Shown here: positions 1 to 42,262 of the stretch, in pieces
Layout of the letters: every line of letters begins with the position of its first letter
Numbering within the stretch: the stretch's first letter is position 1
Source of the DNA: an uncultured Candidatus Saccharibacteria bacterium
GTDB taxonomy: Bacteria > Patescibacteriota > Minisyncoccia > Phycocordibacterales > UBA9973
Length of the DNA: 42,262 bases
Assembly (NCBI GenBank): GCA_964368775.1
Contig: CAYJCX010000002.1
Location: forward strand, 1 to 42,262
Reading direction: 5' to 3'
The notes under the pieces: model-generated
The model's input: the letters and a program-made list of their open reading frames with translations, nothing else
Told to the model about the DNA's origin: nothing
Databases searched by the model: none
Made by a program: the position numbers and the translations under genes

Positions 1-43
1 TATCTTTTATTGACATTAGGGTTGTATCTTTTATTAATAATAT

Positions 44-2005
44 TTACATGAAGCTCTTATTTATGGTTGCAGCTCCGCCGGATGGCATTGCTATATCTTT
101 AGCTACTGGCGATCCAGGATTTACGGCGGCCATACTAGCTTGTGCTGCTTCCTGTTTAACTGCTAGTTCTTGATCATTTAGGAATAGGTCATCGAATGGT
201 TCGCCCATAACTTGCGCGTATCTTTGTTTAAGATTTTGCACTTTCATAGAATCCATACCGAATAGATTTGCAGCCTGTGTGATCATAGAGATATACATAG
301 CTTGCGTCATCTTGTCGTTGTTCTTGTCTACTGGCACAATTTCGTAATAGAAATAGTAGTCAGGGTTATTAACCATAGAACGTAGCATATCTGGATTCAT
401 GTCTGTGAAACGAACATCTTGGCCAAATTCTTCTTGGTACTTTAGTTCTTCTGCGTGTAGAGAATCACTTGTCGCAACATTAGGGTTTTTGAAACGTAGG
501 ATTCTTAGGCCTTTTGTACCGTTTTCGAACGTGTCTTTGATTGGTATGTCTTCTGTCTTGCGTGTTCCGTAGTATAGAAGATTCATTAAAATTAAATGAG
601 AGATTTGTTTTTCCCAGCCTATAACTGCGTCAAAGATTCCACCTAATTTTAGTAGCTGTTTCTTTTGGGTATCAAGATACTGGCCTAAAGTCATATCTGT
701 TTGTGGTTGTGTACCCTCCAAAAGAGAAGAAACAGACTTAGAATCAATCTGTTCTTTGATCATTTGGACAAATTGGAATCCATTATTAGACATTCCAGGA
801 GTGTCTATAAGATTTGATATATCTTCTTTACGTAGGTTACGTGTTAGCTTTGTAGGCATGAATATATCCGGGCTTAGAAGACGGCCAGAATTGTTACCCG
901 CTGGCGGAAACGCTGCTTGTTCGAATTGGATTTTAGCTATACGCACAAGAGAATCATAAAGAGCCTGATCCATCTTTGTCTTTGCGGGAATACCCTTTGA
1001 ATATGCGCATAGGTTCATTGGATCTATATCACCTTTAGCTATGTAAGCAATACCAGATGGCGAAATAGCGGTTAATGGAAATGTACCACCAGTCTTTGAG
1101 TGAGCAAGCATTGGAACACCATTAATATAGATTTGGTATCTATTTTCAAATGGGCGCTGTGCTTCTATGACTTCTACTTTATTAAAATCTACTTCTGTAA
1201 AGAACCATTCGGAATAGATAGAACCTTGCGTTACCATTGCGCCTACTGATCCAATTCCTGGAACTGTACGCTTTGGAACATTAGCCCAGCGTGGAGAAAA
1301 TCCCCATATTGATTCCATTATTTCACGAGAGACGTATTCAACAGTATAAATACCTGATTGTTTACCAATATCATTTTGGAAGAAGTCTTCTAGAAAAACC
1401 TTTTTGCCATCTACAAGATTACAAGATGGGCCGTCAAATTGTAGGTGCATACCTACATGTTCCCATTGGATACCATCAAGGTCTGTATAAGATCCCTCTG
1501 GATTTGTAATTACTTTCTTTGGAACCCAAGATTGGACATGTTTAATACTAGCAAATGCTGTACCTTGTACAATTAGGTTTCTGTAATGAATAGGTCGTTT
1601 GCGATCATAGTTATCCAGTTGGCGCGCTTTGCGGATCCAAGCTGTGAAAGATGTAGATAGATCACTTAGTTCTTTTTCTTTATAAAAAACACTAACCTGT
1701 GCTTCAAAGTTAAAGTTTTCTAACATTGAAAGGATAGTGCTGTCTTTTTCGTGTGTTATTCCGGATGTAACACGAGTATCAAATTTGTTTTTCTTTGGCG
1801 CAATAAAAGAAATATCGGCCATTTCATTTGTTTCGTTGTATTTGATATAACCCATTCCATCAAATTGTGGGTGGGCTGATTCACGAACCATAGAAATTGC
1901 GAATAGTTTATTTAAATCAAACGATCTCTCCTCTATCTCACTCTCTGTAAGTTTTGGAGCATCAACAGCATCTTGTGTTTTTTGTTCAAATGTTTGAGCT
2001 GGCAT
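44..2005 (-). CDS. portal protein (putative)
   Basis: 653-aa ORF directly downstream of the large terminase in the same orientation. Size and position are typical of portals. There is no motif-level proof. Confidence 0.6.
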   Translation of the reverse strand: MPAQTFEQKTQDAVDAPKLTESEIEERSFDLNKLFAISMVRESAHPQFDGMGYIKYNETNEMADISFIAPKKNKFDTRVTSGITHEKDSTILSMLENFNFEAQVSVFYKEKELSDLSTSFTAWIRKARQLDNYDRKRPIHYRNLIVQGTAFASIKHVQSWVPKKVITNPEGSYTDLDGIQWEHVGMHLQFDGPSCNLVDGKKVFLEDFFQNDIGKQSGIYTVEYVSREIMESIWGFSPRWANVPKRTVPGIGSVGAMVTQGSIYSEWFFTEVDFNKVEVIEAQRPFENRYQIYINGVPMLAHSKTGGTFPLTAISPSGIAYIAKGDIDPMNLCAYSKGIPAKTKMDQALYDSLVRIAKIQFEQAAFPPAGNNSGRLLSPDIFMPTKLTRNLRKEDISNLIDTPGMSNNGFQFVQMIKEQIDSKSVSSLLEGTQPQTDMTLGQYLDTQKKQLLKLGGIFDAVIGWEKQISHLILMNLLYYGTRKTEDIPIKDTFENGTKGLRILRFKNPNVATSDSLHAEELKYQEEFGQDVRFTDMNPDMLRSMVNNPDYYFYYEIVPVDKNNDKMTQAMYISMITQAANLFGMDSMKVQNLKQRYAQVMGEPFDDLFLNDQELAVKQEAAQASMAAVNPGSPVAKDIAMPSGGAATINKSFM

Positions 2006-2065
2006 ATGATTGGATTATAAAATAATTAAACATAAAAACATAGTTAGGACAACCTGTGCATAACT

Positions 2066-3505
2066 TTAACCTAGATCAAATGGATCAAAATCTACTGTGT
2101 CTAATAAATCTTGCGCGTTTTGTATGTCTTCTTCTTGTGGAGACATAAATGCAAATTGTTTTTTAAGCATAAAGAATCCTCGCATAATGAAAGCATCCCC
2201 ATAATCGGGTGATCTTCCTAGTTCTGCTTTCATTTCATCTTTAGGAATAAGGGCCATCTTAACAGTATCATTATCCGGATTCTTAATTCGATACAGTGAA
2301 AGCTCCTGGTTAAACTCTTCATAGAATTGCATATCTTCTTCCATTGGAATTGATATAGCTACTTCATGGCGCTCGGTTAATTTAGCCATAACCCATGCAC
2401 ATTGGGTTTTAAGATTAGAAAAGTTTTGTTTCTCTAGATACTCATAGCGTGCATCTTCATTTTCTAATGGGGTTGAATTGTTTATAAATCCATATACACC
2501 AGTACATAAATCAACTACACCGCCGCCTACTCCGTCTTCATCAATAATGATATGGCTATATGGGATATTCTCAGTACGTGCATAGTCTTTTAGTTTTTGG
2601 GCTGTAACTTTAATATCTTGTTTTTGATAAACAACTTTTTTATATAGCTGCAAACCTTTCCAGAAATAGAAAACTGTTTTGTCATCTCCAAAGCGGGCCA
2701 CATCCACAGTCATGTATTTATCTTGTTCTCTAACAGTTGTTAGGGTATTAGACCAAAGATCATTAATAGGATCAAAGCCAAATAGTGTTCCGGCTACTGA
2801 ATCATATTCCCAGTTACCATCTTTAAGACGATCTCTAAGTGTTTTATCTTTTAGATTAGAAAGAGATCTTTCATATAAGGCGGATGTATGTTGGTTATCT
2901 CCGTAAAGTGCTTGAATGAAAGCATACCCAGCAGGTAGTAAATTATTCTTTGCGGGTAAATAAAAAACAGAATATGTCCAGTTCTTTTTTGGGTTTCCAG
3001 TTAATGCAAGCGTTGGGCGGATTTTAAATTCATCATTTTTATGACGGCCTACACGAGATTTAAGAACATCAAAGGCGCGAAAATCTATTTCTCCACATTC
3101 TTCCATAGCACCATCAGTATATTCGGATGATCCAAATCGTTCATAAAGCGGATCGGATGGTGCGTATTTAACATCAAGTAAATCAATACGTGATCCATTA
3201 GTAAATTCTATGTAGTGATATTGGCCGTTTAGTTTCCAGTGGACTCCTTGTTTTATATTATGAAAAGCACAGACTTTAACCCAAGTCTGGTATGTAGAAC
3301 CCATAAGGCGTGTTAATTCTTCACGAGCAATGAAAGATTTATAGCCTGGATATGCTAGAGCATTTATTAGTCTTGATTCACAAAGCCACCAAGACTTTCC
3401 TCCGCCGGCTCCTCCACCAAAAAATACATAGTCGTTACTCTTTAATGCTTGATACGCTTCGTATTGTTTCTTCGTAGGTCGTATTGTAACTGTCTGTTCC
3501 TCCAT
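2066..3505 (-). CDS. terL: terminase large subunit
   Basis: 479 aa. N-terminal Walker A-like FFGGGAGGGKSWW. C-terminal-half acidic nuclease-type motif VDVARFGDDKTVF. Flanked by the small-terminase candidate and the portal candidate. Confidence 0.9.
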   Translation of the reverse strand: MEEQTVTIRPTKKQYEAYQALKSNDYVFFGGGAGGGKSWWLCESRLINALAYPGYKSFIAREELTRLMGSTYQTWVKVCAFHNIKQGVHWKLNGQYHYIEFTNGSRIDLLDVKYAPSDPLYERFGSSEYTDGAMEECGEIDFRAFDVLKSRVGRHKNDEFKIRPTLALTGNPKKNWTYSVFYLPAKNNLLPAGYAFIQALYGDNQHTSALYERSLSNLKDKTLRDRLKDGNWEYDSVAGTLFGFDPINDLWSNTLTTVREQDKYMTVDVARFGDDKTVFYFWKGLQLYKKVVYQKQDIKVTAQKLKDYARTENIPYSHIIIDEDGVGGGVVDLCTGVYGFINNSTPLENEDARYEYLEKQNFSNLKTQCAWVMAKLTERHEVAISIPMEEDMQFYEEFNQELSLYRIKNPDNDTVKMALIPKDEMKAELGRSPDYGDAFIMRGFFMLKKQFAFMSPQEEDIQNAQDLLDTVDFDPFDLG

Positions 3506-4109
3506 TTGGATTCATAATTATGATTTGTTTTATTTCGACCTTGGATCCCTCGCCTGGTGGTAATTTATATTTACCTTTAATTTTCATATAAATATCTAGC
3601 CCATCTTTACGTGCGCGATTATCAGCAGACCAAAAATATACATAGCGAAAGTCTTGACCATGTATTATCTTTTTTACAGTACAGTTTACTTCGGCGAGCA
3701 TAATTTTAATTTCTTCATCAGTTATTTGCTCTGTATCATCTTCAATTATCTCCTCATAGTCATCTTCTTCATCTTTATTAAGATTAACTTTAGGTTTTTT
3801 AGGTTTTTTTAATGCAGGAAAAGTCATCTGGTCTAGATGTGTAGCTTTCATAAGACTTTTATGGGTTTCAATAGCTAAAGATTCCGGTATATGTTCTTTC
3901 ATTAGTTCTTCCCAGCCTTTAGATCTTGTTATTTGTTGGGGATTTTTTTGAGTAACAGCAGGAAGACCGGCATCTCTTATTGCCTTTGACACGCTAACTT
4001 TTCCAGTATTTTCCAGTTGTTCTTTGACTTTGTCAAATACTCTTCTTTGGTTAATGGTAGGTTTACGATTTATAGATTTTTTTGGTTTTACTGGGATGGT
4101 ATCTTCCAC
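3435..4109 (-). CDS. terminase small subunit (putative)
   Basis: 224 aa directly upstream of TerL. N-terminal HTH-like segment KVSVSKAIRDAGLPAVTQKNPQQI, followed by an acidic linker. Start codon is GTG (plus-strand cac at 4107-4109). The 3' end overlaps the TerL start by 71 nt in another frame. Confidence 0.5.
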   Translation of the reverse strand: MEDTIPVKPKKSINRKPTINQRRVFDKVKEQLENTGKVSVSKAIRDAGLPAVTQKNPQQITRSKGWEELMKEHIPESLAIETHKSLMKATHLDQMTFPALKKPKKPKVNLNKDEEDDYEEIIEDDTEQITDEEIKIMLAEVNCTVKKIIHGQDFRYVYFWSADNRARKDGLDIYMKIKGKYKLPPGEGSKVEIKQIIIMNPNGGTDSYNTTYEETIRSVSSIKE

Positions 4110-4136
4110 AATAGATTCATTTTAAATCAAGAGAGC

Positions 4137-4183
4137 AAAAAAAGCCAATCCTCATGGTTCTGGTTTGTCCACAGGGAAAGGCT
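4137..4183 (-). terminator. intrinsic terminator between the HNH-fusion gene and TerS
   Basis: On the minus strand AGCCUUUCC ... GGAUUGGCU form an imperfect stem (4183-4175 / 4151-4143), followed by a run of 7 U (plus-strand A-tract 4137-4143). Confidence 0.55.
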
Positions 4184-4213
4184 AAATCTTATATATTATA
4201 TTTATTATTATTA

Positions 4214-4789
4214 TTAGTCATGGGGATTGTGTGAATATGTGGGGATAACCCGACTTTTTACTGCTAACATGCCACGATCTGCCAGTGCATGATGATTAGG
4301 ACAAAGTAAAGCTAGGTTTTCTATATCATCAGTTCCACCCTTATGTCTAGGAATAATATGATGGACTTCAACTACTTCATCAAAACTACATATAAAACAT
4401 TTACTACCATACATTTGATGTAAGTAACCATATTTCCCAGCTAATTTTAATTGAAATATTTTCTTCTTTTTTTCTTCTTTTATTTCTACTTTTACTTCGG
4501 GTGTTGGATCTAGATATTTTGTAAGATCCTTATATTTTTCTAGTAAAAATTGGAATCTATTATCACTTTCACTTTTATGAATTGAATGGATTACAGTAGT
4601 GTGATCCCTGTTTAAAATCTTTGCTATCCTAGGGTATGAAAGGAAATTAGCCCTACAAAGAGAAATAAACAAATCTCTTGCTTTAACTACTTCAATATCT
4701 CTTGCAGGGCTACTAATTTCTTCCTTAGTAAATCCAGTTTCCATAAAAACTATCTTAAAAACAACCTCTTTTATTTCGTCTATTCGCAT
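4214..4789 (-). CDS. DnaA C-terminal-domain-like HTH fused to an HNH endonuclease
   Basis: 191 aa. The N-terminal SSPARDIEVVKARDLFISLCRANFLSYPRIAKILNRDHTTVIHSIHK matches the DnaA domain IV signature (compare ...ARQIAMYL...IG..FG.RDHTTVLHA). The C-terminal CFICSFDEVVEVHHIIPRHKGGTDDIENLALLCPNHHALADRG is a complete HNH zinc-finger nuclease motif. Confidence 0.8.
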   Translation of the reverse strand: MRIDEIKEVVFKIVFMETGFTKEEISSPARDIEVVKARDLFISLCRANFLSYPRIAKILNRDHTTVIHSIHKSESDNRFQFLLEKYKDLTKYLDPTPEVKVEIKEEKKKKIFQLKLAGKYGYLHQMYGSKCFICSFDEVVEVHHIIPRHKGGTDDIENLALLCPNHHALADRGMLAVKSRVIPTYSHNPHD

Positions 4790-4800
4790 ACACGTAATAT

Positions 4801-4806
4801 ATTATA
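4801..4806 (-). promoter_or_regulatory. candidate -10 element (TATAAT) for the DnaA-HTH/HNH gene
   Basis: The minus strand reads CACCTATAAT, then 11 nt, then the ATG at 4789. No convincing -35. Two DnaA-like boxes lie just upstream. Confidence 0.4.
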
Positions 4807-4832
4807 GGTGTATAACTAAAACAAGCCCAAAA

Positions 4833-4852
4833 GTGGATAAAAAAGTGGATAA
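4833..4852 (-). promoter_or_regulatory. two tandem DnaA-box-like sites (TTATCCAC x2, 12-bp period)
   Basis: Plus-strand AAGTGGATAAAAAAGTGGATAAAAAG. Exact GTGGATAA at 4833-4840 and 4845-4852, which is TTATCCAC on the coding strand. Confidence 0.6.
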
Positions 4853-4913
4853 AAAGGGGAATAAAATAAACTAAATTTTGTGAAACATTTGTGAAACGTC
4901 TTTTCCCCTTTTT
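4851..4913. repeat. 11-bp inverted repeat AAAAAGGGGAA / TTCCCCTTTTT enclosing the TTTGTGAAAC repeats
   Basis: 4851-4861 is the exact reverse complement of 4903-4913. The intervening loop is about 41 nt. Confidence 0.6.
4877..4897. repeat. tandem direct repeat TTTGTGAAAC x2 (11-bp period, iteron-like)
   Basis: Copies at 4877-4886 and 4888-4897, read directly from the sequence. Confidence 0.6.
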
Positions 4914-4921
4914 ATACCCCT

Positions 4922-4976
4922 GTAATTAACAGTTTTAATACACTGGTAATTAACAGTCTAATAACCTGTTAATTAC
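4922..4976. repeat. three copies of GTAATTAACAG (two direct, one inverted), operator-like
   Basis: GTAATTAACAG at 4922-4932 and 4946-4956. The reverse complement CTGTTAATTAC lies at 4966-4976 and overlaps the stop codon of the upstream gene. Confidence 0.6.
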
Positions 4977-5395
4977 TACAATTTACCCTTTAAAATAACA
5001 GCGCCACGCAATCTATCCCTCTTATAATTAGCAAAAACACCCTTATATCCAGTATATACGAAAAATTCCATGGCTAGATCAGTATCTAGCTCTACACCTA
5101 TGTAAATTGTTGGAATTGGGACCTCATTGTTTTCTTTATCAAATGCGCGCCAAGTGGGATCATAGGCATGTTCTCCATCTGTTACCCATGCGTGCAATAC
5201 CCATTCTCTGGTATCTGGAGTTAGAGCTATACCCTCTACATATCTAAATTGTTTATGAATATATGACGCGGCTAAACTATATTCAAAACACTCACCTACT
5301 GGACCACGATTTATAAAATCCGGACAAACTGCCGGTTTATACTCTTTTCCATTGGTTTCTATGAAATTTAGTATTCTAGAAGTTAGTTTTGACAT
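4976..5395 (-). CDS. transglutaminase-like / papain-fold cysteine peptidase domain protein (tentative)
   Basis: 139 aa. The ordered motifs GECFEYS ... LHAWV ... AYDPTW resemble the Cys / His-Ala-Trp / Asp-Pro-Thr signature of transglutaminase-like enzymes. Confidence 0.4.
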   Translation of the reverse strand: MSKLTSRILNFIETNGKEYKPAVCPDFINRGPVGECFEYSLAASYIHKQFRYVEGIALTPDTREWVLHAWVTDGEHAYDPTWRAFDKENNEVPIPTIYIGVELDTDLAMEFFVYTGYKGVFANYKRDRLRGAVILKGKL

Positions 5396-5570
5396 ACTTC
5401 TTCACATTCTTAATACCAAGTATCTTAAATATGGCCTTGCGTTGGTCTAAATTGACTAAGGCTGGGTTAAAACCGAATAGGTAGACTTGTTTACCTTTTC
5501 CCACGAAATAGTGATCCTCGCGGTTTCTGGCGCTAGATTTCCATGTTTCTATGTATATGTCTGGTTTCAT
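5376..5570 (-). CDS. hypothetical protein
   Basis: 64-aa ORF in the co-oriented tightly packed array. It overlaps the next gene by 20 nt. Confidence 0.4.
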   Translation of the reverse strand: MKPDIYIETWKSSARNREDHYFVGKGKQVYLFGFNPALVNLDQRKAIFKILGIKNVKKYVKTNF

Positions 5571-5571
5571 A

Positions 5572-5814
5572 TTAGCCTATGTACTTAACCTCTAATACTC
5601 TAAAGTCTACATAAGCTGTTTCTATTGCAAAACCTATAGCTTTTTTCATCTTCTTAATATACTCCATATCTACTACACTTGTAGTTTCATAGGTAACTTC
5701 TAAATTGTCTCCTGCGGTAATGCCAGTTATACCTAAATCCATTGCTCCCATGAAAGTAGCAATTTTATCGTACATCTTATGCTGGACCGTAACTATAAAT
5801 TTAAGTTTATTCAT
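5572..5814 (-). CDS. hypothetical protein
   Basis: 80-aa ORF with an ATG start, abutting the next gene by 1 nt. Confidence 0.45.
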   Translation of the reverse strand: MNKLKFIVTVQHKMYDKIATFMGAMDLGITGITAGDNLEVTYETTSVVDMEYIKKMKKAIGFAIETAYVDFRVLEVKYIG

Positions 5815-5877
5815 ATGTATAAGTTCTAGTTATATATAAATGGTTATGTATAAGATTTTTGTTATTTTAGTGATATA

Positions 5878-6051
5878 TCATTGGTTTAATCCACAATAAT
5901 CTTCGTACGTCTTCCTAAAGCTATCTCTAGCCTTTACTGCTTGCTTTAGATTCTTAAATGTTCCAACTCTAAACCGGACCCTGTTTATACATTTCTCTAC
6001 TACGTAGCTTCCTTTTCTGTAATATATATTCTGGTAGCCCAGTTTATTCAT
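5878..6051 (-). CDS. AP2-like DNA-binding domain protein (tentative, below the ORF-track cutoff)
   Basis: 57 codons, ATG at 6051 and TGA at 5878-5880, starting 3 nt after the preceding stop. MNKLGYQNIYYRKGSYVVEKCINRVRFRVGTFKNLKQAVKARDSFRKTYEDYCGLNQ resembles the AP2 strand-strand-strand-helix pattern. Confidence 0.4.
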   Translation of the reverse strand: MNKLGYQNIYYRKGSYVVEKCINRVRFRVGTFKNLKQAVKARDSFRKTYEDYCGLNQ

Positions 6052-6054
6052 GTT

Positions 6055-6246
6055 TTAATTTAGAATCTTACTTAGGCCTATAATAGCTAGTGATAGAGAT
6101 AGGACTATCCCTGCGAAGACATTAATGAATAGCCACATATCTGCAAAGGCACTTCTATCAAGATACCGTTTTTTATATTCCTTGGACCAGTTTATCCAGC
6201 CAAAGACATATAAGGTTATTAGTGGTAGGAAATATAGTATTTTCAT
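6055..6246 (-). CDS. small membrane protein (two predicted TM helices)
   Basis: 63 aa with two hydrophobic stretches, ILYFLPLITLYVFGWI and LFINVFAGIVLSLSLAIIGL. Confidence 0.45.
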   Translation of the reverse strand: MKILYFLPLITLYVFGWINWSKEYKKRYLDRSAFADMWLFINVFAGIVLSLSLAIIGLSKILN

Positions 6247-6249
6247 AAA

Positions 6250-6522
6250 TTATTTTCTTCTTTTTACTCTTACTAATTTGAATAGTACCCATTCCCCATG
6301 TTGTGTTGCTTTGTCTTTAAAATTTTTAGTATGGGAAAGTTGAGCCATAGCTTCTTCATGTGAAAAAGCATAACGTCTTATATCACATGGTGTATTAGAA
6401 TTAATTACCATCCAAATATACTTGGCATTTTGAGTAGTTTTATTGGCTAACTGTTGCCCAAGCTCGAAAGCGCAAGCTGGGCATTGTGTATTAAAACACG
6501 TATGTTCTGGTTTATTTCTCAT
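6250..6522 (-). CDS. hypothetical protein
   Basis: 90-aa ORF, tightly packed, with N-terminal CFNTQCPAC cysteines. Confidence 0.45.
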   Translation of the reverse strand: MRNKPEHTCFNTQCPACAFELGQQLANKTTQNAKYIWMVINSNTPCDIRRYAFSHEEAMAQLSHTKNFKDKATQHGEWVLFKLVRVKRRK

Positions 6523-6523
6523 A

Positions 6524-6901
6524 CTATTTATTCTTTAATGCTAAATATAAATTGGCTACTGCAATTAAACGTGTTTCGCCTGTTGCGGACCATGAATACC
6601 AAAATGCTTCATCTCCATACTCGGCGAGGTGGTATTTCCCTGCTCTCCAGTAGTATCTTTTATCTGCTTCATATGTGGCATAGCCAACTTCTTCTTGCAT
6701 AAGACAATTAAAATCTTCTCCACAGGCATCTATAAGTTCTTCTAGGGTAGGGATTATTATTGTATGGGTCATAACTCCATTTACAAAGAAAGGTCTTATA
6801 TCTCCTCCCTCTACTAATTCTCTATTCCAATAACACCAGGTATCTTGTTTACTTTGTGGAAATCCAGCTTCTTTAAGTTTAAGTGCTAATTCGTATGTCA
6901 T
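6524..6901 (-). CDS. hypothetical protein, paralog of 8472..8807
   Basis: 125 aa. Shares ELALKLKEAGF / PTLEELIDA / ATGETRLIAVANLYLAL with CLALKDAGY / PTLDELIYA / ATGGIPIEAVCNLYLKV of the 8472..8807 product. Confidence 0.5.
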   Translation of the reverse strand: MTYELALKLKEAGFPQSKQDTWCYWNRELVEGGDIRPFFVNGVMTHTIIIPTLEELIDACGEDFNCLMQEEVGYATYEADKRYYWRAGKYHLAEYGDEAFWYSWSATGETRLIAVANLYLALKNK

Positions 6902-6904
6902 AAA

Positions 6905-7066
6905 TTATTTTTCTTCCTCTAATAATCTCTCTACCATTTCTTCAACACATTCTTTTGAGACTATATGGTGGTATTTTAAACCAAATAAAGTATAAAATAT
7001 GACTGTTAATCTTTCTCTCCATGTGTTTTCACTTGGTTCTATTAAAATAAAAGTTTGTTTTTTCAT
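6905..7066 (-). CDS. small hypothetical protein (below the ORF-track cutoff)
   Basis: 53 codons, ATG at 7066 and TAA at 6905-6907. It exactly fills the gap between neighbouring genes. Confidence 0.3.
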   Translation of the reverse strand: MKKQTFILIEPSENTWRERLTVIFYTLFGLKYHHIVSKECVEEMVERLLEEEK

Positions 7067-7067
7067 A

Positions 7068-7373
7068 TTAACTAAAATTACCTATTACGTTACAGTCAAG
7101 ACAAATATCATATCCAGCTAGATCATCGCGTCTATGATTAGTATGATCACACGGCTTGTTCTTTTCGTACTCTTCGTCCAATATCTTTAAAACCATCCTT
7201 ACTTCTAATACTGCTCTTGGTGATGGTAAATCAATATTTTCCCCAAAATGTAAAGTATCTATGTTTTTAAATAAATTATTAAATCTTTCTGACGGCTTCA
7301 TAGGCTTACAGTCATCACAAAAGATATATTTACCGTTTTCGTATAGTGGATGTTTTGATTTACATTGCTTCAT
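7068..7373 (-). CDS. Cys-rich (zinc-ribbon-like) small protein
   Basis: The start is taken at the ATG at 7373 (MKQCKSK...), giving a 14-nt overlap with the upstream stop. The track start at 7439 would overlap by 80 nt. Contains CDDC ... CDH ... CLDC motifs. Confidence 0.45.
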   Translation of the reverse strand: MKQCKSKHPLYENGKYIFCDDCKPMKPSERFNNLFKNIDTLHFGENIDLPSPRAVLEVRMVLKILDEEYEKNKPCDHTNHRRDDLAGYDICLDCNVIGNFS

Positions 7374-7629
7374 ATTCCTCTCTTTTACTTCTAATGTGGG
7401 CAACAATCTGGTCGATAGAATTATTGAATCCATAACCATAAAACCAGTCAGTATCTGTCTCTTCTTTAGTATTTTCTAACTTCATCTTCTCTATCTCGCT
7501 CACCAGTTCTTCATCTCTTTGATGGATGATGTCGAGCCAGTAGTTTTCGATGTCTGACCATAAAAATTCTCCATCAAATTCTTCTGATTTTACTTTCCAG
7601 TCTTCGCGTAGTTGGTTAGGTGTTTTCAT
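7360..7629 (-). CDS. hypothetical acidic protein
   Basis: 89-aa ORF within the packed array. Confidence 0.45.
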   Translation of the reverse strand: MKTPNQLREDWKVKSEEFDGEFLWSDIENYWLDIIHQRDEELVSEIEKMKLENTKEETDTDWFYGYGFNNSIDQIVAHIRSKREEYEAM

Positions 7630-7636
7630 AGGGGGG

Positions 7637-8083
7637 TTAAATCTTCTTAGAATCTTTTAATTTCCAATACCATTTATAATAACTTTTAACTGCATCTGTG
7701 AAAGCATATAACAGGGTTTCTTCCTCTTTCATATTGTTTATTACTATAGGATACTGTTTTTTAAATTTTACTTTGCTAATACCGTTTGCGAAAAATACAG
7801 CGTGCATAAATTCGTGAGAAACTACACCTGCTCCAACATAATCAAGGCATGTCAATACGTATCCTGTATGTTTCATTTTATTTATCTTTTTCATGTCTTT
7901 GACCTTATTTGCCTTAAAATATTCACGGTTTATACATACAGCACCAATTACTTCATGCCCAGTTTCCATAGGACACATTTTTTTATATTCTGTTCTCATT
8001 TCATCTATATTTTTAAAAATATACGCCCAAATGAAATTACCTTGTTTATTTACTATTATTTTTTTGCGGTAGTATTTCTTCAT
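7637..8083 (-). CDS. HExxH-motif protein (possible zinc metallopeptidase)
   Basis: 148 aa with a single VVSHEFMHAVF motif and no further support. Confidence 0.35.
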   Translation of the reverse strand: MKKYYRKKIIVNKQGNFIWAYIFKNIDEMRTEYKKMCPMETGHEVIGAVCINREYFKANKVKDMKKINKMKHTGYVLTCLDYVGAGVVSHEFMHAVFFANGISKVKFKKQYPIVINNMKEEETLLYAFTDAVKSYYKWYWKLKDSKKI

Positions 8084-8100
8084 ATCTCTATAGTGATTGA

Positions 8101-8262
8101 TTAGTGGGTAATAGGTCTTATTTTACGACATTTTTTGCACCATTCATGTTTTATATCCCCACAATATTGCCTATTAAAGAATCTAGTATGTGGATGTGGT
8201 TCTATTAGTTCAAATTTATGACCATTAATAAAGCAATATAATTTTTTGATTATTTCTCTCAT
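8101..8262 (-). CDS. small Cys/His-rich hypothetical protein (below the ORF-track cutoff)
   Basis: 53 codons, ATG at 8262 and TAA at 8101-8103, with C...H.H...C...C..C spacing. It fills the intergenic gap. Confidence 0.3.
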   Translation of the reverse strand: MREIIKKLYCFINGHKFELIEPHPHTRFFNRQYCGDIKHEWCKKCRKIRPITH

Positions 8263-8264
8263 AA

Positions 8265-8426
8265 TTATTTTTCTAATTTTCTGTGTCTAGAGCAACGTGT
8301 TCTGCGCGCTTTCCGGCCACATGTTTTGCAAATAAAAGGCGATCCAAGATTCTTAAATCCAAGGGTTATACAAACATTACAGATCCTATCTAGGTGGTGT
8401 TCCCTATTACAAAAACTATCTAACAT
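8265..8426 (-). CDS. small Cys-rich basic protein
   Basis: The start is taken at the ATG at 8426 (MLDSFCNREHH...). The track start at 8456 is a TTG lying inside the promoter. Contains CNVC ... CKTC motifs and a basic tail. Confidence 0.4.
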   Translation of the reverse strand: MLDSFCNREHHLDRICNVCITLGFKNLGSPFICKTCGRKARRTRCSRHRKLEK

Positions 8427-8432
8427 ATTTAG

Positions 8433-8461
8433 ATTATAGCAACCAGCAACCAGCAAGTAAA
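8433..8461 (-). promoter_or_regulatory. sigma70-type promoter TTTACT-N17-TGCTATAAT (extended -10), 6 nt before the ATG
   Basis: The minus strand reads ACTTTACTTGCTGGTTGCTGGTTGCTATAATCTAAATATG. The -10 is at 8438-8433 and the -35 at 8461-8456. The cassette is duplicated at 14710-14738. Confidence 0.6.
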
Positions 8462-8471
8462 GTGCAGGGGG

Positions 8472-8807
8472 TTATTTAAAGTGGATAACTTTTAAATATA
8501 AGTTACAGACCGCTTCTATTGGTATACCGCCAGTAGCTATAGGGGAATTAGGTAGTTTACCGTAGGTTAGGTATGCCTGCCATTTTTCATCATCTATTTG
8601 ATTTAATTGTAAGTAACCATGGCTTATTTTAGATAGGGCGTAAATTAATTCATCTAGAGTAGGGGATAGAAATTTGTTATCTGCGCCCCATGTGTAAAGT
8701 TCTACAATTCTAGATCTTGTATTTTCATTTTTAGAATCTATTGCGTCCGCTTTCTTAAATTTGTAGCCGGCGTCCTTTAATGCAAGGCAATGGAGTTCGC
8801 TTAACAT
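8472..8807 (-). CDS. hypothetical protein, paralog of 6524..6901
   Basis: 111 aa, sharing the motifs listed for 6524..6901. Confidence 0.5.
   Translation of the reverse strand: MLSELHCLALKDAGYKFKKADAIDSKNENTRSRIVELYTWGADNKFLSPTLDELIYALSKISHGYLQLNQIDDEKWQAYLTYGKLPNSPIATGGIPIEAVCNLYLKVIHFK
8481..8488 (-). promoter_or_regulatory. DnaA-box-like site (TTATCCAC) about 58 bp upstream of the putative start point
   Basis: Plus-strand GTGGATAACTTTTA, a 14-mer identical to the copy at 14759-14772. It lies in the last codons of gene 8472..8807. Confidence 0.55.
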
Positions 8808-8813
8808 ATTTTT

Positions 8814-8822
8814 ATTATAGCA
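8814..8822 (-). promoter_or_regulatory. extended -10 promoter (TGCTATAAT), 6 nt before the ATG at 8807
   Basis: The minus strand reads GTGCTATAATAAAAATATG. Confidence 0.5.
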
Positions 8823-8831
8823 CTATAGGTA

Positions 8832-8837
8832 TATAAT
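8832..8837 (+). promoter_or_regulatory. -10 element (TATAAT), 8 nt before the ATG at 8846, back-to-back with the minus-strand promoter
   Basis: The plus strand reads GGTATATAATTAAATCAAATG. Only 12 bp separate the two divergent -10 hexamers. Confidence 0.45.
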
Positions 8838-8845
8838 TAAATCAA

Positions 8846-9076
8846 ATGAAAATCGAATCAGCCTTAAATAATGTGGACCAACTTCGAGAGATCTTGGAAA
8901 ACCTAAAATTGTACGCATCGATTATATCGACCGCACATGGAGAACACTACATAGCCTTAAGAACGCTGGGGGTAGATCGTACCCCTAAAAACCAGCTTTC
9001 TCTCTTCCCTTATCAAACTAATTCTCGCATAGGTAAAAGATACGTAAACCCTATGTATTATGAAATTACCTTTTGA
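8846..9076 (+). CDS. hypothetical protein (plus-strand island)
   Basis: 76-aa ORF, the first gene of a three-gene plus-strand module. Confidence 0.45.
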   Translation: MKIESALNNVDQLREILENLKLYASIISTAHGEHYIALRTLGVDRTPKNQLSLFPYQTNSRIGKRYVNPMYYEITF

Positions 9077-9305
9077 TGAATCAGCTTGGGATATAGGTGT
9101 AGGACAATGCACTGTCCATAACACTGTAACCATTTATGCCATTTTTATGGACATGAATATTAAAACCCAAATAGCCACTGTAGGTGTATTTTGTTCGGAA
9201 TGTTATCGAATACATGGCGAAAATGTACGTATAACACAAAGAAAACTTACACTAAAAGATTTTGGCCAAAGAATGTACTTTGAAGATAAAACTAGAGACA
9301 ATTAA
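9060..9305 (+). CDS. hypothetical protein (plus-strand island)
   Basis: 81-aa ORF overlapping the previous gene by 17 nt. Contains a CSEC motif. Confidence 0.45.
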   Translation: MKLPFDESAWDIGVGQCTVHNTVTIYAIFMDMNIKTQIATVGVFCSECYRIHGENVRITQRKLTLKDFGQRMYFEDKTRDN

Positions 9306-9309
9306 TATT

Positions 9310-9522
9310 ATGTATATCCACTATGTTTGTAAAAACTGTCAAGAAGTCAGTACTAATGATGTGGATATTAATAAATATTCACAGGTAGAGTTTATAAAAA
9401 TACACGCTAAAGTTAGGTGTACTGAATGTAAATTCTTTAGTTTTATCCATGTTGTTGCCCATCTTAATCCTATTCCAAGGAGAAAGACGGATAAGAACGT
9501 GATCCAATCAGTGAAGTTTTAA
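9310..9522 (+). CDS. zinc-ribbon-like small protein (plus-strand island)
   Basis: The start is taken at the ATG at 9310 (MYIHYVCKNC...). The track start at 9262 is a TTG. Contains CKNC ... CTEC. Confidence 0.4.
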   Translation: MYIHYVCKNCQEVSTNDVDINKYSQVEFIKIHAKVRCTECKFFSFIHVVAHLNPIPRRKTDKNVIQSVKF

Positions 9523-9594
9523 TGCTAACGCTTAGCCCGTTAGATTTAGAGCTAGGAGATGAAAGAAGAGTAGTCTCCGCCTATAAAACACAGC

Positions 9595-9625
9595 AAGCCG
9601 GATATTATTCCGGCTTTTGTTTTTC
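9595..9625. terminator. intrinsic terminator at the convergence of the plus-strand island and the minus-strand genes
   Basis: AAGCCGGA-TATTAT-TCCGGCTT followed by TTGTTTTT on the plus strand. The stop codon of minus-strand gene 9605.. lies in the loop. Confidence 0.6.
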
Positions 9626-9892
9626 CTCTGTGTCTTCTTCTATATGGACCTCTAATGGTTTAAATTCATCGTGTGGTATTGATAATTCAAATCCTTTTAT
9701 AATTAGTTTTTTCATCCACCAGAATCCTTTTATATCTTTATTATTTAGATCTGTTCCTGGCTCTCTATTTGGATCTGGGACCACCTTAAATATCCCAAAA
9801 TGTAATAGGAACATATGACTAGCGTCATATAATGGGATAAATCCTAATTTAAAGTACCATTTACCTATTCTAACTGCTCTTTCACCTGCCAT
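9605..9892 (-). CDS. hypothetical protein
   Basis: The start is taken at the ATG at 9892, 1 nt after the upstream TAA (TAATATG). The track start at 9916 would overlap. Confidence 0.4.
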   Translation of the reverse strand: MAGERAVRIGKWYFKLGFIPLYDASHMFLLHFGIFKVVPDPNREPGTDLNNKDIKGFWWMKKLIIKGFELSIPHDEFKPLEVHIEEDTEEKQKPE

Positions 9893-9893
9893 A

Positions 9894-10097
9894 TTATTCT
9901 TCTGCGCCATTAGCATAGTCTAATAAATCTATAACCGCTTGATCCATTAGGGTTATAAAAGGTTTAGCTTGTTTCTTAGTTACAGTAAAGTTTAATTGTA
10001 CATCATGGATGCTATATGAAAATGTCTTTTTAGCTTCTGTGTCTACTACTGTTTTAGTAACTGTACTTTCCTTTTTAGGAAATTTCTTTTTTGTCAT
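9894..10097 (-). CDS. hypothetical protein
   Basis: 67-aa ORF within the packed array. Confidence 0.4.
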   Translation of the reverse strand: MTKKKFPKKESTVTKTVVDTEAKKTFSYSIHDVQLNFTVTKKQAKPFITLMDQAVIDLLDYANGAEE

Positions 10098-10120
10098 AGA
10101 TTTATTATCTAATTATTCTT

Positions 10121-10450
10121 TTAATTTGGCAACTCTGTAAATTTTAAATGACATTCACATAAGCAGCCGCAAGTACAGGCAAATTGTGTACGGTTACAAG
10201 TTATTAAACATTTAATACACAAAACATCATCATGTATTTCCTCTGGTTTATTACCAGTAACCATTTTGGTGGTATCACCGATATGGTCTATTTGATCATT
10301 TAACTCTTTTGCTAAGTTCATTAACTTATAGAAAGATGTTTCCAATTCATTTCTTTGCGCTTTAGTTAAAGGCATATTATCTAAAGTTGTATCAAAAGCA
10401 AGCTCTAGATTTTGCATTTCTTCTCGATTTATTGTTTTTTGGGGTATCAT
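10121..10450 (-). CDS. hypothetical protein with an extremely Cys-rich C-terminus
   Basis: The start is taken at the ATG at 10450, 1 nt after the upstream TAG. The tail is CIKCLITCNRTQFACTCGCLCECH. Confidence 0.4.
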   Translation of the reverse strand: MIPQKTINREEMQNLELAFDTTLDNMPLTKAQRNELETSFYKLMNLAKELNDQIDHIGDTTKMVTGNKPEEIHDDVLCIKCLITCNRTQFACTCGCLCECHLKFTELPN

Positions 10451-10451
10451 A

Positions 10452-10631
10452 CTATTTCTCTTTACCATCATGATAATGGACAAATTCAAATGGACCATTT
10501 AATGCTACTAATAATAGAAAACCACCGATACTTTTAGGTAAACTTTCTGTAAATATTCCAGCAATTATTACTGCAAGACCGAATAATTTTAGAAATTCTT
10601 TTAGAATATAGCTATTTGATGTGTATTTCAT
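10452..10631 (-). CDS. small membrane protein
   Basis: The start is taken at the ATG at 10631 (MKYTSNS...). The track start at 10652 is a TTG. Hydrophobic core LFGLAVIIAGIF. Confidence 0.35.
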   Translation of the reverse strand: MKYTSNSYILKEFLKLFGLAVIIAGIFTESLPKSIGGFLLLVALNGPFEFVHYHDGKEK

Positions 10632-10785
10632 AGATTGATTTTTGGGTGGCAACTAAATATCTCGGCTCTTTGTAATGTTTAAATGGATATTTAAAATTCC
10701 AATAATAAAAACCGCCATATTGTGTCATAGCTACAATATGTTCATCTTCTGGAACACTTGCCAGTCTTACGTATTCTTTTTGCAT
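10612..10785 (-). CDS. small hypothetical protein (below the ORF-track cutoff)
   Basis: 57 codons, ATG at 10785 and TAG at 10612-10614. MQKEYVRLASVPEDEHIVAMTQYGGFYYWNFKYPFKHYKEPRYLVATQKSIYEIHIK. Confidence 0.3.
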   Translation of the reverse strand: MQKEYVRLASVPEDEHIVAMTQYGGFYYWNFKYPFKHYKEPRYLVATQKSIYEIHIK

Positions 10786-10786
10786 A

Positions 10787-10888
10787 TTACCTAAGTAGAA
10801 TTAACCCTGATAAAGTATATCCTGCAAAAAATCCAATCAATATTCCAAACATGAGTATATTAAATTCTCTATCTTTTTGTTTATACAT
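10787..10888 (-). CDS. 33-aa hydrophobic peptide (tentative)
   Basis: ATG at 10888 and TAA at 10787-10789, with the stop 1 nt before the next start. MYKQKDREFNILMFGILIGFFAGYTLSGLILLR. Confidence 0.25.
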   Translation of the reverse strand: MYKQKDREFNILMFGILIGFFAGYTLSGLILLR

Positions 10889-10891
10889 AGA

Positions 10892-11026
10892 TTATTTCTT
10901 AGACATATTACGCTTAGATGCCTTTCTTTCGTGTTGTCGGCCTTTTGTTCTACATTCTTTATGCCAAAATACTATTTGGGTTTTAGAATTAGTTGTTAAT
11001 GGATTATTACATTCTTTACAATTCAT
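10892..11026 (-). CDS. 44-aa Cys-containing basic peptide (tentative)
   Basis: ATG at 11026 and TAA at 10892-10894. MNCKECNNPLTTNSKTQIVFWHKECRTKGRQHERKASKRNMSKK. Confidence 0.25.
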   Translation of the reverse strand: MNCKECNNPLTTNSKTQIVFWHKECRTKGRQHERKASKRNMSKK

Positions 11027-11105
11027 TATTTTTACTTGCTTATTAATATTAATAGAGCCTATAGAGAGCTTATCGCGGGGCTAAAGTTGCTAACCTTTAC
11101 GTTTC

Positions 11106-11150
11106 ACTCTAAGCACCGTTTATCTTCACCGTGCGGAAGTTACGGAGAGT
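11106..11150. other. GC-rich composite hairpin inside a 163-nt non-coding island (11027-11189)
   Basis: ACTCT/AGAGT, CCGT/ACGG and CTTC/GAAG pair as nested helices (13 bp in total). The local GC content is clearly above the surrounding sequence. Confidence 0.35.
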
Positions 11151-11189
11151 ACCCCAGAATAAACCCTCTAAAGTTTTTACTTTCATAAT

Positions 11190-11483
11190 TTATTTACAAT
11201 TAGTACAGTCTGGATCATCACATTGGACATCACCATTCTTAATTTTTTCGAATAATTCTTTTGCTTTACGCATTTTAACTTTTTCATTTAGTTTATTCTC
11301 TAGATTATAAGCTAAAAGAACACAAAATATTCCAGCACATAGTTCATATCCAACACTTTGGTAAATAACTATAAATCCAACAACGTATGCAAATAATATG
11401 AATAACATTCTTATTATCATATAAGATATTACCCAAACATTACCCCTAGAAAGACAAGAGAAATACCCACCATAGCTACCCAT
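11190..11483 (-). CDS. small membrane protein with a C-terminal CDDPDCTNC motif
   Basis: 97-aa ORF. An alternative ATG at 11420 would remove the 55-nt overlap with 11429..11602. Confidence 0.4.
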   Translation of the reverse strand: MGSYGGYFSCLSRGNVWVISYMIIRMLFILFAYVVGFIVIYQSVGYELCAGIFCVLLAYNLENKLNEKVKMRKAKELFEKIKNGDVQCDDPDCTNCK

Positions 11484-11602
11484 GAGACTACTTTTTCATA
11501 GTCTGTTCTATGAGAATATCCTTTCTTTTGTACTACAAAGAAGTGTATTACTGAATAAATTAGTGCAAGGCCTAATATTGTTGTAAATGTTGTATCGTCC
11601 AT
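11429..11602 (-). CDS. small two-TM membrane protein (below the ORF-track cutoff)
   Basis: 57 codons, ATG at 11602 and TAA at 11429-11431. MDDTTFTTILGLALIYSVIHFFVVQKKGYSHRTDYEKVVSWVAMVGISLVFLGVMFG. Confidence 0.3.
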   Translation of the reverse strand: MDDTTFTTILGLALIYSVIHFFVVQKKGYSHRTDYEKVVSWVAMVGISLVFLGVMFG

Positions 11603-11606
11603 AAAA

Positions 11607-11852
11607 TTAATCGTTTAAATATTCTTTATAATAAGAGCTAACTGGGATCCAGAACCGGTAGAGCATTTGATCATATGATGTTTTATCATAGATCTTTATA
11701 TACTCATCATATTGTTCGTACGTAGCGGAATTTTCTCGTATGAAATTTAGAAACTTTAGTTTTCTATCACGAACTAACCTATTTCTAATCATCATACAGA
11801 AACAGAAAATTAGACCAAATAGAGCAAGTATTGATATGATGTTATTTATCAT
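11607..11852 (-). CDS. membrane-anchored hypothetical protein
   Basis: 81 aa with an N-terminal TM segment, IISILALFGLIFCFCMMI. Confidence 0.45.
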   Translation of the reverse strand: MINNIISILALFGLIFCFCMMIRNRLVRDRKLKFLNFIRENSATYEQYDEYIKIYDKTSYDQMLYRFWIPVSSYYKEYLND

Positions 11853-12057
11853 CTTTTTTTTCTTCTTTATTTTCTTTTAATAATCCCATATGGGTTAAAG
11901 TATCTTTGCAAAGTTTCTGGTCGTTTTTAATTCTTTGAAGACTTATACCTGCTTCTGTGTATTTCTCTATTTCTTTTTCAGTTAATAGAGCTACTTCTTT
12001 AGTGGTTAAAGCATTATATTTTTCGTTAGCTGTTTCGTATTTTTCTTTTGCTTCCAT
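11842..12057 (-). CDS. hypothetical coiled-coil protein
   Basis: The start is taken at the ATG at 12057 (MEAKEKYE...). The upstream part of the track ORF lies in a structured non-coding region. Confidence 0.4.
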   Translation of the reverse strand: MEAKEKYETANEKYNALTTKEVALLTEKEIEKYTEAGISLQRIKNDQKLCKDTLTHMGLLKENKEEKKDDK

Positions 12058-12079
12058 TTTGTTTATTAATAATAAAGCT

Positions 12080-12235
12080 GATCCCCCGCCCGATGTCCTA
12101 TTTAGATAGGATAAATATTGAAAGTATGGTTGAAACAATATTAATCTTGGAGGGTCGATTTTCCATTTCTCTATCTAAATGGTATCTTTGGAACTCTCCT
12201 CTCGGAATAGTATCGTGCAGTCGGGGAATGGGACC
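12080..12235 (-). ncRNA. candidate structured RNA or DNA element (unknown class)
   Basis: In the 191-nt ORF-free gap, G/C-rich GGUCCC-AUU-CCCCGA (12235-12221) can pair with UCGGG-C-GGGGAUC (12093-12080). This pairing encloses hairpins CCAUUU/AAAUGG, AAUAUUG/CAAUAUU and CCUAU/AUAGG. Confidence 0.3.
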
Positions 12236-12248
12236 TACTATCTTAATA

Positions 12249-12392
12249 CTATTCTTCTAATGGTTCGACCTTAGTTGGTTTAGGTTTGTTTTTCTTTTGA
12301 ATTATAGATTTGCCGTATCTTTGTGCTTTGGGAACATTATTTCTTAGGATATTGCGCGCCTTTTCGTAGCTCTTTCTTTTTGCTGTTTTCAT
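12249..12392 (-). CDS. 47-aa basic peptide (tentative)
   Basis: ATG at 12392 and TAG at 12249-12251. MKTAKRKSYEKARNILRNNVPKAQRYGKSIIQKKNKPKPTKVEPLEE. Confidence 0.3.
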   Translation of the reverse strand: MKTAKRKSYEKARNILRNNVPKAQRYGKSIIQKKNKPKPTKVEPLEE

Positions 12393-12393
12393 A

Positions 12394-12540
12394 TTAATTT
12401 TTATTAAATTCTTTTTTCCAATAAAATTCTATACCTATAAAACCTATAATAATTACAGCCTTATACTCGTGTGTTATTGGATTATTCCATGCAAAACCTA
12501 TACAAAATAAAGAGTTGGTTGTTGTAAATCTAATTTTCAT
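12394..12540 (-). CDS. 48-aa hydrophobic peptide (tentative)
   Basis: ATG at 12540 and TAA at 12394-12396, with the stop 1 nt before the next start. Confidence 0.3.
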   Translation of the reverse strand: MKIRFTTTNSLFCIGFAWNNPITHEYKAVIIIGFIGIEFYWKKEFNKN

Positions 12541-12541
12541 A

Positions 12542-12757
12542 CTATTCAAATACTTCTAATGCAGCCTTTTTAATAGCATTAAATTCTGTGTCAGTTAAAA
12601 CAACTTCTAGAGATTTTTCTGTTTTTATTCTTTCCGGCATAGTTTTATTATCCATCATAGATCTTGAATAGTATTCGCTATTGTCTTTATACTTAGCCAT
12701 TTCTGCTTCATAAGTAGGATTATCTGTGTATTTAATTATAGTTAGTTTGTATGACAT
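12542..12757 (-). CDS. hypothetical protein
   Basis: 71-aa ORF directly downstream of recA. Confidence 0.45.
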   Translation of the reverse strand: MSYKLTIIKYTDNPTYEAEMAKYKDNSEYYSRSMMDNKTMPERIKTEKSLEVVLTDTEFNAIKKAALEVFE

Positions 12758-12758
12758 A

Positions 12759-13817
12759 TTATTCTTCTCCTGTTACTGTGCTATCTTCAATTTCTATATC
12801 ACTTGGGATATATATATTACTAGCATCTTTAATTTCTTTTAATATAGCGTCTGCCCAGTTTTTGTTTTCTTTTAGGTATTTACGTGATACGTCATAGCCT
12901 ACTCCTAGCTTTTGTCCTTGGAAAGAATATGTGTTACCAGATTTTTCAATAATTTTATATTTATCTCCTAGAGCTATTAATTCTCCCTCATACGATATTC
13001 CCTCGCCGTATAATAGGTCAAATTCTGTTTGTTTAAATGGTGGTGCTACTTTGTTTTTAACTACTTTTACTCTTGTTCTACCTCCAACAACTTCATCACC
13101 TTTTTTAATCTGTGCGATTCTACGAATATCTAGACGTACAGAACTATAGAATTTAAGAGCTTTTCCACCAGTAGTAAATTCCGGATTCACGCCAGGGAAC
13201 GCGCCGATATTCATACGGATTTGGTTAATAAAAATAACTACAGTTTTACTTTGGCTAACGATTGGGACCAGTTTTCTACATGCTTGGGACATTAGTTTTG
13301 CATGTCTTCCAATGATTTGATCTCCCATCTCTCCATCGATTTCTGCTTTTGGGGTTAGAGAAGCTACTGAATCAATAACGATTACAGCAAACTTATTGGA
13401 TCGTACCATGGCATCTACCATCTCTAGCGCGCTCTCTCCGTTCTCTGGTTGGCTCACTAGCAGTGTTCCAGTATCTACCCCGATCTTCTTAGCGTATAAG
13501 GGGTCTAAAGCGTGTTCTGCGTCAATAAAGGCGCAAATACCGCCTGTTTTCTGGGCTTGTGCAACTGCATGTAGAGCTAGAGTAGTTTTTCCACTAGATT
13601 CTGGACCAAATATTTCTACGATCCGCCCGCAAGGATAGCCGCCGATACCTAGAGCTAGATCTAAACCAAATGATCCTGTGGGTATAGCTTCTACATCCAT
13701 ATTAGGGGATTCGTCTAGGATCATTACAGATTCCTTGCCGAATTTACTCCTAATAGCAGTTAGTGTCTCATCTAATGTTTTGCCTGGACTTAAATTTTGT
13801 ATCTTTTTTTTAACCAT
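12759..13817 (-). CDS. recA: RecA recombinase (bacterial type)
   Basis: 352 aa. Colinear RecA signatures [20 protein letters not shown] (Walker A), [46 protein letters not shown] and [19 protein letters not shown]. Confidence 0.95.
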
Positions 13818-13820
13818 ATA

Positions 13821-14336
13821 TTAAAATTTAATTACTGCTAAATCGTGTATAACACTTTTTTGAAATGCGCGTATTGCTTCTTCTTTACTTACTCTTGTTT
13901 TAGCTAGATTTTCTAAATGAATAACCATTGATTCACTGAAATGTTCCACCATAAATTGTCTATAGGCTGCTTTATATCTTTCCATAGCATCATGGCATGT
14001 AGTACAGAATGTTACAGAATTAAATGGATCATATCTGGTAGCCCAAATCTCTCTCTTATTCCAATGAGAACATGATAAGAATTGGCTAGTACCACAAAGC
14101 TGGCAACATCCATCTCTCTCTTTAATATATGCGGCAAATAGACTGTCTGCTTGTTGTAAAGACCACATATCTACCTTAATAGGTTTAGCAGACTTTAGTT
14201 TAGCCTTTGATTTTAAAGGCTTTTTTGTCTTTAAAGATATAGTATGCCCTTTCATAGCCTTATATGGGTTCTTCTTATTAGTTGCATTACTAAAAGAAGA
14301 TAGAGCTGTCTTACGCTTCAATTGTGTCTGTTTCAT
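13821..14336 (-). CDS. NinG/Rap-like recombination endonuclease (putative)
   Basis: The start is taken at the ATG at 14336. ADSLFAAYIKERDGCCQLCGTSQFLSCSHWNKREIWATRYDPFNSVTFCTTCH parallels lambda NinG ...AVNAFIRERD..C.SCGT......GHY.......RF.ERN....C..CN. Confidence 0.55.
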   Translation of the reverse strand: MKQTQLKRKTALSSFSNATNKKNPYKAMKGHTISLKTKKPLKSKAKLKSAKPIKVDMWSLQQADSLFAAYIKERDGCCQLCGTSQFLSCSHWNKREIWATRYDPFNSVTFCTTCHDAMERYKAAYRQFMVEHFSESMVIHLENLAKTRVSKEEAIRAFQKSVIHDLAVIKF

Positions 14337-14337
14337 A

Positions 14338-14541
14338 CTAATATCCGGTGTTAATAGTAGCGCAGGCAATTGAGATGTCTTTTAAATCACTATTTGGGTT
14401 TAATGCAGAATATAAGCAGTTTATTTTACCCTCTGCATAACTTATTCTTTTTTCTAGAGCTATAACGTGAAAAGCCACAGCCATTAGGACTATGATTTCT
14501 AAAACTGCTATTGCGAAAATGTATCTTTTATTTTTTTCCAT
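14338..14541 (-). CDS. membrane-anchored small protein
   Basis: 67 aa with an N-terminal TM segment, YIFAIAVLEIIVLMAVAFHVI. Confidence 0.4.
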   Translation of the reverse strand: MEKNKRYIFAIAVLEIIVLMAVAFHVIALEKRISYAEGKINCLYSALNPNSDLKDISIACATINTGY

Positions 14542-14558
14542 ACTATTTTTATTAATGA

Positions 14559-14702
14559 TTAATTTTCTTTAGGGCTTTTAGCGGATTTACTCCAGCGCTT
14601 TTTCCCTGCTTCGACAAAATGTTTTTTGCCATATTTTTTTAACGTGGCTTTTCCACCTTTCGATCCTACTTCTTTTGGACCAGCTTCTTTTTTAATACTC
14701 AT
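14559..14702 (-). CDS. small lysine-rich KGG-repeat (general-stress-protein-like) protein
   Basis: The start is taken at the ATG at 14702 (MSIKKEAGPKEVGSKGGKATLKKYGKKHFVEAGKKRWSKSAKSPKEN). The track start at 14753 is a GTG inside the promoter. GSKGGKAT...EAGKK resembles the KGG stress-protein repeat. Confidence 0.45.
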   Translation of the reverse strand: MSIKKEAGPKEVGSKGGKATLKKYGKKHFVEAGKKRWSKSAKSPKEN

Positions 14703-14709
14703 GTTTATT

Positions 14710-14738
14710 ATTATAGCAACCAGCAAGTAGCAAGTAAA
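14710..14738 (-). promoter_or_regulatory. sigma70-type promoter TTTACT-N17-TGCTATAAT (extended -10), 7 nt before the ATG
   Basis: The minus strand reads ACTTTACTTGCTACTTGCTGGTTGCTATAATAATAAACATG, near-identical to the cassette at 8433-8461. Confidence 0.6.
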
Positions 14739-14757
14739 GTATTTACAATCCACCGGA

Positions 14758-14766
14758 TGTGGATAA
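14758..14766 (-). promoter_or_regulatory. perfect DnaA box (TTATCCACA) in a divergent promoter region
   Basis: Plus-strand TGTGGATAA at 14758-14766. It forms part of the TCCAC-CGGAT-GTGGA inverted repeat at 14749-14763. Confidence 0.6.
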
Positions 14767-14772
14767 CTTTTA

Positions 14773-14781
14773 TGTTAAAAT
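14773..14781 (+). promoter_or_regulatory. extended -10 promoter (TGTTAAAAT), 6 nt before the ATG at 14788
   Basis: The plus strand reads TATGTTAAAATATTTCTATG. The DnaA box sits where a -35 element would be. Confidence 0.4.
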
Positions 14782-14787
14782 ATTTCT

Positions 14788-15168
14788 ATGAAAATAAAGT
14801 TGGACGTATCTCCTTTGTCGGTTAATAAGGCCTGGCAAGGAAGACGTTTTAAAACAGATGATTACAAGCAATTTGAGAGAGATGTTTGTAAATTATTATC
14901 AGCTACATTTAAAGCTAAAAATCAAAAACAGGAGGTTTTTGTGCATTATGTATATCACATACATAACTATGGAAATACTGACACTGCTAATATGGAAAAA
15001 TGTCTAACTGATATTCTAGTTAAGCGTGGCTATATTTTTGATGACCGCTATATACGCGCGATCTATCAAAGGAAAGAAAAGGTAGATTCTGTATCTAAAG
15101 AATGGATAGATATACATATTGTACCTTATGATGGGCAAGATATAGCTGGATTTAAAAGGGTTTTATAG
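14788..15168 (+). CDS. rusA: RusA-like Holliday junction resolvase
   Basis: 126 aa. N-terminal PLSVNKAWQGRRFKTDDYKQFERD and acidic core TDTANMEKCLTDILVKRGYIFDDRYI match the RusA family pattern (..PS.N........Y..W ... D.DN..K...D.L...G...DD..I). Confidence 0.6.
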   Translation: MKIKLDVSPLSVNKAWQGRRFKTDDYKQFERDVCKLLSATFKAKNQKQEVFVHYVYHIHNYGNTDTANMEKCLTDILVKRGYIFDDRYIRAIYQRKEKVDSVSKEWIDIHIVPYDGQDIAGFKRVL

Positions 15169-15172
15169 AAAA

Positions 15173-15191
15173 ATGGATAACTAGTGGATAA
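15173..15191 (-). promoter_or_regulatory. two adjacent DnaA-box-like sites (TTATCCAC + TTATCCAT, 11-bp period)
   Basis: Plus-strand AAATGGATAACTAGTGGATAAG. ATGGATAA lies at 15173-15180 and exact GTGGATAA at 15184-15191. Confidence 0.5.
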
Positions 15192-15195
15192 GTTC

Positions 15196-15233
15196 GGTTC
15201 CCGTTGGGGTACCCCAATGGGATATTTGGAACC
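15196..15233. repeat. hairpin with a perfect 14-bp palindrome, TTGGGGTACCCCAA
   Basis: Outer arms are GGTTCC (15196-15201) and GGAACC (15228-15233). The inner palindrome is at 15204-15217. Confidence 0.6.
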
Positions 15234-15236
15234 AAC

Positions 15237-15269
15237 AAAAAAAGACCACAGAGCGACTGGGTCTTTTTT
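15237..15269. terminator. bidirectional intrinsic terminator
   Basis: AAAAAAAGACC-ACAGAGCGACTG-GGTCTTTTTT, a stem flanked by an A-run and a T-run. It sits between the convergent rusA-like gene and the late operon. Confidence 0.65.
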
Positions 15270-15361
15270 ATTCATATGAACACGCTGCTTGGATCAATAG
15301 TCCGCTTGGCGTTTTATGTTGTACATTCAATATAGTAGCACACTTACTTAATTTTGTAAAC

Positions 15362-15387
15362 AAAAATACTCCACGCGGGGAGTATTT
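15362..15387 (-). terminator. intrinsic terminator ending the late (lysis) operon
   Basis: The minus strand reads AAAUACUCC-CCGCGU-GGAGUAUUU followed by UUGUUU. Confidence 0.6.
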
Positions 15388-15578
15388 CTATCAGGGGTAG
15401 AAATGAATAACATACATTTATTATTAGAATCTTCTCATCTTTTTTTCCCAAAAGACATGACAATTTATTGTTTTATGTGCGCTCTTGAAAGAACAACCTG
15501 TCTTGCATACGCCCCTGATGTGGAGTTATTTCATTACCACATTTGCTGTTGCGCTACACAGGCAGATTTATTATAACA

Positions 15579-15836
15579 TTAATTTCCAGAAACAATATTT
15601 TTTATTCTAGATTTTGTCATTGTTTTAGATCCAGACCATGCGCCCATTGCGGCTAATGATGATGCTAGACCTAATAAAACAATATCTCCGGCTAGTCCAT
15701 ATTTAAGTAAACCTATACAGATACCTAGAGTAATTGCTATGTATGGTTTATATTGTGATTTTACGCCAGTCTCACTTAGTATTGCTACTATAGCTATGAC
15801 TGTAGAAACTATATATCCATCTATGATTATTTCCAT
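15579..15836 (-). CDS. holin (putative)
   Basis: 85 aa with three hydrophobic helices and a charged C-terminal tail. It lies immediately downstream of the endolysin. Confidence 0.55.
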   Translation of the reverse strand: MEIIIDGYIVSTVIAIVAILSETGVKSQYKPYIAITLGICIGLLKYGLAGDIVLLGLASSLAAMGAWSGSKTMTKSRIKNIVSGN

Positions 15837-15838
15837 AA

Positions 15839-16915
15839 TTATAATTCTGCTTTTAATATTAAATTAATTCGACCTCTTGTTATTGGACCGACAAAGCCGG
15901 CTGGGGGATTTATGTTATTGTCTTTCTGGAATTTTATTACAGCATTAAGGGTTAATTTTCCAAAAGTATTTGTTTCATTTCCTACTGATCCTGGACCAGT
16001 ATTAGCTATTGGCGCGCCATGAGTATTTAAGAATTGTTGTAGGTATTTAACATCTTTATCTACCATTCCAAAACGTAAATCTTTTAAGAAAGGCGGGATT
16101 TTATCAATTACAATTATATTAGACGATATACACCATGCTTCTGTAAAGTATGGACTCTGGGTATGAAAATGAAAATCAAAGTATCCATCTCTTGCCCAGT
16201 TTTTAGACCAACTATTTGGCCCTGTATCGAGTTGATCGTTTCTTAGACCATTATACTCATTAAGTACCATTAAATGGCCACCTTGCTCCTGTTTTGGCGC
16301 ACGTAGGGGTAATAGATCCTTAGCTTGCCATGAGACATTACCATTTAGGGCTGTATACATGTTTTCACCTACTGCCATCCGGATTATTGGCAACTTGCCC
16401 GCTTCTATTTCTCTTGCTATTGATATTGGCTCTACGTTTACTTTGTAATATCCAGGTATTTTATGTTTAGCAGCGTTCTCTAAGATCTCTTGCGGGATTT
16501 TACCTTGATAGGTTATTTTAAAATGTTGGATAAATTCATCATAACTGCCATCTATTTTAAGATAGTATTGGCTTAATATAGCTTTTTCTGGAATACCATA
16601 TTTATTACTAGCCTTTAACATAGTAAAAGCCGATGATCCCTCTAGTAGATTTTTATCTACCATTACCTTTCCTATTAGATATAACCATTCTTCACAAAGA
16701 CGGATTCCATCTTTGAAATGATTTTCTGCGGACATTCTAGTAGCACATGCAGTACAGATACCTATTTGTCTCTGATTACAAAGATCATTAGTAGCTACAT
16801 GATCTAGATCTACTTTACCTGTTGTATTAGGTAGAGTTCCAATAGTCTTATCGGCTACTACTGTTCGATAATCCTCTTGGGATATTTCAGCACCAAATGA
16901 GATTTTTTCTTCCAT
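15839..16915 (-). CDS. endolysin: papain-like (C1-type) cysteine peptidase + C-terminal peptidoglycan-binding domain
   Basis: The Gln-x5-Cys motif QRQIGICTACA, the His motif GGHLMVLNEY and the Asn motif NSWSKNWARDGYF follow papain order. The C-terminal DVKYLQQFLNTHG...FGKLTLNAVIKFQKDNNI...GFVGPITR matches the PG_binding_1 pattern. Confidence 0.65.
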   Translation of the reverse strand: MEEKISFGAEISQEDYRTVVADKTIGTLPNTTGKVDLDHVATNDLCNQRQIGICTACATRMSAENHFKDGIRLCEEWLYLIGKVMVDKNLLEGSSAFTMLKASNKYGIPEKAILSQYYLKIDGSYDEFIQHFKITYQGKIPQEILENAAKHKIPGYYKVNVEPISIAREIEAGKLPIIRMAVGENMYTALNGNVSWQAKDLLPLRAPKQEQGGHLMVLNEYNGLRNDQLDTGPNSWSKNWARDGYFDFHFHTQSPYFTEAWCISSNIIVIDKIPPFLKDLRFGMVDKDVKYLQQFLNTHGAPIANTGPGSVGNETNTFGKLTLNAVIKFQKDNNINPPAGFVGPITRGRINLILKAEL

Positions 16916-16938
16916 ATGATTTTATTTTATCATTACTT

Positions 16939-19900
16939 TTAATATTTTGCTTTTATTTGATCAAAAGTCCATTCTTTATTCTTGAATTTAGATATTGCTT
17001 CCTGTGCTTGTTTTTTATTTATTGAACCATCTCTTAGTTTTTTACCTAGATAGTTTTCTACTGGTGTATAACTAGCCCATTCTGCTGTAGGAACAAGTTT
17101 AAGATTCTTCTCATTATTACCACCTCCTAGCTCTAATGGAATTGTGTGGTCTAATTTCATTGTAGTTGTATTACCCCCGCGCTTTGTTTTAACCGCTTGG
17201 GATTCATCTTTACTCATACGCTCTACAATAATAGCTCCAGAATCCACACGGCGAATTTTTTGACCTGTGAATATACGGTTGAAAGCTGTAACCGGATCAG
17301 TTCCAATAGCCTTTGCATATGTAACTACTGTATTTACTACACCTAATTTAGAAACCTCTTGGTTGTCTTCATAGATTGGCTTATCTTCTTTAACCATCTC
17401 TGCGATTTGGTCATAGACAGTATCGGTAATAATATCTTTATCCTGTAGATTTGTAGCGTAGGTATTCTTTTCTTCTTTAGTATCTAGCTTGTTTAGCTCT
17501 CCGTAGATATAGCGTGCGCGATCTCCATTCTCTACTCCAAGAGATTTCATTTTCTTTTCATCAGGAGTTAGTTTAGTAGATTGGCCATAGCTATAAACTT
17601 TTTCAGCTAGATCTGGGTTTTCTTCTTCTAATTTTGTGAAAGCGGCGTTAGCTTCTTCTTTAGATGTGTCTGCTAATTTCTTTAGTTCTTCGTATTTAGC
17701 TTGTACTACAAGACGCGCTGCTTTTTCATTGGCAGATTCGGCTTTAGTAGCTTGATCTATAGCACTAGTTGATTCAAGATACGGCTCTCTTAAAATCTTA
17801 GGAATTAAAGATTGCTTAATAGTTCTCATTCCAGGGATCTCTCCTTTTTCATTACGCTCTCCCATACTTCCTAGTAATTGAGAAATAGCACCAGCTAATC
17901 CGGTAGCCCATGATGCAAGACGCGGCACTGCGAATAGAGTTTGTGGATCTAGAGCTTGTAAGAAAGAGAATATATCGTTGTATGCTCTATATTCTAATTC
18001 TTCTATAAGATTTCGGTCTTTCTTATTCTTTAGATCACGGTACATATTACCAATGATAGCCACCATAAGAGCTGTTAGAGTAATAGCGCGGATTAGTTCG
18101 TGCGCTTCTTTAGCCTTAGCAGCAGTTTTAATTTCTCCATTCTTTAATAGTTTTGTTAGAGTAGTTATATTACTTAGAGTTTGAGTTAGAATTGGGACCG
18201 CCCAAGATTTATGTTGTCTAACTGCTGCACCAACAGATGTTTTACCCATAACAGAAGCTAATAGATCATCTGCGCGCCAGCGATTCATTTCATTTTTGAT
18301 TTCAGCTAGTCTTTTTGTAGATACTTTTCCAGATTCAAATTCTTCTTTAGTTAGACTTCCTAGAAGATGGGTAAGATTAGCTTGACGAGCAGCTATGCCA
18401 TAGAAAGCAAATATTGTTTCACCTAATTTACTACCAGCATCTTTAGATTGGTCTTTCATTTTAGTAAAGAATGTTTGACCTACAAAAGATTCATATTTCT
18501 TTATTAGTTCTTTACCCTGTTTTGTCTTTGAGCGGAATAATCCGAGAGCTTGTTTTTGCGCGCCAATGTTTATGAATGTTGCAGCCTGTTCTCCAACAAG
18601 AGACATAGCTTGCGCTGGCACACGGAAAGCAAGGTCAAGGAAACGGGTAAATGTTACCCCAGATCTTATTAGAATATCTAAAGTCCCACCTGGTTTAATT
18701 GGACCAAGTGCTGTAGGACGGCCTTTTTGTGTATTGATCCATTTCTTAACAAAGTTAAGTAGTGATTCATCTTTGATAAGTCCACCCTCTGTTGTCTCTG
18801 TAGGCGTTAGGGCGCGCGCTACGGCTTCCATTTTAGGGATATATCTATCTAGACCTTTCTTAACTTCAAACGTCTTCACGTAGCCCAGAAACGCTCCAGC
18901 GACATTTCTAGATGGAATTAGAGTTCCACTACGCTTCATAGAGTATTTAAAGAATTTCTCTAATGGTAGAACGTCTCCGGTTCTTTCATTAAGAATCTTA
19001 AATGTAGCTTCGTCCATCTTATTTACGTCCCATACTGTTTCTTTAAATGCGCGGGCAAATGCGCCAATAAATTGTTTAGGGGATTTCTTTGCACCATCTT
19101 TTAGCCATGCTTCCAAGAATGAACGTGGACGGTGTGTGTAATAGTTTTCACGTACACGATCAAGCATATCTAATTTAACTAGATAATCCCGCATTTCTGC
19201 ATAGGTATCACGGATATAATGAGCTAGTTCTAATTCAGCCGGTGTCATTGCGGATGCGATCTTAGCCTTTACAGCTTCGTCTCCCTCCTCTAAATATGAA
19301 ACAACTAGATCATCTGTAGGTACTAGACGGTCAATAAGACCACGCTTTCTAGATGCGCGAGCTTTCTTTGTTAATTCATTAGTTTTTTTCTCTATTTCTC
19401 TATAAGCCTTTTCTCCCTCTATCTTAATTTCGTATGCGTCAGCTACCAGGACTTCATAGAAAGGGTTTTGGCGCGCTAGAGATGTAGCAGATCTAAATTC
19501 ATCAAGCCAGTCTGTAGAGATTTGTTTTGCCTGTTCTAGTGTTACTCCAGTTCTCTTAACTAAAACTTCTTCTAGAATTTGTCTTTGTGTCTTTACATGT
19601 GGCAAATCCGTGTTCTTCATTAGAGTTTCAATTTCTCTTTGACCTAAGAAAACATCTCCTTGCTCGAATGTACCTATGATTTCATTTAGTTTATTTAGTT
19701 CTTCTGTAGATAGATTATTTAGATCTTGGGATAGGCCCATAGCTAACTGTAGGTTTTCTACTCTATGTAGATCCTTTTCAGCTATTGTATATTCTACTTC
19801 GGCTATAGCTTGGACATGGCGCGCAATTTCTAGAGCTTTATCTTGGACCTTGTTTAATAGGTTATCAAATTCTGTATCAGTTAGTAGACGAATATCTGCG

Positions 19901-22900
19901 CCGCCTAGAATATCAGCCATCTCTCTATCAGTTAAATAGAAATGATCCCTAATGGCATTTATAGTTTGTTTGCGATCTAATCCTTTTTTGCGTAGTTCTG
20001 CCTTTACAGCTTCAATAACCTTTTTCTTTTCACCTAGGAATTTAGCTTGGCGTTCTTGCGCTTTTAGTTTACTTTGTGGGTTTACAAATTCATTTTTCTT
20101 GTTTACATAGTCGTTATAGTCTTTCTGTGCTTCATCTATGTTTCTGTAACCTAATTCATCTAGAATATCCTGGCCTTTTTTACCAAAGACAGTATCGGAA
20201 CCTATACGTGGTAATTGACCGGTACTCTTTTGGACATATTTACTTAGAGCGCGGGCTTTATGGTTTAAGACTTCTTCTCTACGTGTTTTAGATTCAGCGC
20301 GAACATCAGCTACGAATTGATCTATCTTATCCTTGTTTTCAATCATAGATGCTATGTCTTTAACATCTGCTTTTGTAACAATTTGGTTAGCATAGTCTAT
20401 TGGCTGGCCCTCACTTTCCATTTGGGCGATTTTAGCCAAAGCTAATTCATCCTTTTGGTCTACTATAAAATCTTTAACTTCTCTTTTAACTTGCGCTACT
20501 CTTTCCTTGTGTAGTTGTTTCTTATCCCAGAAATTAGCAAAAGCAGTACGTACTTCTTCTGTGTCTACGTTTCCGTTGTCATCTAAGTATTGTTGAAAAT
20601 CACTAGAATCAAGTAGTGTATCTCCACGTGTAGCAAATTTACCTTTCCCTTTATTCTTTTCATTTCTTCCAAGTATTTCCGGTAGTATTCCCTCTTTCTT
20701 ATTAGCAAATTTAGTTAGGCTATTTAGTGGATCATATTTTAGAGCTTCATTCTCTAGTTCTAGTTGAGTTATTTCTTGTTGTAATTCTGGACTAAGCTCT
20801 ACTTCATTATTTCCTACTTGAATCTTTTTAAATTTAACAGGTGTAGCTCCTGTACGCTTTTCTGCATGCGCTAGTGTTGCGCGTAGATCTGCCATTTTAT
20901 CTCCGGTATCAAAGAATGGATGCTTTTCCATAGGTAGGCCATCTTCGTCTTCATTCTTTTCTCTAAATGCTACTACTGGCGCGTCAGCCATGGATGGGTC
21001 TATTTCTACTTCATACCAAGTTACCCCCATATCATCTGTAATAGGTTTTGCGTCATAGTTATTTTTTAGGTATCGGCCTAGATCTTTTTCATAGAAACGG
21101 TATATAGGGTTATTTGTGTCTACCTTTCCTGAGATGTCGAAGGTTTCTGCCCTACTATGATTACCAAAATCTTTTGCAATTTCTTCTGGTGTGTAGGCTT
21201 CCCATCTGATTCCCAAATTATTTTGGGTTAAATCTTTCGGCACTGCCTTAAACTTTCCATCTCCGAGGACATTGGTGATTATCCAGTCAGAACCAGCTTG
21301 TTGCACTGTTTCGCCAGTTTTCAAGTCGCCAATTTCTAGTTTATCACTAACCCTCTTACCATCTAGTTCGTAGATTCTTCTCCAGTTTGGAGTTTCTCCC
21401 AACCCCTCTACTTTCATAGCTGTTTCACCTGTAGGGAATTGGACATAAGATTTACCGTCTTGTGCTGCTTTCTTTATTTCTTCTCGGACCATGCGGAAGT
21501 GGGCAGTGGGGTCGTTGTATTGAGAAAGTTTAGCTACTTCTGTTTTTCTATTAGCTATTTTAGATTTGTCATAAATCGCGCCGCCTTGTGGAACATTACC
21601 TAATTGCCCTGGAATAATTTTATTTTCAGATGGTATTGATAATTCATTTTCTAAATTGCCTTTCTGGTATAGATCACTTTGGACTTCTATTACTCTACGA
21701 GTAGTATCATCTGCCATGTCTTCTATGCGGGTATGGCCGAAATAGTTAGGAGCATCTCCACCATAATGGATTGATCCAGCGCTAGTTGGAATTGGACTTT
21801 CGTAGACATGTTCTTGGTATTCATAAACTTCACCACGTAGATCAGCAGTTAATGTTGTATTCTCATGGCGTGGCTCTCCCATTGGCCCCTCTGTAACATC
21901 TACCATTTCTAATGGTAGTAATTCTGCTGTAACTTTATCAGCAAAATCTTTAACATTTACTATTTTACCCTCTGTTTCTAAGACGTTTCGTAGTATGTCT
22001 TTCTCTTGTTGTTTTAGATCACTAGCGTTAGTTAGATCTTGGATAAATTGTTTAGATACAGTAGTGCGGCCTTTTAGTTTCTCTAGAGTTTTTAGGGTTA
22101 GATCTAGCTCACCTGTGTATAGTAGGTTTTGTGTAGAGCGCTCTCCATATTTTAGGTTATTGTCTTGGACATCATTTACATATGAATTAATCATTGTATT
22201 ATTGGTCTCAATATCTGGCGCGTTTTCTGCGATCATTGCTACGTGTTCTTGTACCGCTTCTGTGTCTTCTGCCTTTAGGGTAATAGAAGAATAGCCACGC
22301 TTATCTAATTCGTTGTTAATTATATCTATTTGGCGGTCAATATTTAGAGAACGGTCTATAAAAGTATCTAGAGAAATATTAGAATTAAACTTTAGGCCAA
22401 TGAAATTTATAATATCATTAGCTACGTCTTCGTTACTATTCTTAACTATATTTTCTTTAATCTTGTTTATAGTTCTATTCCAGTAGTTTTTGTATGGGTT
22501 ATTAGTATTTTCCCATGCTTGCTTTACTGTCTCTGGGGTTTGTTTTAAGTTTTGGTAGAAATCTGCGCGAGATTCTGGAGATAACTTTAAATACCATGAA
22601 TGGCCCGCAAGCTCATGGTTAATAATTGCTCCGGATTCATATAGATCCGTAGACATTTCATCTGGGTTTAGGTATATGGTATCTTCTGTAAAAGCAGATA
22701 CATATGATCGATCATTATAGCTATCTGTAACTATAACATAAGTTACTCCGCCTTGTGTGGATGTTTGTTCTATTTTGTCTACAAGTTGATTTGAAAAACC
22801 TAAATTACGTAGAAGAAATGGGGTATCTTCTGTTATTCTTGTTCGCTTTCCTCCTGTGAGTTGTTCGTGCTGTCCAACCAGTAGTTTATTGCGCTCTCCA

Positions 22901-24834
22901 TCTTCTCTGGCGTATTTGGAAATCCGTTCGGTCGCTGCCACACTATCCCAACGCTGGCTTGGGACCATGCTTCTTGGACTTCTTCCACTTGAAGACTTCT
23001 CTCTTTGGCTACTTTCTGGTAAACCTGCGCTTCCTGTTCTTGTGTTAGATATGTTTCCATATGCTTTATTATCTTTATTTTCTTGTAATGTGTCAATACC
23101 GTGGGCTTTGTTATAAATTTCTTTTAATTGAGATTTAGTTTTGAAAACTTTATTATTAAATATTTTAATCTCTCCCTCTTCAAGTCCTACTTTACTAATA
23201 ACTGACATATCAATACCGTCAAACCCCTCCTTTTTTGCCCAATTAAATAATAATTCTGTACTTACTTCATCTTCAAATGAGGGTGCGTTTGCTGAACCAT
23301 TTGGATTTATATCATTGTAATCATTAATTAGTTTTTGTGGTATATCTTTTCTTGTAGCTATTTTGGCATTTTTATCAATATAGTATTCGCCAATAGTTGT
23401 TTTTTTACCAGTAGTTGCATCTGCATCCTGTTTAAAACTTTCAGCTATCTCTTTTTTTGTTGTCATTGGTATACCCCATTCAGAATCTCTAACTTCTTCA
23501 CTAAGAACTATTCCACCCCTATAAATAGGCTCTCCTTGTCCTTTTATAAATTCCTCTGGTGTATTATATTTTTTAGCTTCTACTTCTAATTCACTGCTAA
23601 TTTCTGTTTTATTAGCAGTAGATTCGCGTAGGTTAGTACCCTTAAATGTAGTCTCTTGGGCGATTCTTTGAATATTGGCAGTAGTATTTTTAGTAAATTG
23701 CTTACCTAGTTTCTTGTCTTGTTCTATGTGTTGGTCTACAACATTAATAACTTGATCCTCTGGAACTTGGAAAATAGTAGACAAAACTTTTACAGTCTGG
23801 TCTTTGGTTGCGCCGGATTTAGCACTGTCTTCGATAAGAGTACGCAATTTCTTTTGATCTTTTGATTCAAAGTTTATTGCGCCGGCTGTACCAAATAATG
23901 CAGCAATAGGTAGGGTTAATAGAGCTGTTTCTGTTAGCCCCTCATCTAATGGTTTACCAGTTGTCGCGTTACTAATTACTTGTTGGCTAACTTCTTGGCC
24001 TGTTTCAAATAATGTTGTAGTTAAGAATTTTTTAATACCATTTTTAAATCCTGGCTTTGTTACTTCAAAAAATCCACCTAACTTATCTGTAAAATAGTTT
24101 AAAACTAGGTTAGCCCCAAAAGATTTTAGGGATTTTTGCTGCGCTTGTTCTTCTGTATCACCAGCTTTAATAAGGGTTTTATAGTCTTCGTGGGCGTTTT
24201 GTAGAGATTCAAGTCCTGACATTGATAGGTTAGCTAGAAAAGCTGGGGCCTTTGCTAATTTACCTGCTATACCGCCGGCTAGATATGGAACTGTAGAACC
24301 TATACCAGTAGCTAGATTATTAAGATAAGACTTATCTTCTGGCTTCATAGTATCTACCCTTGCGGCAATTTCATTGAAACGCGCGTCTAGATCAATGGGA
24401 GTAGGCGGAGTATATGGGTTGTTAACATCTTTAGGTATTTTACTATTTATTAGATTTATACCTTGTTGGAATCCACCAAGAGTAGAACCTATTGTGTTTA
24501 TTTCACCACCAAAAATATTATTACCTAATTCAGTAATTGTTTTTGCAAAATGAGATTGTTTTACTTTCTGGCCTAATTTAGTTTTTTCTAAAAGAGAAGT
24601 TATAGTAGGAGCCAATGGACCAAGCGCTGTTAAAGCAGTATTTTTAAGGGCTTTTGTTGCTGTTGTAACAGCAGTTGGTAATGAACTAACTGCGGAATCT
24701 ACAGTAGATGGTGTGTTCCAAAAAGAACTACTGTCTTTTGTTGGAGTTGTTTTTTGTGCTTGATCCCAAAAGCCCCCAGTTTCCTTGGGAGCTATTGAAT
24801 TATTTTCTTCTGTGCCTGTGTCCCAAATTCCCAT
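16939..24834 (-). CDS. giant polyvalent-type virion protein (2631 aa) with an HExxH module and a C-terminal HNH/His-Me nuclease motif
   Basis: Single uninterrupted ORF with a Gly/Ala/Thr-rich, partly hydrophobic N-terminus. HELAGH lies at aa 740-745 (nt 22600-22617). A conserved-looking block FGHTRIEDM...RRVIEVQSDLYQKG lies at aa ~1030-1060. There are long K/E-rich coiled-coil stretches and hydrophobic helices in the last quarter. The C-terminal motif is KLDHTIPLELGGGNNEKNLKLVP...VEN (nt ~16942-17253). Confidence 0.75.
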   Translation of the reverse strand: MGIWDTGTEENNSIAPKETGGFWDQAQKTTPTKDSSSFWNTPSTVDSAVSSLPTAVTTATKALKNTALTALGPLAPTITSLLEKTKLGQKVKQSHFAKTITELGNNIFGGEINTIGSTLGGFQQGINLINSKIPKDVNNPYTPPTPIDLDARFNEIAARVDTMKPEDKSYLNNLATGIGSTVPYLAGGIAGKLAKAPAFLANLSMSGLESLQNAHEDYKTLIKAGDTEEQAQQKSLKSFGANLVLNYFTDKLGGFFEVTKPGFKNGIKKFLTTTLFETGQEVSQQVISNATTGKPLDEGLTETALLTLPIAALFGTAGAINFESKDQKKLRTLIEDSAKSGATKDQTVKVLSTIFQVPEDQVINVVDQHIEQDKKLGKQFTKNTTANIQRIAQETTFKGTNLRESTANKTEISSELEVEAKKYNTPEEFIKGQGEPIYRGGIVLSEEVRDSEWGIPMTTKKEIAESFKQDADATTGKKTTIGEYYIDKNAKIATRKDIPQKLINDYNDINPNGSANAPSFEDEVSTELLFNWAKKEGFDGIDMSVISKVGLEEGEIKIFNNKVFKTKSQLKEIYNKAHGIDTLQENKDNKAYGNISNTRTGSAGLPESSQREKSSSGRSPRSMVPSQRWDSVAATERISKYAREDGERNKLLVGQHEQLTGGKRTRITEDTPFLLRNLGFSNQLVDKIEQTSTQGGVTYVIVTDSYNDRSYVSAFTEDTIYLNPDEMSTDLYESGAIINHELAGHSWYLKLSPESRADFYQNLKQTPETVKQAWENTNNPYKNYWNRTINKIKENIVKNSNEDVANDIINFIGLKFNSNISLDTFIDRSLNIDRQIDIINNELDKRGYSSITLKAEDTEAVQEHVAMIAENAPDIETNNTMINSYVNDVQDNNLKYGERSTQNLLYTGELDLTLKTLEKLKGRTTVSKQFIQDLTNASDLKQQEKDILRNVLETEGKIVNVKDFADKVTAELLPLEMVDVTEGPMGEPRHENTTLTADLRGEVYEYQEHVYESPIPTSAGSIHYGGDAPNYFGHTRIEDMADDTTRRVIEVQSDLYQKGNLENELSIPSENKIIPGQLGNVPQGGAIYDKSKIANRKTEVAKLSQYNDPTAHFRMVREEIKKAAQDGKSYVQFPTGETAMKVEGLGETPNWRRIYELDGKRVSDKLEIGDLKTGETVQQAGSDWIITNVLGDGKFKAVPKDLTQNNLGIRWEAYTPEEIAKDFGNHSRAETFDISGKVDTNNPIYRFYEKDLGRYLKNNYDAKPITDDMGVTWYEVEIDPSMADAPVVAFREKNEDEDGLPMEKHPFFDTGDKMADLRATLAHAEKRTGATPVKFKKIQVGNNEVELSPELQQEITQLELENEALKYDPLNSLTKFANKKEGILPEILGRNEKNKGKGKFATRGDTLLDSSDFQQYLDDNGNVDTEEVRTAFANFWDKKQLHKERVAQVKREVKDFIVDQKDELALAKIAQMESEGQPIDYANQIVTKADVKDIASMIENKDKIDQFVADVRAESKTRREEVLNHKARALSKYVQKSTGQLPRIGSDTVFGKKGQDILDELGYRNIDEAQKDYNDYVNKKNEFVNPQSKLKAQERQAKFLGEKKKVIEAVKAELRKKGLDRKQTINAIRDHFYLTDREMADILGGADIRLLTDTEFDNLLNKVQDKALEIARHVQAIAEVEYTIAEKDLHRVENLQLAMGLSQDLNNLSTEELNKLNEIIGTFEQGDVFLGQREIETLMKNTDLPHVKTQRQILEEVLVKRTGVTLEQAKQISTDWLDEFRSATSLARQNPFYEVLVADAYEIKIEGEKAYREIEKKTNELTKKARASRKRGLIDRLVPTDDLVVSYLEEGDEAVKAKIASAMTPAELELAHYIRDTYAEMRDYLVKLDMLDRVRENYYTHRPRSFLEAWLKDGAKKSPKQFIGAFARAFKETVWDVNKMDEATFKILNERTGDVLPLEKFFKYSMKRSGTLIPSRNVAGAFLGYVKTFEVKKGLDRYIPKMEAVARALTPTETTEGGLIKDESLLNFVKKWINTQKGRPTALGPIKPGGTLDILIRSGVTFTRFLDLAFRVPAQAMSLVGEQAATFINIGAQKQALGLFRSKTKQGKELIKKYESFVGQTFFTKMKDQSKDAGSKLGETIFAFYGIAARQANLTHLLGSLTKEEFESGKVSTKRLAEIKNEMNRWRADDLLASVMGKTSVGAAVRQHKSWAVPILTQTLSNITTLTKLLKNGEIKTAAKAKEAHELIRAITLTALMVAIIGNMYRDLKNKKDRNLIEELEYRAYNDIFSFLQALDPQTLFAVPRLASWATGLAGAISQLLGSMGERNEKGEIPGMRTIKQSLIPKILREPYLESTSAIDQATKAESANEKAARLVVQAKYEELKKLADTSKEEANAAFTKLEEENPDLAEKVYSYGQSTKLTPDEKKMKSLGVENGDRARYIYGELNKLDTKEEKNTYATNLQDKDIITDTVYDQIAEMVKEDKPIYEDNQEVSKLGVVNTVVTYAKAIGTDPVTAFNRIFTGQKIRRVDSGAIIVERMSKDESQAVKTKRGGNTTTMKLDHTIPLELGGGNNEKNLKLVPTAEWASYTPVENYLGKKLRDGSINKKQAQEAISKFKNKEWTFDQIKAKY

Positions 24835-24846
24835 ATATATATTTAT

Positions 24847-26052
24847 TTAAAATAGAGGTGCTTTAGTAGTGGTTTTGCCGCCTTTCTTTGTGCTACGTAG
24901 GTATTGCGGTAGTGTTGTATTTTCTGGATTAACCCAATTATTAGGCGGGAATTTAGTTAAGAAATCTTTTTTAGTACCAGGGTATGTGTTATATGCTTCT
25001 TGATATACGTCTGGATCTACATAACCATCTGGCCCTTTAGACGCATTAAGTTTTGATTCTCCGGCTTTAATCATAGAGTTATTTACTGTTGTCTTAGATG
25101 CGGTAGGGCTAACTTTTTTATTAAGTGTAGCTTGTTTTGTTGCTAGAGTAACACCGGCTGTGTCTCTTTTAGCTTTTTCATCTGCAAGAGCTTGTACTAA
25201 AGTAGTTACAGGGATCTTATATTTCTTTGCTACTGCTTGGATAAATTGTTCTTTGTCTATATCTTCTAAAGTATTTAGACTGTCATAAATTTCATGCGCC
25301 TGAATTTCTGCGTTCTTTTGTGTAGCTGTTAATGTTTCATTAAGAGCTTTTAATTCATTAACTTGGTTATTCTTTAGAGTTTTTATGTAGTCCATCTTCT
25401 CTTTTAATAGAGAGAAATTCTTTTCTGTGCGCGCTTGATCTGCTTCTGCTAGAGCTGTAGCCATTTGAGAATCTAGCTCGGCTAGTTTGTCATGGTGCGC
25501 TAATTCTGCTTCTTGAATATGTCCAGCTAAAAGATCTGGAGTTGCTTGCGCAGCATTAGTTTGAATACCTAAAAGTTGTAAACCACCTTTATAACTTTGG
25601 AAGTTCTTTTCTAGGGAATTACTTTGTCTTTGTTTATTTGCTTGGATATTCTTAATAAGAATCTGGGCGGATTTATCGGAAGATGCTGCTAAACCACTTA
25701 GTGCTGCAATATATGGATCAGTTGTACTATTTATATCTGGGTTTGCTGCTTTTGTATTATCTACTGTCTTTTCTGTATTTGGATCTGGGTTTGCACCAGT
25801 TAAACCAAAACGATTAAGCATTAGATCCAGACCAGCGGAATTTTTAGCAAAGTTAGAACGTGAAGTAGATGAAGTAGCTACAAGGTTATTAGCTCCTTGT
25901 AGTTTACTTAGTAGTGCAGTATTTTGTTCCGCTGTACCCATATAGTCTCCGGCTTTACCTAAGCCTTGTGATTCATACATTGGCGCGCGTTCTGCCACAC
26001 TTGGAAGTGGTTTGTTTTGTTTTGAATAGTAACCTGCTAATGTGTTTTCCAT
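24847..26052 (-). CDS. virion-associated coiled-coil protein (putative)
   Basis: 401 aa, Ala/Gln/Leu-rich in the centre, located inside the structural block. Confidence 0.35.
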   Translation of the reverse strand: MENTLAGYYSKQNKPLPSVAERAPMYESQGLGKAGDYMGTAEQNTALLSKLQGANNLVATSSTSRSNFAKNSAGLDLMLNRFGLTGANPDPNTEKTVDNTKAANPDINSTTDPYIAALSGLAASSDKSAQILIKNIQANKQRQSNSLEKNFQSYKGGLQLLGIQTNAAQATPDLLAGHIQEAELAHHDKLAELDSQMATALAEADQARTEKNFSLLKEKMDYIKTLKNNQVNELKALNETLTATQKNAEIQAHEIYDSLNTLEDIDKEQFIQAVAKKYKIPVTTLVQALADEKAKRDTAGVTLATKQATLNKKVSPTASKTTVNNSMIKAGESKLNASKGPDGYVDPDVYQEAYNTYPGTKKDFLTKFPPNNWVNPENTTLPQYLRSTKKGGKTTTKAPLF

Positions 26053-26058
26053 ATATTA

Positions 26059-26463
26059 TTAATTAGCTAAAAATGCTTGGAGTAATGTGTATCTATTAGA
26101 ACTTGCAAATCCTAAAGTCCATGAACCTCCAGATCTTATAACTATTGGTACTGCGGCGTTAGAATATAAGTTTTGTTGCTCATACATTGTATTAACAGTC
26201 TCTCCGAATAGTGCAGCAATTTTAGCAGCACCGGCCGTAGCCGCAGTATTTGGACCACTTTCTCCTACAATTAAATTATTATACCCACCACCTACAGACG
26301 TAGCTCTTATATTAGTATATAGTTTACCAACTTTTTCAGCTGTAAAACTAATCGCAGAAAAAGCACCTGCGGTCGGATCATTAACAGTTACCGTAACTAT
26401 TTGACTAGCAGAATTAGGTAGCTGGGTTATACTATATTGTTTAAATGCAGTTGGTGTTGACAT
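26059..26463 (-). CDS. structural-module hypothetical protein
   Basis: 134 aa, located between the fibre gene and the coiled-coil gene. Confidence 0.35.
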   Translation of the reverse strand: MSTPTAFKQYSITQLPNSASQIVTVTVNDPTAGAFSAISFTAEKVGKLYTNIRATSVGGGYNNLIVGESGPNTAATAGAAKIAALFGETVNTMYEQQNLYSNAAVPIVIRSGGSWTLGFASSNRYTLLQAFLAN

Positions 26464-26481
26464 GATGATTTTAAATTATTA

Positions 26482-29400
26482 TTAACATTCAGCTTCCCAC
26501 ATCATACCTACTATTCCAGTTGGACTATTTGTTTTAGTCCAAGTAATAATAATATTAGTTGCGTCAAAAGTAACCACCCCTGTTTGAAATTCTGTTTGGT
26601 TTCCTGATGTTGGACCATAAAGAATAATATCTGTTCCAGACATATCTCTATTAGCACCATTGATAAATGCGCGACCTACTACAGAAGAAGTAGTACCGTT
26701 GTAGGCTAGAACAGCTTGGTATAAATTTGTTCCACTTGCTCCTATAGCTGGAGCCATAAAAGTAATTTTTATCTTTTTTGGAATAGCACTTAACCCATGA
26801 GGAATATTTTGTACAACAGATGCAGCGGAAGTATCTTTAGTAGTAACACCATTTGTATATTCTCCTAACACATTTCCGCCACCAGATTCTACAGCATAAT
26901 TAACTACCCAAATACCATTAGCTACTGTACCAGTTGTAGTTATATCAAATGTTGTACTAGTTACATTACTTATTGCAGCGCTAGAAGATACCCCAGCAGA
27001 TGTTCCATACGCCATAACAGAAGAAGCATCTGAAAATGGATATTGACCTGCGGTTGGTGATACAGCCATATTCACTACACTTTGTCCATTTGCATCATAA
27101 AATCCATTACCGTTTAAAATACCTTGTTGACCGGTACCATTATTTACATACGATATGGAGTTTATAATTATTCTAGATGGTATAGCTCCTAGATTATGAG
27201 TAATAGTTGTAACAGTAGTATTAGTCATTGGAACAGTGTCTACCCCATTTGCAAAAACAGCACTTGCTCCAGTACTAATAGGAGTAGCTTGATTTTCTAT
27301 ACCTCTCCAGTTATTCCAAAATACAAGTTTTGTAGATGCGTCAATAACACGTGCAAGAGGTTGTGATACTGTACCAGCTGTTGTTGGTTCTGTAAGAGAT
27401 AGAGCGCCGGCTGTTGTTTCATCTAGCCATAAATTATCACCTGCTACTGCGCCACCTGGTAATGCTGTTAGATTAAAGAATCCGCCAGTACCTATAACAA
27501 ATTCATTTGCATTGGTTACAGATACTACAAATCCTACAACATCTGCGTTAGCTGGAGTGTCTGCCTGGGCTGTAGTATATTCGCCGTCTGTACCATTTGA
27601 TCTAAGTACATCATCCGTACTAAATCCATGGGCAGTTTGAGTAACTGTTTCTTGAAGCGCATTTCCGGTTCCAGTCCCTCCACCTGGAATATCTATTTCT
27701 ACATGACCTGGAGATGTTTGAGTAACTGTTACGCCTGCACCTACGAAATCCATATTTGTAACATTAGTATCTACTGCTACTCCCTCGTCTTCTACTGTAA
27801 TAGGACTTGATACTGGAGTTGGACTAGTTATACCCTTAATTTCTACAGCCACTAATGCCCATGGAGTATTTTGAGTAATAGCCCAAGACATTGTTACGTT
27901 ATCAGGAGCAGATCCAGATAATTCATATGATCCACCACCTTGACGTGTATCAGTATTAGCAGTACGATGCCAGTTTTCAGATTGGCCTGCGCCTTTTGTA
28001 TAAAGAATAGGGGTCTGTGCGGTACTAAGACCATCTACAATGATTGAATTATCATATGTGGTAGCAAGTACTAAACTAGGTGTAAGACTTGTTCCTGTGC
28101 CAGTTTGGACAGTTCCAGTACTTGTTGTTTGGTCTACACCAACCCAGCTTTGCGCGCCGGCAGAACAGTATGAATTAGCAGAAAATGTAACAACGATAGC
28201 ATTTGTTCCTACTGCTGGGGCTACTATTTTCCATATTTCAGTACGAACAGTACCAGTAGATGCGGTTGCAGTTGGGACCAAAGTCATAGCTACGCCGTTA
28301 TAAGTAATACCTGTAACAGTTTTACCAGCTTCCATTGAGACTTCTACTGTAAGAAGACGATTAACCCCACTACATGTATGGTTCCATGTCAATGTTGGGA
28401 CTTGTGTGCTTCCACTAGTTGCATCCGATTCGTCATCTAAACCTGGCGGGGTTGTTCCACCTACACCAGCAATTGTAATTATTGCTTTAGCTGGATCAGT
28501 TCCATCTACTGCTACAGATACTCCACCCCCTTGGAAATCAAGGGTACTAGCTGGATTAACTATATCTACAGATTCATCTTGGACTACGATTGGAGCAGAA
28601 ACAATAGAACCAATATGACATCTTTGTAGTCTGCGGTTTTCGTAATCACTGTTATTAGAAATTATTACTTCACTGTTTGCATCGTGGTCAGAAAGAAGAT
28701 CTGCGTCATGGGCATTTGGAGTATGAAATTGACGGCCGCGATTTGTTAGGGCTACGAAATCTAATTCTACTATTCCACTAGGTAATACTGTCCACACTGC
28801 ACAACGAGCATTTTCTTCAAAGTTTTGGCTTTGATCTGTTTTAGCTTTACCTTGATCAAATACAAAGTTTAAATATCCGCCACATGATCCAAGATCTTCG
28901 TACTGAATTGGAGTACCATCTGGATAATTGAAAGATTTTAGGTACGCTTTAGTATCACCGGCTTTAAATGCGCGGGCTAGATAGAATGTTTGCGCTTGAA
29001 TTGTAGAGTTACAGTCTGTACAAGAATCTCCTGTTACTACTGGCGGAGTTATTGGATCTGGAATGTAGTAGTACACATTAACTAGTACACAGTCTAGAGA
29101 AATATTACCATTTGCTATCATTTGTAGCTTTAGGTTATTTATTTGATCTGGTGTCCATGATGTTGCGAAAAGGTATGTTGAACTACCTAATACATATTCT
29201 GCATTTGTTTCTGTAAGGCCAGTAAAAGGTGTTACATATGGATAAAATAGATCTGTTCCAGAAGTATTATCTACAGCATAAGGCGTTAAAGTTATTACAG
29301 GGCTTGTTTGTGCGCCACGATACCCAATAACTTTCATTTCAATACCAGTTATAACTGCATCTTGTGGAAGATTGAAGTTATAATTTCCTAAAATAAAGTC

Positions 29401-29547
29401 CGATGCGGTGTTATTTGGGTTAGAGACTGCAACATCTCCATCCACTAATAGCGCGTTATTGGGATTAGACCATTCATTACCAGTAGTTTGACCATTGGAA
29501 ATTATGGAAGTTGGTAATTTGTAGCCTGTTGTTGTGATAGTACTCAT
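26482..29547 (-). CDS. tail fibre / receptor-binding protein (putative)
   Basis: 1021 aa, Thr/Ser/Gly/Asn/Val-rich. It has a recurring beta-type motif (STLDFQGGGVSVAVDG and TNMDFVGAGVTVTQTS). Confidence 0.5.
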   Translation of the reverse strand: MSTITTTGYKLPTSIISNGQTTGNEWSNPNNALLVDGDVAVSNPNNTASDFILGNYNFNLPQDAVITGIEMKVIGYRGAQTSPVITLTPYAVDNTSGTDLFYPYVTPFTGLTETNAEYVLGSSTYLFATSWTPDQINNLKLQMIANGNISLDCVLVNVYYYIPDPITPPVVTGDSCTDCNSTIQAQTFYLARAFKAGDTKAYLKSFNYPDGTPIQYEDLGSCGGYLNFVFDQGKAKTDQSQNFEENARCAVWTVLPSGIVELDFVALTNRGRQFHTPNAHDADLLSDHDANSEVIISNNSDYENRRLQRCHIGSIVSAPIVVQDESVDIVNPASTLDFQGGGVSVAVDGTDPAKAIITIAGVGGTTPPGLDDESDATSGSTQVPTLTWNHTCSGVNRLLTVEVSMEAGKTVTGITYNGVAMTLVPTATASTGTVRTEIWKIVAPAVGTNAIVVTFSANSYCSAGAQSWVGVDQTTSTGTVQTGTGTSLTPSLVLATTYDNSIIVDGLSTAQTPILYTKGAGQSENWHRTANTDTRQGGGSYELSGSAPDNVTMSWAITQNTPWALVAVEIKGITSPTPVSSPITVEDEGVAVDTNVTNMDFVGAGVTVTQTSPGHVEIDIPGGGTGTGNALQETVTQTAHGFSTDDVLRSNGTDGEYTTAQADTPANADVVGFVVSVTNANEFVIGTGGFFNLTALPGGAVAGDNLWLDETTAGALSLTEPTTAGTVSQPLARVIDASTKLVFWNNWRGIENQATPISTGASAVFANGVDTVPMTNTTVTTITHNLGAIPSRIIINSISYVNNGTGQQGILNGNGFYDANGQSVVNMAVSPTAGQYPFSDASSVMAYGTSAGVSSSAAISNVTSTTFDITTTGTVANGIWVVNYAVESGGGNVLGEYTNGVTTKDTSAASVVQNIPHGLSAIPKKIKITFMAPAIGASGTNLYQAVLAYNGTTSSVVGRAFINGANRDMSGTDIILYGPTSGNQTEFQTGVVTFDATNIIITWTKTNSPTGIVGMMWEAEC

Positions 29548-29553
29548 ATGTAT

Positions 29554-32280
29554 TTATATTCTACTAATAATTTCTTGATTCGTAAACTGGTTATTACCCT
29601 CATCGGAATAAATCATATTTAATCCTAGTGAAAGAATTGAATATGAATGGGTAGCTGCTCTACATTCCACTCCTAATGCTGCAAAATAGTACTTTAAGAT
29701 TGGATCATAGCGTTTATATATTTCATTAAAATGCGGATTTGAATTAAATTCGTCATTTCCGAAACCATGCGAGCCAAAATATCCCTCACCAAATGGAGCA
29801 GTTGAAGCTCTTATACACGGGACCGGTTTAATTTCATGGGTAAATATTCCAGAACATCCATTAATACCTAATAGGACTACTGCTATAAGCGGTGGTATTC
29901 CCTCTACATATCCCTCTACGAAAGACATATTAGAGTTCTTTTTGCGCCATCTATCTCCATAAGAGTTATAAGAAGTATAGATTTTTACAGTGTAATCATC
30001 TCCGTTATCCCCATCTGTTCCACTAAATAGATTTAATGTTTGATCTCTTTGGGATGAATGACTGATTAAAGTATTGTTATATGTAGATAAAATAGCATTT
30101 TCTGGAATTAGTTGCGGTGGTTGCCAGTAGTTGTTTTGTGGGTGGTTGTCATAACAAAGCATATAGCCCTCGTTTGGACTAGTTATATTAAGAGTTTTAT
30201 CAAAATATTTCATAGAGCCATTTTCAAAACCTAATGCTGCAAAATCATTAGCAATTGGCTGGGAAAGGTTTGTAGTCTGCGGTAATTGCAAGAATTGCTT
30301 GCGGCCAATCATGTCTAACTGTTTATTTTCTGTAACATAAATTAGAGTATCATCAAGATAATCCATCATATATGGCCATATTACTTTAGAAGAAGATGGC
30401 TGTTTTAATGGAGTTAATGTTACTGTTTCACTTTGTAGATCCGCAGATAGTACCGTTTCTACATATGACCAATACCCATAACTTGTATTTACATACATTT
30501 CTTTTTCTTGTGGAGCCATTGCCCAAAAGTTAGATGGCAATTGGTAAACATAACCTTGACCCGGCTTTCGTGGAGTTAGATCGTAATAGAAATTATGCCA
30601 CGCTTCTGTTATAGCTTGGTTTACTGTTATATCCCAATAGTCTCCTACTGTATGCCCTGTCTTTGACACAAAGGTTATAGATAGCCCGCTTCCTAATGAT
30701 TGTGATGATCCAGTTATTGCTACACCTGTAGCTACTGGAGTAGCACCATCTATTTGATATTGAAAAGTATCTGCGCCGCCTGTGTTAAAAACAAGTGTAA
30801 AAGTATCTCCTACATCATGCCCAAAGAATCGAGCAAAGGTTATTACTATTCCATCCGGTAGATTAACTGGACCACCAGAAAACATACCATTAACAGTTAG
30901 AGATCCATATGTACTAGTTGTACTAACAATAGTTCCGTTTTTTGTAGCTGTAAACCAGCTTTGTGCTGATACTGAAACACTACTTGCTGTAGTAGCAGTA
31001 TTTAATCCTGTAACTGTTTCTCCAGCTTGGAATCCAGTAGTAGTAACCATTCTTAAACCTAAGATAATTCCTCCACCAAAAGAAACAACAGATACAATAA
31101 TAGCTTCTGCTAGACTTGTAGATCCTTTTAGCACTTCACCAACACCCCATCCGGTAACTGCACCTACTGAAACAGTAAAATCGCCTACTATTGTTATTTT
31201 ATATTCGTTAGTTACGCCGAGAGTTCCGGAATATCCAGAAGTAGTCCATACTCCGTCATTTGATCCAGAACCATTAAAAGTCTGATTATTTTGATTTGGA
31301 TTAACTGAATCAATAGTTACTCTATAGACATGAGATCCTGTACCTGTATAACTAGAATTATCTACTATTAGATCATTTAATAATGCCTGACTATTTGTAA
31401 TAGCTTGGGTAGATGGTCTATTAAAGTTATTGGCCATATATAACTGGCGAGAGTTCCAGTTACCATAAAACATGTAGTTCTTATTCTGTCTACATACATC
31501 AAATGCAATAGTTGTTGCGTCTGTTTCTATTTGTGCAAAAGCTACATCGTTTACTGATATGCCAGCAGTAGAAACTAGATTTAAAACATTAGTAGCCCAT
31601 CCACTTGAAATTATATAAATAACCCCATTAACAATTATATTCCCAGATCCACCTAAAGCTGGATCTACAAAACCTAAAGATGCCCATGTTGTAGATGGGT
31701 TTATAGTTAGAGTTGTAGCAGTTACTCCAGTTATATTAGCAATACCACCAGTCCAAGAGAATATCTCTGCATTACCATTTACCCATATTAGACGTGGCAA
31801 TTTAAGACTATTAGCTGGATTTAAGTTTGTATCGAACCAGTCATCCATATAATATCTTGCGCGCATACCAAGTTTACCCACTCCAGGGGTTAATGGATTT
31901 GTATTTTGGGTTATTTGATACCACTGTGGTAAACCTGTAACTGGATTAGGGTATAGGACTTCTATAATATCTTTTAGATTAGCGTCATCACTTTGAATTA
32001 CACGCACTTCTACAATAGTGCCGCCCATGGTTGTAAATCTTTCTTTATGACCTATGATTGGCCAGTTTTCATTAGATGTAGATGCACGCCCAAGTAAAGT
32101 AGAACCTAAACGCGGGACCACTTTATCTAAGTTAGGAATGAAACAGTTTTGAGATGGATATGTTAGCGCATTAACCGGAAGCATTGTTGGATCAGTATTG
32201 CGGAAATACCCTATTGGTTTTTCAAAGGGTGTTACCGGTCGATCAATATTTAATGCTGGTGCTTGTATTGGTGTAGACAT
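29554..32280 (-). CDS. large tail structural protein (putative)
   Basis: 908 aa, beta-rich composition, located within the tail block. Confidence 0.4.
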   Translation of the reverse strand: MSTPIQAPALNIDRPVTPFEKPIGYFRNTDPTMLPVNALTYPSQNCFIPNLDKVVPRLGSTLLGRASTSNENWPIIGHKERFTTMGGTIVEVRVIQSDDANLKDIIEVLYPNPVTGLPQWYQITQNTNPLTPGVGKLGMRARYYMDDWFDTNLNPANSLKLPRLIWVNGNAEIFSWTGGIANITGVTATTLTINPSTTWASLGFVDPALGGSGNIIVNGVIYIISSGWATNVLNLVSTAGISVNDVAFAQIETDATTIAFDVCRQNKNYMFYGNWNSRQLYMANNFNRPSTQAITNSQALLNDLIVDNSSYTGTGSHVYRVTIDSVNPNQNNQTFNGSGSNDGVWTTSGYSGTLGVTNEYKITIVGDFTVSVGAVTGWGVGEVLKGSTSLAEAIIVSVVSFGGGIILGLRMVTTTGFQAGETVTGLNTATTASSVSVSAQSWFTATKNGTIVSTTSTYGSLTVNGMFSGGPVNLPDGIVITFARFFGHDVGDTFTLVFNTGGADTFQYQIDGATPVATGVAITGSSQSLGSGLSITFVSKTGHTVGDYWDITVNQAITEAWHNFYYDLTPRKPGQGYVYQLPSNFWAMAPQEKEMYVNTSYGYWSYVETVLSADLQSETVTLTPLKQPSSSKVIWPYMMDYLDDTLIYVTENKQLDMIGRKQFLQLPQTTNLSQPIANDFAALGFENGSMKYFDKTLNITSPNEGYMLCYDNHPQNNYWQPPQLIPENAILSTYNNTLISHSSQRDQTLNLFSGTDGDNGDDYTVKIYTSYNSYGDRWRKKNSNMSFVEGYVEGIPPLIAVVLLGINGCSGIFTHEIKPVPCIRASTAPFGEGYFGSHGFGNDEFNSNPHFNEIYKRYDPILKYYFAALGVECRAATHSYSILSLGLNMIYSDEGNNQFTNQEIISRI

Positions 32281-32282
32281 AA

Positions 32283-33575
32283 TTATTGTCCGTTATTATG
32301 TGGATGATTTGTATTGTCTCCGTCTCCGTAGCCATATACGTCTAGAGATTCTTCACTGTACCCATCGTACATATTCCCCTCGATATATGAGTATTCGGAT
32401 GGTTCTATATTTTCGTCTGTGTGGTTATAACTATATTCTTCGTATAGTCCTTTTAGTTCGTCTTCAATATCTGTAATATCACTTTTTGCGCCGGCATTAT
32501 TACCATATATATCTTTTTGGACCACTAGAGCTGTTTCTAGCATTAAGATTTGGTATGTATCTTCTTCAAGCGGGAGAATATCACTATTTCTAGTAGTTCT
32601 TTGTTTCCATGCGCGAGTTACTGGATCAATTAAGCACCATGCAGTATTGTATTTTAATTCATAAACTTCACCTTTGCGGGCGATTATTGAATCCATATTA
32701 CAGTTTGGAATTGGATCTCCGGTTGTTGTAAAGTCTAGACGTACATATGTAATAGCCTTTGGGTTTGGAGTACCTACAGTATTTAGGTTATTTAGCATGT
32801 ACTTTAATAAGTTCCAGCCAGTTACAAACATATTATTATCATGCGGCTGGTTTACAGTTGCATAATATATGTCGTTAGTTAAATTACTTGAATCGGAACC
32901 TAGAGTTAGCTTTACAGATGTTAGATATATTGGATCTGGAATACTAATCCATGCGAAAGCTGCGCCAGTATTTAAATAGTCGTGTAGATCTACTGAATCC
33001 ATTGTAAAGTTTTCAATAAATCCGGATGTAGAAGAATTATTTATATCAAAAGCTAGTGAAGCGGCCCTAGTAACGTGGTTAAGTTCATCGAGACGAAGAT
33101 TGACCACATTCCCGCCCACATTCCAAGTACCATTAGCAGTAAGAGAATTACTTTGATTAATGATGGTCGATTCATGGTCTTTTAGTCCTTTAGGGTGGGA
33201 TATTTTTGCATACTTTACCCCATTTTCATTAGTAATAGAGATAACATTACGAGAACGTCTGCGGTTTTGATCGAAACGTCTGTCATAAACTAGCTCTAAT
33301 GGGCGCATCATGGTGTCCACATTGCGATAAGATGACAGTTTCTTAATATCTATTATGTTATCGTATTTCAAGTCTTCTGGGACCGCGTAGCGCTCTACGT
33401 GAGGGTATAGAGCTTGTTCTAGATACCCTGTACGCTTTAATTCAGGAGCGCGGATCTTGCCGATCATTTTACGTCTTCCCTCATCTAGAGCAATATCCAC
33501 TGGATTTGGGACATCCCCTCCATGGATTTTGCGTTTTACGTCTTGAATTAAATCGTATACAGTGTATGTTGACAT
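32283..33575 (-). CDS. tail/adaptor structural protein (putative)
   Basis: 430 aa, located within the tail block. Its stop lies 2 nt before the next start. Confidence 0.35.
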   Translation of the reverse strand: MSTYTVYDLIQDVKRKIHGGDVPNPVDIALDEGRRKMIGKIRAPELKRTGYLEQALYPHVERYAVPEDLKYDNIIDIKKLSSYRNVDTMMRPLELVYDRRFDQNRRRSRNVISITNENGVKYAKISHPKGLKDHESTIINQSNSLTANGTWNVGGNVVNLRLDELNHVTRAASLAFDINNSSTSGFIENFTMDSVDLHDYLNTGAAFAWISIPDPIYLTSVKLTLGSDSSNLTNDIYYATVNQPHDNNMFVTGWNLLKYMLNNLNTVGTPNPKAITYVRLDFTTTGDPIPNCNMDSIIARKGEVYELKYNTAWCLIDPVTRAWKQRTTRNSDILPLEEDTYQILMLETALVVQKDIYGNNAGAKSDITDIEDELKGLYEEYSYNHTDENIEPSEYSYIEGNMYDGYSEESLDVYGYGDGDNTNHPHNNGQ

Positions 33576-33576
33576 A

Positions 33577-33948
33577 TTACTTTTTACTACGTTCTATTAA
33601 TGTCGCTATGTCTAAACCCTGCGTACGCTGGATTTCTACAACAGTTGATAAGGTCTTTTTAATTTCTCCTACATCCGCTTTAATATCTGGAATTTCATGT
33701 AATGCGTGATTAGTTGCAAACTTTCTATTCTGTTCTGCTAAAGTTATATTTTGTTTATGCAATTCCTGCATTATTTCCAAATGACTTTTTTCTAGCTCTG
33801 GGTATTTTTTTTCTTGGGTTCCACGAATTGTGGTTACTACTTTAAATATATTTTTTACGCCAAATTCTCGTAAAAAAAGATATATGACTAATAAGATTAT
33901 TATTGCCCAAGCCGGATTTTCAATTATAAATGTTAATACTTTCTCCAT
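33577..33948 (-). CDS. membrane-anchored coiled-coil protein embedded in the tail module
   Basis: 123 aa with an N-terminal TM segment (AWAIIILLVIYLFL) followed by a helical K/E-rich region. Confidence 0.4.
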   Translation of the reverse strand: MEKVLTFIIENPAWAIIILLVIYLFLREFGVKNIFKVVTTIRGTQEKKYPELEKSHLEIMQELHKQNITLAEQNRKFATNHALHEIPDIKADVGEIKKTLSTVVEIQRTQGLDIATLIERSKK

Positions 33949-33951
33949 AAA

Positions 33952-36900
33952 TTATAATGTTTCTAAATATCTAAGGCCCTTAACTGCTAAAGTTCTTGTT
34001 CCATAATGGAAAGTAGCACCGGATTCTTTTACACGTAATCTTATTGTGGTAGGTTCATTCCATACAGCACTAGGATCCACAATACTAGATACCACGGGCG
34101 TTTCTTGTCCATAGGTTATAGTACAATCTGTCGCGTCTACTACGATACTAAATGTATTCCATTTACCTAATGTATTAACAATAATATCTGAATCAGTTGT
34201 GGTTATTATATTATCTGTAACATTGGCATCGAGTAAATATACATCAGAAGCATTTTCACCTAAGCCGAGACTTGTAATAACTAATCCGCCTGAATCTAGC
34301 ACCTCTATTATTCCACCCGCTTCATATGATCCGTCTTGCGGGCCATAGTAATCACACCAATTAATATCCCCAAATACTTCCCATTGAGTTAATGCTGGAT
34401 CATAAACTGGGGTTATATCTAAATCTACATATCTATTTGCACCGATATTACTACCTGCGTCTAATTCTAGAGAAATATCTGGATCATATGAATCATAACT
34501 TTGTATACCACTTTGAGCGTTCCATGTAGATGTTGTAGGGTTACTTAATGTAATATTCCCAGTTGTAGTTAAAATGGAATTAAATGTAACACTACCTAAT
34601 TGATCTTCGCCTACTGTTGGGGGGTATGTAGGGGGCGCAATTTGAACTGTTAAAATATCAATAGTATCGATTCCTGTAACTGTCCAATGATGTAGTGCGC
34701 TGTGTACTGATTCATCTCCATTAACTACATTATAAGTTGTATTATCTACTTTAGACATTCTCATAGAGAAACCATTACCAGATGATTCTTCCCCACATAC
34801 TTCAATAGCTTCTGATGTTACTCTGTCTGTACCAAATTGTAAAATAGGTAGACCAATAGTATGGTACATATTGAAATAATTAGTCTGTTTTGCTTTCCAG
34901 TTTTCACCGTTATAAATTAAAATAACTAAATCTTCTACTACTTGTATATCATTAAATGTATTAGTGTTTACAATATTTCCTCTTTCAAAATATCTTGGAT
35001 CAGGAAATGCACCTGAATAACCTAAGAATCCAGCAAAATCTCCAGCGCGAGAATCCGGTCTATAAGTAGACCACACTAAATTACCTGTATTTACGTCATA
35101 ACCCTGCAAATGCCATAACGATGTAGTCGTAATTTCTTTGTTTTTTAATACAACTATCCCTGAATCTGTTATCCCAATAAAAGATGTATTCCCAGCATCA
35201 ATTAAACAATCGTCTGCTGTAATAGGTTGTAATGTACAGACTGTAGTCCAAGAAGCAGCATATATAGGATCTCCGCCACCAGTAAAACCTGTAATTTCTT
35301 TTTTACGTATTATAGGTTGTTGCCCTACTGCGTAAGATGCAGAAAAAATATTCCAAATTGTAAAATCTTTATCTAAATAATTACCAAAATATAGTCCAGG
35401 TTCGTTTATTGTTACACCAGTATCTCTTAGGGTTCCAGTAGATTCTAATTCATAAACATAAGTGTCTGCTGGAGCTACACCTTGCTCTTCTAGAGTTGCA
35501 TAAGTTCTACCATTAGATAATGTTGAACACCATTTAAATAGTCCATAACCTTGGGAAAAGAAGCCAGCAGGAATTTGAGCAGTCCAGTTAGCAGTCATTT
35601 GCTGTGTAGTCATATCAAATTCTATAGCGGTTGCAAAACCTCTATTAGCATCATTTAGATCAATACTGACACCATACAAAGCACCAAACATTTGTACTGT
35701 TTTTAGAAAAGTTAAAGAAGAATCAAAGACTTGCATGCGCACACTCCCAACATCTCCTACATATAAACGAGAGCTAGAATCATATGCTATATAGCATTGG
35801 TTTAAACCTTTTATTTGACCAGTAGAATTATCTGTAAAACTAAATCTATCGTTTGCAGCAGTAGAATCTACTGCATAACCACCTACTTGCCCAAGTTCTG
35901 CAAAATGGTTAGTACTTGGAGTACCGGCTGAAATATTCCAGAACCATACTTGTTGGTTTGATCCAGCACAAATAACTGCAAGTGTATTTGTTGCATTATC
36001 TATAGCCAAAGTTTGTTTATCTGTTGGGAAATCTGCAATTAAAAGAGATCCAGAAGATAATGCTCCTAAAGCACCAATAGTTCCTTTAACCATTTGGTTT
36101 ACACCTTGTAAAAACCATACACGTCCACCGTTAGAAGAATCATACGCGAGTTTTCTTGGGTTTGTAAAACCTGATGAAGTTGAAAGTAATGCACCAGTAG
36201 TTGCATCATAACAATAGATATTACCTGTAGTTCCACGAGCAACCCAAAGGTATGATGCGTTACAGCACATACCTGTAATTTCATTTGTAGGATCATTTAA
36301 AACTACATCGATAGCATTTGGGTAAGTTTTACCTAAACCACATTTTTCAGAAACACCAGAAGAAAATGGATAATTTGTATCATTTGATACATATGTTCCA
36401 AAAACCCAAGATTGCCCTAATGTATTAGGACTATAAGCTGCATATGGATCATTTCCACCCCAAAATGTAACTGTACCGTTAGTACACACATACTCTGTAC
36501 TTAAATCTGTATCATTTGGATTACCTCTATTTGGATCAGTTGCATATGGTAAAACATCATAGCAAGTTTGTGTATCTGCAAGAATATCAGAAGTCAAAAG
36601 TTTAAAACCTGCACGTGCGCCACCCTCGTTAAAAGATTCCCCAATATAAACATTATCTCCAGAGATAGCTGCATTTACGAACCATGAATATGAATTAAAG
36701 ACTGTTGCACCATGGTTAAATTGTGATGTATTACCCAAAGTCTCCCATGTAGCAGCCATATTATGAGTTAATACTTTAGCTTCATAGTCATTAGTTGCGA
36801 TTATATCGTTTCCTAAATCATCTAAACCATCCCAATATACATAATGTAGGCCAGCAGATTGATATTCATTAAACCAAATAGTCCTTAAAAGTGTTTTAGG

Positions 36901-37017
36901 TTCTGGATCACTTTTTCTAAAAATACCTACTGTTGTGTAAGCTGGTGCAGCTAAAGTATAACTACCAGTTATAACTGGAGCTGATCCGGATCCACCTTTT
37001 CTCCATGGGGTTCTCAT
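33952..37017 (-). CDS. tail spike / receptor-binding protein with beta-propeller-like repeats (putative)
   Basis: 1021 aa. The N-terminal LHYVYWDGLDDLGNDI resembles FlgD-Ig-like domains. It has repeated Y/W/G-rich beta segments such as RLYVGDVGSVRMQVFD. Confidence 0.4.
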   Translation of the reverse strand: MRTPWRKGGSGSAPVITGSYTLAAPAYTTVGIFRKSDPEPKTLLRTIWFNEYQSAGLHYVYWDGLDDLGNDIIATNDYEAKVLTHNMAATWETLGNTSQFNHGATVFNSYSWFVNAAISGDNVYIGESFNEGGARAGFKLLTSDILADTQTCYDVLPYATDPNRGNPNDTDLSTEYVCTNGTVTFWGGNDPYAAYSPNTLGQSWVFGTYVSNDTNYPFSSGVSEKCGLGKTYPNAIDVVLNDPTNEITGMCCNASYLWVARGTTGNIYCYDATTGALLSTSSGFTNPRKLAYDSSNGGRVWFLQGVNQMVKGTIGALGALSSGSLLIADFPTDKQTLAIDNATNTLAVICAGSNQQVWFWNISAGTPSTNHFAELGQVGGYAVDSTAANDRFSFTDNSTGQIKGLNQCYIAYDSSSRLYVGDVGSVRMQVFDSSLTFLKTVQMFGALYGVSIDLNDANRGFATAIEFDMTTQQMTANWTAQIPAGFFSQGYGLFKWCSTLSNGRTYATLEEQGVAPADTYVYELESTGTLRDTGVTINEPGLYFGNYLDKDFTIWNIFSASYAVGQQPIIRKKEITGFTGGGDPIYAASWTTVCTLQPITADDCLIDAGNTSFIGITDSGIVVLKNKEITTTSLWHLQGYDVNTGNLVWSTYRPDSRAGDFAGFLGYSGAFPDPRYFERGNIVNTNTFNDIQVVEDLVILIYNGENWKAKQTNYFNMYHTIGLPILQFGTDRVTSEAIEVCGEESSGNGFSMRMSKVDNTTYNVVNGDESVHSALHHWTVTGIDTIDILTVQIAPPTYPPTVGEDQLGSVTFNSILTTTGNITLSNPTTSTWNAQSGIQSYDSYDPDISLELDAGSNIGANRYVDLDITPVYDPALTQWEVFGDINWCDYYGPQDGSYEAGGIIEVLDSGGLVITSLGLGENASDVYLLDANVTDNIITTTDSDIIVNTLGKWNTFSIVVDATDCTITYGQETPVVSSIVDPSAVWNEPTTIRLRVKESGATFHYGTRTLAVKGLRYLETL

Positions 37018-37019
37018 AA

Positions 37020-37862
37020 CTATTGGTAAAGATAACTAATAATAACTATCCCATCGCCACCGGCTGCACCAGGCTGTGCGCCACTTGAATCACCGCCACC
37101 ACCGCCGCCGCCTTGGTTTGCACCGCCAGCAGTAGCAGGAGTGATAGTACCTGGAGAAGCTCCAGCTCCATCGCCGCCGCCGCCGTTTCCGCCTGTTCCA
37201 CCAGGAGCTATGAAAGCGTTATTTTCACTACCACCACCGCCGCCGCCGAAATCACCAGAAAATCCATTAATAGTACAAGTTATTCCAGCGCCACCGTTTC
37301 CTGGAACATTACCAACTGCATTAAATCCTGTTTGGCCTGATCCACCACCGCCACCGGCTGCAAAAGTACCGCTAGAAACTGAATTCCCACCATTAAATTG
37401 AGCGCCAGTCCCTCCACTAACACCGGAAAAGTCAGGACCGCCACCGCCACCATTACCGCCACTAAGACCAGCAGTACCGAAAGTACCACCTCCGCCGCCG
37501 CCTGTAGCTGTAATAGTATCAAAAATTGAATCTCCACCAGTACCGCCGTTTGATCCACCAGTACCGTCACCAGCTGTACCACCAACACCAACGGTAATTG
37601 TATAAGATGTAGCAGTCAATACATGCCCGCCAGCAGTTAATGTTTCACCGCCACCGCCACCACCGCCGCCGCCACCGCCACCGCCGCCCACTACGATATA
37701 CTCACAAGTATCGTCTGTTCCTACTTGGGCTACGTTAAAAAATCCATTACCAACGAATGTATGGACTTTGTAATTCCCAGATGTCGAAATAGAACCACCT
37801 GTAGCTATTGTAAAGATAGTTCCTCCTCCGCCAGTATTAACATGAATACTTTTTCTTGCCAT
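37020..37862 (-). CDS. glycine-rich domain protein (phage tail-associated type)
   Basis: 280 aa. YKVHTFVGNGFFNV...EYIVVGGGGGGGGGGGGGG...YTITVGVGG...GGDGIVIISY matches the known glycine-rich domain pattern (VVGGGGGG ... ITVG.GG ... GG.GIVII.Y). Confidence 0.65.
   Translation of the reverse strand: MARKSIHVNTGGGGTIFTIATGGSISTSGNYKVHTFVGNGFFNVAQVGTDDTCEYIVVGGGGGGGGGGGGGGETLTAGGHVLTATSYTITVGVGGTAGDGTGGSNGGTGGDSIFDTITATGGGGGGTFGTAGLSGGNGGGGGPDFSGVSGGTGAQFNGGNSVSSGTFAAGGGGGSGQTGFNAVGNVPGNGGAGITCTINGFSGDFGGGGGGSENNAFIAPGGTGGNGGGGDGAGASPGTITPATAGGANQGGGGGGGDSSGAQPGAAGGDGIVIISYLYQ
37647..37688 (-). repeat. (GGY)14 trinucleotide tract encoding 14 consecutive glycines
   Basis: The plus strand reads accgccaccgccaccaccgccgccgccaccgccaccgccgcc. 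It is by far the most GC-rich low-complexity patch in the window. Confidence 0.8.
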
Positions 37863-37865
37863 ATA

Positions 37866-38435
37866 TTATGTAGTTCTAGTTGTTTTTAGAGATGCTTGTA
37901 AATTATCTAGTGTAGTAGGGGAAGAAATAACTAATGTTACTTTATCACCTATTGCTACTGCATTTGCTGCTGAACCTGTAGCTGTAGCAATAGTGGTACT
38001 AACAGACACCGCTGAAATACCGGTTACTGGGGTACCATTAATTTGAACCGCAGCGGTACAAGAACCAGCACCAGCTATAATATTTAAAGTGTTTATTGTA
38101 TATGGATAAGCAGCAGATAATTCTAAAGTATATGTCTGGGCTGCAATACTAGTCCCTGAATCTTCAAAAGAGATAGATTCTACTAAACCAACAACATCTA
38201 CACCTGTAACTACTAAATCGCCACCTGTTACTGTAAATCCAGTAATAGCTTTAATAACTTTTAAGTCTGGAGTTGTAGTAGGGTTAGTTACTGTAATTGA
38301 TCCATCGGCTGATCCAACACTAGTTACTGTTCCAGACCCAGAAACGACTGCCCATTCTACATTCTGCTCATCGGCAGAAACTTTAAGAAACTTGCCGGCG
38401 TTTCCTCTAAGATCTGGTAATGATAAGGTTCGCAT
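37866..38435 (-). CDS. structural-module hypothetical protein
   Basis: 189 aa, Thr/Val/Gly/Ser-rich and beta-type. Confidence 0.35.
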   Translation of the reverse strand: MRTLSLPDLRGNAGKFLKVSADEQNVEWAVVSGSGTVTSVGSADGSITVTNPTTTPDLKVIKAITGFTVTGGDLVVTGVDVVGLVESISFEDSGTSIAAQTYTLELSAAYPYTINTLNIIAGAGSCTAAVQINGTPVTGISAVSVSTTIATATGSAANAVAIGDKVTLVISSPTTLDNLQASLKTTRTT

Positions 38436-38440
38436 ATAGA

Positions 38441-38824
38441 TTAATGAATATTACTTGATAATGTAGCTGTTGCAGTAAGTAAACCATCTACATAGCTATC
38501 TACTTCAATAACAAACCAGTTGACTTCATTTACGTTTATTTCTAGATCTACGCGTCCATCTGCACTAAAGACATATCCGGCTGATCCAGAATAAAATGCT
38601 CCAGTGTTTAGATCTGTAGATTGTAAATATTCGTATTGAGTTGGTAATGCTGTTATTGGTTCGTATGATCCTTTTACTTTAACAGTAAAATCTGCGCCAC
38701 CTGTTGCAGATAGTGAAAGTGTAATTATTGGAAAATCGGCTGCTAAAATTGGTTCGTGTTGCATGTCTCCATCTGCTTCTTGTGCAGTTGTAAGTACATA
38801 TCTTAGGAGTTGGCCTGTTAACAT
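38441..38824 (-). CDS. structural-module hypothetical protein
   Basis: 127 aa. Confidence 0.35.
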   Translation of the reverse strand: MLTGQLLRYVLTTAQEADGDMQHEPILAADFPIITLSLSATGGADFTVKVKGSYEPITALPTQYEYLQSTDLNTGAFYSGSAGYVFSADGRVDLEINVNEVNWFVIEVDSYVDGLLTATATLSSNIH

Positions 38825-38856
38825 AAATTTATATAAATTATTTTTATAATTCTAGA

Positions 38857-38905
38857 TTTCTCTATCCCTGCGTCCGCTCATATTTCCGGGCGCAGAGTAG
38901 AGAAA
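38857..38905 (-). terminator. long GC-containing hairpin just after the 203-aa structural gene (attenuator/stabiliser-like, no clear U-run)
   Basis: TTTCTCTA/TAGAGAAA, CTGCG/CGCAG and CCG/CGG nest into one imperfect stem-loop. Confidence 0.4.
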
Positions 38906-38912
38906 CCTCTTG

Positions 38913-39524
38913 TTAGAAGATTCTGTAAATAACAGCGGCAGTAGTACTTGTAAAGTAAAGTCTAAATAGCCCAACTTTGTGAGTTGTAGTGACTGTTAGA
39001 GTGTTACCACCAGTAATAGCACCGGCTGGAGCAGTGATACTTCCATCAAGCGTTAGCGTGATGGTATTAGCACCAGCAGAGTTATCAATATACAGATCTA
39101 CTGTAACGCCACGAGCAATACCAGGAATTAATGCCCCAATTGCAGTTGCAGTTGGAGTAGTAAGAGCCACGGCTGCTGCGGATGTAGAAGTGATATATCC
39201 ACCCAAGACTTCGGCTGCTGAAAGTGTCGCAGTGACATTCTTTGCTACCAAAGTTGGAATTGGAAATCCACCAGTAGAATCTATTGTTGCCCAAACTGGA
39301 GCTGCGGTTGTCCCTGTATTAATATACAAAGTTCCGTCTACAGCATTTTGGATCATTGCACTAGGTGCAAAATATCCAGCAGTTGCAGTTGGCGCACCAG
39401 TTGTTGTTTTAATAGCACTTTGTACAAGGCCATTAAGAGTTGGATCTACACTATTTGAATCTATAAATTCTAGATCGCGTAATGTAACATCCCAAGTTAC
39501 GTTCATTTTATATTGTGTACCCAT
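38913..39524 (-). CDS. abundant-type structural protein (head- or tail-associated, unknown)
   Basis: 203 aa, Ala/Thr/Gly-rich. It is the first gene after the capsid gene and is bracketed by stable hairpins. Confidence 0.4.
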   Translation of the reverse strand: MGTQYKMNVTWDVTLRDLEFIDSNSVDPTLNGLVQSAIKTTTGAPTATAGYFAPSAMIQNAVDGTLYINTGTTAAPVWATIDSTGGFPIPTLVAKNVTATLSAAEVLGGYITSTSAAAVALTTPTATAIGALIPGIARGVTVDLYIDNSAGANTITLTLDGSITAPAGAITGGNTLTVTTTHKVGLFRLYFTSTTAAVIYRIF

Positions 39525-39544
39525 AGTATTTAAGCCTTTTGTGA

Positions 39545-39628
39545 GCTATACCGGAAGCAGATGGCATTGAGAGAGATACCTAACTCTATAACCACTTCTG
39601 CCCCTGGTATAGCCCACAAGGGGCTATA
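39545..39628 (-). promoter_or_regulatory. two mutually exclusive hairpins in the capsid-gene 3' region
   Basis: UAUAGCCC-CUUGU-GGGCUAUA (39628-39608) starts 2 nt after the capsid stop. Its 3' arm is also part of a ~17-bp helix between 39613-39592 and 39564-39545. Confidence 0.4.
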
Positions 39629-39630
39629 TA

Positions 39631-40701
39631 TTAGCTATTAGTTGCAAAAGAATAAACGATACCTTGTGGGTTTACCACACAAAGGCCGTAGCCTGCGCGG
39701 ACAGCAAAGCGGTATATATCTTTTGAGAAATCGACCGCATTGTTATCTTGTGTAGGAGCTGGCTTCATATGTGGAGCTTCCCATTCTGCGTACATCGCCC
39801 AAAAACGATTCATAGGTACATCGCCCTCGAAAGCACCGATACCCCAGTAGTTAGACTTCGCAGTATTACGTTGTCCATTTACAGTTGTATCTAGTTGTTC
39901 TAGAACAAGCATCTTGTAACGGTTCTTGTAAGTGTTTTCTACATTAGGGTTAGCCTGTGTGTTGTCAGAGATAGAACGCAAGAATTGCATTATAGCTTCT
40001 GTAACATTTGGGTTTCCTGAACAGAAAATGTGTGAGAAACGCTTTGAACGTGGAATACCGTAGTTATCTAGAGTATTGTTACGAGCAATTGTTTCTGCTG
40101 AAATCAAACCTGATTTAGAAAACTGTGGGTTTCCTGGAACAATGTTTGTGTAAGTTGTAGCACTGAAAGCTAGTGTGTGAGCTGCGTTAGCAATTGATAG
40201 GCCGTCTCCGGTTGTTGTATCAATTGTATAACCATCCATATCAACATATGATGTACTTGCTGCAAAAGTTACTGCAAGTTGTGTCATATCAAGGTTAATA
40301 CGTTGTGGAGCTGTTTCACCTAGATCGATACCAATAGCTTTAACATCCATCCAACGGTCGAACATTATTGCTTCGTAAGTTAGATCTAGTTCTTTAGCGA
40401 TACGCTTTAGAGAAACATCTTTGTGATAACCGATACCAAATTGAGCCTTAGCTGCTGCTACGCCCTCTGGCTTTGTACTAGCGAAAGTAGAGAAATCTCT
40501 TTCGTTATATCTACGGATATTACCACTGTGTAGTGGTACTGATTCTTTGATGAAAAGTGGCTTTGCATCCCATGGGTATTTTTCGCCGACTTCGGAGAAT
40601 TTCTTAGCTACGAGGTCATAGATCTCGCTAAAGCTAAATGTTGCCATGAATGAGGAGCTATTTCCTGGGTTTGGCTCGTTTGAGCCTGATGGAACTGACA
40701 T
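39631..40701 (-). CDS. major capsid protein (HK97-fold type, putative)
   Basis: 356 aa. Its position follows portal / 222-aa / decoration-like genes. It is followed by a strong hairpin, and its size and composition are typical. Not verified by profile search. Confidence 0.6.
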   Translation of the reverse strand: MSVPSGSNEPNPGNSSSFMATFSFSEIYDLVAKKFSEVGEKYPWDAKPLFIKESVPLHSGNIRRYNERDFSTFASTKPEGVAAAKAQFGIGYHKDVSLKRIAKELDLTYEAIMFDRWMDVKAIGIDLGETAPQRINLDMTQLAVTFAASTSYVDMDGYTIDTTTGDGLSIANAAHTLAFSATTYTNIVPGNPQFSKSGLISAETIARNNTLDNYGIPRSKRFSHIFCSGNPNVTEAIMQFLRSISDNTQANPNVENTYKNRYKMLVLEQLDTTVNGQRNTAKSNYWGIGAFEGDVPMNRFWAMYAEWEAPHMKPAPTQDNNAVDFSKDIYRFAVRAGYGLCVVNPQGIVYSFATNS

Positions 40702-40724
40702 ATATCTAATTCATTAATTAACTA

Positions 40725-41141
40725 TTAACTTGTTAGAAGCGCACGAACTTCAACCAAAGTAGCTGAAATGAAACGTGTAACTTCGAACTGTACACCTGCG
40801 CCTGATACATCTAATCCATAAGAATCAGAGTAAACATTAAAAGGTAGACCGACCATGGCTGCTGTTGCAGTACCATTAGTAACCGGCATTAGCCAACGGT
40901 CTGTACCGTCAACAATACCATCGTATGAAATGTCTTTTGTAGAAGCGTAGTCTGTATCTGTAGATGCGACTACTTCTAAACATAGACCTAGAACTGGGTT
41001 TGCCCCAGCAGCTAGGGGTTTGATATATCCTGATCCATCATATTCAACCCACATACCAATAGCGAAAGCAGTAGATGCTTTCTTTGGTGCAGTTTGGATA
41101 TTTTCGATAAGAATATGTCTTTGACTTTTTGTAACTGGCAT
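40725..41141 (-). CDS. head decoration-like protein (DUF2190-like pattern, tentative)
   Basis: 138 aa directly upstream of the capsid gene, with Gly/Val/Ala-rich beta-type periodicity. Confidence 0.35.
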   Translation of the reverse strand: MPVTKSQRHILIENIQTAPKKASTAFAIGMWVEYDGSGYIKPLAAGANPVLGLCLEVVASTDTDYASTKDISYDGIVDGTDRWLMPVTNGTATAAMVGLPFNVYSDSYGLDVSGAGVQFEVTRFISATLVEVRALLTS

Positions 41142-41180
41142 ATTAATTATTCAAAATAAGGAGCCTTATAAATTTTTATA

Positions 41181-41219
41181 CAAAAATAGGCAAGAACCTA
41201 CTTTCGTACTGTTCTTGCC
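41181..41219 (-). terminator. intrinsic terminator ending the leader RNA, 40 nt upstream of the capsid-operon ATG
   Basis: The minus strand reads GGCAAGAAC-AGUACGAAAGUAG-GUUCUUGCC (9-bp perfect stem) followed by UAUUUUUG. Confidence 0.7.
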
Positions 41220-41346
41220 TGGGCTGTTAGCTTCTTGGCCTAGATGGCTTTCTGCTTTGCGTACGGGGCGACCGTCCGATTTCAGGTGTGGATGTTTGGA
41301 TTCGGAGTATTCCCCTATCCGTATAGCGAGTCCTCCCGGACACGAT
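41182..41346 (-). ncRNA. ~165-nt structured leader / small RNA between the late promoter and its terminator (unknown class)
   Basis: Bounded by a TTGTAC-N17-TATACT promoter and the terminator. It is locally GC-rich. The 5' hairpin GUAUAUCGUGUCC-GGGA-GGACUCGCUAUAC has a GNRA loop. A second hairpin is GGAUAGGGG-AAUA-CUCCGAAUCC. Confidence 0.5.
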
Positions 41347-41352
41347 ATACAT

Positions 41353-41381
41353 AGTATAAAGAAATAAAATAAATTGTACAA
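41353..41381 (-). promoter_or_regulatory. sigma70-type promoter TTGTAC-N17-TATACT (candidate late/capsid promoter)
   Basis: The minus strand reads TTATCCACATGTTGTACAATTTATTTTATTTCTTTATACT. The -35 is at 41381-41376 and the -10 at 41358-41353. Confidence 0.55.
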
Positions 41382-41383
41382 CA

Positions 41384-41392
41384 TGTGGATAA
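41384..41392 (-). promoter_or_regulatory. perfect DnaA box (TTATCCACA), 2 bp upstream of the -35 hexamer
   Basis: Plus-strand TGTGGATAA at 41384-41392. Confidence 0.6.
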
Positions 41393-41396
41393 ATAT

Positions 41397-41419
41397 AAAA
41401 GCCCTATCTAGGGGCTTTT
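41397..41419 (-). terminator. intrinsic terminator (second of a tandem pair after the packaging operon)
   Basis: AAAAGCCC-TATCTAG-GGGCTTTT. On the minus strand the stem is followed by UUUUAUAUUU. Confidence 0.6.
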
Positions 41420-41474
41420 ATATTTAATCTGTTGAAGATGTTACGATATTTTTCATATTTAAAGTATATAACAC

Positions 41475-41503
41475 AAAACCCCGGACAGCAATGTCGGGGT
41501 TTT
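41475..41503 (-). terminator. intrinsic terminator (first of a tandem pair after the 222-aa gene)
   Basis: The minus strand reads AAAACCCCGAC-AUUGCU-GUCCGGGGUUUU followed by GUGUU. Confidence 0.6.
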
Positions 41504-41556
41504 ATGTGTGCGACAGGGTGAGAACCTGTAGACCCTATAAGGGTAACTTAATTATA

Positions 41557-42225
41557 TTACTCTTCTTGGGCTTTTTCAACATTGAAATAATCACTCATTT
41601 CATTGCCGGTTTGTTCTCTAACTTTCATTAGTGCTGCGGTTAGATCAGTGTATAGGGCATATGTAGAATCATATCTGCCTGTACCTGGGTTCTTTGCGCC
41701 AAATAGACGAGACATCATTTCGTGGCGGTGGCCAACTACTTGTTTCATTGTGTATTCGTCAAATGCAGTAACGATTAGTTTAAGAGAATCAAAGATATGT
41801 TTGTATTCCCCTGTTCCAATGTTATTTGCATTTAGAATAGTGAATATATCTATAGTTACCCTTTCGAAAGTCTTATTAATTTCTTCTTCGTCTGCTGGAG
41901 TAGCATTAATAAGATTGATCTTAGCTAATTGTTCGCCGTTATTAGCAAATAGATTTAACAATTGGGCGATTGCTGGCAAAGCACGTTTGTCTTTGTGGCC
42001 ATCGTAGTCAAATTTAGGTTTTGCTGAATAAACTGGATCTGTTTCTAGCTTCTTAATAGCCTTTGCGCGGATAACTTTACCTAATTCGGATGGTTCTGCT
42101 AATTGAGCATCTTGGAATATCTGATTAGCGCGGTCTACTATAGCTTCTTCGTCTGTTAGTCCCTCATCACGGGCTTGGTCGTGAGAACAAGATAATAGTG
42201 CTGGGATGAAATATTTATCTTCCAT
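41557..42225 (-). CDS. hypothetical protein at the scaffold position (function unknown)
   Basis: 222 aa. It would lie directly downstream of the portal gene if the window ends are joined. The sequence is helical and acidic, and no motif was recognised. Confidence 0.3.
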   Translation of the reverse strand: MEDKYFIPALLSCSHDQARDEGLTDEEAIVDRANQIFQDAQLAEPSELGKVIRAKAIKKLETDPVYSAKPKFDYDGHKDKRALPAIAQLLNLFANNGEQLAKINLINATPADEEEINKTFERVTIDIFTILNANNIGTGEYKHIFDSLKLIVTAFDEYTMKQVVGHRHEMMSRLFGAKNPGTGRYDSTYALYTDLTAALMKVREQTGNEMSDYFNVEKAQEE

Positions 42226-42262
42226 ATTATTCTAAATTACTATTAAAGTCTGCGGCAGAAAC

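Follow-up and report, generated by a model that had tools for sequence, protein, structure and literature searches.

A candidate mobile gene of Patescibacteria phages couples a DnaA-type DNA-binding domain to an HNH nuclease within an origin-like array of DnaA boxes

Introduction

Replication origins are usually regarded as off-limits for mobile DNA. A stretch of 42,262 nucleotides assigned to an uncultured Saccharibacteria bacterium (hereafter, the window) contains an open reading frame, here called X (4214..4789, minus strand), which was noted in a preliminary description as a DnaA-box-reading domain fused to an HNH nuclease and encoded directly upstream of phage terminase genes. The locus raises the question of what a nuclease equipped with the DNA-binding domain of a bacterial initiator would do in such a place. 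We describe here the domains of X, the DnaA boxes around it and its distribution among phages and chromosomes. As discussed below, we give a probability of about one half to the reading that X is a homing-type mobile endonuclease targeting DnaA boxes and origins.

Domain Architecture of X

X starts with ATG in the open reading frame list of the window and encodes 191 amino acids: a DnaA domain IV, a linker, an HNH nuclease and a short tail. In Pfam, residues 9-72 (4574-4765) matched Bac_DnaA_C (PF08299; E=1.6e-14, 54.1 bits vs a gathering score of 31.5), and residues 131-165 matched HNH (PF01844; E=5.1e-10, 39.8 bits vs 21.4), as well as HNH_2 (E=1.8e-8). The precomputed PF08299 match is present in all 50 aligned homologues. 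Bac_DnaA and DnaA_N, which represent domains III and I, had no Pfam match in X, and the NCBIfam DnaA models matched only the C-terminal part, far below their cut-off. X without domains I-III cannot, therefore, oligomerise on ATP or unwind DNA. NCBIfam and PADLOC searches otherwise yielded domain-level matches far below family cut-offs and no defence-system model. An identity as an HUH TnpA_REP/TIRYT protein was considered and rejected, the Y1 HUH transposase domain being without a Pfam match in X.

An AlphaFold model built from an alignment of 50 sequences (mean pLDDT 85.7) predicted two well-folded domains, residues 1-92 (4514..4789) and 121-177 (4259..4429), separated by a low-confidence linker at residues 93-120 (4430..4513) that is rich in lysine and glutamate, has pLDDT <70 and varies in length within the family. 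When the isolated domains were compared with known structures by using Foldseek, the top list for the N-terminal domain consisted of 3pvp, 8btg, 1j1v, 2hcb and 1l8q (probability 1.0, TM 0.66-0.73). The first of these is the Mycobacterium tuberculosis DnaA-DBD on box DNA (TM 0.73 on target), and the next two are the Bacillus subtilis origin-unwinding complex and Escherichia coli domain IV with a DnaA box. The C-terminal domain resembled the HNH domains of McrA, IscB and Cas9 in the PDB. The N-terminal domain is 36% identical to domain IV of a Patescibacteria DnaA.

The residues by which DnaA reads its box are largely maintained in the N-terminal domain, which contains the recognition helix R61-D62-H63-T64-T65..H68 together with R30 and R38. 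Aligned to the E. coli DnaA sequence, whose numbering agrees with the 94-residue chain of 1j1v, R30 corresponds to R399 (arginine in 48/50 family members, lysine in 2/50), R38 to R407 (50/50), D62 to D433 (47/50), H63 to H434 (50/50), T64 to T435 (threonine in 44/50, serine in 6/50) and H68 to H439 (35/50); the position equivalent to P423 is variable, with proline in only 18/50. In the nuclease domain, the zinc ligands C131, C134, C163 and H166, the H143-H144 pair, N158 and H167 are all invariant in the 50 homologues. The preliminary description had read the first ~75 residues as DnaA domain IV with the basic-loop arginine and the RDHTTVIH contacts, and the C-terminal end as a complete HNH finger; the Pfam scores and the predicted fold bear out the first of these readings, the contact residues hold in a proper alignment, and PF01844 together with the eight invariant residues agrees with the last. 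It had also suggested profile searches of both domains and comparison with DnaA-box complexes, both of which proved supportive. Judged from profiles and model, X is thus confirmed as a genuine DnaA domain IV joined by a flexible linker of ~28 residues to an intact zinc-finger HNH nuclease. From this composition we infer that X would bind the DnaA boxes and that it would cut DNA.

The same two-domain architecture, for which a search had likewise been proposed, is common to ~60 sequence clusters. Alleles are 36-56% identical and retain every catalytic residue, which points to long-term selection on a function but does not indicate the nature of that function. GenBank phage records contained neither a DNA match nor a protein match spanning both domains. 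As far as the literature searched goes, no description of a DnaA domain IV-HNH fusion was found, and within the same literature the earlier statement that no characterised protein pairs DnaA-box recognition with a nuclease holds; a DnaA_C domain has been described for a nuclease only in a subgroup of the HUH TnpA_REP/TIRYT proteins (PMC6006769).

DnaA Boxes and Promoter-Like Sites in the Window

Boxes are found on both sides of X. The 3' end of the gene (4199..4250, minus strand) contains TTATCCCCA (4248-4240), CAATCCCCA (4229-4221), the stop codon TAA (4216-4214) and five NTA triplets, CTA ATA ATA ATA ATA (4217-4203), followed by AT-rich DNA. This is a degenerate copy of a box-box-spacer-trio module that is found in other family members and in Patescibacteria oriC: the proximal box has three mismatches, there are five triplets, and the same DNA scores as promoter-like (TTCACA-17-AATAAT, 4235-4207, minus strand). 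The spacer of 104 bp that separates X from the next gene contains a one-mismatch DnaA box in the opposite orientation, TTGTCCACA (4165..4173, plus strand). On the 5' side, TTATACACC (4815-4807) abuts TATAAT (4806-4801) within 4801..4815 of the minus strand, 11 nt before the start codon, and an ATACAC...GTGTAT inverted repeat spans the -10 element and the ATG. Further upstream are three tandem 12-nt units, TTATTCCCCTTT / TTATCCACTTTT / TTATCCACTTTT (4829..4864, minus strand), which include two exact TTATCCAC boxes (4852-4844 and 4840-4832). Beyond these boxes, 4877..4976 is densely repeated, with an 11-nt unit twice (4877-4898), a 24-nt unit twice (4909-4956) and GTAATTAACAG inverted repeats (4946-4976). 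In addition, the two arms of a perfect 13-nt inverted repeat (4849-4861 / 4903-4915) fall on either side of the point where this span begins, the left one just outside it, in the tandem-box region.

Exact TTATCCAC occurs six times in the window vs 1.67 expected, each time on the transcribed strand; five copies are between called open reading frames, upstream of promoter-like sites, and the sixth (8488-8480) is within the last codons of the open reading frame 8472-8807. Minus-strand boxes distant from X include TTATCCACT (8488-8480, in 8433..8488), 50 nt upstream of the -10 of a promoter, TTTACTTGCTGGTTGCTGGTTGCTATAAT; TTATCCACA (14766-14758, in 14710..14766), which precedes the -10 of a near-identical promoter by 51 nt; and another TTATCCACA (41392-41384, in 41360..41392), which abuts a TTGTAC-17-TATACT promoter-like site. 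Boxes at fixed distances from strong promoters suggest a regulatory role for some box-binding protein. X itself could be that protein and act mainly as a DnaA-mimicking transcription factor, using the inverted boxes over the -10 element and start codon to repress its own promoter and controlling the other boxed phage promoters, with an HNH domain used for dimerisation or a secondary activity. Inverted box pairs over the -10 element and start codon of X in seven loci (the window, L001, L003, L004, L071, L244 and L247) agree with such a regulator, as do the strand bias and promoter proximity of the exact boxes and the 50-51 nt spacing at two near-identical promoters. However, invariant catalytic and zinc residues would be superfluous in a purely structural HNH domain, these boxes could be bound by host DnaA, and neither the presence/absence pattern nor the chromosomal insertion described below is explained; we consider it very unlikely that X is mainly a regulator.

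An Origin-Like Array around X

The enrichment of boxes extends beyond the window. When 19 distinct loci were scanned with up to one mismatch allowed, box density was 8.25 per kb over the 300-bp upstream region of X and 7.4 per kb within 100 bp of its stop codon, vs 0.95 per kb in the gene body and 0.38 per kb elsewhere, i.e., an approximately 20-fold enrichment just upstream of X and at its 3' end. An unbiased 7-mer test ranked TCCACAG, TATCCAC, ATCCACA, TATACAC and TTATCCC highest, at 17-26-fold. A box, a spacer and at least 3-4 NTA triplets were located 16 nt before the stop codon in 10 of 21 loci; the same pattern was found elsewhere twice in 465 kb of those loci and nine times in 942 kb of unrelated viral loci, and ~40 nt before dnaN in all eight empty chromosomal sites examined. 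The 3' module carried by many copies of X, in which a pair of boxes is followed by a GC spacer and (NTA)n "DnaA-trios", is thus oriC-like and is present also in Patescibacteria chromosomal origins. The basal unwinding system has been defined (PMC8287927) by a DnaA box no more than 16 bp from three or more trinucleotides whose central base on the trio strand is A, an arrangement found in the empty chromosomal sites and in 10 of 21 cassette 3' ends. The orientation of trios relative to boxes was judged by motif identity with host dnaA-dnaN spacers. The X gene behaves like a mobile cassette set in an oriC-like array of DnaA boxes, and its link to origins is stronger than is evident from the letters of the window alone.

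Such an array might simply be an origin. The boxes around X would then form a DnaA-dependent phage origin mimicking host oriC, of which X is a working part; X would bind the origin boxes and may either nick there, so that the 3' end primes rolling-circle replication ahead of packaging, or compete with host DnaA and cut host oriC, thereby shutting down replication of the host. In layout the cassette matches the host dnaA-dnaN spacer, down to the box pair and trios, and its 3' boxes lie inside the open reading frame, as the lambda origin lies inside gene O. X often heads the packaging module, a position suited to a late switch of replication mode. Among the 30 largest open reading frames of the window, no polymerase, helicase, primase or initiator was recognised, only RecA and RusA, so the phage probably depends on host initiation. 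Against a phage origin, GC skew of the window showed no origin signal, although almost every gene is on the minus strand, which makes skew uninformative as an origin marker. To our knowledge, known origin-nicking initiators are HUH enzymes, not HNH enzymes. Rfam families and tRNAs were also searched for in the window, and none were found.

Presence, Absence and Replacement of X

A homologue of X, P0012, is located between dnaA and dnaN of a Saccharibacteria metagenome-assembled genome, as shown by three independent assemblies, and 27 relatives lack X at the dnaA-dnaN site, including one with a 99.6% identical DnaA. The empty chromosomal site reads GTTATACACATTT|CCACAGGGTTAATAGTAATAG. The occupied site retains TTATACACA on the left, and its right junction is inside a box: the last codons and stop of X at this copy (CCA CAG GGT TAA) are host sequence, the empty site carrying GTTATACACATTTCCACAGGGTTAATAGTAATAG. 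No terminase is near this copy, and the closest relatives of P0012 are phage-borne. The chromosomal pair L130 and L131 showed no clear co-conversion gradient around the insertion, with a divergence of 0-12% per 100 nt all along the comparison.

Phages provide empty sites of a second type. In the lineage of L067 and L071, X is located between TerL (phrog_675, 4e-93) and portal (phrog_156), and in 13 of the 15 phages TerL is followed by portal and X is absent. Most of these X-less phages have TTATCCC(C/A) or TTTTCCCCA right after the TerL stop codon, which is the position of the cassette in the other two; the empty TerL-portal spacer of L338, for example, is TAA-ATTATCCCAATTG. The flanks of L067 and L071 are 96.5-98.4% identical, whereas the X proteins of the two phages share only 42% identity; the similarity is lost at the first box. 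A DnaA-box-like sequence is therefore present at the junction of both the chromosomal and the TerL-portal empty sites.

These patterns weigh against an origin of which X is a working part. Because 13 of the 15 phages are without the cassette, it is not their essential origin; near-identical phages carry two very different alleles; and one copy resides in a chromosome already equipped with DnaA and oriC. We regard a phage origin served by X as unlikely.

Position Relative to Terminase Genes

X was described as being encoded upstream of the terminase genes, and this position was upheld, TerL being confirmed and the small terminase being placed by position only. The large subunit (2066..3505, minus strand; Terminase_3-like, PHROG phrog_2, E=6e-20) is the next open reading frame but one downstream of X and is 42% identical to the annotated TerL of Bacteroides phage Versailles. 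Directly downstream of X is a 224-aa open reading frame (3435..4109, minus strand), a small-terminase candidate by position only that had no match in Pfam, PHROGs, NCBIfam or PDB. A 653-aa open reading frame (44..2005, minus strand), 27% identical to the portal-position frame of L068, is a portal candidate by positional inference, without a family or PDB match.

HNH genes beside cos sites and terminase genes have been reported as packaging factors or nickases (PMC3592412, PMC12967558, PMC9410871), and X may accordingly be read as a terminase partner of the kind found in HK97-like cos phages, its DnaA-type domain positioning the nuclease at boxes beside the terminase genes that would form part of a cos or pac site. 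X is directly upstream of a TerS-sized open reading frame, TerL and portal in four of ~11 phage contexts (the window, L068, L247 and L330), and boxes occur in the spacer between X and TerS. In four further contexts (L244, L245, L003 and L243), X lies 1.7-5 kb upstream of terminase in the same orientation. However, in L067 and L071 X separates TerL from portal, and in L004 it is chromosomal; L003 has a different HNH gene right after TerL, with X 5 kb away, and other HNH genes accumulate near X. TerL of the window is of the Terminase_3-like type; in its closest relatives from cultured phages, those of Bacteroides phage Versailles and Flavobacterium phage 11b, the gene order is TerS-TerL-portal and no HNH gene is annotated alongside. 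L240, the phage closest to the window in TerL, has no X within 6 kb. L240 was also considered as an empty site for the window and rejected, its TerL identity of 44% being too distant to define a junction. The window contig has no terminal repeat or circular overlap. The earlier proposal of an HK97-type terminase cofactor is thus weakened by a Terminase_3-like TerL without an annotated HNH partner in its closest cultured relatives, by variable position, by absence from 13 of the 15 phages of a lineage with conserved TerL and portal, where X sits after TerL when present, and by a chromosomal copy away from any terminase. X as a core packaging gene, our first idea, was dropped because of the presence/absence results, and a packaging cofactor now appears quite improbable.

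A Proposed Homing-Type Nuclease Targeting DnaA Boxes

The reading of X as a homing-type mobile endonuclease would account for these observations as follows. Domain IV would dock on DnaA boxes (TTATCCACA and close variants), and the HNH domain, tethered by the linker, would nick or cut nearby DNA. X is carried on a small cassette of ~0.7-0.9 kb laid out like the Patescibacteria dnaA-dnaN origin spacer, i.e., reverse boxes, forward boxes around its own promoter and then the open reading frame, with a 3' end in which a forward box pair inside the last codons precedes a GC spacer, the (NTA)n trios and then AT-rich DNA. This cassette appears to behave as a free-standing homing-endonuclease gene, with presence/absence, allele swaps and junctions in box-like sequence, and to have invaded phage intergenic sites near terminase or portal genes and at least one bacterial oriC. 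We infer that the insertions were driven by X's own cut. Recombination between look-alike box and promoter sequences would, however, yield the same picture, and the conserved position of X in four plus four of ~11 contexts also fits a useful phage gene. Boxes stay intact on both sides of X, so how an occupied site escapes cutting is not obvious, unless the target is a close box pair that is split by the insertion.

More tentatively, and short of an even chance in our estimation, X may be an "origin-homing" endonuclease, a selfish element with a borrowed initiator DNA-binding domain and a replacement box-pair-plus-trio module, for which Patescibacteria phages are the main reservoir and the vehicle into chromosomal oriC. 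If the target is the origin DnaA-box pair, it cannot mutate away without losing DnaA binding, and because the cassette brings its own 3' box-pair-plus-trio, an invaded origin, or a downstream promoter, would keep working.

Relation to Known Systems

The box enrichment, the origin-like layout and the presence/absence and replacement patterns are new findings. Like I-HmuI and T4 Mob/I-TevIII-like HNH genes, X is a small HNH gene with a separate DNA-binding module, found sporadically between conserved genes; with free-standing HNH homing genes in general, it shares differing alleles at one site, HNH clustering around terminase and portal, and hard-to-change targets. X, which is a candidate here, differs from them in that its binding module is DnaA domain IV and not of NUMOD, zinc-ribbon or AP2 type, its sites are DnaA boxes and a replication origin, and its cassette has its own origin-like flanks. 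HK97 gp74-type HNH proteins and zinc-ribbon HNH nickases (PMC3592412, PMC9410871) belong to the same CxxC...CxxH subfamily, and several phages have X just upstream of terminase. In contrast to these proteins, X has an added sequence-specific domain, is found with a TerL that is not of HK97 type, is neither constantly adjacent to terminase nor kept among phages sharing TerL and portal, and is present also in a chromosome.

With domain IV of DnaA (PF08299), X shares the fold, the basic-loop arginine, the R-D-H-T-T..H helix and a gene surrounded by boxes; unlike in DnaA, the domain is N-terminal and fused to a nuclease, and domains I-III are missing. HUH TnpA_REP/TIRYT proteins of subclass 2.1.2 (PMC6006769), which have a Bac_DnaA_C-like domain at the C-terminus, are the only described case in which the DNA-cutting enzyme of a mobile element is joined to such a domain. 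Their nuclease is of the HUH/Y1 class, not HNH, and their domain order is the reverse of that in X. Their flanking repeats, GGGG[AT][CG]A[CG], are unlike DnaA boxes (PMC6006769), whereas true boxes flank X. Bipartite oriC with a basal unwinding system, as in B. subtilis and Helicobacter pylori (PMC8287927, PMC10721633), likewise has box clusters flanking a gene with a DnaA-type binding domain; on the downstream side, a tandem box pair and a short GC spacer are followed by repeated trinucleotides, in which the central A is on the complementary strand, and by AT-rich DNA. The flanked gene in our case encodes a 19-22 kDa nuclease, not DnaA, and is phage-borne, and the window copy of the module is degenerate.

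An intact nuclease gene thus lies within a bacterial oriC, flanked by its last DnaA boxes, and the same cassette appears to move among phages. Should X prove to cut beside DnaA boxes, it would represent a naturally occurring nuclease whose programming relies on the most conserved protein-DNA code of bacteria. Such an enzyme, small and modular at 191 aa, might be used as an origin probe, an origin-directed antibacterial or phage weapon, or a nicking enzyme; it would show how selfish elements pick inescapable targets and would offer a first handle on how phages of the ultra-small, uncultured Patescibacteria cope with host replication initiation.

Domain IV copies of ~90-190 aa also occur in phages as stand-alone "DnaA C-terminal" proteins of uncultured Caudovirales. 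Proteins of this kind gave the best structural matches from the viral library; they differ from X in having no nuclease domain, and none is characterised. In one locus, L333, such a stand-alone gene adjoins X.

A DnaA domain IV-HNH fusion protein

The 191-aa protein encoded at 4214-4789 on the minus strand had been described, from the nucleotide sequence, as a DnaA-box-reading domain fused to an HNH nuclease, and this description was borne out exactly. Both domains match Pfam models above the cut-off: Bac_DnaA_C at aa 9-72 (54.1 bits versus a cut-off of 31.5) and HNH at aa 131-165 (39.8 bits versus 21.4). The predicted structure (pLDDT 85.7) comprises two compact domains separated by a disordered linker (aa 93-120). 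As expected from the alignment by eye with DnaA domain IV, the N-terminal domain superposes best on box-DNA-bound DnaA DNA-binding domains (3pvp, 1j1v, and 8btg, the last being the B. subtilis unwinding complex); McrA, IscB, and Cas9 HNH domains are structural matches of the C-terminal domain. Domain IV of a Patescibacteria DnaA is 36% identical to the N-terminal domain. Across 50 homologues, the box-reading residues are kept (equivalents of R399, R407, D433, H434, T435, and T436, and mostly H439), and the catalytic and zinc-binding residues of the HNH domain are invariant. This two-domain architecture is suited to docking on DnaA boxes and cutting DNA, both of which are predicted activities.

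A word-indexed search yielded about 50 proteins with both domains, 36-51% identical to the window protein and nearly all carried by metagenomic contigs, many of 38-47 kb. An exhaustive profile search, covering 1.84 billion cluster representatives, yielded 57 representatives at E<=1e-30 and, in all, about 65-70 covering both domains. Among 185,579 species, one genome each, only two distinct genomic places carry the architecture. GenBank phage records held no match spanning both domains, NCBIfam has no model naming the architecture, and no description of a DnaA domain IV-HNH fusion was found in the literature searched. Stand-alone "DnaA C-terminal" proteins are, unlike the fusion, common in uncultured phages; one such 109-aa gene (locus L333, 998-1327) lies directly upstream of the homologue P0037. 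Three proteins, P0103 (673 aa), P0119 (1680 aa), and P0164 (891 aa), contain 5-8 tandem domain IV-like modules and are arrays of putative box readers. A DnaA_C-like tail also occurs in one subgroup of the HUH TnpA_REP proteins (PMC6006769).

DnaA boxes and an origin-like 3' end

Upstream of the start codon in the window, at 51-63 nt, lie two exact TTATCCAC boxes in 12-nt tandem units, and a weaker box adjoins the -10 element. The last codons contain two further box-like elements, with another in the spacer before the next gene. This layout is conserved across loci. When boxes with at most one mismatch were counted at 19 distinct loci, density reached 8.25 per kb over the 300 bp preceding the gene and 7.4 per kb at distances of up to 100 bp from the stop codon, versus 0.95 per kb in the gene body and 0.38 per kb elsewhere. 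With no prior assumption on motif, the top 7-mers (TCCACAG, TATCCAC, ATCCACA, TATACAC, TTATACA, and TTATCCC) were 17-26-fold enriched. Most distal boxes (-250 to -100) are in reverse and most proximal ones in forward orientation, and at least 7 loci have an inverted box pair across the -10 and start codon. Boxes are few or absent at L246, L070, and L164. Such boxed promoters are what a DnaA-mimicking regulator would act on, a role that we regard as very unlikely for this protein. Two forward boxes recur at -35 and -16 relative to the stop codon, so the variable C-terminal tails (..DIH.., ..YPQD, ..PQG) are encoded by box DNA.

In many cassettes (the gene plus its flanking boxes), a 3-nt GC-rich spacer, 3-7 NTA triplets (DnaA-trios), and AT-rich DNA come in that order after the -16 box, as in TTTTCCACA GGG ATA ATA ATA GTA ATA, with the stop codon forming part of the first triplets. 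We found this pattern at exactly the -16 position in 10 of 21 loci; elsewhere the same loci contained it only twice in 465 kb, and unrelated viral loci 9 times in 942 kb. All eight Patescibacteria dnaA-dnaN spacers examined carry the motif as well, some 40 nt upstream of dnaN. The search definition published for the basal unwinding system of bacterial origins (PMC8287927) asks for DnaA boxes no more than 16 bp from three or more trinucleotides whose central base on the trio strand is adenine, and as a sequence criterion it takes in the cassette motif. The cassette might be a working phage origin module, the protein serving as origin nickase or as a weapon against the host oriC; we consider this unlikely. 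The window's own module is degenerate (boxes TTATCCCCA and CAATCCCCA, then five triplets) and also scores as a promoter for the terminase operon, and hence we call it origin-like rather than an origin.

Presence and absence at oriC and in phages

The homologue P0012 (43% identical) lies between dnaA and dnaN of a Saccharibacteria MAG, downstream of rnpA-yidD-yidC-jag, a placement present in three independent assemblies; its closest relatives are phage-borne. Comparison of 30 related loci, retrieved via its DnaN, revealed no trace of the gene in 27 relatives, where dnaA-dnaN spacing is about 205-255 bp; one of these has a 99.6% identical DnaA. In the alignment, the empty site reads ...GTTATACACATTT joined directly to CCACAGGGTTAATAGTAATAG..., and the occupied site reads ...GGTTATACACAT, a 34-nt promoter with an inverted box, the ORF, and GGTAAT, joined to CCACAGGGTTAATAG.... 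The right junction falls inside a box, and host origin sequence supplies the last three codons and stop of the gene. A contig identical in sequence to the Saccharibacteria one over dnaA-fusion-dnaN (L006/L129, CAYSXR010000018.1) is binned in a MAG labelled Gammaproteobacteria, probably a binning error.

In one phage lineage, L067 and L071 carry the gene between those for TerL (phrog_675, E=4e-93) and portal (phrog_156). Among 15 related phages, 13 lack it, portal coming straight after TerL across spacers of 2-1092 nt; most of these 13 carry a box-like TTATCCC(C/A) or TTTTCCCCA after the TerL stop codon, and homology of the occupied genomes resumes at CTAATCCCAATTGA. L067 and L071, from the same sample, have flanks 96.5-98.4% identical and fusion proteins only 42% identical, similarity being lost at the first box. 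The gene and its boxes come and go as a unit at box-like phage sites and, in one case, at a genuine oriC. A second HNH gene adjoins the fusion gene in L071, and L003 has three other HNH genes. A TT(A/T)TCCCC(A) element, often adjoining TATAA, is conserved directly after TerL across the lineage (L338-L350) and may be a lineage-specific promoter element resembling a DnaA box by chance.

We favor, at roughly even odds (about 0.5), a homing-type mobile endonuclease guided by DnaA's own DNA-binding domain, because this accounts for most of the evidence on the domains, the box array, and the presence/absence pattern. Box binding, cutting, and cut-driven insertion are inferred. The enzyme's target would be two boxes in close succession, as in the empty oriC, where TTTCCACAG comes directly after TTATACACA; insertion would separate the pair, and the cassette's 3' box pair would give back what the invaded site needs. 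The same junctions could also arise by ordinary recombination between box and promoter sequences that look alike, and no co-conversion gradient was visible. HNH nucleases with swapped DNA-binding modules and free-standing phage homing genes are well known. The homing-type enzyme proposed here is of the same general kind; what is new is DnaA domain IV as guide, DnaA boxes and the origin as habitat, and the origin-like cassette, which makes it relevant to work on replication origins, mobile elements, and CPR phages. Homing and the other readings are not mutually exclusive, and domestication could well have given a homing enzyme one of those roles.

Position relative to the terminase genes

The gene immediately precedes a TerS-sized ORF, followed by TerL and a portal-sized ORF, in the window, L068, L247, and L330; 1.7 kb upstream of the terminase in L244 and probably L245; 4.5-5 kb upstream, with a chaperonin gene intervening, in L003 and L243; downstream of TerL in L067 and L071; and downstream of lysis genes in L246. 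Because position varies so, the link to the packaging module is real but loose. An HK97-style packaging cofactor is accordingly quite improbable: the window has a Terminase_3-like TerL; in the closest cultured relatives of that TerL, the order is TerS-TerL-portal and no HNH is annotated alongside, and the closest metagenomic relative lacks a fusion gene within 6 kb. The intervening genes are of Cpn60/GroEL type (L003, 11260-12783; L243, 5722-7452), and Tad2-like and Acb2/Tad1-like anti-defence genes are close by in these phages. L244, a 40.6-kb phage contig, encodes a reverse transcriptase (RVT_1; 1955-2965) a few kb upstream of the fusion gene.

The phage genome and its other boxed features

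The window is a tailed-phage genome, a complete contig of 42,262 bases with nearly all genes on the minus strand. TerL (2066-3505, minus strand; phrog_2, E=6e-20) shares 42% identity with the TerL annotated in Bacteroides phage Versailles, and tail, glycine-rich, and peptidoglycan-binding proteins are also encoded. A full-length bacterial-type RecA (12759-13817, minus strand; Pfam E=3e-122) has its best matches, 63-67% identical, in Patescibacteria (e.g., Adlerbacteria, Paceibacterota, and Saccharibacteria), which indicates that the host is most likely a member of this group (CPR). The 30 largest ORFs included no recognisable polymerase, helicase, primase, or initiator. The genome is mostly unannotatable: a 2631-aa ORF (16939-24834, minus strand) and three others of 908-1021 aa lack Pfam/PHROG matches, bar one weak minor-tail match.

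At 8433-8488 and 14710-14766 (minus strand) lie two near-identical strong promoters (TTTACTTGCT..GGTTGCTATAAT), both with a DnaA box located 50-51 nt upstream of the -10. The first of these boxes (8488-8480) falls within the final codons of ORF 8472-8807, just as boxes do at the 3' end of the fusion gene. At 41166-41392 (minus strand), a boxed promoter (TTATCCACA plus TTGTAC-17-TATACT) is followed by about 200 nt of GC-rich sequence terminating in a hairpin and T-run; the 72-aa ORF called there may instead be a structured RNA, for which Rfam gave no match. A small RNA may be encoded in the long intergenic region 15200-15580, where a terminator-like hairpin (AAAAAAGACCCAGTCGCTCTGTGGTCTTTTTTT) and a promoter-like TTTACA-17-TACTAT are present. 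The RusA-like resolvase gene (14788-15168, plus strand), the only sizeable plus-strand gene in that stretch, has DnaA boxes on both flanks (14766-14758, and TTATCCACT-AG-TTATCCATT at 15191-15171), and the stretch 14758-15191 looks like another box-bounded insert.

Follow-up and report, generated by a model that had tools for sequence, protein, structure and literature searches.

What is the function of the 187 nucleotides at 4790-4976, a non-coding gap between two genes on a 42-kb phage contig? A first-pass annotation of the whole stretch analyzed here (42,262 nucleotides, the window) had described four different repeat systems in this gap and had proposed an origin with iterons, a multi-operator switch or a packaging site. 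We have found all four systems, at or no more than 2–4 nt from the positions reported. AAAAGTGGATAA is present twice (4829-4840 and 4841-4852), followed by a third, degenerate 12-mer at 4853-4864; on the minus strand it reads TTATCCACT, which matches the DnaA box TTATCCACA at 8 of 9 positions. The inverted repeat exists but is 13 nt long and not 11 (ATAAAAAGGGGAA at 4849-4861 and TTCCCCTTTTTAT at 4903-4915), with arms that are 100% complementary and 41 nt apart. TTTGTGAAAC occurs twice (4877-4886 and 4888-4897) and GTAATTAACAG three times, direct at 4922-4932 and 4946-4956 and inverted at 4966-4976, with no further exact copies of either elsewhere in the window. ORFs of at least 20 aa do not reach into 4790-4975, and neither a tRNA nor an Rfam match, even at a permissive threshold, was detected in the region. 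The repeat density was as high as claimed: 101 of the 187 nt belong to repeated 10-mers (mean 5.4 and maximum 66 in 2000 dinucleotide-preserving shuffles), and among 2104 windows taken genome-wide only those overlapping 4790-4976 reach 101 nt. Nowhere else on the contig are repeats as dense over 187 nt. Its location had also been given correctly, between the early genes and the block of DnaA-HTH/HNH and terminase genes, all of them on the minus strand.

Conservation in related phages had been suggested as a check of these repeats, and it separates the boxes from the rest. Although divergent in its intergenic DNA, the closest relative phage (L116, with a TerL 73% identical) retains the boxes, a trinucleotide array and a reverse box (see below). 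The DnaA-like boxes are genuine and are the only feature of the region conserved in relatives, the box 7-mers ATCCACA, TATACAC, ATCCCCA and ATGCACA being enriched 16–21 times upstream of the homologous genes. The other three systems, GTAATTAACAG, TTTGTGAAAC and the 13-bp inverted repeat, are lineage-specific and missing even in L116. An origin of the iteron type would have at least three direct repeats of about 17–22 bp together with a Rep/O gene; the repeats here are only 2–3 copies of 10–12 bp, the non-box ones are not conserved, and neither a Rep/O-like protein nor an iteron system was found in the phage. The idea of four independent iteron-like systems is therefore unsupported, whereas the origin and operator readings are each consistent with the comparative data. 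Other samples with the same protein, L202 and L203, show no sequence difference across the region and thus offer no population variation. The features of the region are the following.

4922 to 4976, minus strand: hairpin 1, three GTAATTAACAG copies, one in gene orientation (4976-4966) and then two as reverse complement (4956-4946 and 4932-4922)
4849 to 4920, minus strand: hairpin 2, two GTTTCACAAA repeats between the 13-bp arms of an inverted repeat (arms at 4915-4903 and 4861-4849)
4832 to 4863, minus strand: array of three same-orientation DnaA-type boxes with an 11–12-bp period, directed towards the fusion gene
4787 to 4815, minus strand: promoter/operator of the fusion gene, with a box-like TTATACACC (4815-4807), TATAAT (4806-4801), ATATTAC and an inverted half-box GTGTAT (4793-4788)

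We scored boxes with a PWM made from the boxes of relatives only. The bin 4800-5000 contains 11 hits at or above the 99.5th percentile, against a genome mean of 2.0 per 200 nt and 5 in the next-best bin. The array consists of TTATTCCCC (4863-4855) and two copies of TTATCCACT (4852-4844 and 4840-4832), both strong (11.7 bits each, 99.99th percentile), and tandem boxes with a 10–12-bp period are seen again in relatives. At the promoter, the half-box GTGTAT overlaps the ATG of the fusion gene (4789-4787); inverted boxes or half-boxes around a TATAAT-like tract directly 5' of the start codon were also found in L002, L006, L069, L113, L115, L116, L200 and L201. A scan with the sigma-70 consensus gave no full promoter inside the region. 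The stretch TTATCCACT-ttt-TTATCCACT-tttggg-CTT GTT TTA GTT ATA fits a loose (NAN)x5 rule, and as a box, spacer and trinucleotide pattern it scores 7, under the top hits of the window and indistinguishable from background.

The sense RNA of the region folds as two adjacent hairpins, with a minimum free energy of -42.2 kcal/mol (z = -4.65; 0 of 200 shuffles as good). Hairpin 1 starts where the upstream 139-aa ORF ends, at its stop codon, and has an 11-bp stem in the minimum-free-energy fold. It is specific to the lineage of the window phage, the GTAATTAACAG motif being absent from relatives, and with the PWM every copy ranks as a weak variant of the box, TAATTAACA (99.6th percentile). In hairpin 2 a 13-bp stem with a G4/C4 core closes a 41-nt loop that holds the GTTTCACAAA repeats (11-bp period, 4897-4877); its arms resemble opposed DnaA-box variants, TTTTCCCCT and TTATTCCCC, and a U-rich tract comes next on the sense RNA. 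A consensus terminator scan called nothing inside the region, missing hairpin 2 because its loop is too long, and in relatives canonical terminators occupy the hairpin position. Hairpin 2 is likely the terminator of the upstream early operon, and the non-box repeats that fold as these two hairpins are likely terminators or weak box variants. The TTTGTGAAAC repeats, tried as relaxed DnaA boxes, fell below the PWM threshold.

The gene immediately downstream of the region and the DNA at its far end are described by three further features.

4214 to 4789, minus strand: fusion gene, 191 aa, DnaA domain IV (residues about 1–95) plus HNH nuclease (about 117–178)
4188 to 4248, minus strand: oriC-BUS-like element (BUS, basal unwinding system), with three abutting boxes, a TGA spacer, a trinucleotide array and an A/T tract
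4165 to 4173, plus strand: reverse DnaA box TTGTCCACA (12.9 bits with the PWM), which closes the AT-rich tract

The fusion protein matches PF08299 (1.6e-14, residues 9–72), PF01844 (5e-10) and the DnaA domain IV of 1J1V (7e-10). Its predicted structure (pLDDT 83) has two small domains, with a disordered linker and C-terminal tail, and the top structural matches are DnaA DNA-binding domains (3PVP, 8BTG, 1J1V) and the HNH domains of McrA/IscB/Cas9. The E. coli DnaA residues R399, D433, H434, T435 and H439 are base-contacting (PDB entry 1J1V), and R30, D62, H63, T64 and H68 of the fusion protein align to them. No variation is seen across the fusion family at R38, at H63 or in the motif CxxC...HH...N...CPNHH, and R30 and D62 are retained in at least 90% of its members. 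The protein has the base-contacting residues that domain IV of a DnaA initiator should have; the AAA+ domain III, which in an initiator serves ATP binding, oligomerisation and single-strand binding, is absent, PF08299 and HNH being the only domains. When searched by tblastn against 50,697 phage records only the HNH part was matched, in Lak megaphages, which indicates that no cultured phage among them carries the fusion. A megablast of 4000-6000 against the same records gave no match, and a literature search on the combination of DnaA domain IV with HNH, on Bac_DnaA_C in phages and on DnaA-trios in phages found nothing relevant.

The element at the 3' end of the gene begins with TTATCCCCA (4248-4240), ATATTCACA (4238-4230) and CAATCCCCA (4229-4221), boxes that encode residues 181–190 in the disordered tail of the protein. 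The array CTA ATA ATA ATA ATA follows at 4217-4203, with the stop codon of the fusion gene (4216-4214) inside it, and then a pure A/T tract at 4202-4191. Because the reverse box closes the AT-rich tract, this is bracketed by convergent boxes; a reverse box 40–70 nt past the trinucleotide array was also found in L002, L113, L116, L201, L241 and L323. The element is the joint top BUS-like hit of the whole 42-kb window, and in 11 of 21 loci the best such hit falls at the homologous 3' position. When strict BUS criteria were applied, 10 hits were obtained in 2.1 Mb, 7 of them at this 3' position. In the comparison with L116 the element is conserved, unlike the flanking DNA. It is kept at the DNA level: the frames differ between loci (...YPQD*, LSTPL*, FSTSPTTTINI*) or it lies wholly past the stop codon. 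A point against the origin reading is that the TAA/TAG run in the array also acts as in-frame stop codons. This element, at 4248-4165 and outside the coordinates of the first-pass annotation, is more origin-like than region 4790-4976.

We have compared it with the rules for the basal unwinding system, for which the B. subtilis element is TTATCCACA-AATCCACA-GGCC-CTACTATTA... (Pelliciari, 2021). The rules ask for a box with no more than two mismatches to TTATCCACA at 0–16 bp from the array, and ATATTCACA is such a box, with 2 mismatches and a 12-bp spacer; TTATCCCCA (1 mismatch) comes before it and the proximal abutting 9-mer CAATCCCCA (3 mismatches) after it, and in relatives the boxes have 0–1 mismatch and a 3-bp spacer. 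They also ask for at least three central-adenine trinucleotides on the complementary strand, the first usually 3'-GAT-5'. Here the array reads 3'-GAT TAT TAT TAT TAT-5', and relatives have 3–6 units, with GAT first in most. The consensus 3'-G/A-A-T-5' (purine first) is not followed, units 2–5 being TAT or CAT in the window and most relatives, with L124 as an exception (CTA CTA CAA CTA). Tandem or abutting boxes, expected together with a short GC-rich gap, are present in the window, L113, L200, L006, L069, L118 and L122. Before the trinucleotides the window has the gap TGA and relatives have GGA, GGG, CCC or GCC; the elements of L200 and L113 read TTATCCACAcATCCACAggaATAATAGTAATA and TTTTCCACATATCCACAggaCTAGTAATA. 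The proximal boxes of the window carry C at position 7 (TTATCCCCA and AATCCCCA), a variant enriched in relatives. This position is normally invariant in bacterial DnaA boxes, so the fusion protein, rather than host DnaA, may be the reader of these boxes.

DnaA boxes cluster on both flanks of the fusion gene in most of about 21 unique loci (38–51% protein identity), with few or none in the homologues L117, L119 and L146. The combination of box cluster, tandem boxes and trinucleotides is also found without the fusion gene, in long intergenic regions of the viral contigs L229, L241/L249, L254, L281, L312 and L323. The presence of the element where the phage protein is missing suggests that a host protein reads it. 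When viral contigs were scanned with WTCCACANNNNTARTARTARTA, about 8 of 120 stretches were real box clusters and most of the others chance or hairpin; since this pattern forces purines, its hits are unfit to judge trinucleotide composition.

From these sequence comparisons we consider it somewhat better than an even bet (about 0.55) that region 4790-4976 is the box-cluster and promoter arm of an oriC-like, DnaA-read origin/control cassette, with the unwinding site across the gene at 4248-4165. The conserved cassette would have three parts: the 4790-4976 arm, the fusion gene, and the element at and just past its stop codon. The arm would present in order terminator-like hairpins ending the early operon, phased DnaA boxes, and TATAAT between inverted half-boxes over the start codon; the third part would consist of tandem DnaA boxes, a 3-bp spacer, central-A trinucleotides on the complementary strand (first 3'-GAT-5'), an A/T tract and the reverse box. 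Such a cassette would copy the ancestral bipartite bacterial oriC, in which box clusters flank dnaA and the basal unwinding system lies downstream. Host DnaA and/or the fusion protein, through its DnaA-type helix-turn-helix, would occupy the boxes. Those in 4790-4976 would be the distal DnaA-loading cluster and at the same time the operator that autoregulates the fusion gene, as at bacterial dnaA promoters. Across the gene, the box/trinucleotide/AT element would be the place of DNA opening, and the HNH domain would probably nick near bound boxes.

The gene content of the phage is in keeping with dependence on the host: no recognizable initiator, helicase, primase or polymerase was found, and RecA, a NinG-like protein and RusA are present. 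Opening at the element would allow a phage without its own initiator, helicase, primase and polymerase to start replication on host machinery. In B. subtilis the distal boxes loop from 132–462 bp in either orientation, and the separation of about 600 bp between the arm and the 3' element is not far past this tested range. Cumulative GC skew fell monotonically without an origin signal, and is uninformative because nearly all genes are on one strand and transcription dominates. More tentatively, and we regard this as doubtful, the phages of this group may share a portable mimic of a bacterial chromosome origin, made of DnaA-box clusters and an unwinding element of the DnaA-trio type, together with a specialized, previously undescribed DnaA domain IV-HNH nuclease. 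In such a mimic the nuclease could be an origin nickase, turning host-DnaA-opened initiation into rolling-circle or recombination-driven replication that feeds the adjacent packaging genes, or alternatively a homing endonuclease that invades origins via the DNA-binding domain of the initiator.

Much of what is seen in 4790-4976 would also be expected from an ordinary terminator plus a promoter/operator region with no replication role, an explanation that we find rather unlikely. The two hairpins would end the early operon and the boxes would be operators at which the fusion protein, or host DnaA as a transcription factor, turns down its own gene and further promoters of the phage. The stability of the two hairpins, the U-rich tract after them and the canonical terminators at the equivalent place in relatives argue for it, and so does the inverted half-box pair around TATAAT and over the ATG, found in the window and at least 8 relatives. 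The GTG start of a 224-aa ORF is also covered by boxes, and more of them follow RusA (15172-15191) and lie in the divergent early promoter (14758-14766); those at the other promoters (14758, 15172-15191) suit a purely regulatory role equally well. What a terminator and operator leave unexplained is the conserved 3' box/trinucleotide/AT element, its presence in phages without the fusion gene, and the retention, in a repressor, of an HNH catalytic motif that is intact and invariant. The operator function is not exclusive of the origin cassette, because bacterial dnaA promoter boxes do both jobs.

Two other explanations start from the nuclease. It is improbable, in our opinion, that the gene is a selfish free-standing HNH homing endonuclease that captured DnaA domain IV for targeting and inserted in a pre-existing box-rich phage origin, the 4790-4976 boxes being the left half of a split target that the phage does not use jointly with the protein. 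In its favour, L001 and L006 have flanks 96–98% identical around divergent alleles and differ in the side of the gene that carries the trinucleotide element; the frame in which the ORF enters the box/trinucleotide element varies and its terminal tail is disordered, neighbouring genes differ between loci, and presence is sporadic, the closest TerL phages other than L116 having no cassette. Phage HNH nickase domains do function when fused to foreign DNA-binding modules (PMC3592412), and intact origin-like elements without the gene exist, but in distant phages only. No empty-site allele was found on an otherwise identical backbone, a search with the L001/L006 left flank returning only the two known contigs. 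Moreover, with boxes on both flanks the carrier genome is not obviously immune to cutting, and the conserved promoter/operator design suggests integrated regulation. Homing in any case concerns the arrival of the gene and leaves the origin/operator function of the boxes untouched. Very improbable is a packaging site (pac/cos), at which the HNH protein, guided by its DnaA domain, would cut concatemers with the adjacent terminase as in HK97-type systems. The order HNH, TerS-sized ORF, TerL and portal in the window, L002 and L116 would fit, and many phage HNH genes adjoin cos and terminase and are site-specific nickases (PMC3592412). However, in an HK97-type module HNH is consistently beside TerS, TerL and portal, with cos next to or among them, and in six other loci (L113, L114, L115, L117, L118 and L201) the gene is apart from the terminase or has other neighbours (GroEL, RusA). 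Terminase families differ between loci (GP3_package, Terminase_3, Terminase_6N), the TerL relatives at 39–49% identity (L324–L326) have neither the cassette nor box clusters upstream, the contig ends show no terminal repeat and are not located in the region, and the 224-aa ORF has no TerS signature. In relatives the cassette occurs independently of the terminase, and the packaging-recognition role mentioned in the first-pass annotation found no support.

The proposed origin cassette has its nearest counterpart in bipartite oriC with a basal unwinding system, as in incAB-dnaA-incC of B. subtilis and the two-part oriC of H. pylori (Richardson, 2019; Pelliciari, 2021). Common to both are box clusters on both sides of a gene with DnaA domain IV, distal boxes in either orientation, and, downstream, boxes in tandem that share one orientation, a short gap leaning to GC, three or more central-A trinucleotides (first 3'-GAT-5') and A/T-rich DNA. 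In contrast, the cassette is on a 42-kb phage genome, its central gene is not dnaA but domain IV plus HNH without the AAA+ domain, the later trinucleotides are TAT/CAT instead of G/AAT, many boxes have C at position 7, and a reverse box closes the AT tract. If true, phages without replication genes would start replication by showing the host initiator a copied chromosomal unwinding module. The DnaA-box/DnaA-trio system would then reach beyond chromosomes, and small natural test substrates would be gained. The analysis also yields a practical rule for origin annotation in Bacteroidota-type and related uncultured phages. The host of the window phage appears to be Bacteroidota-like, judging only from its TerL relatives.

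Bacterial dnaA promoters are autoregulated via DnaA boxes, and boxes are also found in plasmid and phage-plasmid origins such as P1 oriR, pSC101 and F. The locus resembles them in having boxes beside or over a promoter, and as a mobile replicon that would recruit host DnaA by boxes. In P1 oriR, pSC101 and F there are also iterons and a Rep protein of the replicon itself, whereas here no Rep/iteron system was found and the trinucleotide array is typical of chromosomal origins. Lambda-type origins are located inside the initiator gene or next to it, and protein and site are exchanged together as one cassette. Likewise, sites and predicted reader gene travel together here and are swapped between near-identical phages (L001 and L006), but the sites are host-type DnaA boxes, not phage-specific iterons, and the protein has no initiator or helicase-loader domain.

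As for the nuclease, the terminase-associated phage HNH nickases of the HK97 gp74 type (Xu and Gupta, 2013; PMC3592412) are also small HNH proteins, like that of the window just upstream of terminase genes and with a CxxC...HH...N...CxxH zinc-HNH motif. They differ in that here the fusion is to a DnaA-type helix-turn-helix instead of a zinc ribbon, the terminase link is not conserved in the family, and the gene is flanked by its own candidate binding sites. The engineered zinc-finger::HNH nicking enzyme Zif268::N.phiGamma (PMC3592412) and free-standing HNH homing endonucleases share with it a DNA-binding domain, a flexible linker and a minimal HNH nicking domain; unlike them, the fusion is natural and uses the DNA-binding domain of a replication initiator. 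If this reading is true, it would be a natural programmable nickase aimed at DnaA boxes, which could let phages control or sabotage origins, possibly the host's own, and could serve as a tool enzyme. The fusion protein forms about 57–70 clusters at 50% identity among 1.84 billion representative proteins.

We have found that the repeat-dense stretch at 4790-4976 is best read as the upstream arm of an oriC-like cassette, formed by this region, a fusion gene (4214-4789, minus strand) that joins DnaA domain IV to an HNH nuclease, and a second element at the 3' end of that gene; we put the probability of this reading at somewhat over one half (about 0.55). It builds on observed domain content, conservation and enrichment, and its main interest lies in the whole cassette, less in the 187 bp themselves. 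Positions 4790-4975 are non-coding, bounded by the stop codon of a 139-aa ORF (4976-5395) and the ATG of the fusion gene (4789), both on the minus strand like nearly all genes of the 42,262-bp contig. Rfam and tRNA searches of the region found nothing. The repeats described in the first-pass annotation were all present on re-inspection, with the inverted repeat extending over 13 nt and not 11:

Starts 4829 and 4841: two copies of AAAAGTGGATAA
4849-4861 and 4903-4915: inverted repeat of 13 nt
Starts 4877 and 4888: two copies of TTTGTGAAAC, with no exact copy elsewhere in the window
4922 and 4946 (direct), 4966 (inverted): three copies of GTAATTAACAG, with no exact copy elsewhere in the window

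Repeated 10-mers covered 101 of the 187 nt, against a mean of 5.4 and a maximum of 66 in 2000 dinucleotide-preserving shuffles, a coverage unmatched anywhere else in the genome. The second most repeat-dense stretch of the window is found within structural genes at about 37000-38000, with a GC of 0.49 vs about 0.36.

The comparison set consisted of about 21 non-redundant loci with homologues of the fusion protein (38-51% identity). In most of them, DnaA-type boxes with at most one mismatch from TTATCCACA form one cluster in the 270 nt before the gene and another around its stop codon. An unbiased count of 7-mers in the upstream 260 nt vs the remainder of the loci placed box fragments at the top: ATCCACA (18x, 13 of 21 loci), TATCCAC (20x), TATACAC (20x), ATCCCCA (16x) and ATGCACA (21x). 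By a box PWM trained on the relatives' boxes only, with hits counted at or above the 99.5th percentile, the bin 4800-5000 was the densest of the whole window (11 hits, vs a mean of 2.0 and 5 in the next-best bin). The hits included the two TTATCCACT boxes, TTATACACC (4815-4807) and, in the 13-bp inverted repeat, each of the arms (TTTTCCCCT and TTATTCCCC), together with weak hits at the three GTAATTAACAG copies; the TTTGTGAAAC repeats fell below the threshold. Counting a degenerate third 12-mer, three boxes of the region share orientation and an 11-12-bp period, and tandem boxes with a 10-12-bp period were also found repeatedly in relatives. The sequence before the ATG reads TTATACACC-TATAAT-ATATTAC-GTGTATG, so that the TATAAT has inverted half-boxes on either side, the second overlapping the start codon. 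The same design is common to eight related contigs, L002, L006, L069, L113 (TTATCCACAataatatataatTGTGGATATG), L115, L116, L200 and L201, and resembles an autoregulated promoter whose leader is very short; a consensus scan ahead of the gene called no full sigma-70 promoter.

The non-box repeats behave differently. The first-pass annotation had proposed checking the repeats for conservation in related phages, and the boxes are conserved, but GTAATTAACAG, TTTGTGAAAC and the 13-bp inverted repeat were not found in any relative compared. This includes L116, the closest phage, with the same gene order and identities of 73% (TerL), 68% (portal) and 45% (fusion protein). The sense RNA of the window's repeats folds into two neighbouring hairpins (-42.2 kcal/mol, z = -4.65), with a U-rich tract after the second, and at the equivalent site the relatives have canonical stem-loop-plus-T-run terminators with boxes directly after them. 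For these reasons we read the non-box repeats as terminator structures particular to this lineage, which might also serve as weak box variants, and not as separate iteron systems.

The fusion protein (191 aa) contains DnaA domain IV (PF08299, 1.6e-14, residues 9-72) and an HNH nuclease (PF01844, 5e-10). Against solved structures, the family profile matched the complex of E. coli DnaA domain IV with its box (1J1V, 7e-10), and R30, D62, H63, T64 and H68 align with E. coli R399, D433, H434, T435 and H439, the residues in contact with the bases of the DnaA box. Across 23 family members these residues vary little or not at all, and the same holds for the CxxC...HH...N...CPNHH motif. The AlphaFold model (mean pLDDT 83) has two confident domains, with the linker (residues 97-115) and the tail (182-191) disordered; its top structural matches were the DnaA DNA-binding domains 3PVP, 8BTG, 1L8Q and 1J1V, followed by the HNH domains of McrA, IscB and Cas9. 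Since the AAA+ domain is missing, the protein is not a DnaA orthologue. The fusion is a distinct family: clustering at 90% identity gave 51 clusters, and at 50% identity 1.84 billion representatives yielded about 57 (E <= 1e-30) to 70. The cultured-phage collection contained no member. The family profile search also returned P0104, P0105 and P0110, proteins of 308, 673 and 1680 aa with 3-9 tandem DnaA-domain-IV-like stretches. In the contig L119 (1-5693), a 47%-identical homologue adjoins HisRS, signal peptidase, UbiE-type methyltransferase and EngB GTPase genes, and box clusters are lacking there; this may represent the edge of a prophage, a domesticated copy or a chimeric assembly.

The element at the 3' end of the fusion gene (4248-4165, minus strand) had been missed in the first-pass annotation. 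From 4248 it reads TTATCCCCA-c-ATATTCACA-CAATCCCCA-tga-CTA ATA ATA ATA ATA, directly followed, to 4165, by AATATAATATAT-aagatttagcctttccc-TGTGGACAA. Equivalents are found in related contigs, in each followed by an A/T tract and then often by a reverse box:

L200: TTATCCACAcATCCACAggaATAATAGTAATAATA
L113: TTTTCCACATATCCACAggaCTAGTAATA
L116: TTATCCACAaccATAATAATAGTAATA
L069: TAATCCACAgggTTAATAGTAATAGTA
L114: TTACCCACAcccCTAGTAGTAGTAATA

The element is conserved as DNA and not as a protein frame. It is read in differing frames among loci (...YPQD*, LSTPL*, FSTSPTTTINI*), lies wholly beyond the stop codon in L201 and L125, and in the window codes for the disordered tail of the protein. The basal unwinding system (BUS) of B. 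subtilis oriC is given in the supplementary tables of Pelliciari et al. (2021) as 3'-AATAGGTGT TTAGGTGT CCGG GATGATAATGAAGATGAT-5', i.e., 5' to 3' on the TTATCCACA strand, TTATCCACA-AATCCACA-GGCC-CTA CTA TTA... The published rule asks for a box with at most 2 mismatches, 0-16 bp from at least 3 central-A trinucleotides, the first of which is most often GAT; the gap is about 4 bp, and a second, weaker box may be present (Pelliciari et al., 2021). The phage element agrees with these rules, differing in that the units after the first GAT are TAT or CAT, not G/AAT. By a simple BUS score on both strands, it outscored every other site of the locus in 11 of 21 loci and tied for first place in the 42-kb window; under strict BUS criteria, 2.1 Mb of fetched DNA gave 10 hits, seven of them at this position.

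A pattern scan of viral contigs for this type of element returned chance hits in the majority. Still, L229, L241/L249, L254, L281, L312 and L323 have long intergenic regions with 4-10 DnaA boxes and no fusion gene nearby, ending in tandem boxes, a GC gap, a trinucleotide array and an A/T tract; the L323 version (TTTTCCACATATCCACAggaCTAATAGTAATA) is almost the same as the coding one of L113. RusA is the next gene in L254 and comes immediately after the fusion gene and its 3' element in L201. In the window, RusA (14788-15168) is the sole clear plus-strand gene and has boxes on both sides:

14758-14766: perfect TGTGGATAA, 22 nt ahead of the RusA ATG, in the divergent early-promoter region
15172-15191: tandem TGGATAActaGTGGATAA, just past the RusA stop codon

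The gene-less elements indicate that such origin-like elements are common to a wider phage set and do not need the phage protein. Away from RusA, at 4102-4110, a reverse box-like TGTGGAAGA overlaps the GTG start (4109) of a 224-aa ORF, an arrangement reminiscent of the box across the start codon of the fusion gene.

The cassette behaves as an exchangeable module, as indicated by three observations. The contigs L001 and L006 have flanks 96-98% identical and differ over about 650-730 bp, from within the upstream box region through the gene, with the box/trinucleotide element at the 3' end of the gene in L006 and directly ahead of the start codon in L001, a clean example of cassette replacement. 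TerL-related phages other than L116 are without the cassette. Finally, its neighbours vary by locus (terminases of three families, GroEL, RusA, and bacterial housekeeping genes in L119). A search for an empty-site allele on an identical backbone found none. The L001 (1022-1677) and L006 (5867-6594) fusion-gene alleles are divergent, only the HNH part aligning (75%). In a group of related contigs, L113 (6260-7783), L114 (5722-7452), L201 (2996-4669) and L115 (1434-2444), there are GroEL-like (Cpn60) genes just 3' of the cassette and, in one contig, a reverse transcriptase (RVT_1) upstream.

In the oriC-like reading, the phased boxes would be occupied by host DnaA, by the DnaA-type domain of the phage protein, or by both, those of the region at 4790-4976 serving as the distal cluster for loading and as the operator through which the embedded gene is controlled; the DNA is predicted to open at 4248-4188, on the far side of the gene, and the HNH nuclease may nick it. 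The arrangement of boxes, domain-IV gene, and boxes with unwinding element is similar to the bipartite origins flanking dnaA in B. subtilis, where distal boxes work by looping in either orientation from 132-462 bp away; the spacing of ~600 bp here is not far outside that tested range. The main weaknesses of this reading are that many sites have C at box position 7, that the later trinucleotides depart from the canonical form, and that the boxes at other promoters equally suit a purely regulatory role. Such a role would fit a plain terminator-plus-operator region, an explanation that we consider unlikely. Less probable still is the invasion of an origin by a homing endonuclease, with the region as its split target; both explanations overlap the oriC-like reading and do not exclude it. 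A pac/cos site is the least credible of the alternatives, at slightly under one chance in ten. It is already known that mobile replicons can carry DnaA boxes and that HNH genes can adjoin terminases. What appears to be new is a DnaA-trio-type unwinding module on phage genomes, the DnaA-domain-IV and HNH fusion, and its placement inside such a module, none of which we could find in the searchable literature.

The TerL (2066-3505) is 35-42% identical to terminases of Bacteroides, Polaribacter, Cellulophaga and Flavobacterium phages, and hence the host is probably Bacteroidota-like. Along the minus strand, the map starts at a divergent early promoter region near 14704-14787, followed by early genes that include a NinG-like protein and RecA, many small ORFs of which the last is the 139-aa ORF, the region at 4790-4976, the fusion gene, the 224-aa ORF, TerL and a portal-sized ORF; beyond the contig junction there are head and tail genes, a 2631-aa ORF, lysin and holin. 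A bacterial-type RecA (PF00154, 3e-122) and the NinG/Rap-like nuclease are encoded within 12759-14369, and no initiator, helicase, primase or polymerase was recognised among the phage genes of the window. This gene content suggests a recombination-linked, host-dependent replication, and a phage that lacks replication genes has cause to make use of the host's initiator. The 224-aa ORF, located 3' of the cassette, is of TerS size and matched no family. A 57-aa ORF (5878-6051), probably the 'AP2-like' protein of the first-pass annotation, matches an HNH-endonuclease PHROG (phrog_99, 1e-8) over the DNA-binding part of the latter only, and is perhaps what remains of another homing endonuclease.

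Follow-up and report, generated by a model that had tools for sequence, protein, structure and literature searches.

A candidate host-DnaA-dependent origin nesting a DnaA domain IV–HNH fusion gene, with solitary promoter-proximal DnaA boxes, in a phage of Patescibacteria

Bacterial DnaA has an established role as a transcription factor, and in Patescibacteria the chromosomal origin has a recurrent order of elements. Across 38 dnaA-dnaN spacers, reversed distal boxes are followed by a forward box pair, 4 nt, a run of TAGTAATAG... trios and an AT-rich stretch, and TTATTAACA is common in this host oriC. The window analysed here, a stretch of 42,262 nt, represents all or nearly all of the ~42 kb genome of a phage infecting Patescibacteria (CPR bacteria), and the phage RecA is nearest to Patescibacteria RecA (64–67% identity). 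In 20 scans covering 14 ORFs, mostly from the early region, the DNA-metabolism family matches were RecA, RusA and a NinG/Rap-like nuclease only; the window's ORF translations gave no evident or recognisable initiator, helicase, primase or polymerase. GC skew tracks transcription direction and carries no origin signature. We favor, with a probability of roughly 60%, the interpretation that positions 4160–4975 are a phage origin that depends on host DnaA and carries a homing-type nuclease, and that the phage has, in addition, solitary boxes next to promoters.

Number and placement of exact boxes

The exact 8-mer TTATCCAC occurs six times, at 4833, 4845, 8481, 14759, 15184 and 41385, always on the minus strand (two-sided P ~0.03), and TTATCCAT is present at 15173–15180. 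The first-pass annotation had reported these sites and their common orientation, and its guess that chance would supply one or two copies was right, since dinucleotide shuffles of the window gave a mean of 1.67, with 1 of 100 shuffles reaching six. Placement is a stronger signal than copy number. Intergenic DNA, computed with our own gene set, amounts to 2525 nt (6.0% of the window) and contains five of the six sites (binomial P 4e-6); the other, at 8481–8488, falls in the final codons of gene 8472..8807, in agreement with the earlier description. Against these five intergenic copies an order-1 Markov model expects 0.087 (P = 4e-8), and TTATCCAC ranks first in over-representation among all strand-collapsed intergenic 8-mers. 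The late structural region, from which boxes had been said to be absent, contains no exact site between 15579 and 41141. The predicted enrichment held for the exact 8-mer and failed for the 9-mer with one mismatch, which is not enriched window-wide (20 observed vs 14.3 expected). We interpret the TTATCCAC sites as genuine DnaA boxes of two kinds, one belonging to an oriC-like origin and the other solitary and promoter-proximal.

A DnaA domain IV–HNH fusion gene and its flanks

Gene 4214..4789 (minus strand) encodes 191 aa, in which DnaA domain IV (aa 1–95) is followed by a disordered linker and an HNH nuclease domain (aa 115–178); profile matches are to Pfam Bac_DnaA_C (E = 1.6e-14) and HNH (E = 5e-10). 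Against domain IV of a Patescibacteria DnaA the protein scores 36% identity, with VKxR, SYP and (R/K)DHTTVIHS shared, and it keeps the box-reading residues of DnaA. The phage DnaA-like HTH protein proposed in the first-pass annotation is real, although its fusion to an intact HNH nuclease and its membership of a mobile family had been missed. Fifty homologues share the architecture at 35–51% identity, most of them on ~40-kb contigs, and DnaA-IV-HNH fusions form a conserved and apparently undescribed family of ~50 clusters. R38, H63, the HNH residues His143, His144, Asn158, His166 and His167, and the Cys residues are invariant across the family, and D62 is nearly so. An AF2 model has two confident domains and a disordered C-terminal tail; the DnaA part matches the DNA-binding domains of DnaA (3pvp, 1j1v, 8btg) and the HNH part those of McrA, IscB, Cas9 and Gme.

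The gene appears to be nested within an oriC-like origin that would run, on the minus strand, from weak reversed boxes through forward boxes to trios, an AT-rich stretch and a final reversed box. At its upstream end, two 24-nt direct repeats (4909..4956, plus strand), each with GTAATTAACAG (TAATTAACA), may be weak boxes in the orientation opposite to the gene. They occupy the place where relatives carry reversed-box arrays phased at 11–12 nt; these TAATTAACA repeats apart, no clear reversed distal array lies upstream of the window's fusion gene. Next comes the perfect tandem pair with 12-nt phasing (distal box 4845..4852, proximal box 4833..4840, both minus strand), the proximal box being followed by 2 nt, a poor -35 (TGGGCT), 17 nt and the TATAAT of the gene's own promoter (4806-4801). 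A degenerate box, TTATACACC (4807..4815, minus strand), directly abuts this -10, a likely autoregulatory position. A box overlapping the core promoter is conserved in the family, and most homologues have TTATACAC(A/C)-type boxes within the last ~45 nt before the start codon.

At the other end of the gene, three forward box-like 9-mers (4221..4248, minus strand) lie in the last codons, which would thus supply the final boxes of the origin: TTATCCCCA at 4248-4240, ATATTCACA at 4238-4230 and CAATCCCCA at 4229-4221, the last beginning 15 nt before the gene end, as elsewhere in the family. A 4-nt spacer, TGAC, separates them from a (TAA)5 DnaA-trio run (4202..4216, minus strand) whose first TAA is the stop codon. 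The AT-rich stretch ATATAATATATAAGATTTAG (4183..4201, minus strand), a presumed unwinding region, follows, and the reversed box TTGTCCACA (4165..4173, plus strand), 41 nt downstream of the stop codon, closes the module; in most relatives a reversed box stands at +28 to +59. The window's module is weaker than those of its relatives, in that the three boxes nearest the trios carry 1, 2 and 3 mismatches. The pair at 4833/4845, earlier taken for a simple activator site, is better placed in this assembly of boxes, trios and AT-rich DNA. The AT-rich/trio segment also overlaps a promoter-like match for terS (TTCACA-17-AATAAT, 4235-4207), and its sequence fits either reading.

The same layout recurs across the family. 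Sites with ≤1 mismatch were counted in 17 non-redundant family loci and 184 control loci. Their density is 8.6 per kb in the 300 bp upstream of the fusion gene and 9.2 per kb within 60 nt of its stop codon, where 15 of 19 are in sense orientation, compared with 0.41 per kb in the rest of these loci and 0.27 per kb in controls; boxes are thus 20–30 times denser at both ends of the gene. Distal reversed boxes (11–12 nt phasing) and proximal forward boxes precede the gene, and forward boxes begin 34 and 15 nt before its end. These 3′ boxes are read in different frames in different members, and the constraint is therefore on DNA. Downstream of fusion genes we find the same elements as in host oriC. 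We searched for a strict composite pattern (a box with ≤2 mismatches, a gap of 0–16 nt and TA[AG] at least three times), with criteria taken from PMC8287927. It matches once in the window, at 4216; in 8 of 16 family loci, and in L347 besides, a match coincides exactly with the stop codon. Controls yielded 0.30 matches per 100 kb (1.64 Mb) and recA loci none in 234 kb, and of 48 genuine dnaA loci, which served as a positive control, 30 gave exactly one dnaA-strand match.

The fusion gene shows an insertion polymorphism. In one Patescibacteria lineage (L121/L241) it lies between dnaA and dnaN, in oriC. It is missing from L210, at 99.6% identity in DnaA and 93% and 87% identity in the flanking DNA, and from every other Patescibacteria dnaA-dnaN locus retrieved. 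The occupied origin has 680 bp in place of the 122 bp of the empty one, with DnaA boxes at both junctions. Insertion was seen in one cellular origin only, and recombination between a phage origin and a similar host origin, without nuclease-driven homing, could also have produced it. A second chromosomal copy (L345) is not adjacent to dnaA and is without trios. Phages L001 and L005 have flanks that are 96–98% identical around diverged cassettes. In L037, L038 and L040 the 3′ end still has two intact boxes close together, so target-site splitting is not a general route to self-immunity.

Solitary boxes at promoters

With transcription taken to start 7 nt after the -10, the activator-like distances claimed in the first-pass annotation were recovered: box centres fall at -42 from the late promoter, at -42 and -54 from the promoter of 4214..4789, and at -58 and -59 from promoters 8461-8433 and 14738-14710. 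The late-promoter box, TTATCCACA (41384..41392, minus strand), is preceded by an intrinsic terminator and followed, after 2 nt, by TTGTAC-17-TATACT (41381-41353). A leader of ~190 nt then ends in a strong terminator, and antitermination is probably also needed for late expression. Both -42 promoters have poor -35 hexamers, an activation-like geometry. The early boxes are TTATCCACT (8480..8488, minus strand), upstream of TTTACT-17-TGcTATAAT, and TTATCCACA (14758..14766, minus strand). Their promoters match sigma-70 better than any others in the early region (10/12, both with a TG-extended -10), and the three solitary boxes stand at the strongest promoters. Because a 31-nt core is common to the two early promoters, at 94% identity, they are not fully independent; between box and -35 their sequences differ. 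Box 14758..14766 also falls within the spacer/-35 area of a putative divergent promoter of rusA (TGtTAAAAT immediately ahead of ATG 14788), and GTGGAT at 14748-14753 makes a small palindrome with the box. Other good promoter matches, at 41579-41551 (11/12), at 15360-15332 and serving gene 8472..8807, lack a box. A tandem pair, TTATCCAC-tag-TTATCCAT (15173..15191, minus strand, 11-nt phasing), is upstream of no minus-strand gene; rusA and a small terminator-bounded unit converge from either side of it, and a 38-nt hairpin (15196-15233) containing the perfect palindrome TTGGGGTACCCCAA is adjacent.

Boxes are conserved in related genomes. The late (capsid-operon) promoter of L347 has TTATCCCCA upstream, at the same 25-nt distance to the -10 and with the same leader; in L124 TTATCCCCA is about one helical turn further out, and L002 and L351 have exact boxes upstream of the late promoter. 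The arrangement of box, 2 nt, -35, 17 nt and -10 recurs at the window's own 4214..4789 promoter, and a similar one precedes the L002 portal gene (spacer 16 or 17 nt by hexamer choice). Outside the gene flanks, exact boxes are 2.7-fold enriched in fusion loci (20 observed vs 7.5 expected, P = 1e-4), whereas relatives without the fusion show little overall enrichment (18 vs 11.5; 12 vs 10.7 without L362), which leans towards the phage protein as cognate binder. Boxes at promoters in L124, L351 and L359, which lack the fusion, lean the other way, towards host DnaA. Boxes 41385, 14759 and 8481 are putative promoter-proximal binding sites whose predicted readers are host DnaA, the phage protein, or both, and which may serve in activation or in repression. 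The placement of the boxes is not random; they sit in regulatory positions and are conserved. The "master regulator" assigned to them was an over-reach, given the box-less promoters and the terminator-ended late leader.

Alternative explanations and the proposed origin

In a purely transcriptional interpretation, host DnaA or the phage DnaA-like protein would be the main activator or repressor, and the boxes around 4214..4789 would be autoregulatory operators with no origin present. The known role of DnaA in transcription counts for it, as do the box centres at sigma-70-type promoters, the poor -35 hexamers at -42, the recurrence of the late-promoter distance in L347 (and of something similar at the L002 portal gene) and the conserved box on the fusion gene's core promoter. 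We nonetheless judge it unlikely, because it accounts neither for the trios that, in half of the family, begin at the stop codon, nor for the AT-rich DNA and reversed box that complete the module, nor for an agreement with host oriC that holds element by element. It also gives no reason for a regulator to retain an invariant HNH active site or for the fusion gene to reside in a bacterial oriC; several strong promoter matches without a box and the terminated late leader also count against it.

The boxes might instead be work sites of DnaA-IV-HNH, either for T5-like strand-specific nicks or for a packaging (cos/pac) cut next to terS, the latter likened to HK97 gp74-type HNH proteins, which assist terminase. 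A single HNH domain usually nicks, fold neighbors include IscB, Cas9 and the Gme nicking HNH, and the six exact boxes share a strand. In the window, L347 and L002 the gene immediately precedes terS-terL-portal, but it is 2–8 kb from terminase genes in L038, L039, L040 and L122, and the chromosomal L121 copy has no terminase nearby. Several genomes show a strand bias among near-consensus boxes outside the origin (L347 13:0, L002 8:2, L005 3:10, L038 0:5), but the direction varies among phages, and nicking explains neither promoter-placed boxes nor the trio module; we consider this quite improbable. A compositional artefact, in which a T-rich 8-mer recurs in AT-rich intergenic DNA with one copy arising by promoter duplication, would accord with the one shuffle in 100, the flat one-mismatch count and the shared 31-nt core. 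It is effectively refuted by the intergenic excess of the top-ranked 8-mer, by box density around homologous genes in 16 other loci set against background in the 184 controls, and by the box-and-trio search, and the two early promoters differ between box and -35.

In the origin that we favor, host DnaA would bind the boxes and extend as an oligomer onto the trios, melting the AT-rich stretch and bringing in the host replisome. The fusion gene would be a mobile, homing-endonuclease-like cassette targeting box clusters of oriC-type origins; it has reached the origin between dnaA and dnaN in at least one lineage of Patescibacteria. Its nuclease would cut or nick origins without the cassette, those of rival phages and possibly of the host. 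I-TevI is self-repressing, and we infer the same for the fusion protein, which may repress itself through the boxes on its own promoter. The 3′ end of the fusion gene, with its box, 4-nt spacer, (TAA/TAG)n trios, AT-rich stretch and reversed box, copies the layout of the unwinding module of Patescibacteria oriC.

An oriC-like module and the gene nested in it

At the core of this observation is a candidate phage origin of the oriC type, in which a mobile gene for a predicted fusion of DnaA domain IV to an HNH nuclease is nested, with additional DnaA boxes at promoters beside the module. A basal unwinding system (BUS) combines a DnaA-box with DnaA-trios; the box may have up to 2 mismatches and is followed, after a gap of 0-16 nt, by 3 or more trinucleotides whose middle base is A (PMC8287927). 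The window contains such an arrangement, ATATTCACA (2 mismatches) followed after 13 nt by (TAA)5 at 4216-4202. The AT-rich unwinding region that the same work places beside the trios is found here as well (4201-4183, ATATAATATATAAGATTTAG), and a stretch of this kind likewise follows the fusion genes of relatives and occurs in host oriC. A stricter pattern (box with at most 2 mismatches, gap of 0-16 nt, TA[AG] at least 3 times) has a single match on the two strands of the 42-kb window, at 4216, where the fusion gene (ORF 4214..4789, minus strand, 191 aa) has its stop codon. It falls exactly on the stop codon in 8 of 16 loci of the family, and in the related phage locus L347. Controls gave 0.30 matches per 100 kb (1.64 Mb), with none in 234 kb of recA loci, and in the positive control 30 of 48 real dnaA loci had one match on the dnaA strand.

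The elements that follow the fusion genes are those of Patescibacteria oriC, with the fusion stop codon as the first trio. In 38 dnaA-dnaN spacers from Patescibacteria the order is reversed distal boxes, a forward pair (..ATCCACAT[A/T]TCCACAGG..), 4 nt, TAGTAATAGTAA and the AT-rich stretch. Behind the fusion genes a reversed box closes the AT-rich stretch, 28-59 nt downstream in most loci and at 4165-4173 in the window. L121, a Patescibacteria chromosome piece that carries the fusion gene, has a second box-and-trio match at 8382, just upstream of dnaA (TTTTTCACA, 1 nt, TAGTAATAATAA), which suggests a bipartite origin flanking dnaA in that chromosome.

Boxes cluster around the gene throughout the family. 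Exact boxes numbered 27 in nine fusion-bearing loci, against 5.4 expected, and 13 in 31 HNH-only loci, against about 14. When sites with at most 1 mismatch were counted in 17 non-redundant fusion loci, the density was 8.6 per kb in the 300 bp upstream of the gene and 9.2 per kb within 60 nt of its stop codon (15 of 19 sense), compared with 0.74 in the gene body, 0.41 in the remainder of the same loci and 0.27 in 184 control loci. The layout is also conserved: upstream, distal boxes are reversed with 11-12 nt phasing and proximal boxes are forward, one of them overlapping the core promoter, and at the 3' end lie two more forward boxes, whose starts are 34 and 15 nt from the end of the gene. We considered the C-terminal 'YPQ/NPQ' tail as a peptide motif and rejected it, as members of the family differ in the frame in which the TCCACA beneath it is read, and the structure model shows a disordered tail. 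Since the conserved 'YPQ/NPQ/STP' endings are boxes in different frames, the constraint acts on DNA. In the window, the stretch that separates the 24-nt repeats from the perfect box pair holds GTTTCACAAA twice in tandem, 11 nt apart, at 4877-4897 (minus strand), followed by an AT-rich run, AATTTAGTTTATTTTATT; the tandem copies might be a site for another factor, or very weak boxes.

The encoded protein matches Bac_DnaA_C (PF08299) at aa 9-72 (E = 1.6e-14; 54.1 bits, cut-off 31.5) and HNH (PF01844) at aa 131-165 (E = 5e-10; 39.8 bits, cut-off 21.4), an architecture common to about 50 protein clusters with 35-51% identity, mostly on contigs of ~40 kb. Invariant across 24 sequences are C131, C134, H143, H144, N158, C163, N165, H166 and H167; no variation occurs at the metal, catalytic and zinc residues of the HNH domain, nor at R38 and H63 in the DnaA-like domain. 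This latter domain is 36% identical to domain IV of a Patescibacteria DnaA, through the segments VKxR, SYP and (R/K)DHTTVIHS, which carry the base contacts in the E. coli domain IV-DNA structure. R38, P52, D62, H63, T64 and H68 align with R399, P423, D433, H434, T435 and H439 of E. coli DnaA (numbering after Fujikawa et al. 2003). In the AlphaFold model, two domains are confidently predicted, with a disordered linker between them and a disordered tail, and the model contains the elements of a beta-beta-alpha-metal fold (strands 141-144 and 159-162, helix 164-171). Nearest folds are the DnaA DNA-binding domains 3pvp, 1j1v and 8btg (Foldseek target-normalised TM-scores of 0.73 to 3pvp and 0.69 to 1j1v) and the HNH domains of McrA, IscB, Cas9 and Gme. 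Score, fold and box-contacting residues assign the protein to Bac_DnaA_C, and the catalytic His/Asn/His and zinc Cys residues of the HNH motif predict nuclease activity. A role as replication initiator or unwinding factor was discarded, because the protein is without the AAA+ domain that binds trios. Searchable literature on DnaA/Bac_DnaA_C phage proteins and on homing endonucleases at oriC yielded no description of a DnaA-domain-IV-HNH fusion.

Presence and absence of the gene at related sites

The fusion gene lies between dnaA and dnaN in L121/L241, from one Patescibacteria lineage, and was absent from every other Patescibacteria dnaA-dnaN locus fetched. The closest genome, L210, is collinear and lacks the gene; its DnaA is 99.6% identical, its flanks are 93% and 87% identical, and its empty oriC contains ...TTATACACATTTCCACAGGGTTAGTAGTAATAG... 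Where L210 has 122 bp, L241 has 680 bp, and the junctions of the insertion lie at a reversed box on the left (TGTGAATAA) and inside a forward box on the right (TCCACAGGG). Judged from these alignments, the presence/absence polymorphism at one site in related genomes marks the fusion as a putative homing gene. Junctions at DnaA boxes are what a box-directed enzyme would predict, with cleavage of the empty allele as the hypothetical step. On whether disruption of the target makes an occupied allele immune, the observations differ: the abutting pair TTATACACA|TTTCCACAG is separated in L241, but two boxes still lie close together at the 3' end in L037, L038 and L040.

Among phages, L001 and L005 have flanks that are 96-98% identical on both sides and cassettes that are strongly diverged. 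A search of viral contigs for an empty phage allele, with a 23-nt flank pattern, matched only two loci, both among those analysed here. A bacterial contig carries another copy, at L345 6888-7460 (and in L346): its product, P0003, is the second-closest homologue of the window protein (47% identity), and the gene lies among the housekeeping genes def, hisS and lepB at the contig end, without a trio run and not beside dnaA. This copy may represent a second, different chromosomal insertion.

Boxes at promoters and the control of late genes

The first-pass annotation had reported six exact copies of TTATCCAC in one orientation, and all six were recovered, at 4833, 4845, 8481, 14759, 15184 and 41385, each on the minus strand, which is the coding strand for nearly all genes of the window. 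Its estimate of one or two copies by chance was right for the 8-mer (mean of 1.67 in shuffled sequences, six copies reached in 1 of 100). One-mismatch 9-mers are not enriched window-wide (20 versus 14.3 expected). Where the sites lie is what decides the matter statistically: five of the six fall inside the 2525 nt of intergenic DNA (6% of the window), for which a Markov model of intergenic DNA predicts 0.087 (P = 4e-8), and TTATCCAC ranks first among the over-represented intergenic 8-mers, ahead of TGGGGTAC with 3 copies. The boxes at 14758-14766 and 41384-41392 (both TTATCCACA, minus strand) agree in full with the 9-mer consensus TTATNCACA / TT[AT]TNCACA, and the remaining four, all TTATCCACT, depart from it solely at position 9; these are putative binding sites of DnaA domain IV.

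The activator-like distances first proposed for these boxes hold, with centres at -42 for the late promoter, -42 and -54 for the promoter of 4214..4789, and -58 and -59 for two early promoters, which are the top sigma-70 matches of the early region. At 41384-41392, at 4832-4840 and at L347 18567 a box is followed after 25 nt by the -10, which fits the series box, 2 nt, hexamer, 17 nt, -10, and the phage locus L002 has a comparable layout at 12971, with a spacer of 16 or 17 nt. A box that abuts a weak -35, centred near -41.5, would, by geometry only, be placed like a class II activator site.

Exact boxes also exceed expectation beyond the gene flanks in fusion loci (20 versus 7.5 expected, 2.7-fold, P = 1e-4). 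Conservation, which had been put forward as a test, was found at the late promoter, where a box is present in L347, L124, L002 and L351. The distance to the -10 is 25 nt in the window (TTATCCACA) and in L347 (TTATCCCCA, with the same leader), about 34 nt in L124 (TTATCCCCA) and 48 nt in L002 (an exact box), and L351 likewise has an exact box. The window, L347 and L002 carry the fusion gene; L124 and L351 are without it. L359 likewise lacks the fusion gene and has TTATCCACAtaaTTATCCACA downstream of a promoter, ahead of the start codon. Overall, the number of boxes in fusion-less relatives is close to that expected (18 versus 11.5) and yet L359 is boxed, so the binder at these promoters could be either host DnaA or the phage protein. 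In L359 the two perfect 9-mers lie at 1880-1905 in 12-nt phasing, with the promoter on one side and the start codon on the other. The fusion-less locus L362 has six exact boxes on a single strand in repeated non-coding units (860-1400), three of the six each coming after a repeated promoter-like element, cCTTGTATAATTGTtAAGGAG.

Outside the origin region, boxes that deviate from the consensus at no more than 1 position show a strand bias beyond the prediction from composition in L347, L002, L005, L038 and the window. L347 has 13 sense and 0 antisense sites (3.0 and 3.8 expected), and the sense:antisense counts elsewhere are 8:2 in L002, 11:5 in the window, 3:10 in L005 and 0:5 in L038. The direction of the bias thus varies among phages, and many of these strand-biased, near-consensus sites are inside coding sequence.

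The further proposal that host DnaA or the phage DnaA-like protein is the master regulator of the phage goes too far. Several promoter matches in the window are boxless, and the late promoter is followed by a leader of ~190 nt with a terminator; boxless promoters and a conserved, terminator-ended leader mean that the boxes are not the sole control. The leader separates the late promoter from the first late gene (window 41150-41350, minus strand; L124 6626-6801; L347 18612-18802) and has conserved blocks (GTGTCnGGGAnGACTCGC, CCAAACATC, AACAG..AAGGCAAGAACA) and a strong intrinsic terminator at its end. It matches no Rfam family. The arrangement is like that of lambda pR'-6S RNA-tR', an analogy which suggests that late expression may depend on antitermination. 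The 72-aa ORF 41166..41384 is unlikely to be a true gene. The best sigma-70 match of the window (41579-41551, minus strand; TTGAAA-17-TATAAT, 11/12) falls at the end of gene 41557..42225, with a terminator hairpin, aaaaccccgacattgctgtccggggtttt, within ~80 nt after the match and a second terminator immediately before the late-promoter box; 41470-41579 (minus strand) may be another short transcription unit. A promoter-like TTTACA-17-TGcTACTAT at 15360-15332 (minus strand) is followed ~60-95 nt on by a hairpin and T-run terminator (15236-15268), so that a small RNA may be encoded at 15236-15360 (minus strand), in the 410 nt of non-coding DNA that follow the lysis genes. Directly upstream of the box pair 15184/15173, a 38-nt hairpin (15196-15233, GGTTCC...GGAACC) surrounds a perfect 14-nt palindrome, TTGGGGTACCCCAA (15204-15217).

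Proposed function and known systems

The genes of the window appear to encode a portal protein, TerL, a possible TerS, small early proteins, RecA, a NinG/Rap-like nuclease, RusA, lysis functions and a long structural block, where the portal, TerL and TerS labels come from reading translations and from homologues in related loci, not from a family scan. Among 14 ORFs scanned against Pfam or PHROGs, mostly from the early region, DNA-metabolism families were represented by RecA, the NinG/Rap-like nuclease and RusA alone, and the ORF translations of the window showed no evident initiator, helicase, primase or polymerase. Its RecA is closest to that of Patescibacteria (64-67%, mostly Paceibacterota), which indicates a CPR host. 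Neither half of the window matched any of 50,697 phage records in a near-identity search; tRNA and Rfam scans gave no matches, no terminal repeats of at least 10 nt were found, and GC skew follows the direction of transcription and gives no origin signal. Patescibacteria and their phages are almost wholly uncultured.

Taken together, these features allow a bold reading, to which we assign a probability of only about 0.3. The phage would use host DnaA to replicate from an oriC-type origin that either imitates that of the host or was taken from it, and the nested nuclease would cut origins without the gene, whether of rival phages or of the host chromosome, halting host initiation, copying itself in and rebuilding the boxes. 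DnaA's own DNA-reading domain would guide the nuclease to oriC-type origins without the gene. The enzyme would then be a homing endonuclease with a replication origin as its target, the broken origin receiving a copy of the gene, as may have occurred in one dnaA-dnaN case, and a cut in the host origin would shut down host initiation. Origin function would be preserved, in that the final codons recreate the last boxes and the first DnaA-trio serves as stop codon. If true, the mechanism of chromosomal initiation can be borrowed wholesale by a virus without replication genes, homing endonucleases extend to non-coding, essential cis-elements, and the protein is a reagent supplied by nature for the best-conserved DNA motif in bacterial origins. 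A direct phage route to disturbing host replication initiation is suggested as well. A stop codon that is also the first DnaA-trio could serve as an annotation cue for origins of metagenomic phages, and at the promoters with boxes a coupling of viral transcription to the host initiator can be put to the test.

The module resembles the BUS of bacterial oriC, which is found in B. subtilis and across many phyla (PMC8287927, PMC6669920), in having a forward box (at most 2 mismatches) or pair, a short spacer, at least 3 NAN trios and an AT-rich stretch. The spacer in the window is 4 nt from the last box and 13 nt from the better one, and the elements come in the order and at the distances seen in the Patescibacteria dnaA-dnaN origins studied here. 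Unlike a bacterial origin, the module is in a phage with no adjacent dnaA or dnaN, the boxes beside its trios are weak, and a gene is threaded through it, its final codons forming the last boxes and its stop codon the first trio.

Free-standing HNH homing endonucleases are familiar in phages (T4 mob genes, I-HmuI), and the GIY-YIG homing endonuclease I-TevI is a precedent for a nuclease that represses its own promoter. The fusion gene is like them in being a small ORF with its own promoter and predicted binding sites there, present or absent at one site, with breaks in similarity at recognition-type sites and cassettes swapped between near-identical phages. It differs in its binding module, where DnaA domain IV takes the place of NUMOD, IENR1 or zinc-finger modules, and in its proposed target, a non-coding replication origin and not a gene; intact target-like box pairs stay beside the gene, and cleavage is only predicted. 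In the window, L347 and L002 the gene lies directly upstream of terS-terL-portal, as do HNH genes of the HK97 gp74 type, whose products are small and without a sequence-specific DNA-binding domain. A packaging HNH of that type is not supported, as adjacency to terminase and portal genes is not conserved in the family: the fusion gene is 2-8 kb from the terminase in L038, L039, L040 and L122 and is chromosomal in L121.

DnaA is also a transcription factor, for example in dnaA autoregulation, and here too boxes lie on or beside promoters, including the core promoter of the gene for the predicted box binder; the promoters are viral, however, and the binder could be a truncated DnaA look-alike without an AAA+ domain. 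P1 oriR, pSC101 and F have DnaA-assisted origins that need an element-encoded Rep initiator and iterons. The phage is like them a mobile replicon with host DnaA boxes at its proposed origin, but no Rep or iteron system was seen in the window and the layout is that of oriC itself. In T5-like phages, a cluster of DnaA boxes lies in the injection-stop region and is proposed to halt DNA entry by way of membrane-bound DnaA (bioRxiv 10.1101/866236). As there, consensus or near-consensus boxes, paired and with the variants TTATCCCCA and TTATCAACA, are conserved in non-coding phage DNA; T5, unlike the window, has its own replication genes, an origin elsewhere, no DnaA-domain protein and no trio module. 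Finally, the Y1 HUH TnpA-REP/TIRYT proteins have a C-terminal Bac_DnaA_C-like domain (PMC6006769) and so, like the fusion protein, join a DnaA domain IV-like helix-turn-helix to the DNA-cleaving enzyme of a mobile element. Their catalytic domain is HUH/Y1 and their flanking repeats, GGGG[AT][CG]A[CG], are not DnaA-box-like, whereas the flanks of the fusion gene are canonical boxes.

What the first reader, a model, noticed from the sequence alone, without database searches (positions are those of the whole stretch)
16939..24834. 2631-aa single-ORF polyvalent-type protein occupying about 19% of the genome
One uninterrupted ORF strings together several modules. These are a Gly/Ala/Thr-rich and partly hydrophobic N-terminus, and an HExxH module (INHELAGHSWY, nt 22600-22617). 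There is also a ~380-aa conserved-looking block containing FGHTRIEDM...RRVIEVQSDLYQKG...YRFYEKDLGRYL (nt ~20980-22122). I recall similar HxR...E(V/I)QSD blocks from the large polyvalent proteins of phages and conjugative elements, but I cannot verify this. The remaining modules are several hundred residues of coiled coil, a tape-measure-like region with hydrophobic helices, and a nuclease motif at the very end. Its position between the tail genes and the lysis cassette suggests a virion-packaged, injected effector array.
Basis: partly seen in the sequence, partly recalled or inferred. Interest (0 to 1): 0.7.

Follow-up and report, generated by a model that had tools for sequence, protein, structure and literature searches.

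The report
Giant modular phage effector protein
One 2631-residue gene, about 19% of this roughly 42-kb phage genome, encodes a "polyvalent" protein: several enzyme-like modules on a conserved carrier domain, most likely packed in the virion and shot into the host at infection. It is a new variant of a known strategy, and two of its modules are undescribed.

Summary
The ORF is real: window 16939-24834, minus strand, 2631 aa. The identical ORF occurs in an independent sequencing run, and a 58%-identical full-length ortholog exists.

Pfam, PHROGs, NCBIfam and PDB sequence searches, and tblastn against 50,697 phage records, find nothing significant for it. Homolog mapping resolves seven blocks:
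- N-terminal region with a hydrophobic helix
- divergent ART-PolyVal-like module
- HEXXXH (not HExxH) zincin-like module
- a roughly 385-aa "QSD" domain (about 50% identical in over 250 phage proteins; confident model with no PDB fold match)
- helical linker
- an 800-aa all-alpha "carrier" (1532 cluster representatives, at or near the C-terminus; no PDB match)
- HNH-like C-terminal extension

Carrier relatives carry hallmark polyvalent-protein domains: ART-PolyVal, PBECR5, LPD1, RadC, DNA methylase/helicase, Zeta toxin. They occur in at least 18 arrangements.

By fold, the carrier resembles gp65 of the crAss-like phage phi14:2, a protein detected in virions by mass spectrometry. The protein has no cysteine, against 1.0% in the other window ORFs. 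So do its conserved upstream partner and 143 of 152 relatives.

Best reading (confidence about 0.65): a capsid-packaged, ejected effector array. A tape-measure role is not supported. Packaging, ejection and all enzyme activities remain inferred.

The parts
16939..24834 (-). Whole gene: 2631-aa polyvalent-type protein with no cysteine
   Evidence: ORF. Identical ORF in an independent run. Full-length ortholog P0002, 58% identical. No Cys against 1.01% in the other window ORFs, P about 3e-12.
23635..24834 (-). N-terminal region (aa 1-400), mildly Thr/Gly/Ala-rich, with a hydrophobic helix at aa ~300-322 (nt 23869-23937). Function unknown; possibly the leading, membrane-interacting end.
   Evidence: Composition and hydropathy. 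aa 96-393 is shared with P0171, P0239, P0137 and P0141. No profile hit.
23065..23583 (-). Divergent ADP-ribosyltransferase-like module (aa ~418-590). It reads YRGG where relatives read YHG[ST], and keeps the G-E-I-K-I-F glutamate.
   Evidence: BLAST to 14+ family members, best E 1e-17. It aligns to the Pfam-verified ART-PolyVal stretch of P0003. 6 of 13 homologous segments hit PF18760 ART-PolyVal (best 2e-18), others hit PARP or DRAT; the query itself has no hit.
22120..23064 (-). HEXXXH module (aa 591-905), putative zincin-like metallopeptidase. HELAGH is at nt 22600-22617.
   Evidence: H, E, H, a distal E (EHVAMIAE) and YW are invariant in 9 aligned segments, with one exception: in P0135 the motif reads HETTH (HExxH spacing). 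An HEXXXH variant of polyvalent-protein metallopeptidases is described in PMC5512222. No Pfam or NCBIfam hit. Fold not tested.
20965..22119 (-). 'QSD' domain (aa 906-1290): a highly conserved, enzyme-like domain of unknown function (FGHTRIED...RRVIEVQSD...HFRMVREE...PTGETA...NPIYRFYEKD)
   Evidence: 252+ homologs, about 50% identical. Invariant H, R, E, R, E, Q, S, D, H, R, R, E, E, D. AF2 pLDDT 82.7, pTM 0.75. No significant PDB fold match, only weak GNAT-like hits with prob <=0.57. No Pfam family in 31 members. No PDB profile hit.
20188..20964 (-). K/E/D-rich helical linker (aa 1291-1549) with a loosely duplicated ~40-aa motif (G.LP.I.G...G.D.L.D)
   Evidence: Composition. Two query stretches align to one region in many relatives. 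No significant self-repeat by BLAST.
17785..20187 (-). Carrier module (aa 1550-2350): an 800-aa all-alpha domain, the constant chassis of the family. A conserved hydrophobic helix lies at aa ~2248-2268 (nt 18031-18093).
   Evidence: 1532 cluster representatives at E<=1e-3 and 684 at E<=1e-30, at or near the C-terminal end. 81% identical to P0002, up to 96% in 50-aa windows. AF2 pLDDT 85.5, pTM 0.80. No PDB match. BFVD matches with prob 1.0 to phi14:2 gp65 and crAss-like or 'polyvalent' proteins. Hydrophobic helix conserved.
16942..17784 (-). C-terminal extension (aa 2351-2631) ending in an HNH-like (His-Me finger) motif, LDHxxPLxLGGxN...NL...W..TPVEN, at aa ~2540-2610 (nt 17005-17217)
   Evidence: Conserved in 44 homologs. 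Present in 47 of 153 carrier proteins and N-terminal in a few. 10 of 14 segments weakly hit PF01844 HNH (best E 0.0017); the query scores E 0.18-0.24, below threshold.
24847..26052 (-). Conserved upstream partner gene (401 aa, low-complexity, Ala/Gln/Asn/Lys-rich, no Cys); candidate co-ejected protein
   Evidence: Same position in related loci. 66% identical in L009, 31% in L001, and 41% over the C-terminal part in a Patescibacteria-MAG locus. No Cys.

Best explanation
The gene encodes a phage polyvalent protein built on a conserved chassis.

**Proposed mechanism.**
1. It is made late, as part of the structural operon.
2. Its 800-aa all-alpha C-terminal carrier module, probably with the conserved 401-aa protein encoded just upstream, targets it to the inside of the virion as cargo or an ejection protein.
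3. At infection it is extruded, at least partly unfolded, through the tail ahead of or with the DNA. The conserved hydrophobic helices may contribute to the membrane-crossing conduit.
4. The N-terminal enzyme-like modules then act in the host:
   - an ADP-ribosyltransferase-like module on host proteins or nucleic acids;
   - an HEXXXH zincin-like peptidase that may cut the polyprotein into active pieces;
   - the QSD domain, an unidentified but strongly constrained activity;
   - an HNH-like nuclease.

**Shown here (computationally).** The intact and reproducible ORF, its modular anatomy, the constant carrier with shuffled modules, the hallmark polyvalent domains in relatives, the conserved gene order, the fold resemblance to a virion-verified crAss-like cargo protein, and the cysteine avoidance.

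**Inferred.** Packaging, ejection, processing, and every enzymatic activity and target.
For: 1. **Family membership.** The carrier (aa 1550-2350) is shared with proteins carrying ART-PolyVal+PBECR5 (P0003), LPD1 (P0005), Zeta toxin (P0006) and a DarB-like methylase/helicase/ART/LPD1 array (P0007, 4389 aa). In 16 further relatives Pfam finds ART-PolyVal, PBECR5, His_Phos_1, DnaJ, RadC, N6_N4_Mtase, LPD1, Helicase_C, 2H and Zeta toxin. These are the domains that define polyvalent proteins (PMC5512222).
2. **Constant chassis, variable cargo.** There are 1532 carrier representatives, at or near the C-terminus, in proteins of ~500-4400 aa among those listed. Among 153 relatives there are 18 module arrangements. 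Against the nearest ortholog the carrier is 81% identical, while the ART-like slot is 18% identical and is replaced there by a module with a ParB-type DGHHR motif.
3. **Context.** Tail-type genes, then a ~400-aa partner, then the giant gene, then PG-binding endolysin and holin. This order is conserved in L001, L002, L003 and L009. It fits the 'late genes next to virion proteins' context of phage polyvalent proteins.
4. **Link to a virion protein.** The carrier model's best BFVD hit is S0A048 (E 4e-8, prob 1.0, TMq 0.48). This is phi14:2 g065, 'annotation based on experimental MS/MS proteomics analysis'. gp65, gp66 and gp67 are virion proteins, are fused into one polyprotein in some crAss-like phages, and gp65 has a zincin-like domain. 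hhalign gives a colinear C-terminal match, E 7e-4 but probability only 26%.
5. **Cysteine avoidance.** The protein has 0 Cys in 2631 aa against 1.01% in the other ORFs of the window (P about 3e-12). 143 of 152 relatives and the partner also have none. phi14:2 gp65, gp66 and gp67 have 0.06-0.09% against 0.25-0.5% in other sampled phi14:2 virion and packaging proteins; gp66 is shown experimentally to enter the host. This fits proteins that must pass a narrow channel unfolded (inference, own knowledge).
6. **Conserved hydrophobic helix** in the carrier.
Against: - No profile library recognises any module of the query itself above threshold.
- The ART-like module has R where relatives have the H of the NAD-binding motif, and gets no Pfam hit.
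- The HEXXXH and HNH assignments rest on motifs and sub-threshold hits.
- The link to gp65 is at fold level (TM about 0.48, high rmsd) with hhalign probability only 26%.
- The virion morphology of this phage is unknown. Portal and capsid candidates match nothing.
- No proteomic or experimental data exist for this family.
- The conserved hydrophobic helix could simply be buried in the core of the fold.
Confidence: 0.65

Rival explanations
1. It is an ejectosome or internal-core protein whose job is essentially structural. It would form the trans-envelope conduit for DNA, like T7 gp14/15/16 or P22 gp7/16/20. The 'enzyme' modules would be degenerate or act only on the cell envelope, so there is no cytoplasmic effector array.
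For: - Position at the end of the structural block, with a conserved partner gene.
- Conserved hydrophobic helices.
- Cys avoidance.
- Many proteins carrying the QSD domain also carry SLT or cell-wall hydrolase domains, as T7 gp16 does.
- None of the query's enzyme-like modules passes a curated threshold.
- 75 of 153 relatives show no recognised module beyond the carrier.
Against: - Relatives carry domains with cytoplasmic targets: DNA methylase/helicase, PBECR RNase, ART, Zeta toxin, RadC.
- The QSD domain keeps about 14 invariant charged or polar residues at ~50% identity across hundreds of phages, which looks catalytic.
- There is no fold match to solved T7 or P22 ejection proteins in the PDB.
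- This reading overlaps with the best explanation rather than excluding it.
Confidence: 0.17
2. It is the tail tape-measure protein of a long-tailed phage, decorated with enzymatic domains.
For: - It is the only very long alpha-helical protein in the structural region.
- It has hydrophobic helices.
- The closest large terminases belong to Bacteroides, Polaribacter, Cellulophaga and Flavobacterium phages, several of which are siphoviruses as far as I recall; morphology was not checked here.
- No other tape-measure candidate is visible.
Against: - No tape-measure family in Pfam or PHROGs hits it, whole or in pieces.
- The carrier gives a confident single-chain model with pTM 0.80, which I take to indicate a defined tertiary fold rather than an extended coil.
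- The gene lies after the large beta-rich tail or fibre genes and directly before lysis, not between tail-tube or chaperone genes and the baseplate.
- The protein length upstream of the constant carrier varies from about 0 to about 3500 aa among relatives, which is incompatible with a ruler.
- The structural relatives include crAss-like podoviruses.
Confidence: 0.07
3. It is a polyprotein precursor. Several ordinary virion or early proteins are translated as one chain and always separated by the HEXXXH peptidase or a prohead protease, so the giant ORF has no function as a unit.
For: - crAss-like phages fuse gp65, gp66 and gp67 into a polyprotein thought to be cleaved.
- Metallopeptidases are proposed as processing enzymes of polyvalent proteins.
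- The QSD domain and the HNH-like module also occur in other, shorter proteins.
Against: - Only 9 of 153 carrier proteins have the HEXXXH module, so processing by it cannot be general.
- No separate carrier gene was found next to the shorter QSD proteins.
- The N4 virion RNA polymerase, with a comparable peptidase domain, is packaged unprocessed.
- This rival differs from the best explanation only in when and whether cleavage occurs.
Confidence: 0.09
4. It is an artefact: several genes fused by sequencing or assembly error, or a chance ORF.
For: Its extreme length, and the lack of any database annotation.
Against: - The identical ORF is present in an independent run.
- A colinear 2647-aa ortholog exists.
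- Hundreds of long relatives exist.
- Two regions give high-confidence AF2 models.
Confidence: 0.02

Closest known systems
Phage polyvalent proteins (Iyer, Burroughs, Anand, de Souza & Aravind 2017, J Bacteriol; PMC5512222)
   Same: - A giant multi-module protein in the late or virion gene block.
- An ART-PolyVal-like module and an HEXXXH metallopeptidase-like motif, a variant explicitly described there.
- A nuclease-like module.
- Relatives on the same chassis carry PBECR5, LPD1, RadC, the methylase-helicase dyad, 2H and Zeta toxin.
- Modules are shuffled between close relatives.
   Different: - The query has no Pfam-threshold hit to any polyvalent-protein domain.
- Its two best-conserved modules, the QSD domain and the 800-aa carrier, are in no Pfam family, LPD families included.
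- No MuF or portal fusion was found.
- The organisation has a fixed theme (variable N-terminal modules, constant carrier at or near the C-terminus, conserved partner gene), which that paper did not describe.
crAss-like phage virion cargo proteins: Cellulophaga phage phi14:2 gp65 (with gp66 vRNAP, gp67); PhicrAss001 gp47/gp49/gp50
   Same: - Large alpha-helical proteins encoded at the end of the structural block.
- Detected in virions by MS/MS and ejected into the host.
- gp65 carries a zincin-like domain.
- The three are fused into one polyprotein in some phages.
- Strong cysteine depletion.
- The carrier model matches gp65 (Foldseek E 4e-8, prob 1.0).
   Different: - No significant sequence similarity: the carrier HMM misses gp65, and hhalign probability is 26%.
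- There is no RNA polymerase (DFDxD/DPBB) module here, and no fold match to the solved gp66 structure.
- The genome is 42 kb rather than about 100 kb.
Coliphage N4 gp50 virion RNA polymerase and its ejection proteins (Schitoviridae)
   Same: A giant (about 3500 aa) capsid-packaged protein that is expelled into the host. It contains a zincin-like metallopeptidase domain in the region needed for encapsidation (PMC5512222).
   Different: No T7-like RNA polymerase domain. No sequence or fold match was found.
Podovirus ejection or internal core proteins (T7 gp14/gp15/gp16; P22 gp7/gp16/gp20)
   Same: The gene position relative to tail genes, the presence of a partner gene, hydrophobic segments, and the presumed passage through the tail in unfolded form. 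Shorter proteins with the QSD domain often carry an SLT domain, as T7 gp16 does.
   Different: No fold match in the PDB search. This protein is far larger and carries modules with presumed cytoplasmic targets.
Phage P1 DarB/DdrB head-packaged anti-restriction proteins
   Same: Very large head-packaged, injected proteins. The relative P0007 has a DarB-like methylase-helicase array. The nearest ortholog P0002 has a ParB-type DGHHR motif, reminiscent of DdrB.
   Different: The query itself has neither domain, and there is no sequence similarity.
Tail tape-measure proteins
   Same: Long, alpha-helical, with hydrophobic helices, and sometimes carrying lytic domains.
   Different: Wrong gene position, no profile match, a confidently modelled fold, and a variable length upstream of a constant module.

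Membership tests
Polyvalent proteins (Iyer et al. 2017) | Two or more domains of disparate biochemical activity in one polypeptide | tested here: met
   At least four enzyme-like modules (ART-like, HEXXXH, QSD, HNH-like) were delimited by independent homology to different protein sets. The activities themselves are inferred.
Polyvalent proteins (Iyer et al. 2017) | Hallmark domains (MPTase, ART-PolyVal, PBECR, LPD, methylase-helicase and others) recognised by profiles | tested here: inconclusive
   The query has no Pfam hit at E<=5. Proteins sharing its carrier do hit ART-PolyVal, PBECR5, LPD1, RadC, N6_N4_Mtase, Helicase_C, 2H and Zeta toxin. The query's ART-like segment is homologous to segments that pass PF18760.
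Polyvalent proteins (Iyer et al. 2017) | Encoded by a phage or conjugative element next to late or virion genes | tested here: met
   Terminase, tail-type, endolysin and holin-like genes flank it. The synteny is conserved.
Polyvalent proteins (Iyer et al. 2017) | Delivered into the host with the DNA at the start of infection | not testable with these tools
   Only indirect support: fold similarity to the virion protein gp65 and Cys avoidance.
Zincin-like metallopeptidase (polyvalent-protein MPTase, HEXXXH variant) | HEXXH/HEXXXH helix plus a downstream Glu ligand, conserved across homologs | tested here: met
   H, E, H and a distal E are invariant in 9 aligned segments; one of them (P0135) has HExxH spacing. 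The variant is described in PMC5512222.
Zincin-like metallopeptidase (polyvalent-protein MPTase, HEXXXH variant) | Profile or fold match to a zincin family | tested here: not met
   No peptidase family hit in Pfam or NCBIfam for the query or 7 homologous segments.
ART-PolyVal (PF18760) | Pfam gathering-threshold match | tested here: not met
   The query segment has 0 families at E<=1. 6 of 13 homologous segments match, best 2.2e-18.
ART-PolyVal (PF18760) | Conserved catalytic positions (H/R, S/T, E) | tested here: inconclusive
   The alignment shows YRGG in place of YHG[ST]. The MTT and G-E-I-K-I-F positions are retained. R-S-E type ARTs exist (own knowledge), so this is compatible but unproven.
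HNH / His-Me finger nucleases | DH...N...N/H core motif with a profile match | tested here: inconclusive
   LDHxxPLxLGGxN..NL..W..PVEN is conserved in 44 homologs. PF01844 is hit weakly by 10 of 14 segments (best 0.0017); the query scores E 0.18-0.24, below the cutoff.
Tail tape-measure proteins | Profile match, gene position between tail chaperones and the distal tail, extended coil, length acting as a ruler | tested here: not met
   No tape-measure family hit. The gene follows the tail or fibre genes. A confident single-chain model, pTM 0.80. Variable length upstream of the constant module.
crAss-like gp65-type virion cargo proteins | Homology to phi14:2 gp65 | tested here: inconclusive
   Foldseek gives E 4e-8, prob 1.0, TMq 0.48. 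The sequence profile gives only E 7e-4 and probability 26% over the C-terminal 123 columns. The carrier HMM does not find gp65.
GNAT acetyltransferases (for the QSD domain) | Significant fold or profile match; acetyl-CoA binding motif | tested here: not met
   Most of the top 50 Foldseek PDB hits are GNATs, but with E>=0.16, prob<=0.57 and TM<=0.38. No GNAT Pfam hit in 31 members.

The most novel reading that the evidence does not exclude
The 800-aa all-alpha carrier, together with its cysteine-free partner protein, would be a widespread, undescribed protein-delivery chassis of uncultivated phages. It is represented by 1532 clusters at 50% identity. It occurs in MAGs labelled Bacteroidales, Patescibacteria, Omnitrophota, Smithella and Pseudomonadota, and is distantly related to the crAss-like gp65 cargo family. 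The roughly 385-aa QSD domain it carries here would be a new enzyme family with a fold absent from the PDB, which many short phage genomes deliver into their hosts. Near-total cysteine avoidance would then be a simple sequence signature for predicting ejected phage proteins.
Probability: 0.3. Interest if true: 0.65.

Novelty: new variant of a known kind. Interest (0 to 1): 0.5.

Why it matters
Polyvalent proteins are thought to be the first weapons a phage fires into a cell, but almost none has been studied experimentally.

This locus offers a compact, tractable example. One gene takes about a fifth of a 42-kb genome, and in a relative about a third of a 38.7-kb contig.

It also shows a clear design rule: a constant carrier plus a partner gene, with interchangeable effector modules.

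Three things follow:
- **The carrier** could explain how very large cargo is loaded into and expelled from small capsids. It links an abundant uncultivated phage group to the crAss-like cargo system.
- **The QSD domain** is a strongly constrained domain of unknown function. It is present in hundreds of phage proteins and has no Pfam family or solved structural relative.
- **Cysteine avoidance** gives a cheap predictor for ejected proteins.

The effector modules are candidates for anti-defence or host-takeover activities and for new enzymatic reagents.

Tried and rejected
**Direct annotation of the query: nothing significant.**
- Pfam, PHROGs and NCBIfam on the whole protein, on ten 400-aa pieces and on seven module pieces.
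- tblastn of the whole protein and of the carrier against 50,697 phage records: no match, or only chance hits.
- PDB sequence searches with the protein and with profiles of the QSD, carrier and ART alignments: only coiled-coil noise.

**Fold searches against the PDB.**
- QSD model: no significant hit. The recurrent weak GNAT matches were considered and not accepted.
- Carrier model: no hit, including no match to T7 or P22 ejection proteins or to phi14:2 gp66.

**Other negative results.**
- Pfam scan of 31 proteins with the QSD domain: no shared family.
- Carrier HMM against the loci of the shorter QSD proteins and against phi14:2: no separate carrier gene and no gp65 hit.
- Morphology could not be settled. 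The portal and capsid candidates match nothing in the PDB or the phage collection.
- Self-BLAST for internal repeats: none significant.
- Promoter and terminator scan around the gene: nothing above shuffled expectation that sets it apart.
- No terminal repeat at the window ends.

**Rejected readings.**
- Tape measure: position, confidently modelled fold, variable length.
- Virion RNA polymerase: no DPBB/DFDxD, no fold match.
- Assembly artefact: independent assemblies and orthologs.


Full report

The ORF listing finds one ORF at 16939..24834 on the minus strand, starting with ATG, 2631 aa. It covers 18.7% of the 42262-nt window.

It sits in a tight same-strand gene array. There are 12 nt to the upstream stop and 23 nt to the next start. 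No convincing promoter or terminator flanks it.

It is not an assembly accident:
- The identical product is called on a contig assembled from a different run, ERR4405440.
- A colinear 2647-aa ortholog, 58% identical, exists in SRR29078161.

**2. Direct annotation fails.**

None of these searches gives a significant hit:
- Pfam, PHROGs and NCBIfam, on the whole protein and on pieces
- the PDB sequence library
- tblastn against 50,697 deposited phage genomes

The phage as a whole is very divergent. Only a large terminase, RecA, an HNH endonuclease, a glycine-rich protein, one 'minor tail protein' and a peptidoglycan-binding endolysin-like protein are recognisable. The closest terminases come from phages of Bacteroidota: Bacteroides, Polaribacter, Cellulophaga and Flavobacterium.

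**3. Anatomy from homologs.**

Searches of metagenomic protein collections and local BLAST and HMM mapping split the protein into blocks. Each block has its own set of relatives.

| Block | Residues | Key findings |
|---|---|---|
| a. N-terminal region | aa 1-400 | Mildly Thr/Gly/Ala-rich, hydrophobic helix at ~300-322, shared with four other giants |
| b. ART-like module | aa ~418-590 | Aligns to the Pfam-verified ART-PolyVal stretch of P0003. 6 of 13 homologous segments pass PF18760 (best 2e-18), others hit PARP or DRAT. The query has YRGG instead of YHG[ST] and gets no hit. |
| c. HEXXXH module | aa 591-905 | The motif is HELAGH, with four residues between the histidines. H, E, H, a distal Glu and a YW pair are invariant in nine aligned segments; one of them (P0135) has HExxH spacing. 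Iyer et al. describe this HEXXXH variant among polyvalent-protein metallopeptidases. No profile hit; fold untested. |
| d. 'QSD' domain | aa 906-1290 | See section 4 |
| e. Linker | aa 1291-1549 | K/E/D-rich, helical |
| f. Carrier | aa 1550-2350 | See section 5 |
| g. C-terminal extension | aa 2351-2631 | Ends in LDHxxPLxLGGxN...NL...W..TPVEN, conserved in 44 homologs. 10 of 14 segments weakly hit Pfam HNH. The query scores E 0.18-0.24, so it is HNH-like but below threshold. |

**4. The QSD domain.**

The best 120 all score E<1e-94 and are about 50% identical over aa ~906-1290.

Most are proteins of 1000-1260 aa on phage-sized contigs of 30-47 kb, with the domain at the C-terminal end. A few carry SLT or cell-wall hydrolase domains upstream. 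Two examples sit at or within the structural gene block.

Fourteen charged or polar residues are invariant in 96 sequences: H, R, E, R, E, Q, S, D, H, R, R, E, E, D.

Evidence on its fold and family:
- AlphaFold2 with this alignment gives a confident alpha/beta model, pLDDT 82.7 and pTM 0.75.
- Foldseek finds no significant PDB match. The best E is 0.12. Most of the top hits are GNAT acetyltransferases, at probability <=0.57 and TM <=0.38.
- No Pfam family is shared by 31 members.
- A profile search of PDB sequences finds nothing.

I treat it as an uncharacterised, probably catalytic domain. A GNAT-like core is only a lead.

**5. The carrier.**

An exhaustive HMMER search with aa 1550-2631 against 1.84 billion cluster representatives finds 1532 proteins at E<=1e-3 and 684 at E<=1e-30. 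Among those listed:
- The 800-aa stretch lies at or near the C-terminal end.
- It occurs with or without the HNH-like extension.
- The host proteins are ~500-4400 aa long.

It is the most conserved part against the nearest ortholog: 81% identical, and up to 96% in 50-aa windows.

AlphaFold2 predicts an all-alpha fold with pLDDT 85.5 and pTM 0.80. I take this as a defined tertiary fold rather than an extended coil, although compactness was not measured directly. The PDB holds no match; the best E is 0.83.

The BFVD library of predicted viral structures gives 34 matches at E<=1e-3, all at probability 1.0.
- The best is S0A048 of Cellulophaga phage phi14:2: E 4e-8, TMq 0.48.
- The rest include several crAss-like phage proteins and many 'large polyvalent protein associated domain-containing', 'ART-PolyVal', 'DNA methylase' and 'lysozyme' giants of uncultured phages.

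S0A048 is g065 (gp65, 1421 aa), annotated from MS/MS of virions. According to Drobysheva et al. (bioRxiv 10.1101/2020.03.07.982082):
- gp65, the virion RNA polymerase gp66, and gp67 are all virion components.
- They are fused into one polyprotein in some crAss-like phages.
- gp65 has a zincin-like domain.

The PhicrAss001 structure paper (PMC10172136) describes such proteins as cargo that is stored in the capsid and extruded partly unfolded.

At the sequence level the link is weak. hhalign of the two family alignments gives a colinear match of the C-terminal 123 columns at E 7e-4, but probability is only 26%. That match covers a hydrophobic helix, an acidic D-x-K-D-x-S-F motif and a terminal E-x-Y-K-x-G motif.

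The hydrophobic helix at aa ~2248-2268 is conserved in character across the family.

**6. It belongs to the polyvalent proteins.**

Proteins sharing the carrier include:
- ART-PolyVal+PBECR5 (P0003)
- LPD1 (P0005)
- Zeta toxin (P0006)
- a 4389-aa DarB-like array with Eco57I methylase, SNF2/helicase, ART-PolyVal and LPD1 (P0007)

Sixteen further giants add His_Phos_1, DnaJ, RadC, N6_N4_Mtase, 2H and methyltransferases.

With HMMs of my own modules, 153 carrier proteins fall into 18 arrangements:

| Module | Proteins with it (of 153) |
|---|---|
| Carrier | 153 |
| HNH-like | 47 |
| ART-like | 39 |
| QSD | 18 |
| HEXXXH | 9 |

Even the nearest ortholog has swapped one slot. Where the query has the ART-like module (18% identity over aa 401-590), P0002 has a stretch with a ParB-type DGHHR motif.

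This combinatorial use of disparate enzymatic domains in a virion-gene context is the definition of polyvalent proteins (PMC5512222).

**7. Context.**

On the minus strand the order is:
1. capsid-region genes
2. a glycine-rich protein
3. several beta-rich proteins of 430-1021 aa, one a 'minor tail protein'
4. a 134-aa protein
5. a 401-aa low-complexity protein
6. the giant gene
7. a PG_binding_1 endolysin-like protein
8. an 85-aa protein with hydrophobic segments, holin-like

The same order holds in the loci of P0002, P0003 and P0007: tail genes, a protein of about 400-490 aa, the giant gene, then lysis genes.

The upstream protein is itself conserved: 66% identical in L009, 31% in L001, and 41% over the C-terminal part in a Patescibacteria-MAG locus.

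The carrier also occurs in MAGs labelled Patescibacteria, Omnitrophota, Bacteroidales, Smithella and Pseudomonadota. One copy lies on a 5.2-Mb Smithellaceae chromosome, which suggests a prophage.

**8. Cysteine avoidance.**

The protein has no cysteine at all. The other 28 ORFs of the window average 1.01% Cys, which gives P about 3e-12 for zero in 2631 residues.

The pattern extends further:
- The partner protein has none.
- 143 of 152 family members have none.
- In related loci, the giant and its partner are Cys-free while their neighbours are not.
- The shorter QSD proteins and their upstream neighbours are also Cys-free.
- phi14:2 gp65, gp66 and gp67 have 0.06-0.09% Cys, against 0.25-0.5% in other sampled phi14:2 virion and packaging proteins. 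gp66 has been shown to enter the host.

Avoidance of cysteine is what one expects of proteins that must pass a narrow conduit unfolded and cross an oxidising periplasm. That is an inference from what is known of other translocated proteins (my own knowledge). The ejection-protein papers listed do not mention cysteine.

**9. Mechanism and rivals.**

The best-supported picture (confidence about 0.65) is a capsid-packaged, ejected effector array on a conserved carrier, as laid out in the best explanation.

The rivals:
- **Purely structural ejectosome role (0.17).** It overlaps with this picture. The cytoplasm-directed domains of relatives and the catalytic-looking conservation of QSD argue against it.
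- **Tape measure (0.07).** It is contradicted by gene position, the confidently modelled fold, the absence of tape-measure profile matches and the variable length upstream of a constant module.
- **Obligate polyprotein (0.09).** It differs mainly in the timing of cleavage. Only 9 of 153 relatives have the HEXXXH module.
- **Artefact.** Excluded.

**10. Novelty and score.**

The kind is known: phage polyvalent proteins and virion cargo proteins.

Four things are not described in the libraries and papers I could search:
- the 800-aa carrier as a constant chassis with a conserved partner gene
- its fold-level link to crAss-like gp65
- the QSD domain family, with no Pfam family and no PDB fold match
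- the near-absolute cysteine avoidance

I therefore rate it a new variant of a known kind, interest 0.5. All functional statements remain computational inference.

Noticed in passing
window 16939-24834 and 24847-26052; L001, L003, L004, L005; L006/L007 (phi14:2): The giant protein, its upstream partner and 143 of 152 family members have no cysteine at all. Neighbouring genes have normal Cys content. The virion-ejected proteins gp65, gp66 and gp67 of phi14:2 are likewise depleted (0.06-0.09% against 0.25-0.5%). This may be a general signature of ejected phage proteins.
   Followed up: partly
L003 10001-23170 (P0007): A relative on the same carrier is 4389 aa long. That is 13.2 kb of a 38.7-kb contig, about a third of the sequence. 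It has Eco57I-type methylase, SNF2/helicase, ART-PolyVal and LPD1 domains (DarB-like).
   Followed up: partly
L009 10001-17944 (P0002, aa ~480-540): The nearest ortholog (58% identical overall) has a stretch with a ParB/sulfiredoxin-type DGHHR motif where the window protein has its ART-like module. This is a one-slot module swap between close relatives. Pfam did not recognise the stretch.
   Followed up: partly
window 24847-26052 (-): This 401-aa low-complexity protein, rich in Ala/Gln/Asn/Lys, is a conserved partner. It always lies immediately upstream of the carrier gene in related phages and in MAG loci. It has no family assignment.
   Followed up: partly
L004 10001-13366; L005 9081-12662 and about 250 other proteins: The QSD domain mostly occurs at the C-terminal end of proteins of 1000-1260 aa, in other phage contigs of 30-47 kb that lack the carrier. 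Some of these proteins have SLT, transglycosylase or SleB-type hydrolase domains upstream (T7 gp16-like layout).
   Followed up: partly
L016 (Smithellaceae chromosome OY821638.1, 450509-462752); L010-L017: Carrier-bearing genes occur in MAGs labelled Patescibacteria, Omnitrophota, Bacteroidales, Smithella and Pseudomonadota. One lies in a 5.2-Mb chromosome, suggesting a prophage. The host range of the family therefore looks very broad, unless some are binning errors.
   Followed up: no
window 37020-37862 (-): A 280-aa protein that is almost entirely Gly-rich, including a run of 14 consecutive glycines. It matches Pfam Gly_rich_2 (PF21722) and phrog_2295, and lies among the tail or fibre genes. 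A similar gene occurs in L003 and L005.
   Followed up: no
window 12759-13817 (-): A full-length RecA homolog (PF00154, E 3e-122) is encoded by the phage. It is conserved at the same relative position in L001, L002 and L009.
   Followed up: no
window 4214-4789 (-), 2066-3505 (-), 44-2005 (-): An HNH endonuclease gene lies just upstream of the small ORF and large terminase, followed by a 653-aa portal-sized ORF with no detectable homologs. The window ends fall between this ORF and the capsid-region genes, with no terminal repeat. This fits a (nearly) complete, circularly permuted genome.
   Followed up: no
window 15839-16915 (-) and 15579-15836 (-): The endolysin candidate has a C-terminal PG_binding_1 domain and an unassigned N-terminal catalytic part. 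Relatives instead have VanY/Peptidase_M15_4 there. The 85-aa protein downstream has hydrophobic segments (holin-like).
   Followed up: no
window 20188-20964 (aa ~1370-1400 and ~1530-1560): A loosely duplicated motif of about 40 aa (K..G.LP.I.G....G.KG.D.L.D) lies in the linker just upstream of the carrier. It is also visible in the family consensus. It might be a docking or cleavage site. Self-BLAST does not find it significant.
   Followed up: partly
window 33577-33948 (-): A 123-aa protein with an N-terminal transmembrane-like helix sits in the middle of the large tail-type genes.
   Followed up: no

Follow-up and report, generated by a model that had tools for sequence, protein, structure and literature searches.

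The 42,262-nt stretch of phage DNA analysed here (hereafter, the window) carries a leader directly upstream of its decoration and capsid genes which, judging from comparative evidence, is a real structured RNA, and more than a chance fold because 16 homologues show compensatory changes. The same 16 phages retain the RNA along with its promoter and terminator. We propose that the element acts as a cis-acting conditional antiterminator, or termination leader, for the structural (late) operon of the phage, a reading to which we assign a probability of roughly 0.55. The features involved are listed below in the order of transcription.

41503-41471, minus strand: first upstream terminator, a hairpin followed by a U-tract (-15 kcal/mol, z -3.6), also matched in the terminator scan
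41421-41391, minus strand: second upstream terminator hairpin (-12.4 kcal/mol, z -2.9)
41392-41384, minus strand: perfect DnaA-type box TTATCCACA, whose distance to the following -35 hexamer TTGTAC is 2 bp
41381-41353, minus strand: putative sigma70-like promoter read from the sequence, TTGTAC-17 nt-TATACT (-35 at 41381-41376, -10 at 41358-41353)
41346-41181, minus strand: predicted leader transcript if terminated, about 165 nts, its 5' end estimated from the -10 hexamer and its 3' end from the U-tract
41344-41327, minus strand: hairpin P1, CGUGUC/GACUCG with a fixed U-U mismatch, and its loop L1, CGGGAG (41338-41333)
41320-41298, minus strand: variable hairpin P2, closed by invariant GG/CC
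41299-41290, minus strand: conserved CCAAAC and the 3' strand of the pseudoknot, in which UCC (41292-41290) pairs with GGA of L1 (41336-41334)
41287-41283, minus strand: strand K, ACCUG, the 5' strand of the helix closing the three-way junction, which mimics the bottom of the terminator 3' arm
41278-41260, minus strand: hairpin P3, CG-G-ACGGU-CGC-CCCGU-A-CG, recovered without manual help
41256-41229, minus strand: P4, a covarying stem AGC/GCU around the hairpin GCC-AUCUA-GGC
41228-41223, minus strand: single-stranded AACAGC (consensus AAYAGY), joining P4 to the terminator and near-invariant in all homologues
41221-41217, minus strand: strand K', CAGGC, which comprises the last two linker nts and the first three nts of the terminator-arm core GGCAAG and pairs with K
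41220-41188, minus strand: leader terminator hairpin with a tail to 41181; 10-bp stem and an inner 3-bp stem with a GAAA cap (-18 kcal/mol, z -5.6)
41141-40725, minus strand: gene for a decoration/cement-like protein of 138 aa (structure model pLDDT 92.5), the first gene after the leader
40701-39631, minus strand: gene for the major capsid protein of 356 aa, with an HK97 fold

A total of 16 distinct homologous leaders were found in related uncultivated phages, the capsid proteins of which share 50-96% identity with that of the window. All of them hold one position, with a variable upstream gene on one side and the decoration and capsid genes on the other. The covariance model detected no second copy in the 42-kb window and none in loci with capsid proteins 32-41% identical; in more distant relatives this position is taken by quite different structured leaders. 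Scans with the core pattern returned a single, already known contig from IMG/VR and two true copies from JGI metagenomes, and one narrow pattern scan of 185,579 bacterial and archaeal species genomes (GTDB) yielded no true copy, the three matches in it being chance occurrences in GC-rich DNA lacking the leader context. Neither BLAST with the region nor tblastn with the capsid protein matched any of 50,697 GenBank phage records. The Rfam search suggested by the original prediction placed no Rfam 15 family at threshold in the window, so that the leader matches no riboswitch class described there. With E values up to 10, the leader body remained uncovered and two chance-level matches (E > 1) touched the terminator or the 3' half only, and nothing was found on the RNA in nine homologous loci. 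Literature searches returned no description of the element. A survey of structured RNAs in phages has reported covarying candidates upstream of phage genes, five of them before a major capsid protein family, as well as 1,241 candidates that contain terminators, with no functions assigned (PMC10690425). These candidates and the present leader are alike in covariation and position before a gene, and the 1,241 also in having a terminator; the inclusion of this leader in the survey is unlikely, given that only one IMG/VR contig carries it.

The fold combines a pseudoknot and a three-way junction with a hairpin of 6 bp that contains a fixed mismatch, all kept by compensatory changes. It emerges from comparison: folded as a single sequence, the leader body was not significant (z -0.75) and its 5' fold differed from the comparative model, which we preferred. 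RNAalifold applied to a plain, unedited MAFFT alignment recovered P1 and P3, with compensatory changes at nine of 13 pairs. In the structure-guided alignment, 94.5% of cells were paired, compared to 80.9% in shuffles and 32-47% in slide controls, and both-sided changes were observed at 19 of 31 pairs, a number equalled by none of 500 shuffles. This alignment is biased towards the structure, and the relatedness of the 16 sequences causes the shuffle controls to overstate significance. A covariance model built without one homologue (L047) detected it at an E value of 1.6e-11, and all helices hold in this sequence with new pair types, such as A-U at the first pair of P1 and GGAGA/UCUCC in the pseudoknot. 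G-U pairs are tolerated solely when the sequence is read on the minus strand, which fits an RNA of that orientation. The covariation analysis that had been suggested was thus productive for P1, the pseudoknot, P2, P3, and P4, and covarying helices imply that selection acts on the RNA.

Further examination of the individual helices revealed the following variation. P1 contains the pair types CG/UA/GC, UA/GC/AU, and CG/UA, and its third position is mismatched in every sequence except one (U-G). In the pseudoknot, every cell is paired in 15 sequences and six of six columns covary (strand variants UGAUCG/CGAUCA, GGAUA/UAUCC, GAGAA/UUCUC, and CCGUGU/AUACGG). An alternative pseudoknot between NGGG of L1 and CCUN was rejected, since its 78% paired cells were no better than a one-column slide. 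The third pair of P2 covaries (CG in seven sequences, AU in six, UA in one), while the length of this hairpin ranges from 0 to 27 nts, one homologue (L033) missing it entirely. Double changes occur at five of the seven pairs of P3. At least five pair types were seen at each of the first two pair positions of P4 and three at the third, around a highly variable interior. The A-rich junction strands (ACGG, CCAAAC, AAAUCG, ACG, and AAYAGY) are near-invariant. A 13-nt hairpin, ACGGUCGCCCCGU, had been described as GNRA-capped; it has no such cap, and the GAAA loop belongs inside the terminator. GNRA loops occur at differing helices in different homologues, and of the features of lambda N/nut systems neither a constant GNRA-like hairpin nor, in the scanned ORFs, an N-like family was found.

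The leader is also locally GC-rich, as first noted from the sequence (53% GC in 41200-41349, compared to 25-38% in the flanks). Protein coding was considered and rejected for this region. The 72-aa ORF that had been judged unlikely to be coding is not conserved among homologues, a sense ORF across the element exists in only three of 15 of them, the length differences of P2 are not multiples of three, and the GUG-initiated frame is broken, by eye, in one homologue (L029).

The leader terminator is the strongest intrinsic terminator on the minus strand of the window according to the terminator scan, and its stem covaries among the homologues. A strong hairpin with a U-tail had been predicted just before the capsid genes and is indeed present, with slightly corrected dimensions: the stem has 10 bp instead of nine, and the U-rich tail (41187-41181) ends 39 nts, not 40, before the decoration ATG at 41141. 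Across the 16 homologues, the gap between terminator and start codon is AT-rich and spans 20-51 nts, with neither a Shine-Dalgarno sequence nor a conserved -10 element at these loci. A promoter within the gap, including one of the leaderless type, was rejected because only three of the 16 have a good -10 hexamer. The scan detected no other intergenic terminator within the 25-kb operon (41141-15839). With the cassette conserved and no conserved promoter between terminator and ATG, capsid expression would need the terminator to be overridden.

How the fold might achieve this is suggested by K, the sole position of the aptamer that is consistently complementary to the base of the terminator. Its three core pairs are formed in 15/15, 15/15, and 14/15 sequences (44 of 45 cells), compared to at most 47% paired in slide controls, and they include double changes from CG to UA and from UA to CG. 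In the alignment, the terminator-arm core is the 6-nt GGCAAG, the 10-bp stem beginning one base earlier at A41220, and in the RNAalifold consensus columns 160-163 are also paired in the terminator. The K' columns are therefore common to both helices, which makes the K helix and the terminator mutually exclusive. We hold the pairing between K and the terminator with moderate confidence, as the helix comprises 3-5 bp and its register was set by hand for three sequences; in one homologue (L034), the partner of K lies just upstream of the terminator, not within it. A different partner had been proposed at first, namely the segment GGCCAAGAAGC as an alternative mate for the terminator 3' arm. This segment is present at 41240-41230, but the pairing is shared by no homologues other than the two closest relatives, and constrained folds did not choose it. 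Constrained folding also gave no consistent partner for either terminator arm of the kind a classical long antiterminator would provide.

On the upstream side, both of the tandem terminators described earlier were confirmed on the minus strand, and the one at 41503-41471 probably marks the end of the preceding operon. The promoter had been called near-consensus, which proved too strong: its hexamers match the sigma70 consensus at 8-9 of 12 positions (an overlapping reading scores 9/12), and in the consensus scan promoter-like sites were no commoner here than in shuffled sequence. It is made credible by conservation, since a TATAAT-like hexamer is kept just 5' of the RNA in most homologues (6-22 nts upstream of P1; two more have TATAAT about 30 nts upstream). 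The promoter is thus a putative one, assigned from consensus and conservation, and transcription would start near 41346, as estimated from the -10 hexamer. The DnaA box claimed beside the -35 element is real: TTATCCACA matches the DnaA 9-mer TTATNCACA, and its recurrence in the window, as a putative DnaA site, is non-random. Six boxes of the form TTATCCAC(A/T) (TTATCCACW) occur in the window against 1.2 expected, a number reached in none of 100 shuffles, all in the sense orientation and in or adjoining intergenic or promoter regions. Nine of the 16 homologues have an exact or one-base variant box upstream of the leader. The phage also encodes a protein with DnaA domain IV (Bac_DnaA_C, E value 1.6e-14), a DnaA_C-HNH protein at 4214-4789.

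The assignment of the downstream genes to decoration and capsid proteins is supported by structure models and Foldseek. The best fold matches of the 138-aa product are capsid accessory proteins of HFTV1, Sf11, Pam3, BB1, and TW1 (E value 1e-4, TM score about 0.6), whereas the 356-aa product matches HK97 and many other phage capsids (E value 5e-12, probability 1.0); four of 31 capsid homologues match Pfam Phage_capsid_4. Sequence searches of about 45 ORFs against Pfam, PHROGs, and PDB detected no Q, N, NusG, CAT, or RNA polymerase family and no known RNA-binding antiterminator, including CAT/PRD proteins, in a scan whose sensitivity is limited for a divergent phage with about 3 kb of its genome outside the window. 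A 2631-aa protein had no match in these searches. A very basic 47-aa ORF at 12249-12392 is a possible lead to an N-like protein.

From these data we infer how termination and its relief could proceed. Host RNA polymerase would initiate at the sigma70-like promoter beside the DnaA-type box and transcribe a domain of about 125 nts. The 5' half of this domain would form an H-type pseudoknot, in which the P1 loop pairs with the segment just after CCAAAC and the optional P2 is inserted, and the 3' half a three-way junction of the short closing helix K, P3, and P4, linked by conserved A-rich joining strands. The 3' strand of K would come from the bases with which the 5' arm of the strong terminator begins. 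By default, the terminator (about -18 kcal/mol) should beat a helix of 3-5 bp, so that transcription ends with an RNA of about 165 nts and leaves the decoration, capsid, and tail genes silent. An effector that steadies the domain would let K capture the base of the terminator arm, leaving the hairpin short of the U-tract and allowing read-through into the 25-kb operon. As for the effector, we tentatively favour a phage-encoded or phage-induced RNA-binding factor; a metabolite seems unlikely, and direct action on the polymerase very improbable. The idea of a promoter, leader, and terminator that depend on an override stands in its layout, its conservation in 16 phages, and the short gap devoid of a conserved promoter. 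A riboswitch-like or protein-dependent mechanism is its best analogy, and its Q and put versions are unsupported.

The foremost competing explanation, though a doubtful one, is an orphan ON-type riboswitch, in which the aptamer would bind a small molecule (nucleotide-related, reporting replication or host state), stabilise K, and so time the capsid and tail operon; the mechanism would be that of the favoured model, with a metabolite in the role of effector. The size and complexity of the domain are aptamer-like, with its pseudoknot, three-way junction, and near-invariant A-rich junction strands. As expected of ON-type riboswitches, the domain covaries, and its closing helix has bases in common with the terminator 5' arm (moderate evidence, with a helix of 3-5 bp), a design also used by the pbuE adenine switch. 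However, the RNA matches no known class and occurs in a single phage clade and a single genomic setting, and the differing leaders of distant relatives are more readily explained by co-evolution with a protein of the phage than by a universal metabolite.

Somewhat less probable still is a stand-alone, trans-acting sRNA of about 165 nts that titrates a host protein or pairs with mRNAs of host or phage, with the capsid genes expressed by leaky read-through or from an unrecognised polymerase or promoter. Its own promoter, very strong terminator, and compact conserved fold would suit such an sRNA, as would the missing long antiterminator; AAYAGY followed by a hairpin and U-tail bears a weak likeness to the 3' ends of Hfq-type sRNAs, and large uncharacterised proteins, one of 2631 aa, leave room for a phage polymerase. 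Yet in 16 of 16 phages the genes needed most abundantly begin 20-51 nts past the terminator, oriented like the leader and with no conserved promoter in the gap, two upstream terminators keep out transcription from the preceding operon, and a covarying overlap of K with the terminator would be purposeless for a free sRNA.

It is also quite improbable that the element is constitutive and contains no switch, in which case the fold would be a stabiliser of the 5' end or an insulator, and the terminator would be a fixed attenuator that passes a constant fraction of polymerases. Conditional termination is not proved by sequence, and structured 5' ends can protect mRNAs, but a terminator of -18 kcal/mol that is never relieved would be costly before a major capsid gene, and a stabiliser hairpin would have no need of conserved junction bases, a pseudoknot, or a covarying K overlap. 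Least credible of all is processive antitermination of the lambda Q type (Q loaded at the promoter, the RNA incidental) or the HK022 put type (the RNA itself modifying polymerase), since, despite the likeness of a late promoter, a short terminated RNA, and structural genes to lambda PR'-6S-tR' and of a structured phage RNA near a promoter to put (PMC8632103), covariation in RNA pairing is not needed by Q, no Q, N, or NusG-like family occurs in the scanned ORFs, put has two copies and a fold (a double hairpin of about 65 nts) unlike this one, the operon holds no further terminators to pass, and a constitutive put-like RNA would leave the adjacent conserved terminator pointless.

Viewed as a conditional termination leader, the RNA is, on sequence grounds, a new family with a known kind of logic. 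If this reading is true, a phage clade would time its capsid and tail genes by an RNA device and not by classic late activators or a Q-type antiterminator, and the family would be defined by its pseudoknot, three-way junction, and terminator overlap. The cassette of promoter, leader, and terminator is compact, and its effector could be either a hitherto undescribed RNA-binding antiterminator of the phage or a novel ligand; were the riboswitch reading true, it would be a class without a bacterial counterpart that controls virion morphogenesis. Other structured leaders occupy this position in more distant relatives, which suggests that regulation of capsid operons by leaders may be a general and so far overlooked pattern in this group. 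The recurring DnaA-type boxes, taken with the phage protein that has the DNA-binding domain of DnaA, hint at a further layer of control at the promoter.

Comparison with known systems places the leader among several devices. As in the pbuE (ydhL) adenine switch, a folded domain stands directly before an intrinsic terminator, and the 3' strand of the closing helix is the start of the terminator 5' arm; in that ON-type switch, the stabilised fold prevents termination. Unlike pbuE-type switches, the leader has no similarity to riboswitches in Rfam 15, combines a pseudoknot with a three-way junction, and is found before capsid genes in one phage clade. As in the RAT RNAs of BglG, SacY, and LicT, a weak structure has a few bases in common with the terminator, and the RAT antiterminator prevails only with a trans-acting factor bound to it. 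RAT, however, is a hairpin of about 30 nts bound by a CAT-domain protein, whereas the leader forms a domain of about 125 nts with a pseudoknot, and the scanned phage ORFs include no CAT/PRD protein. The lambda PR'-qut-6S RNA-tR' region, to which the original prediction had likened the layout, is similar in that transcription from a late promoter yields a short terminated RNA just before structural genes, and read-through under Q switches on the late genes. Q works at a DNA site, through a sigma-dependent pause, and requires no conserved RNA fold, whereas in the leader selection acts on RNA pairing, no Q homologue was found in the scanned ORFs, and there is only one terminator to pass; the alignments show no evident conserved -10-like pause element in the part transcribed early. 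The analogy to HK022 put fares similarly. Put is a double hairpin present in two copies after early promoters and confers processive terminator resistance (PMC8632103). Both are cis-acting structured phage RNAs located just after a promoter and potentially able to overcome termination, but the leader is a single copy in a late operon with no further intergenic terminator along its 25 kb, and it has another fold, a pseudoknot with a three-way junction, which the terminator physically overlaps.

All genes in this part of the window lie on the minus strand, and the leader locus, which reads from 41503 to 41141, is organized as follows.

41557 (-): end of a 222-aa ORF upstream of the leader locus
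41503-41471 (-): first upstream terminator hairpin (-15 kcal/mol, z -3.6)
41421-41391 (-): second upstream terminator hairpin (-12.4 kcal/mol, z -2.9)
41392-41384 (-): perfect TTATCCACA box
41381-41376 (-): -35 hexamer TTGTAC, 17 nt before the -10 hexamer
41358-41353 (-): -10 hexamer TATACT
41220-41188 (-): leader terminator, a 10-bp hairpin with an inner GAAA-capped stem (-18 kcal/mol, z -5.6)
41187-41181 (-): U-rich tail of the leader terminator

The stretch downstream of the promoter is GC-rich (53% vs 25-38% in the flanks), and the ATG of the decoration-like gene (41141) lies 39 nt past the leader terminator. In a scan of the whole minus strand, this was the strongest intrinsic terminator, and no further intergenic terminator was detected in 41141-15839. 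As a whole, the original observation of a promoter, a structured leader and a terminator ahead of the capsid genes was confirmed, with several details revised, and the interpretation attached to it found partial support. The promoter, described as strong, proved weaker, with 8-9 of 12 consensus matches and promoter-like sites no commoner here than in shuffled sequence; it is credible because a TATAAT-like hexamer precedes the first helix by 6-31 nt in most homologues. A 13-nt hairpin thought to carry a GNRA cap is not GNRA-capped. The doubt about a 72-aa ORF was justified, as it is not conserved and a sense ORF spans the leader in only 3 of 15 homologues. Fold comparison bore out the assumption that capsid genes follow the leader: the 138-aa product (predicted model pLDDT 92.5) resembles capsid decoration/cement proteins, and the 356-aa product has the HK97 fold, with Pfam Phage_capsid_4 matched by 4 of 31 homologues. 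Elsewhere in the window are genes for a large terminase subunit (2066-3505), a UvsX-like recombinase, nucleases resembling NinG and RusA, and an endolysin-like protein. The window represents a divergent tailed phage, and nothing matching it was found among GenBank phages. A Shine-Dalgarno-like sequence before the decoration-like gene is absent from all 16 phages compared (the 25 nt upstream are merely AT-rich), a clue that the host may make little use of such sequences.

About 150 relatives of the capsid protein were found in public assemblies. The DNA around 13 of them, two copies from a pattern scan of metagenome DNA and the window yielded 16 distinct leader sequences; the capsid proteins of the phages that carry them share 50-96% identity with that of the window. 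The position is constant in all, with a variable upstream gene on one side and the decoration-like and capsid genes on the other, and every homologue ends in a terminator 20-51 nt ahead of the start codon. In two relatives, the variable block includes precomputed matches to Pfam Tad2-like (PF11195; L021 201-452 and L044 1-103), Tad2 being an anti-Thoeris protein, and a 675-aa glycosyltransferase-like gene in L033. Since such genes vary upstream, the leader marks where the variable accessory block ends and the structural operon begins. Also upstream of the leader, L044 (1088-1225, minus strand) has an Rfam match below threshold, to the Bacteroides sRNA BTnc231 (41.6 bits vs a gathering score of 80.4, E 3.9e-5). 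The similarity may stem from the terminator or may hint faintly at the host.

Even without manual editing of the MAFFT alignment, RNAalifold predicted two helices, and 9 of their 13 pairs show compensatory changes. A structure-guided alignment was built next, from which the following fold model was derived.

P1: CGUGUC/GACUCG, with a fixed U-U mismatch at position 3
Pseudoknot: P1 loop with the bases right after the invariant CCAAAC; GGA/UCC in the window
P2: optional hairpin of 0-27 nt with GG/CC closing pairs
P3: hairpin with an internal mismatch
P4: variable stem
AAYAGY: conserved single strand immediately 5' of the terminator

In two phages the P1 mismatch is A-A and the entire helix is exchanged for UGAGGC/GCCACA, and the pseudoknot strands become UGAUCG/CGAUCA (L023), GGAUA/UAUCC (L046), GAGAA/UUCUC (L044) or CCGUGU/AUACGG (L042). 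Standard pairs occupy 94.5% of the cells (80.9% in shuffles; 32-47% when partners were slid by 1-3 columns), and 19 of 31 pairs have changed on both sides (shuffled mean 8.6; 19 reached in 0 of 500 shuffles), counts that overstate independence because these are related sequences aligned so as to fit the structure. RNAalifold independently returned P1, P2, P3, P4 and the terminator on this alignment. A covariance model of the 5' two-thirds of 15 sequences recovered the unseen sixteenth homologue, L047, which had been left out as a check, at E 1.6e-11; all helices hold there with new pair types (an A-U first P1 pair, a GGAGA/UCUCC pseudoknot and a CCAUC/GAUGG P4). G-U pairs occur only in the minus-strand, leader-sense reading, which argues for an RNA and not a DNA element. 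No Rfam family matched the leader in the window or nine homologous loci. The 3' domain (41283-41223 in the window) occurs in two arrangements. In the window type, ACGCAA comes right after P3, which it lengthens by CG/CG; in the other (L024, L001, L033, L042 and L047), (A/G)CG(C/G/U)AAY lies in the P4 internal loop, past an extra GNRA hairpin, where the equivalent CG/CG pairing would cross P4. This looks like a strand permutation.

The fold and the terminator share bases. Pairing of GGCCAAGAAGC with the terminator 3' arm, originally proposed as the alternative structure, is present only in the two closest relatives, and constrained folding gave no consistent long antiterminator. A short nested helix, K, is the closing helix of a three-way junction whose other two arms are P3 and P4. 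In K, ACCUG (41287-41283), located after the pseudoknot and before P3, pairs with CAGGC (41221-41217). The latter comprises the final two linker bases and the first three of the 6-nt aligned terminator-arm core GGCAAG. The 10-bp stem of the window begins one base before this core, at A41220. Alignment columns used by K also pair within the terminator, so that the helix and the base of the terminator are mutually exclusive. The core pairs of K are kept in 15/15, 15/15 and 14/15 sequences (at most 47% paired in slid controls), with double changes from CG to UA in L023 and L044 and from UA to CG in L025 and L034; the held-out L047 has ACCU/AGGU. In an unbiased search, K was the sole aptamer position consistently complementary to the terminator base (13 of 15). 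As a conserved competitor of the terminator, K is moderately well supported, since the helix is short, its register was set by hand in three sequences, and its partner in L034 lies just upstream of the terminator.

The simplest reading, whose functional steps we infer, is that the leader terminates transcription conditionally. The default outcome would be formation of the -18 kcal/mol hairpin and release of an RNA of ~165 nt. An effector locking the folded domain would let K keep the bottom of the terminator arm, so that the hairpin would fail to reach the U-tract and polymerase would enter the 25-kb structural operon. With only one terminator to pass, processive antitermination is unnecessary. 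No conserved promoter was found between the terminator and the ATG (only 3 of 16 have a -10 hexamer of the leaderless type), and two upstream terminators block entry, so the operon seems to depend on read-through. We lean towards a phage-encoded effector, because the RNA is confined to one phage clade, its 3' half occurs in two permuted forms, and in more distant relatives the equivalent position is taken by structured leaders of a quite different kind. A metabolite, as in a riboswitch, is possible; clade restriction and leader replacement suit co-evolution with a protein better than sensing of a universal metabolite. No known antiterminator family was detected in the ORFs scanned. A very basic 47-aa ORF without a family match (MKTAKRKSYEKARNILRNN...KKNKPKPTK; 12249-12392, minus strand) is a candidate arginine/lysine-rich RNA-binding peptide.

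The window contains six TTATCCAC(A/T) boxes (1.2 expected by chance), at 41392-84, 15191-83, 14766-58, 8488-80, 4852-44 and 4840-32 in sense orientation, all in or beside intergenic or promoter regions. One adjoins the -35 of the leader promoter, and two lie immediately upstream of a gene (4214-4789, minus strand) that is itself upstream of the terminase gene and encodes a 191-aa protein, in which a DnaA domain IV helix-turn-helix (Pfam Bac_DnaA_C, E 1.6e-14) is fused to an HNH endonuclease. These putative boxes may be read by the fusion protein or by host DnaA. Downstream of TTATCCAC boxes are two near-identical promoters, TTTACTTGCT..TTGCTGGTTGCTATAAT (~14766-14700 and ~8488-8424, minus strand), whose TATAAT lies just 6-7 nt upstream of an ATG (MSIKKEAG..., MLDSFCNREHH...), a spacing that suggests leaderless mRNAs.

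Relatives with 32-37% identical capsid proteins also have long intergenic regions before a ~140-aa gene and the capsid gene (L009 1981-2360, L010 2265-2544, L014 1924-2357 and L015 2006-2467). These often contain a TTATCCACA box and a promoter, as well as a terminator and a GC-rich structured stretch unlike that of the window, and the covariance model detected no leader in them. Capsid operons in this phage group may generally be under leader control, with the RNA itself swapped. Shorter upstream regions of ~140-170 nt (L005 2358-2529, L006 2381-2520 and L008 2388-2527) have GUUAUC..GAUAAC and CGGAG..CUCCG hairpins followed by CCCAAAAAC, recalling P1, P2 and CCAAAC, and lack a terminator; the resemblance could be coincidental, or these regions could be a reduced form related to the leader.

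The originally proposed likeness to lambda PR'-6S-tR' holds for the layout; no Q homologue was found in the scanned ORFs, and Q, unlike the leader, requires no conserved RNA fold. The put element of HK022 is a ~65-nt double hairpin present in two copies and acting processively (PMC8632103). The leader, in contrast, is a single copy with another fold, which the terminator overlaps. Its logic is nearest to that of ON-type riboswitches such as pbuE or protein-stabilised antiterminators such as RAT/BglG, and it is homologous to neither. A 2023 survey reported thousands of structured RNA candidates in phages without an assigned role, some upstream of capsid genes (PMC10690425). The leader is a new structured RNA family, which may or may not be among those candidates, and its regulatory logic, as we infer it throughout, would be of a known kind.
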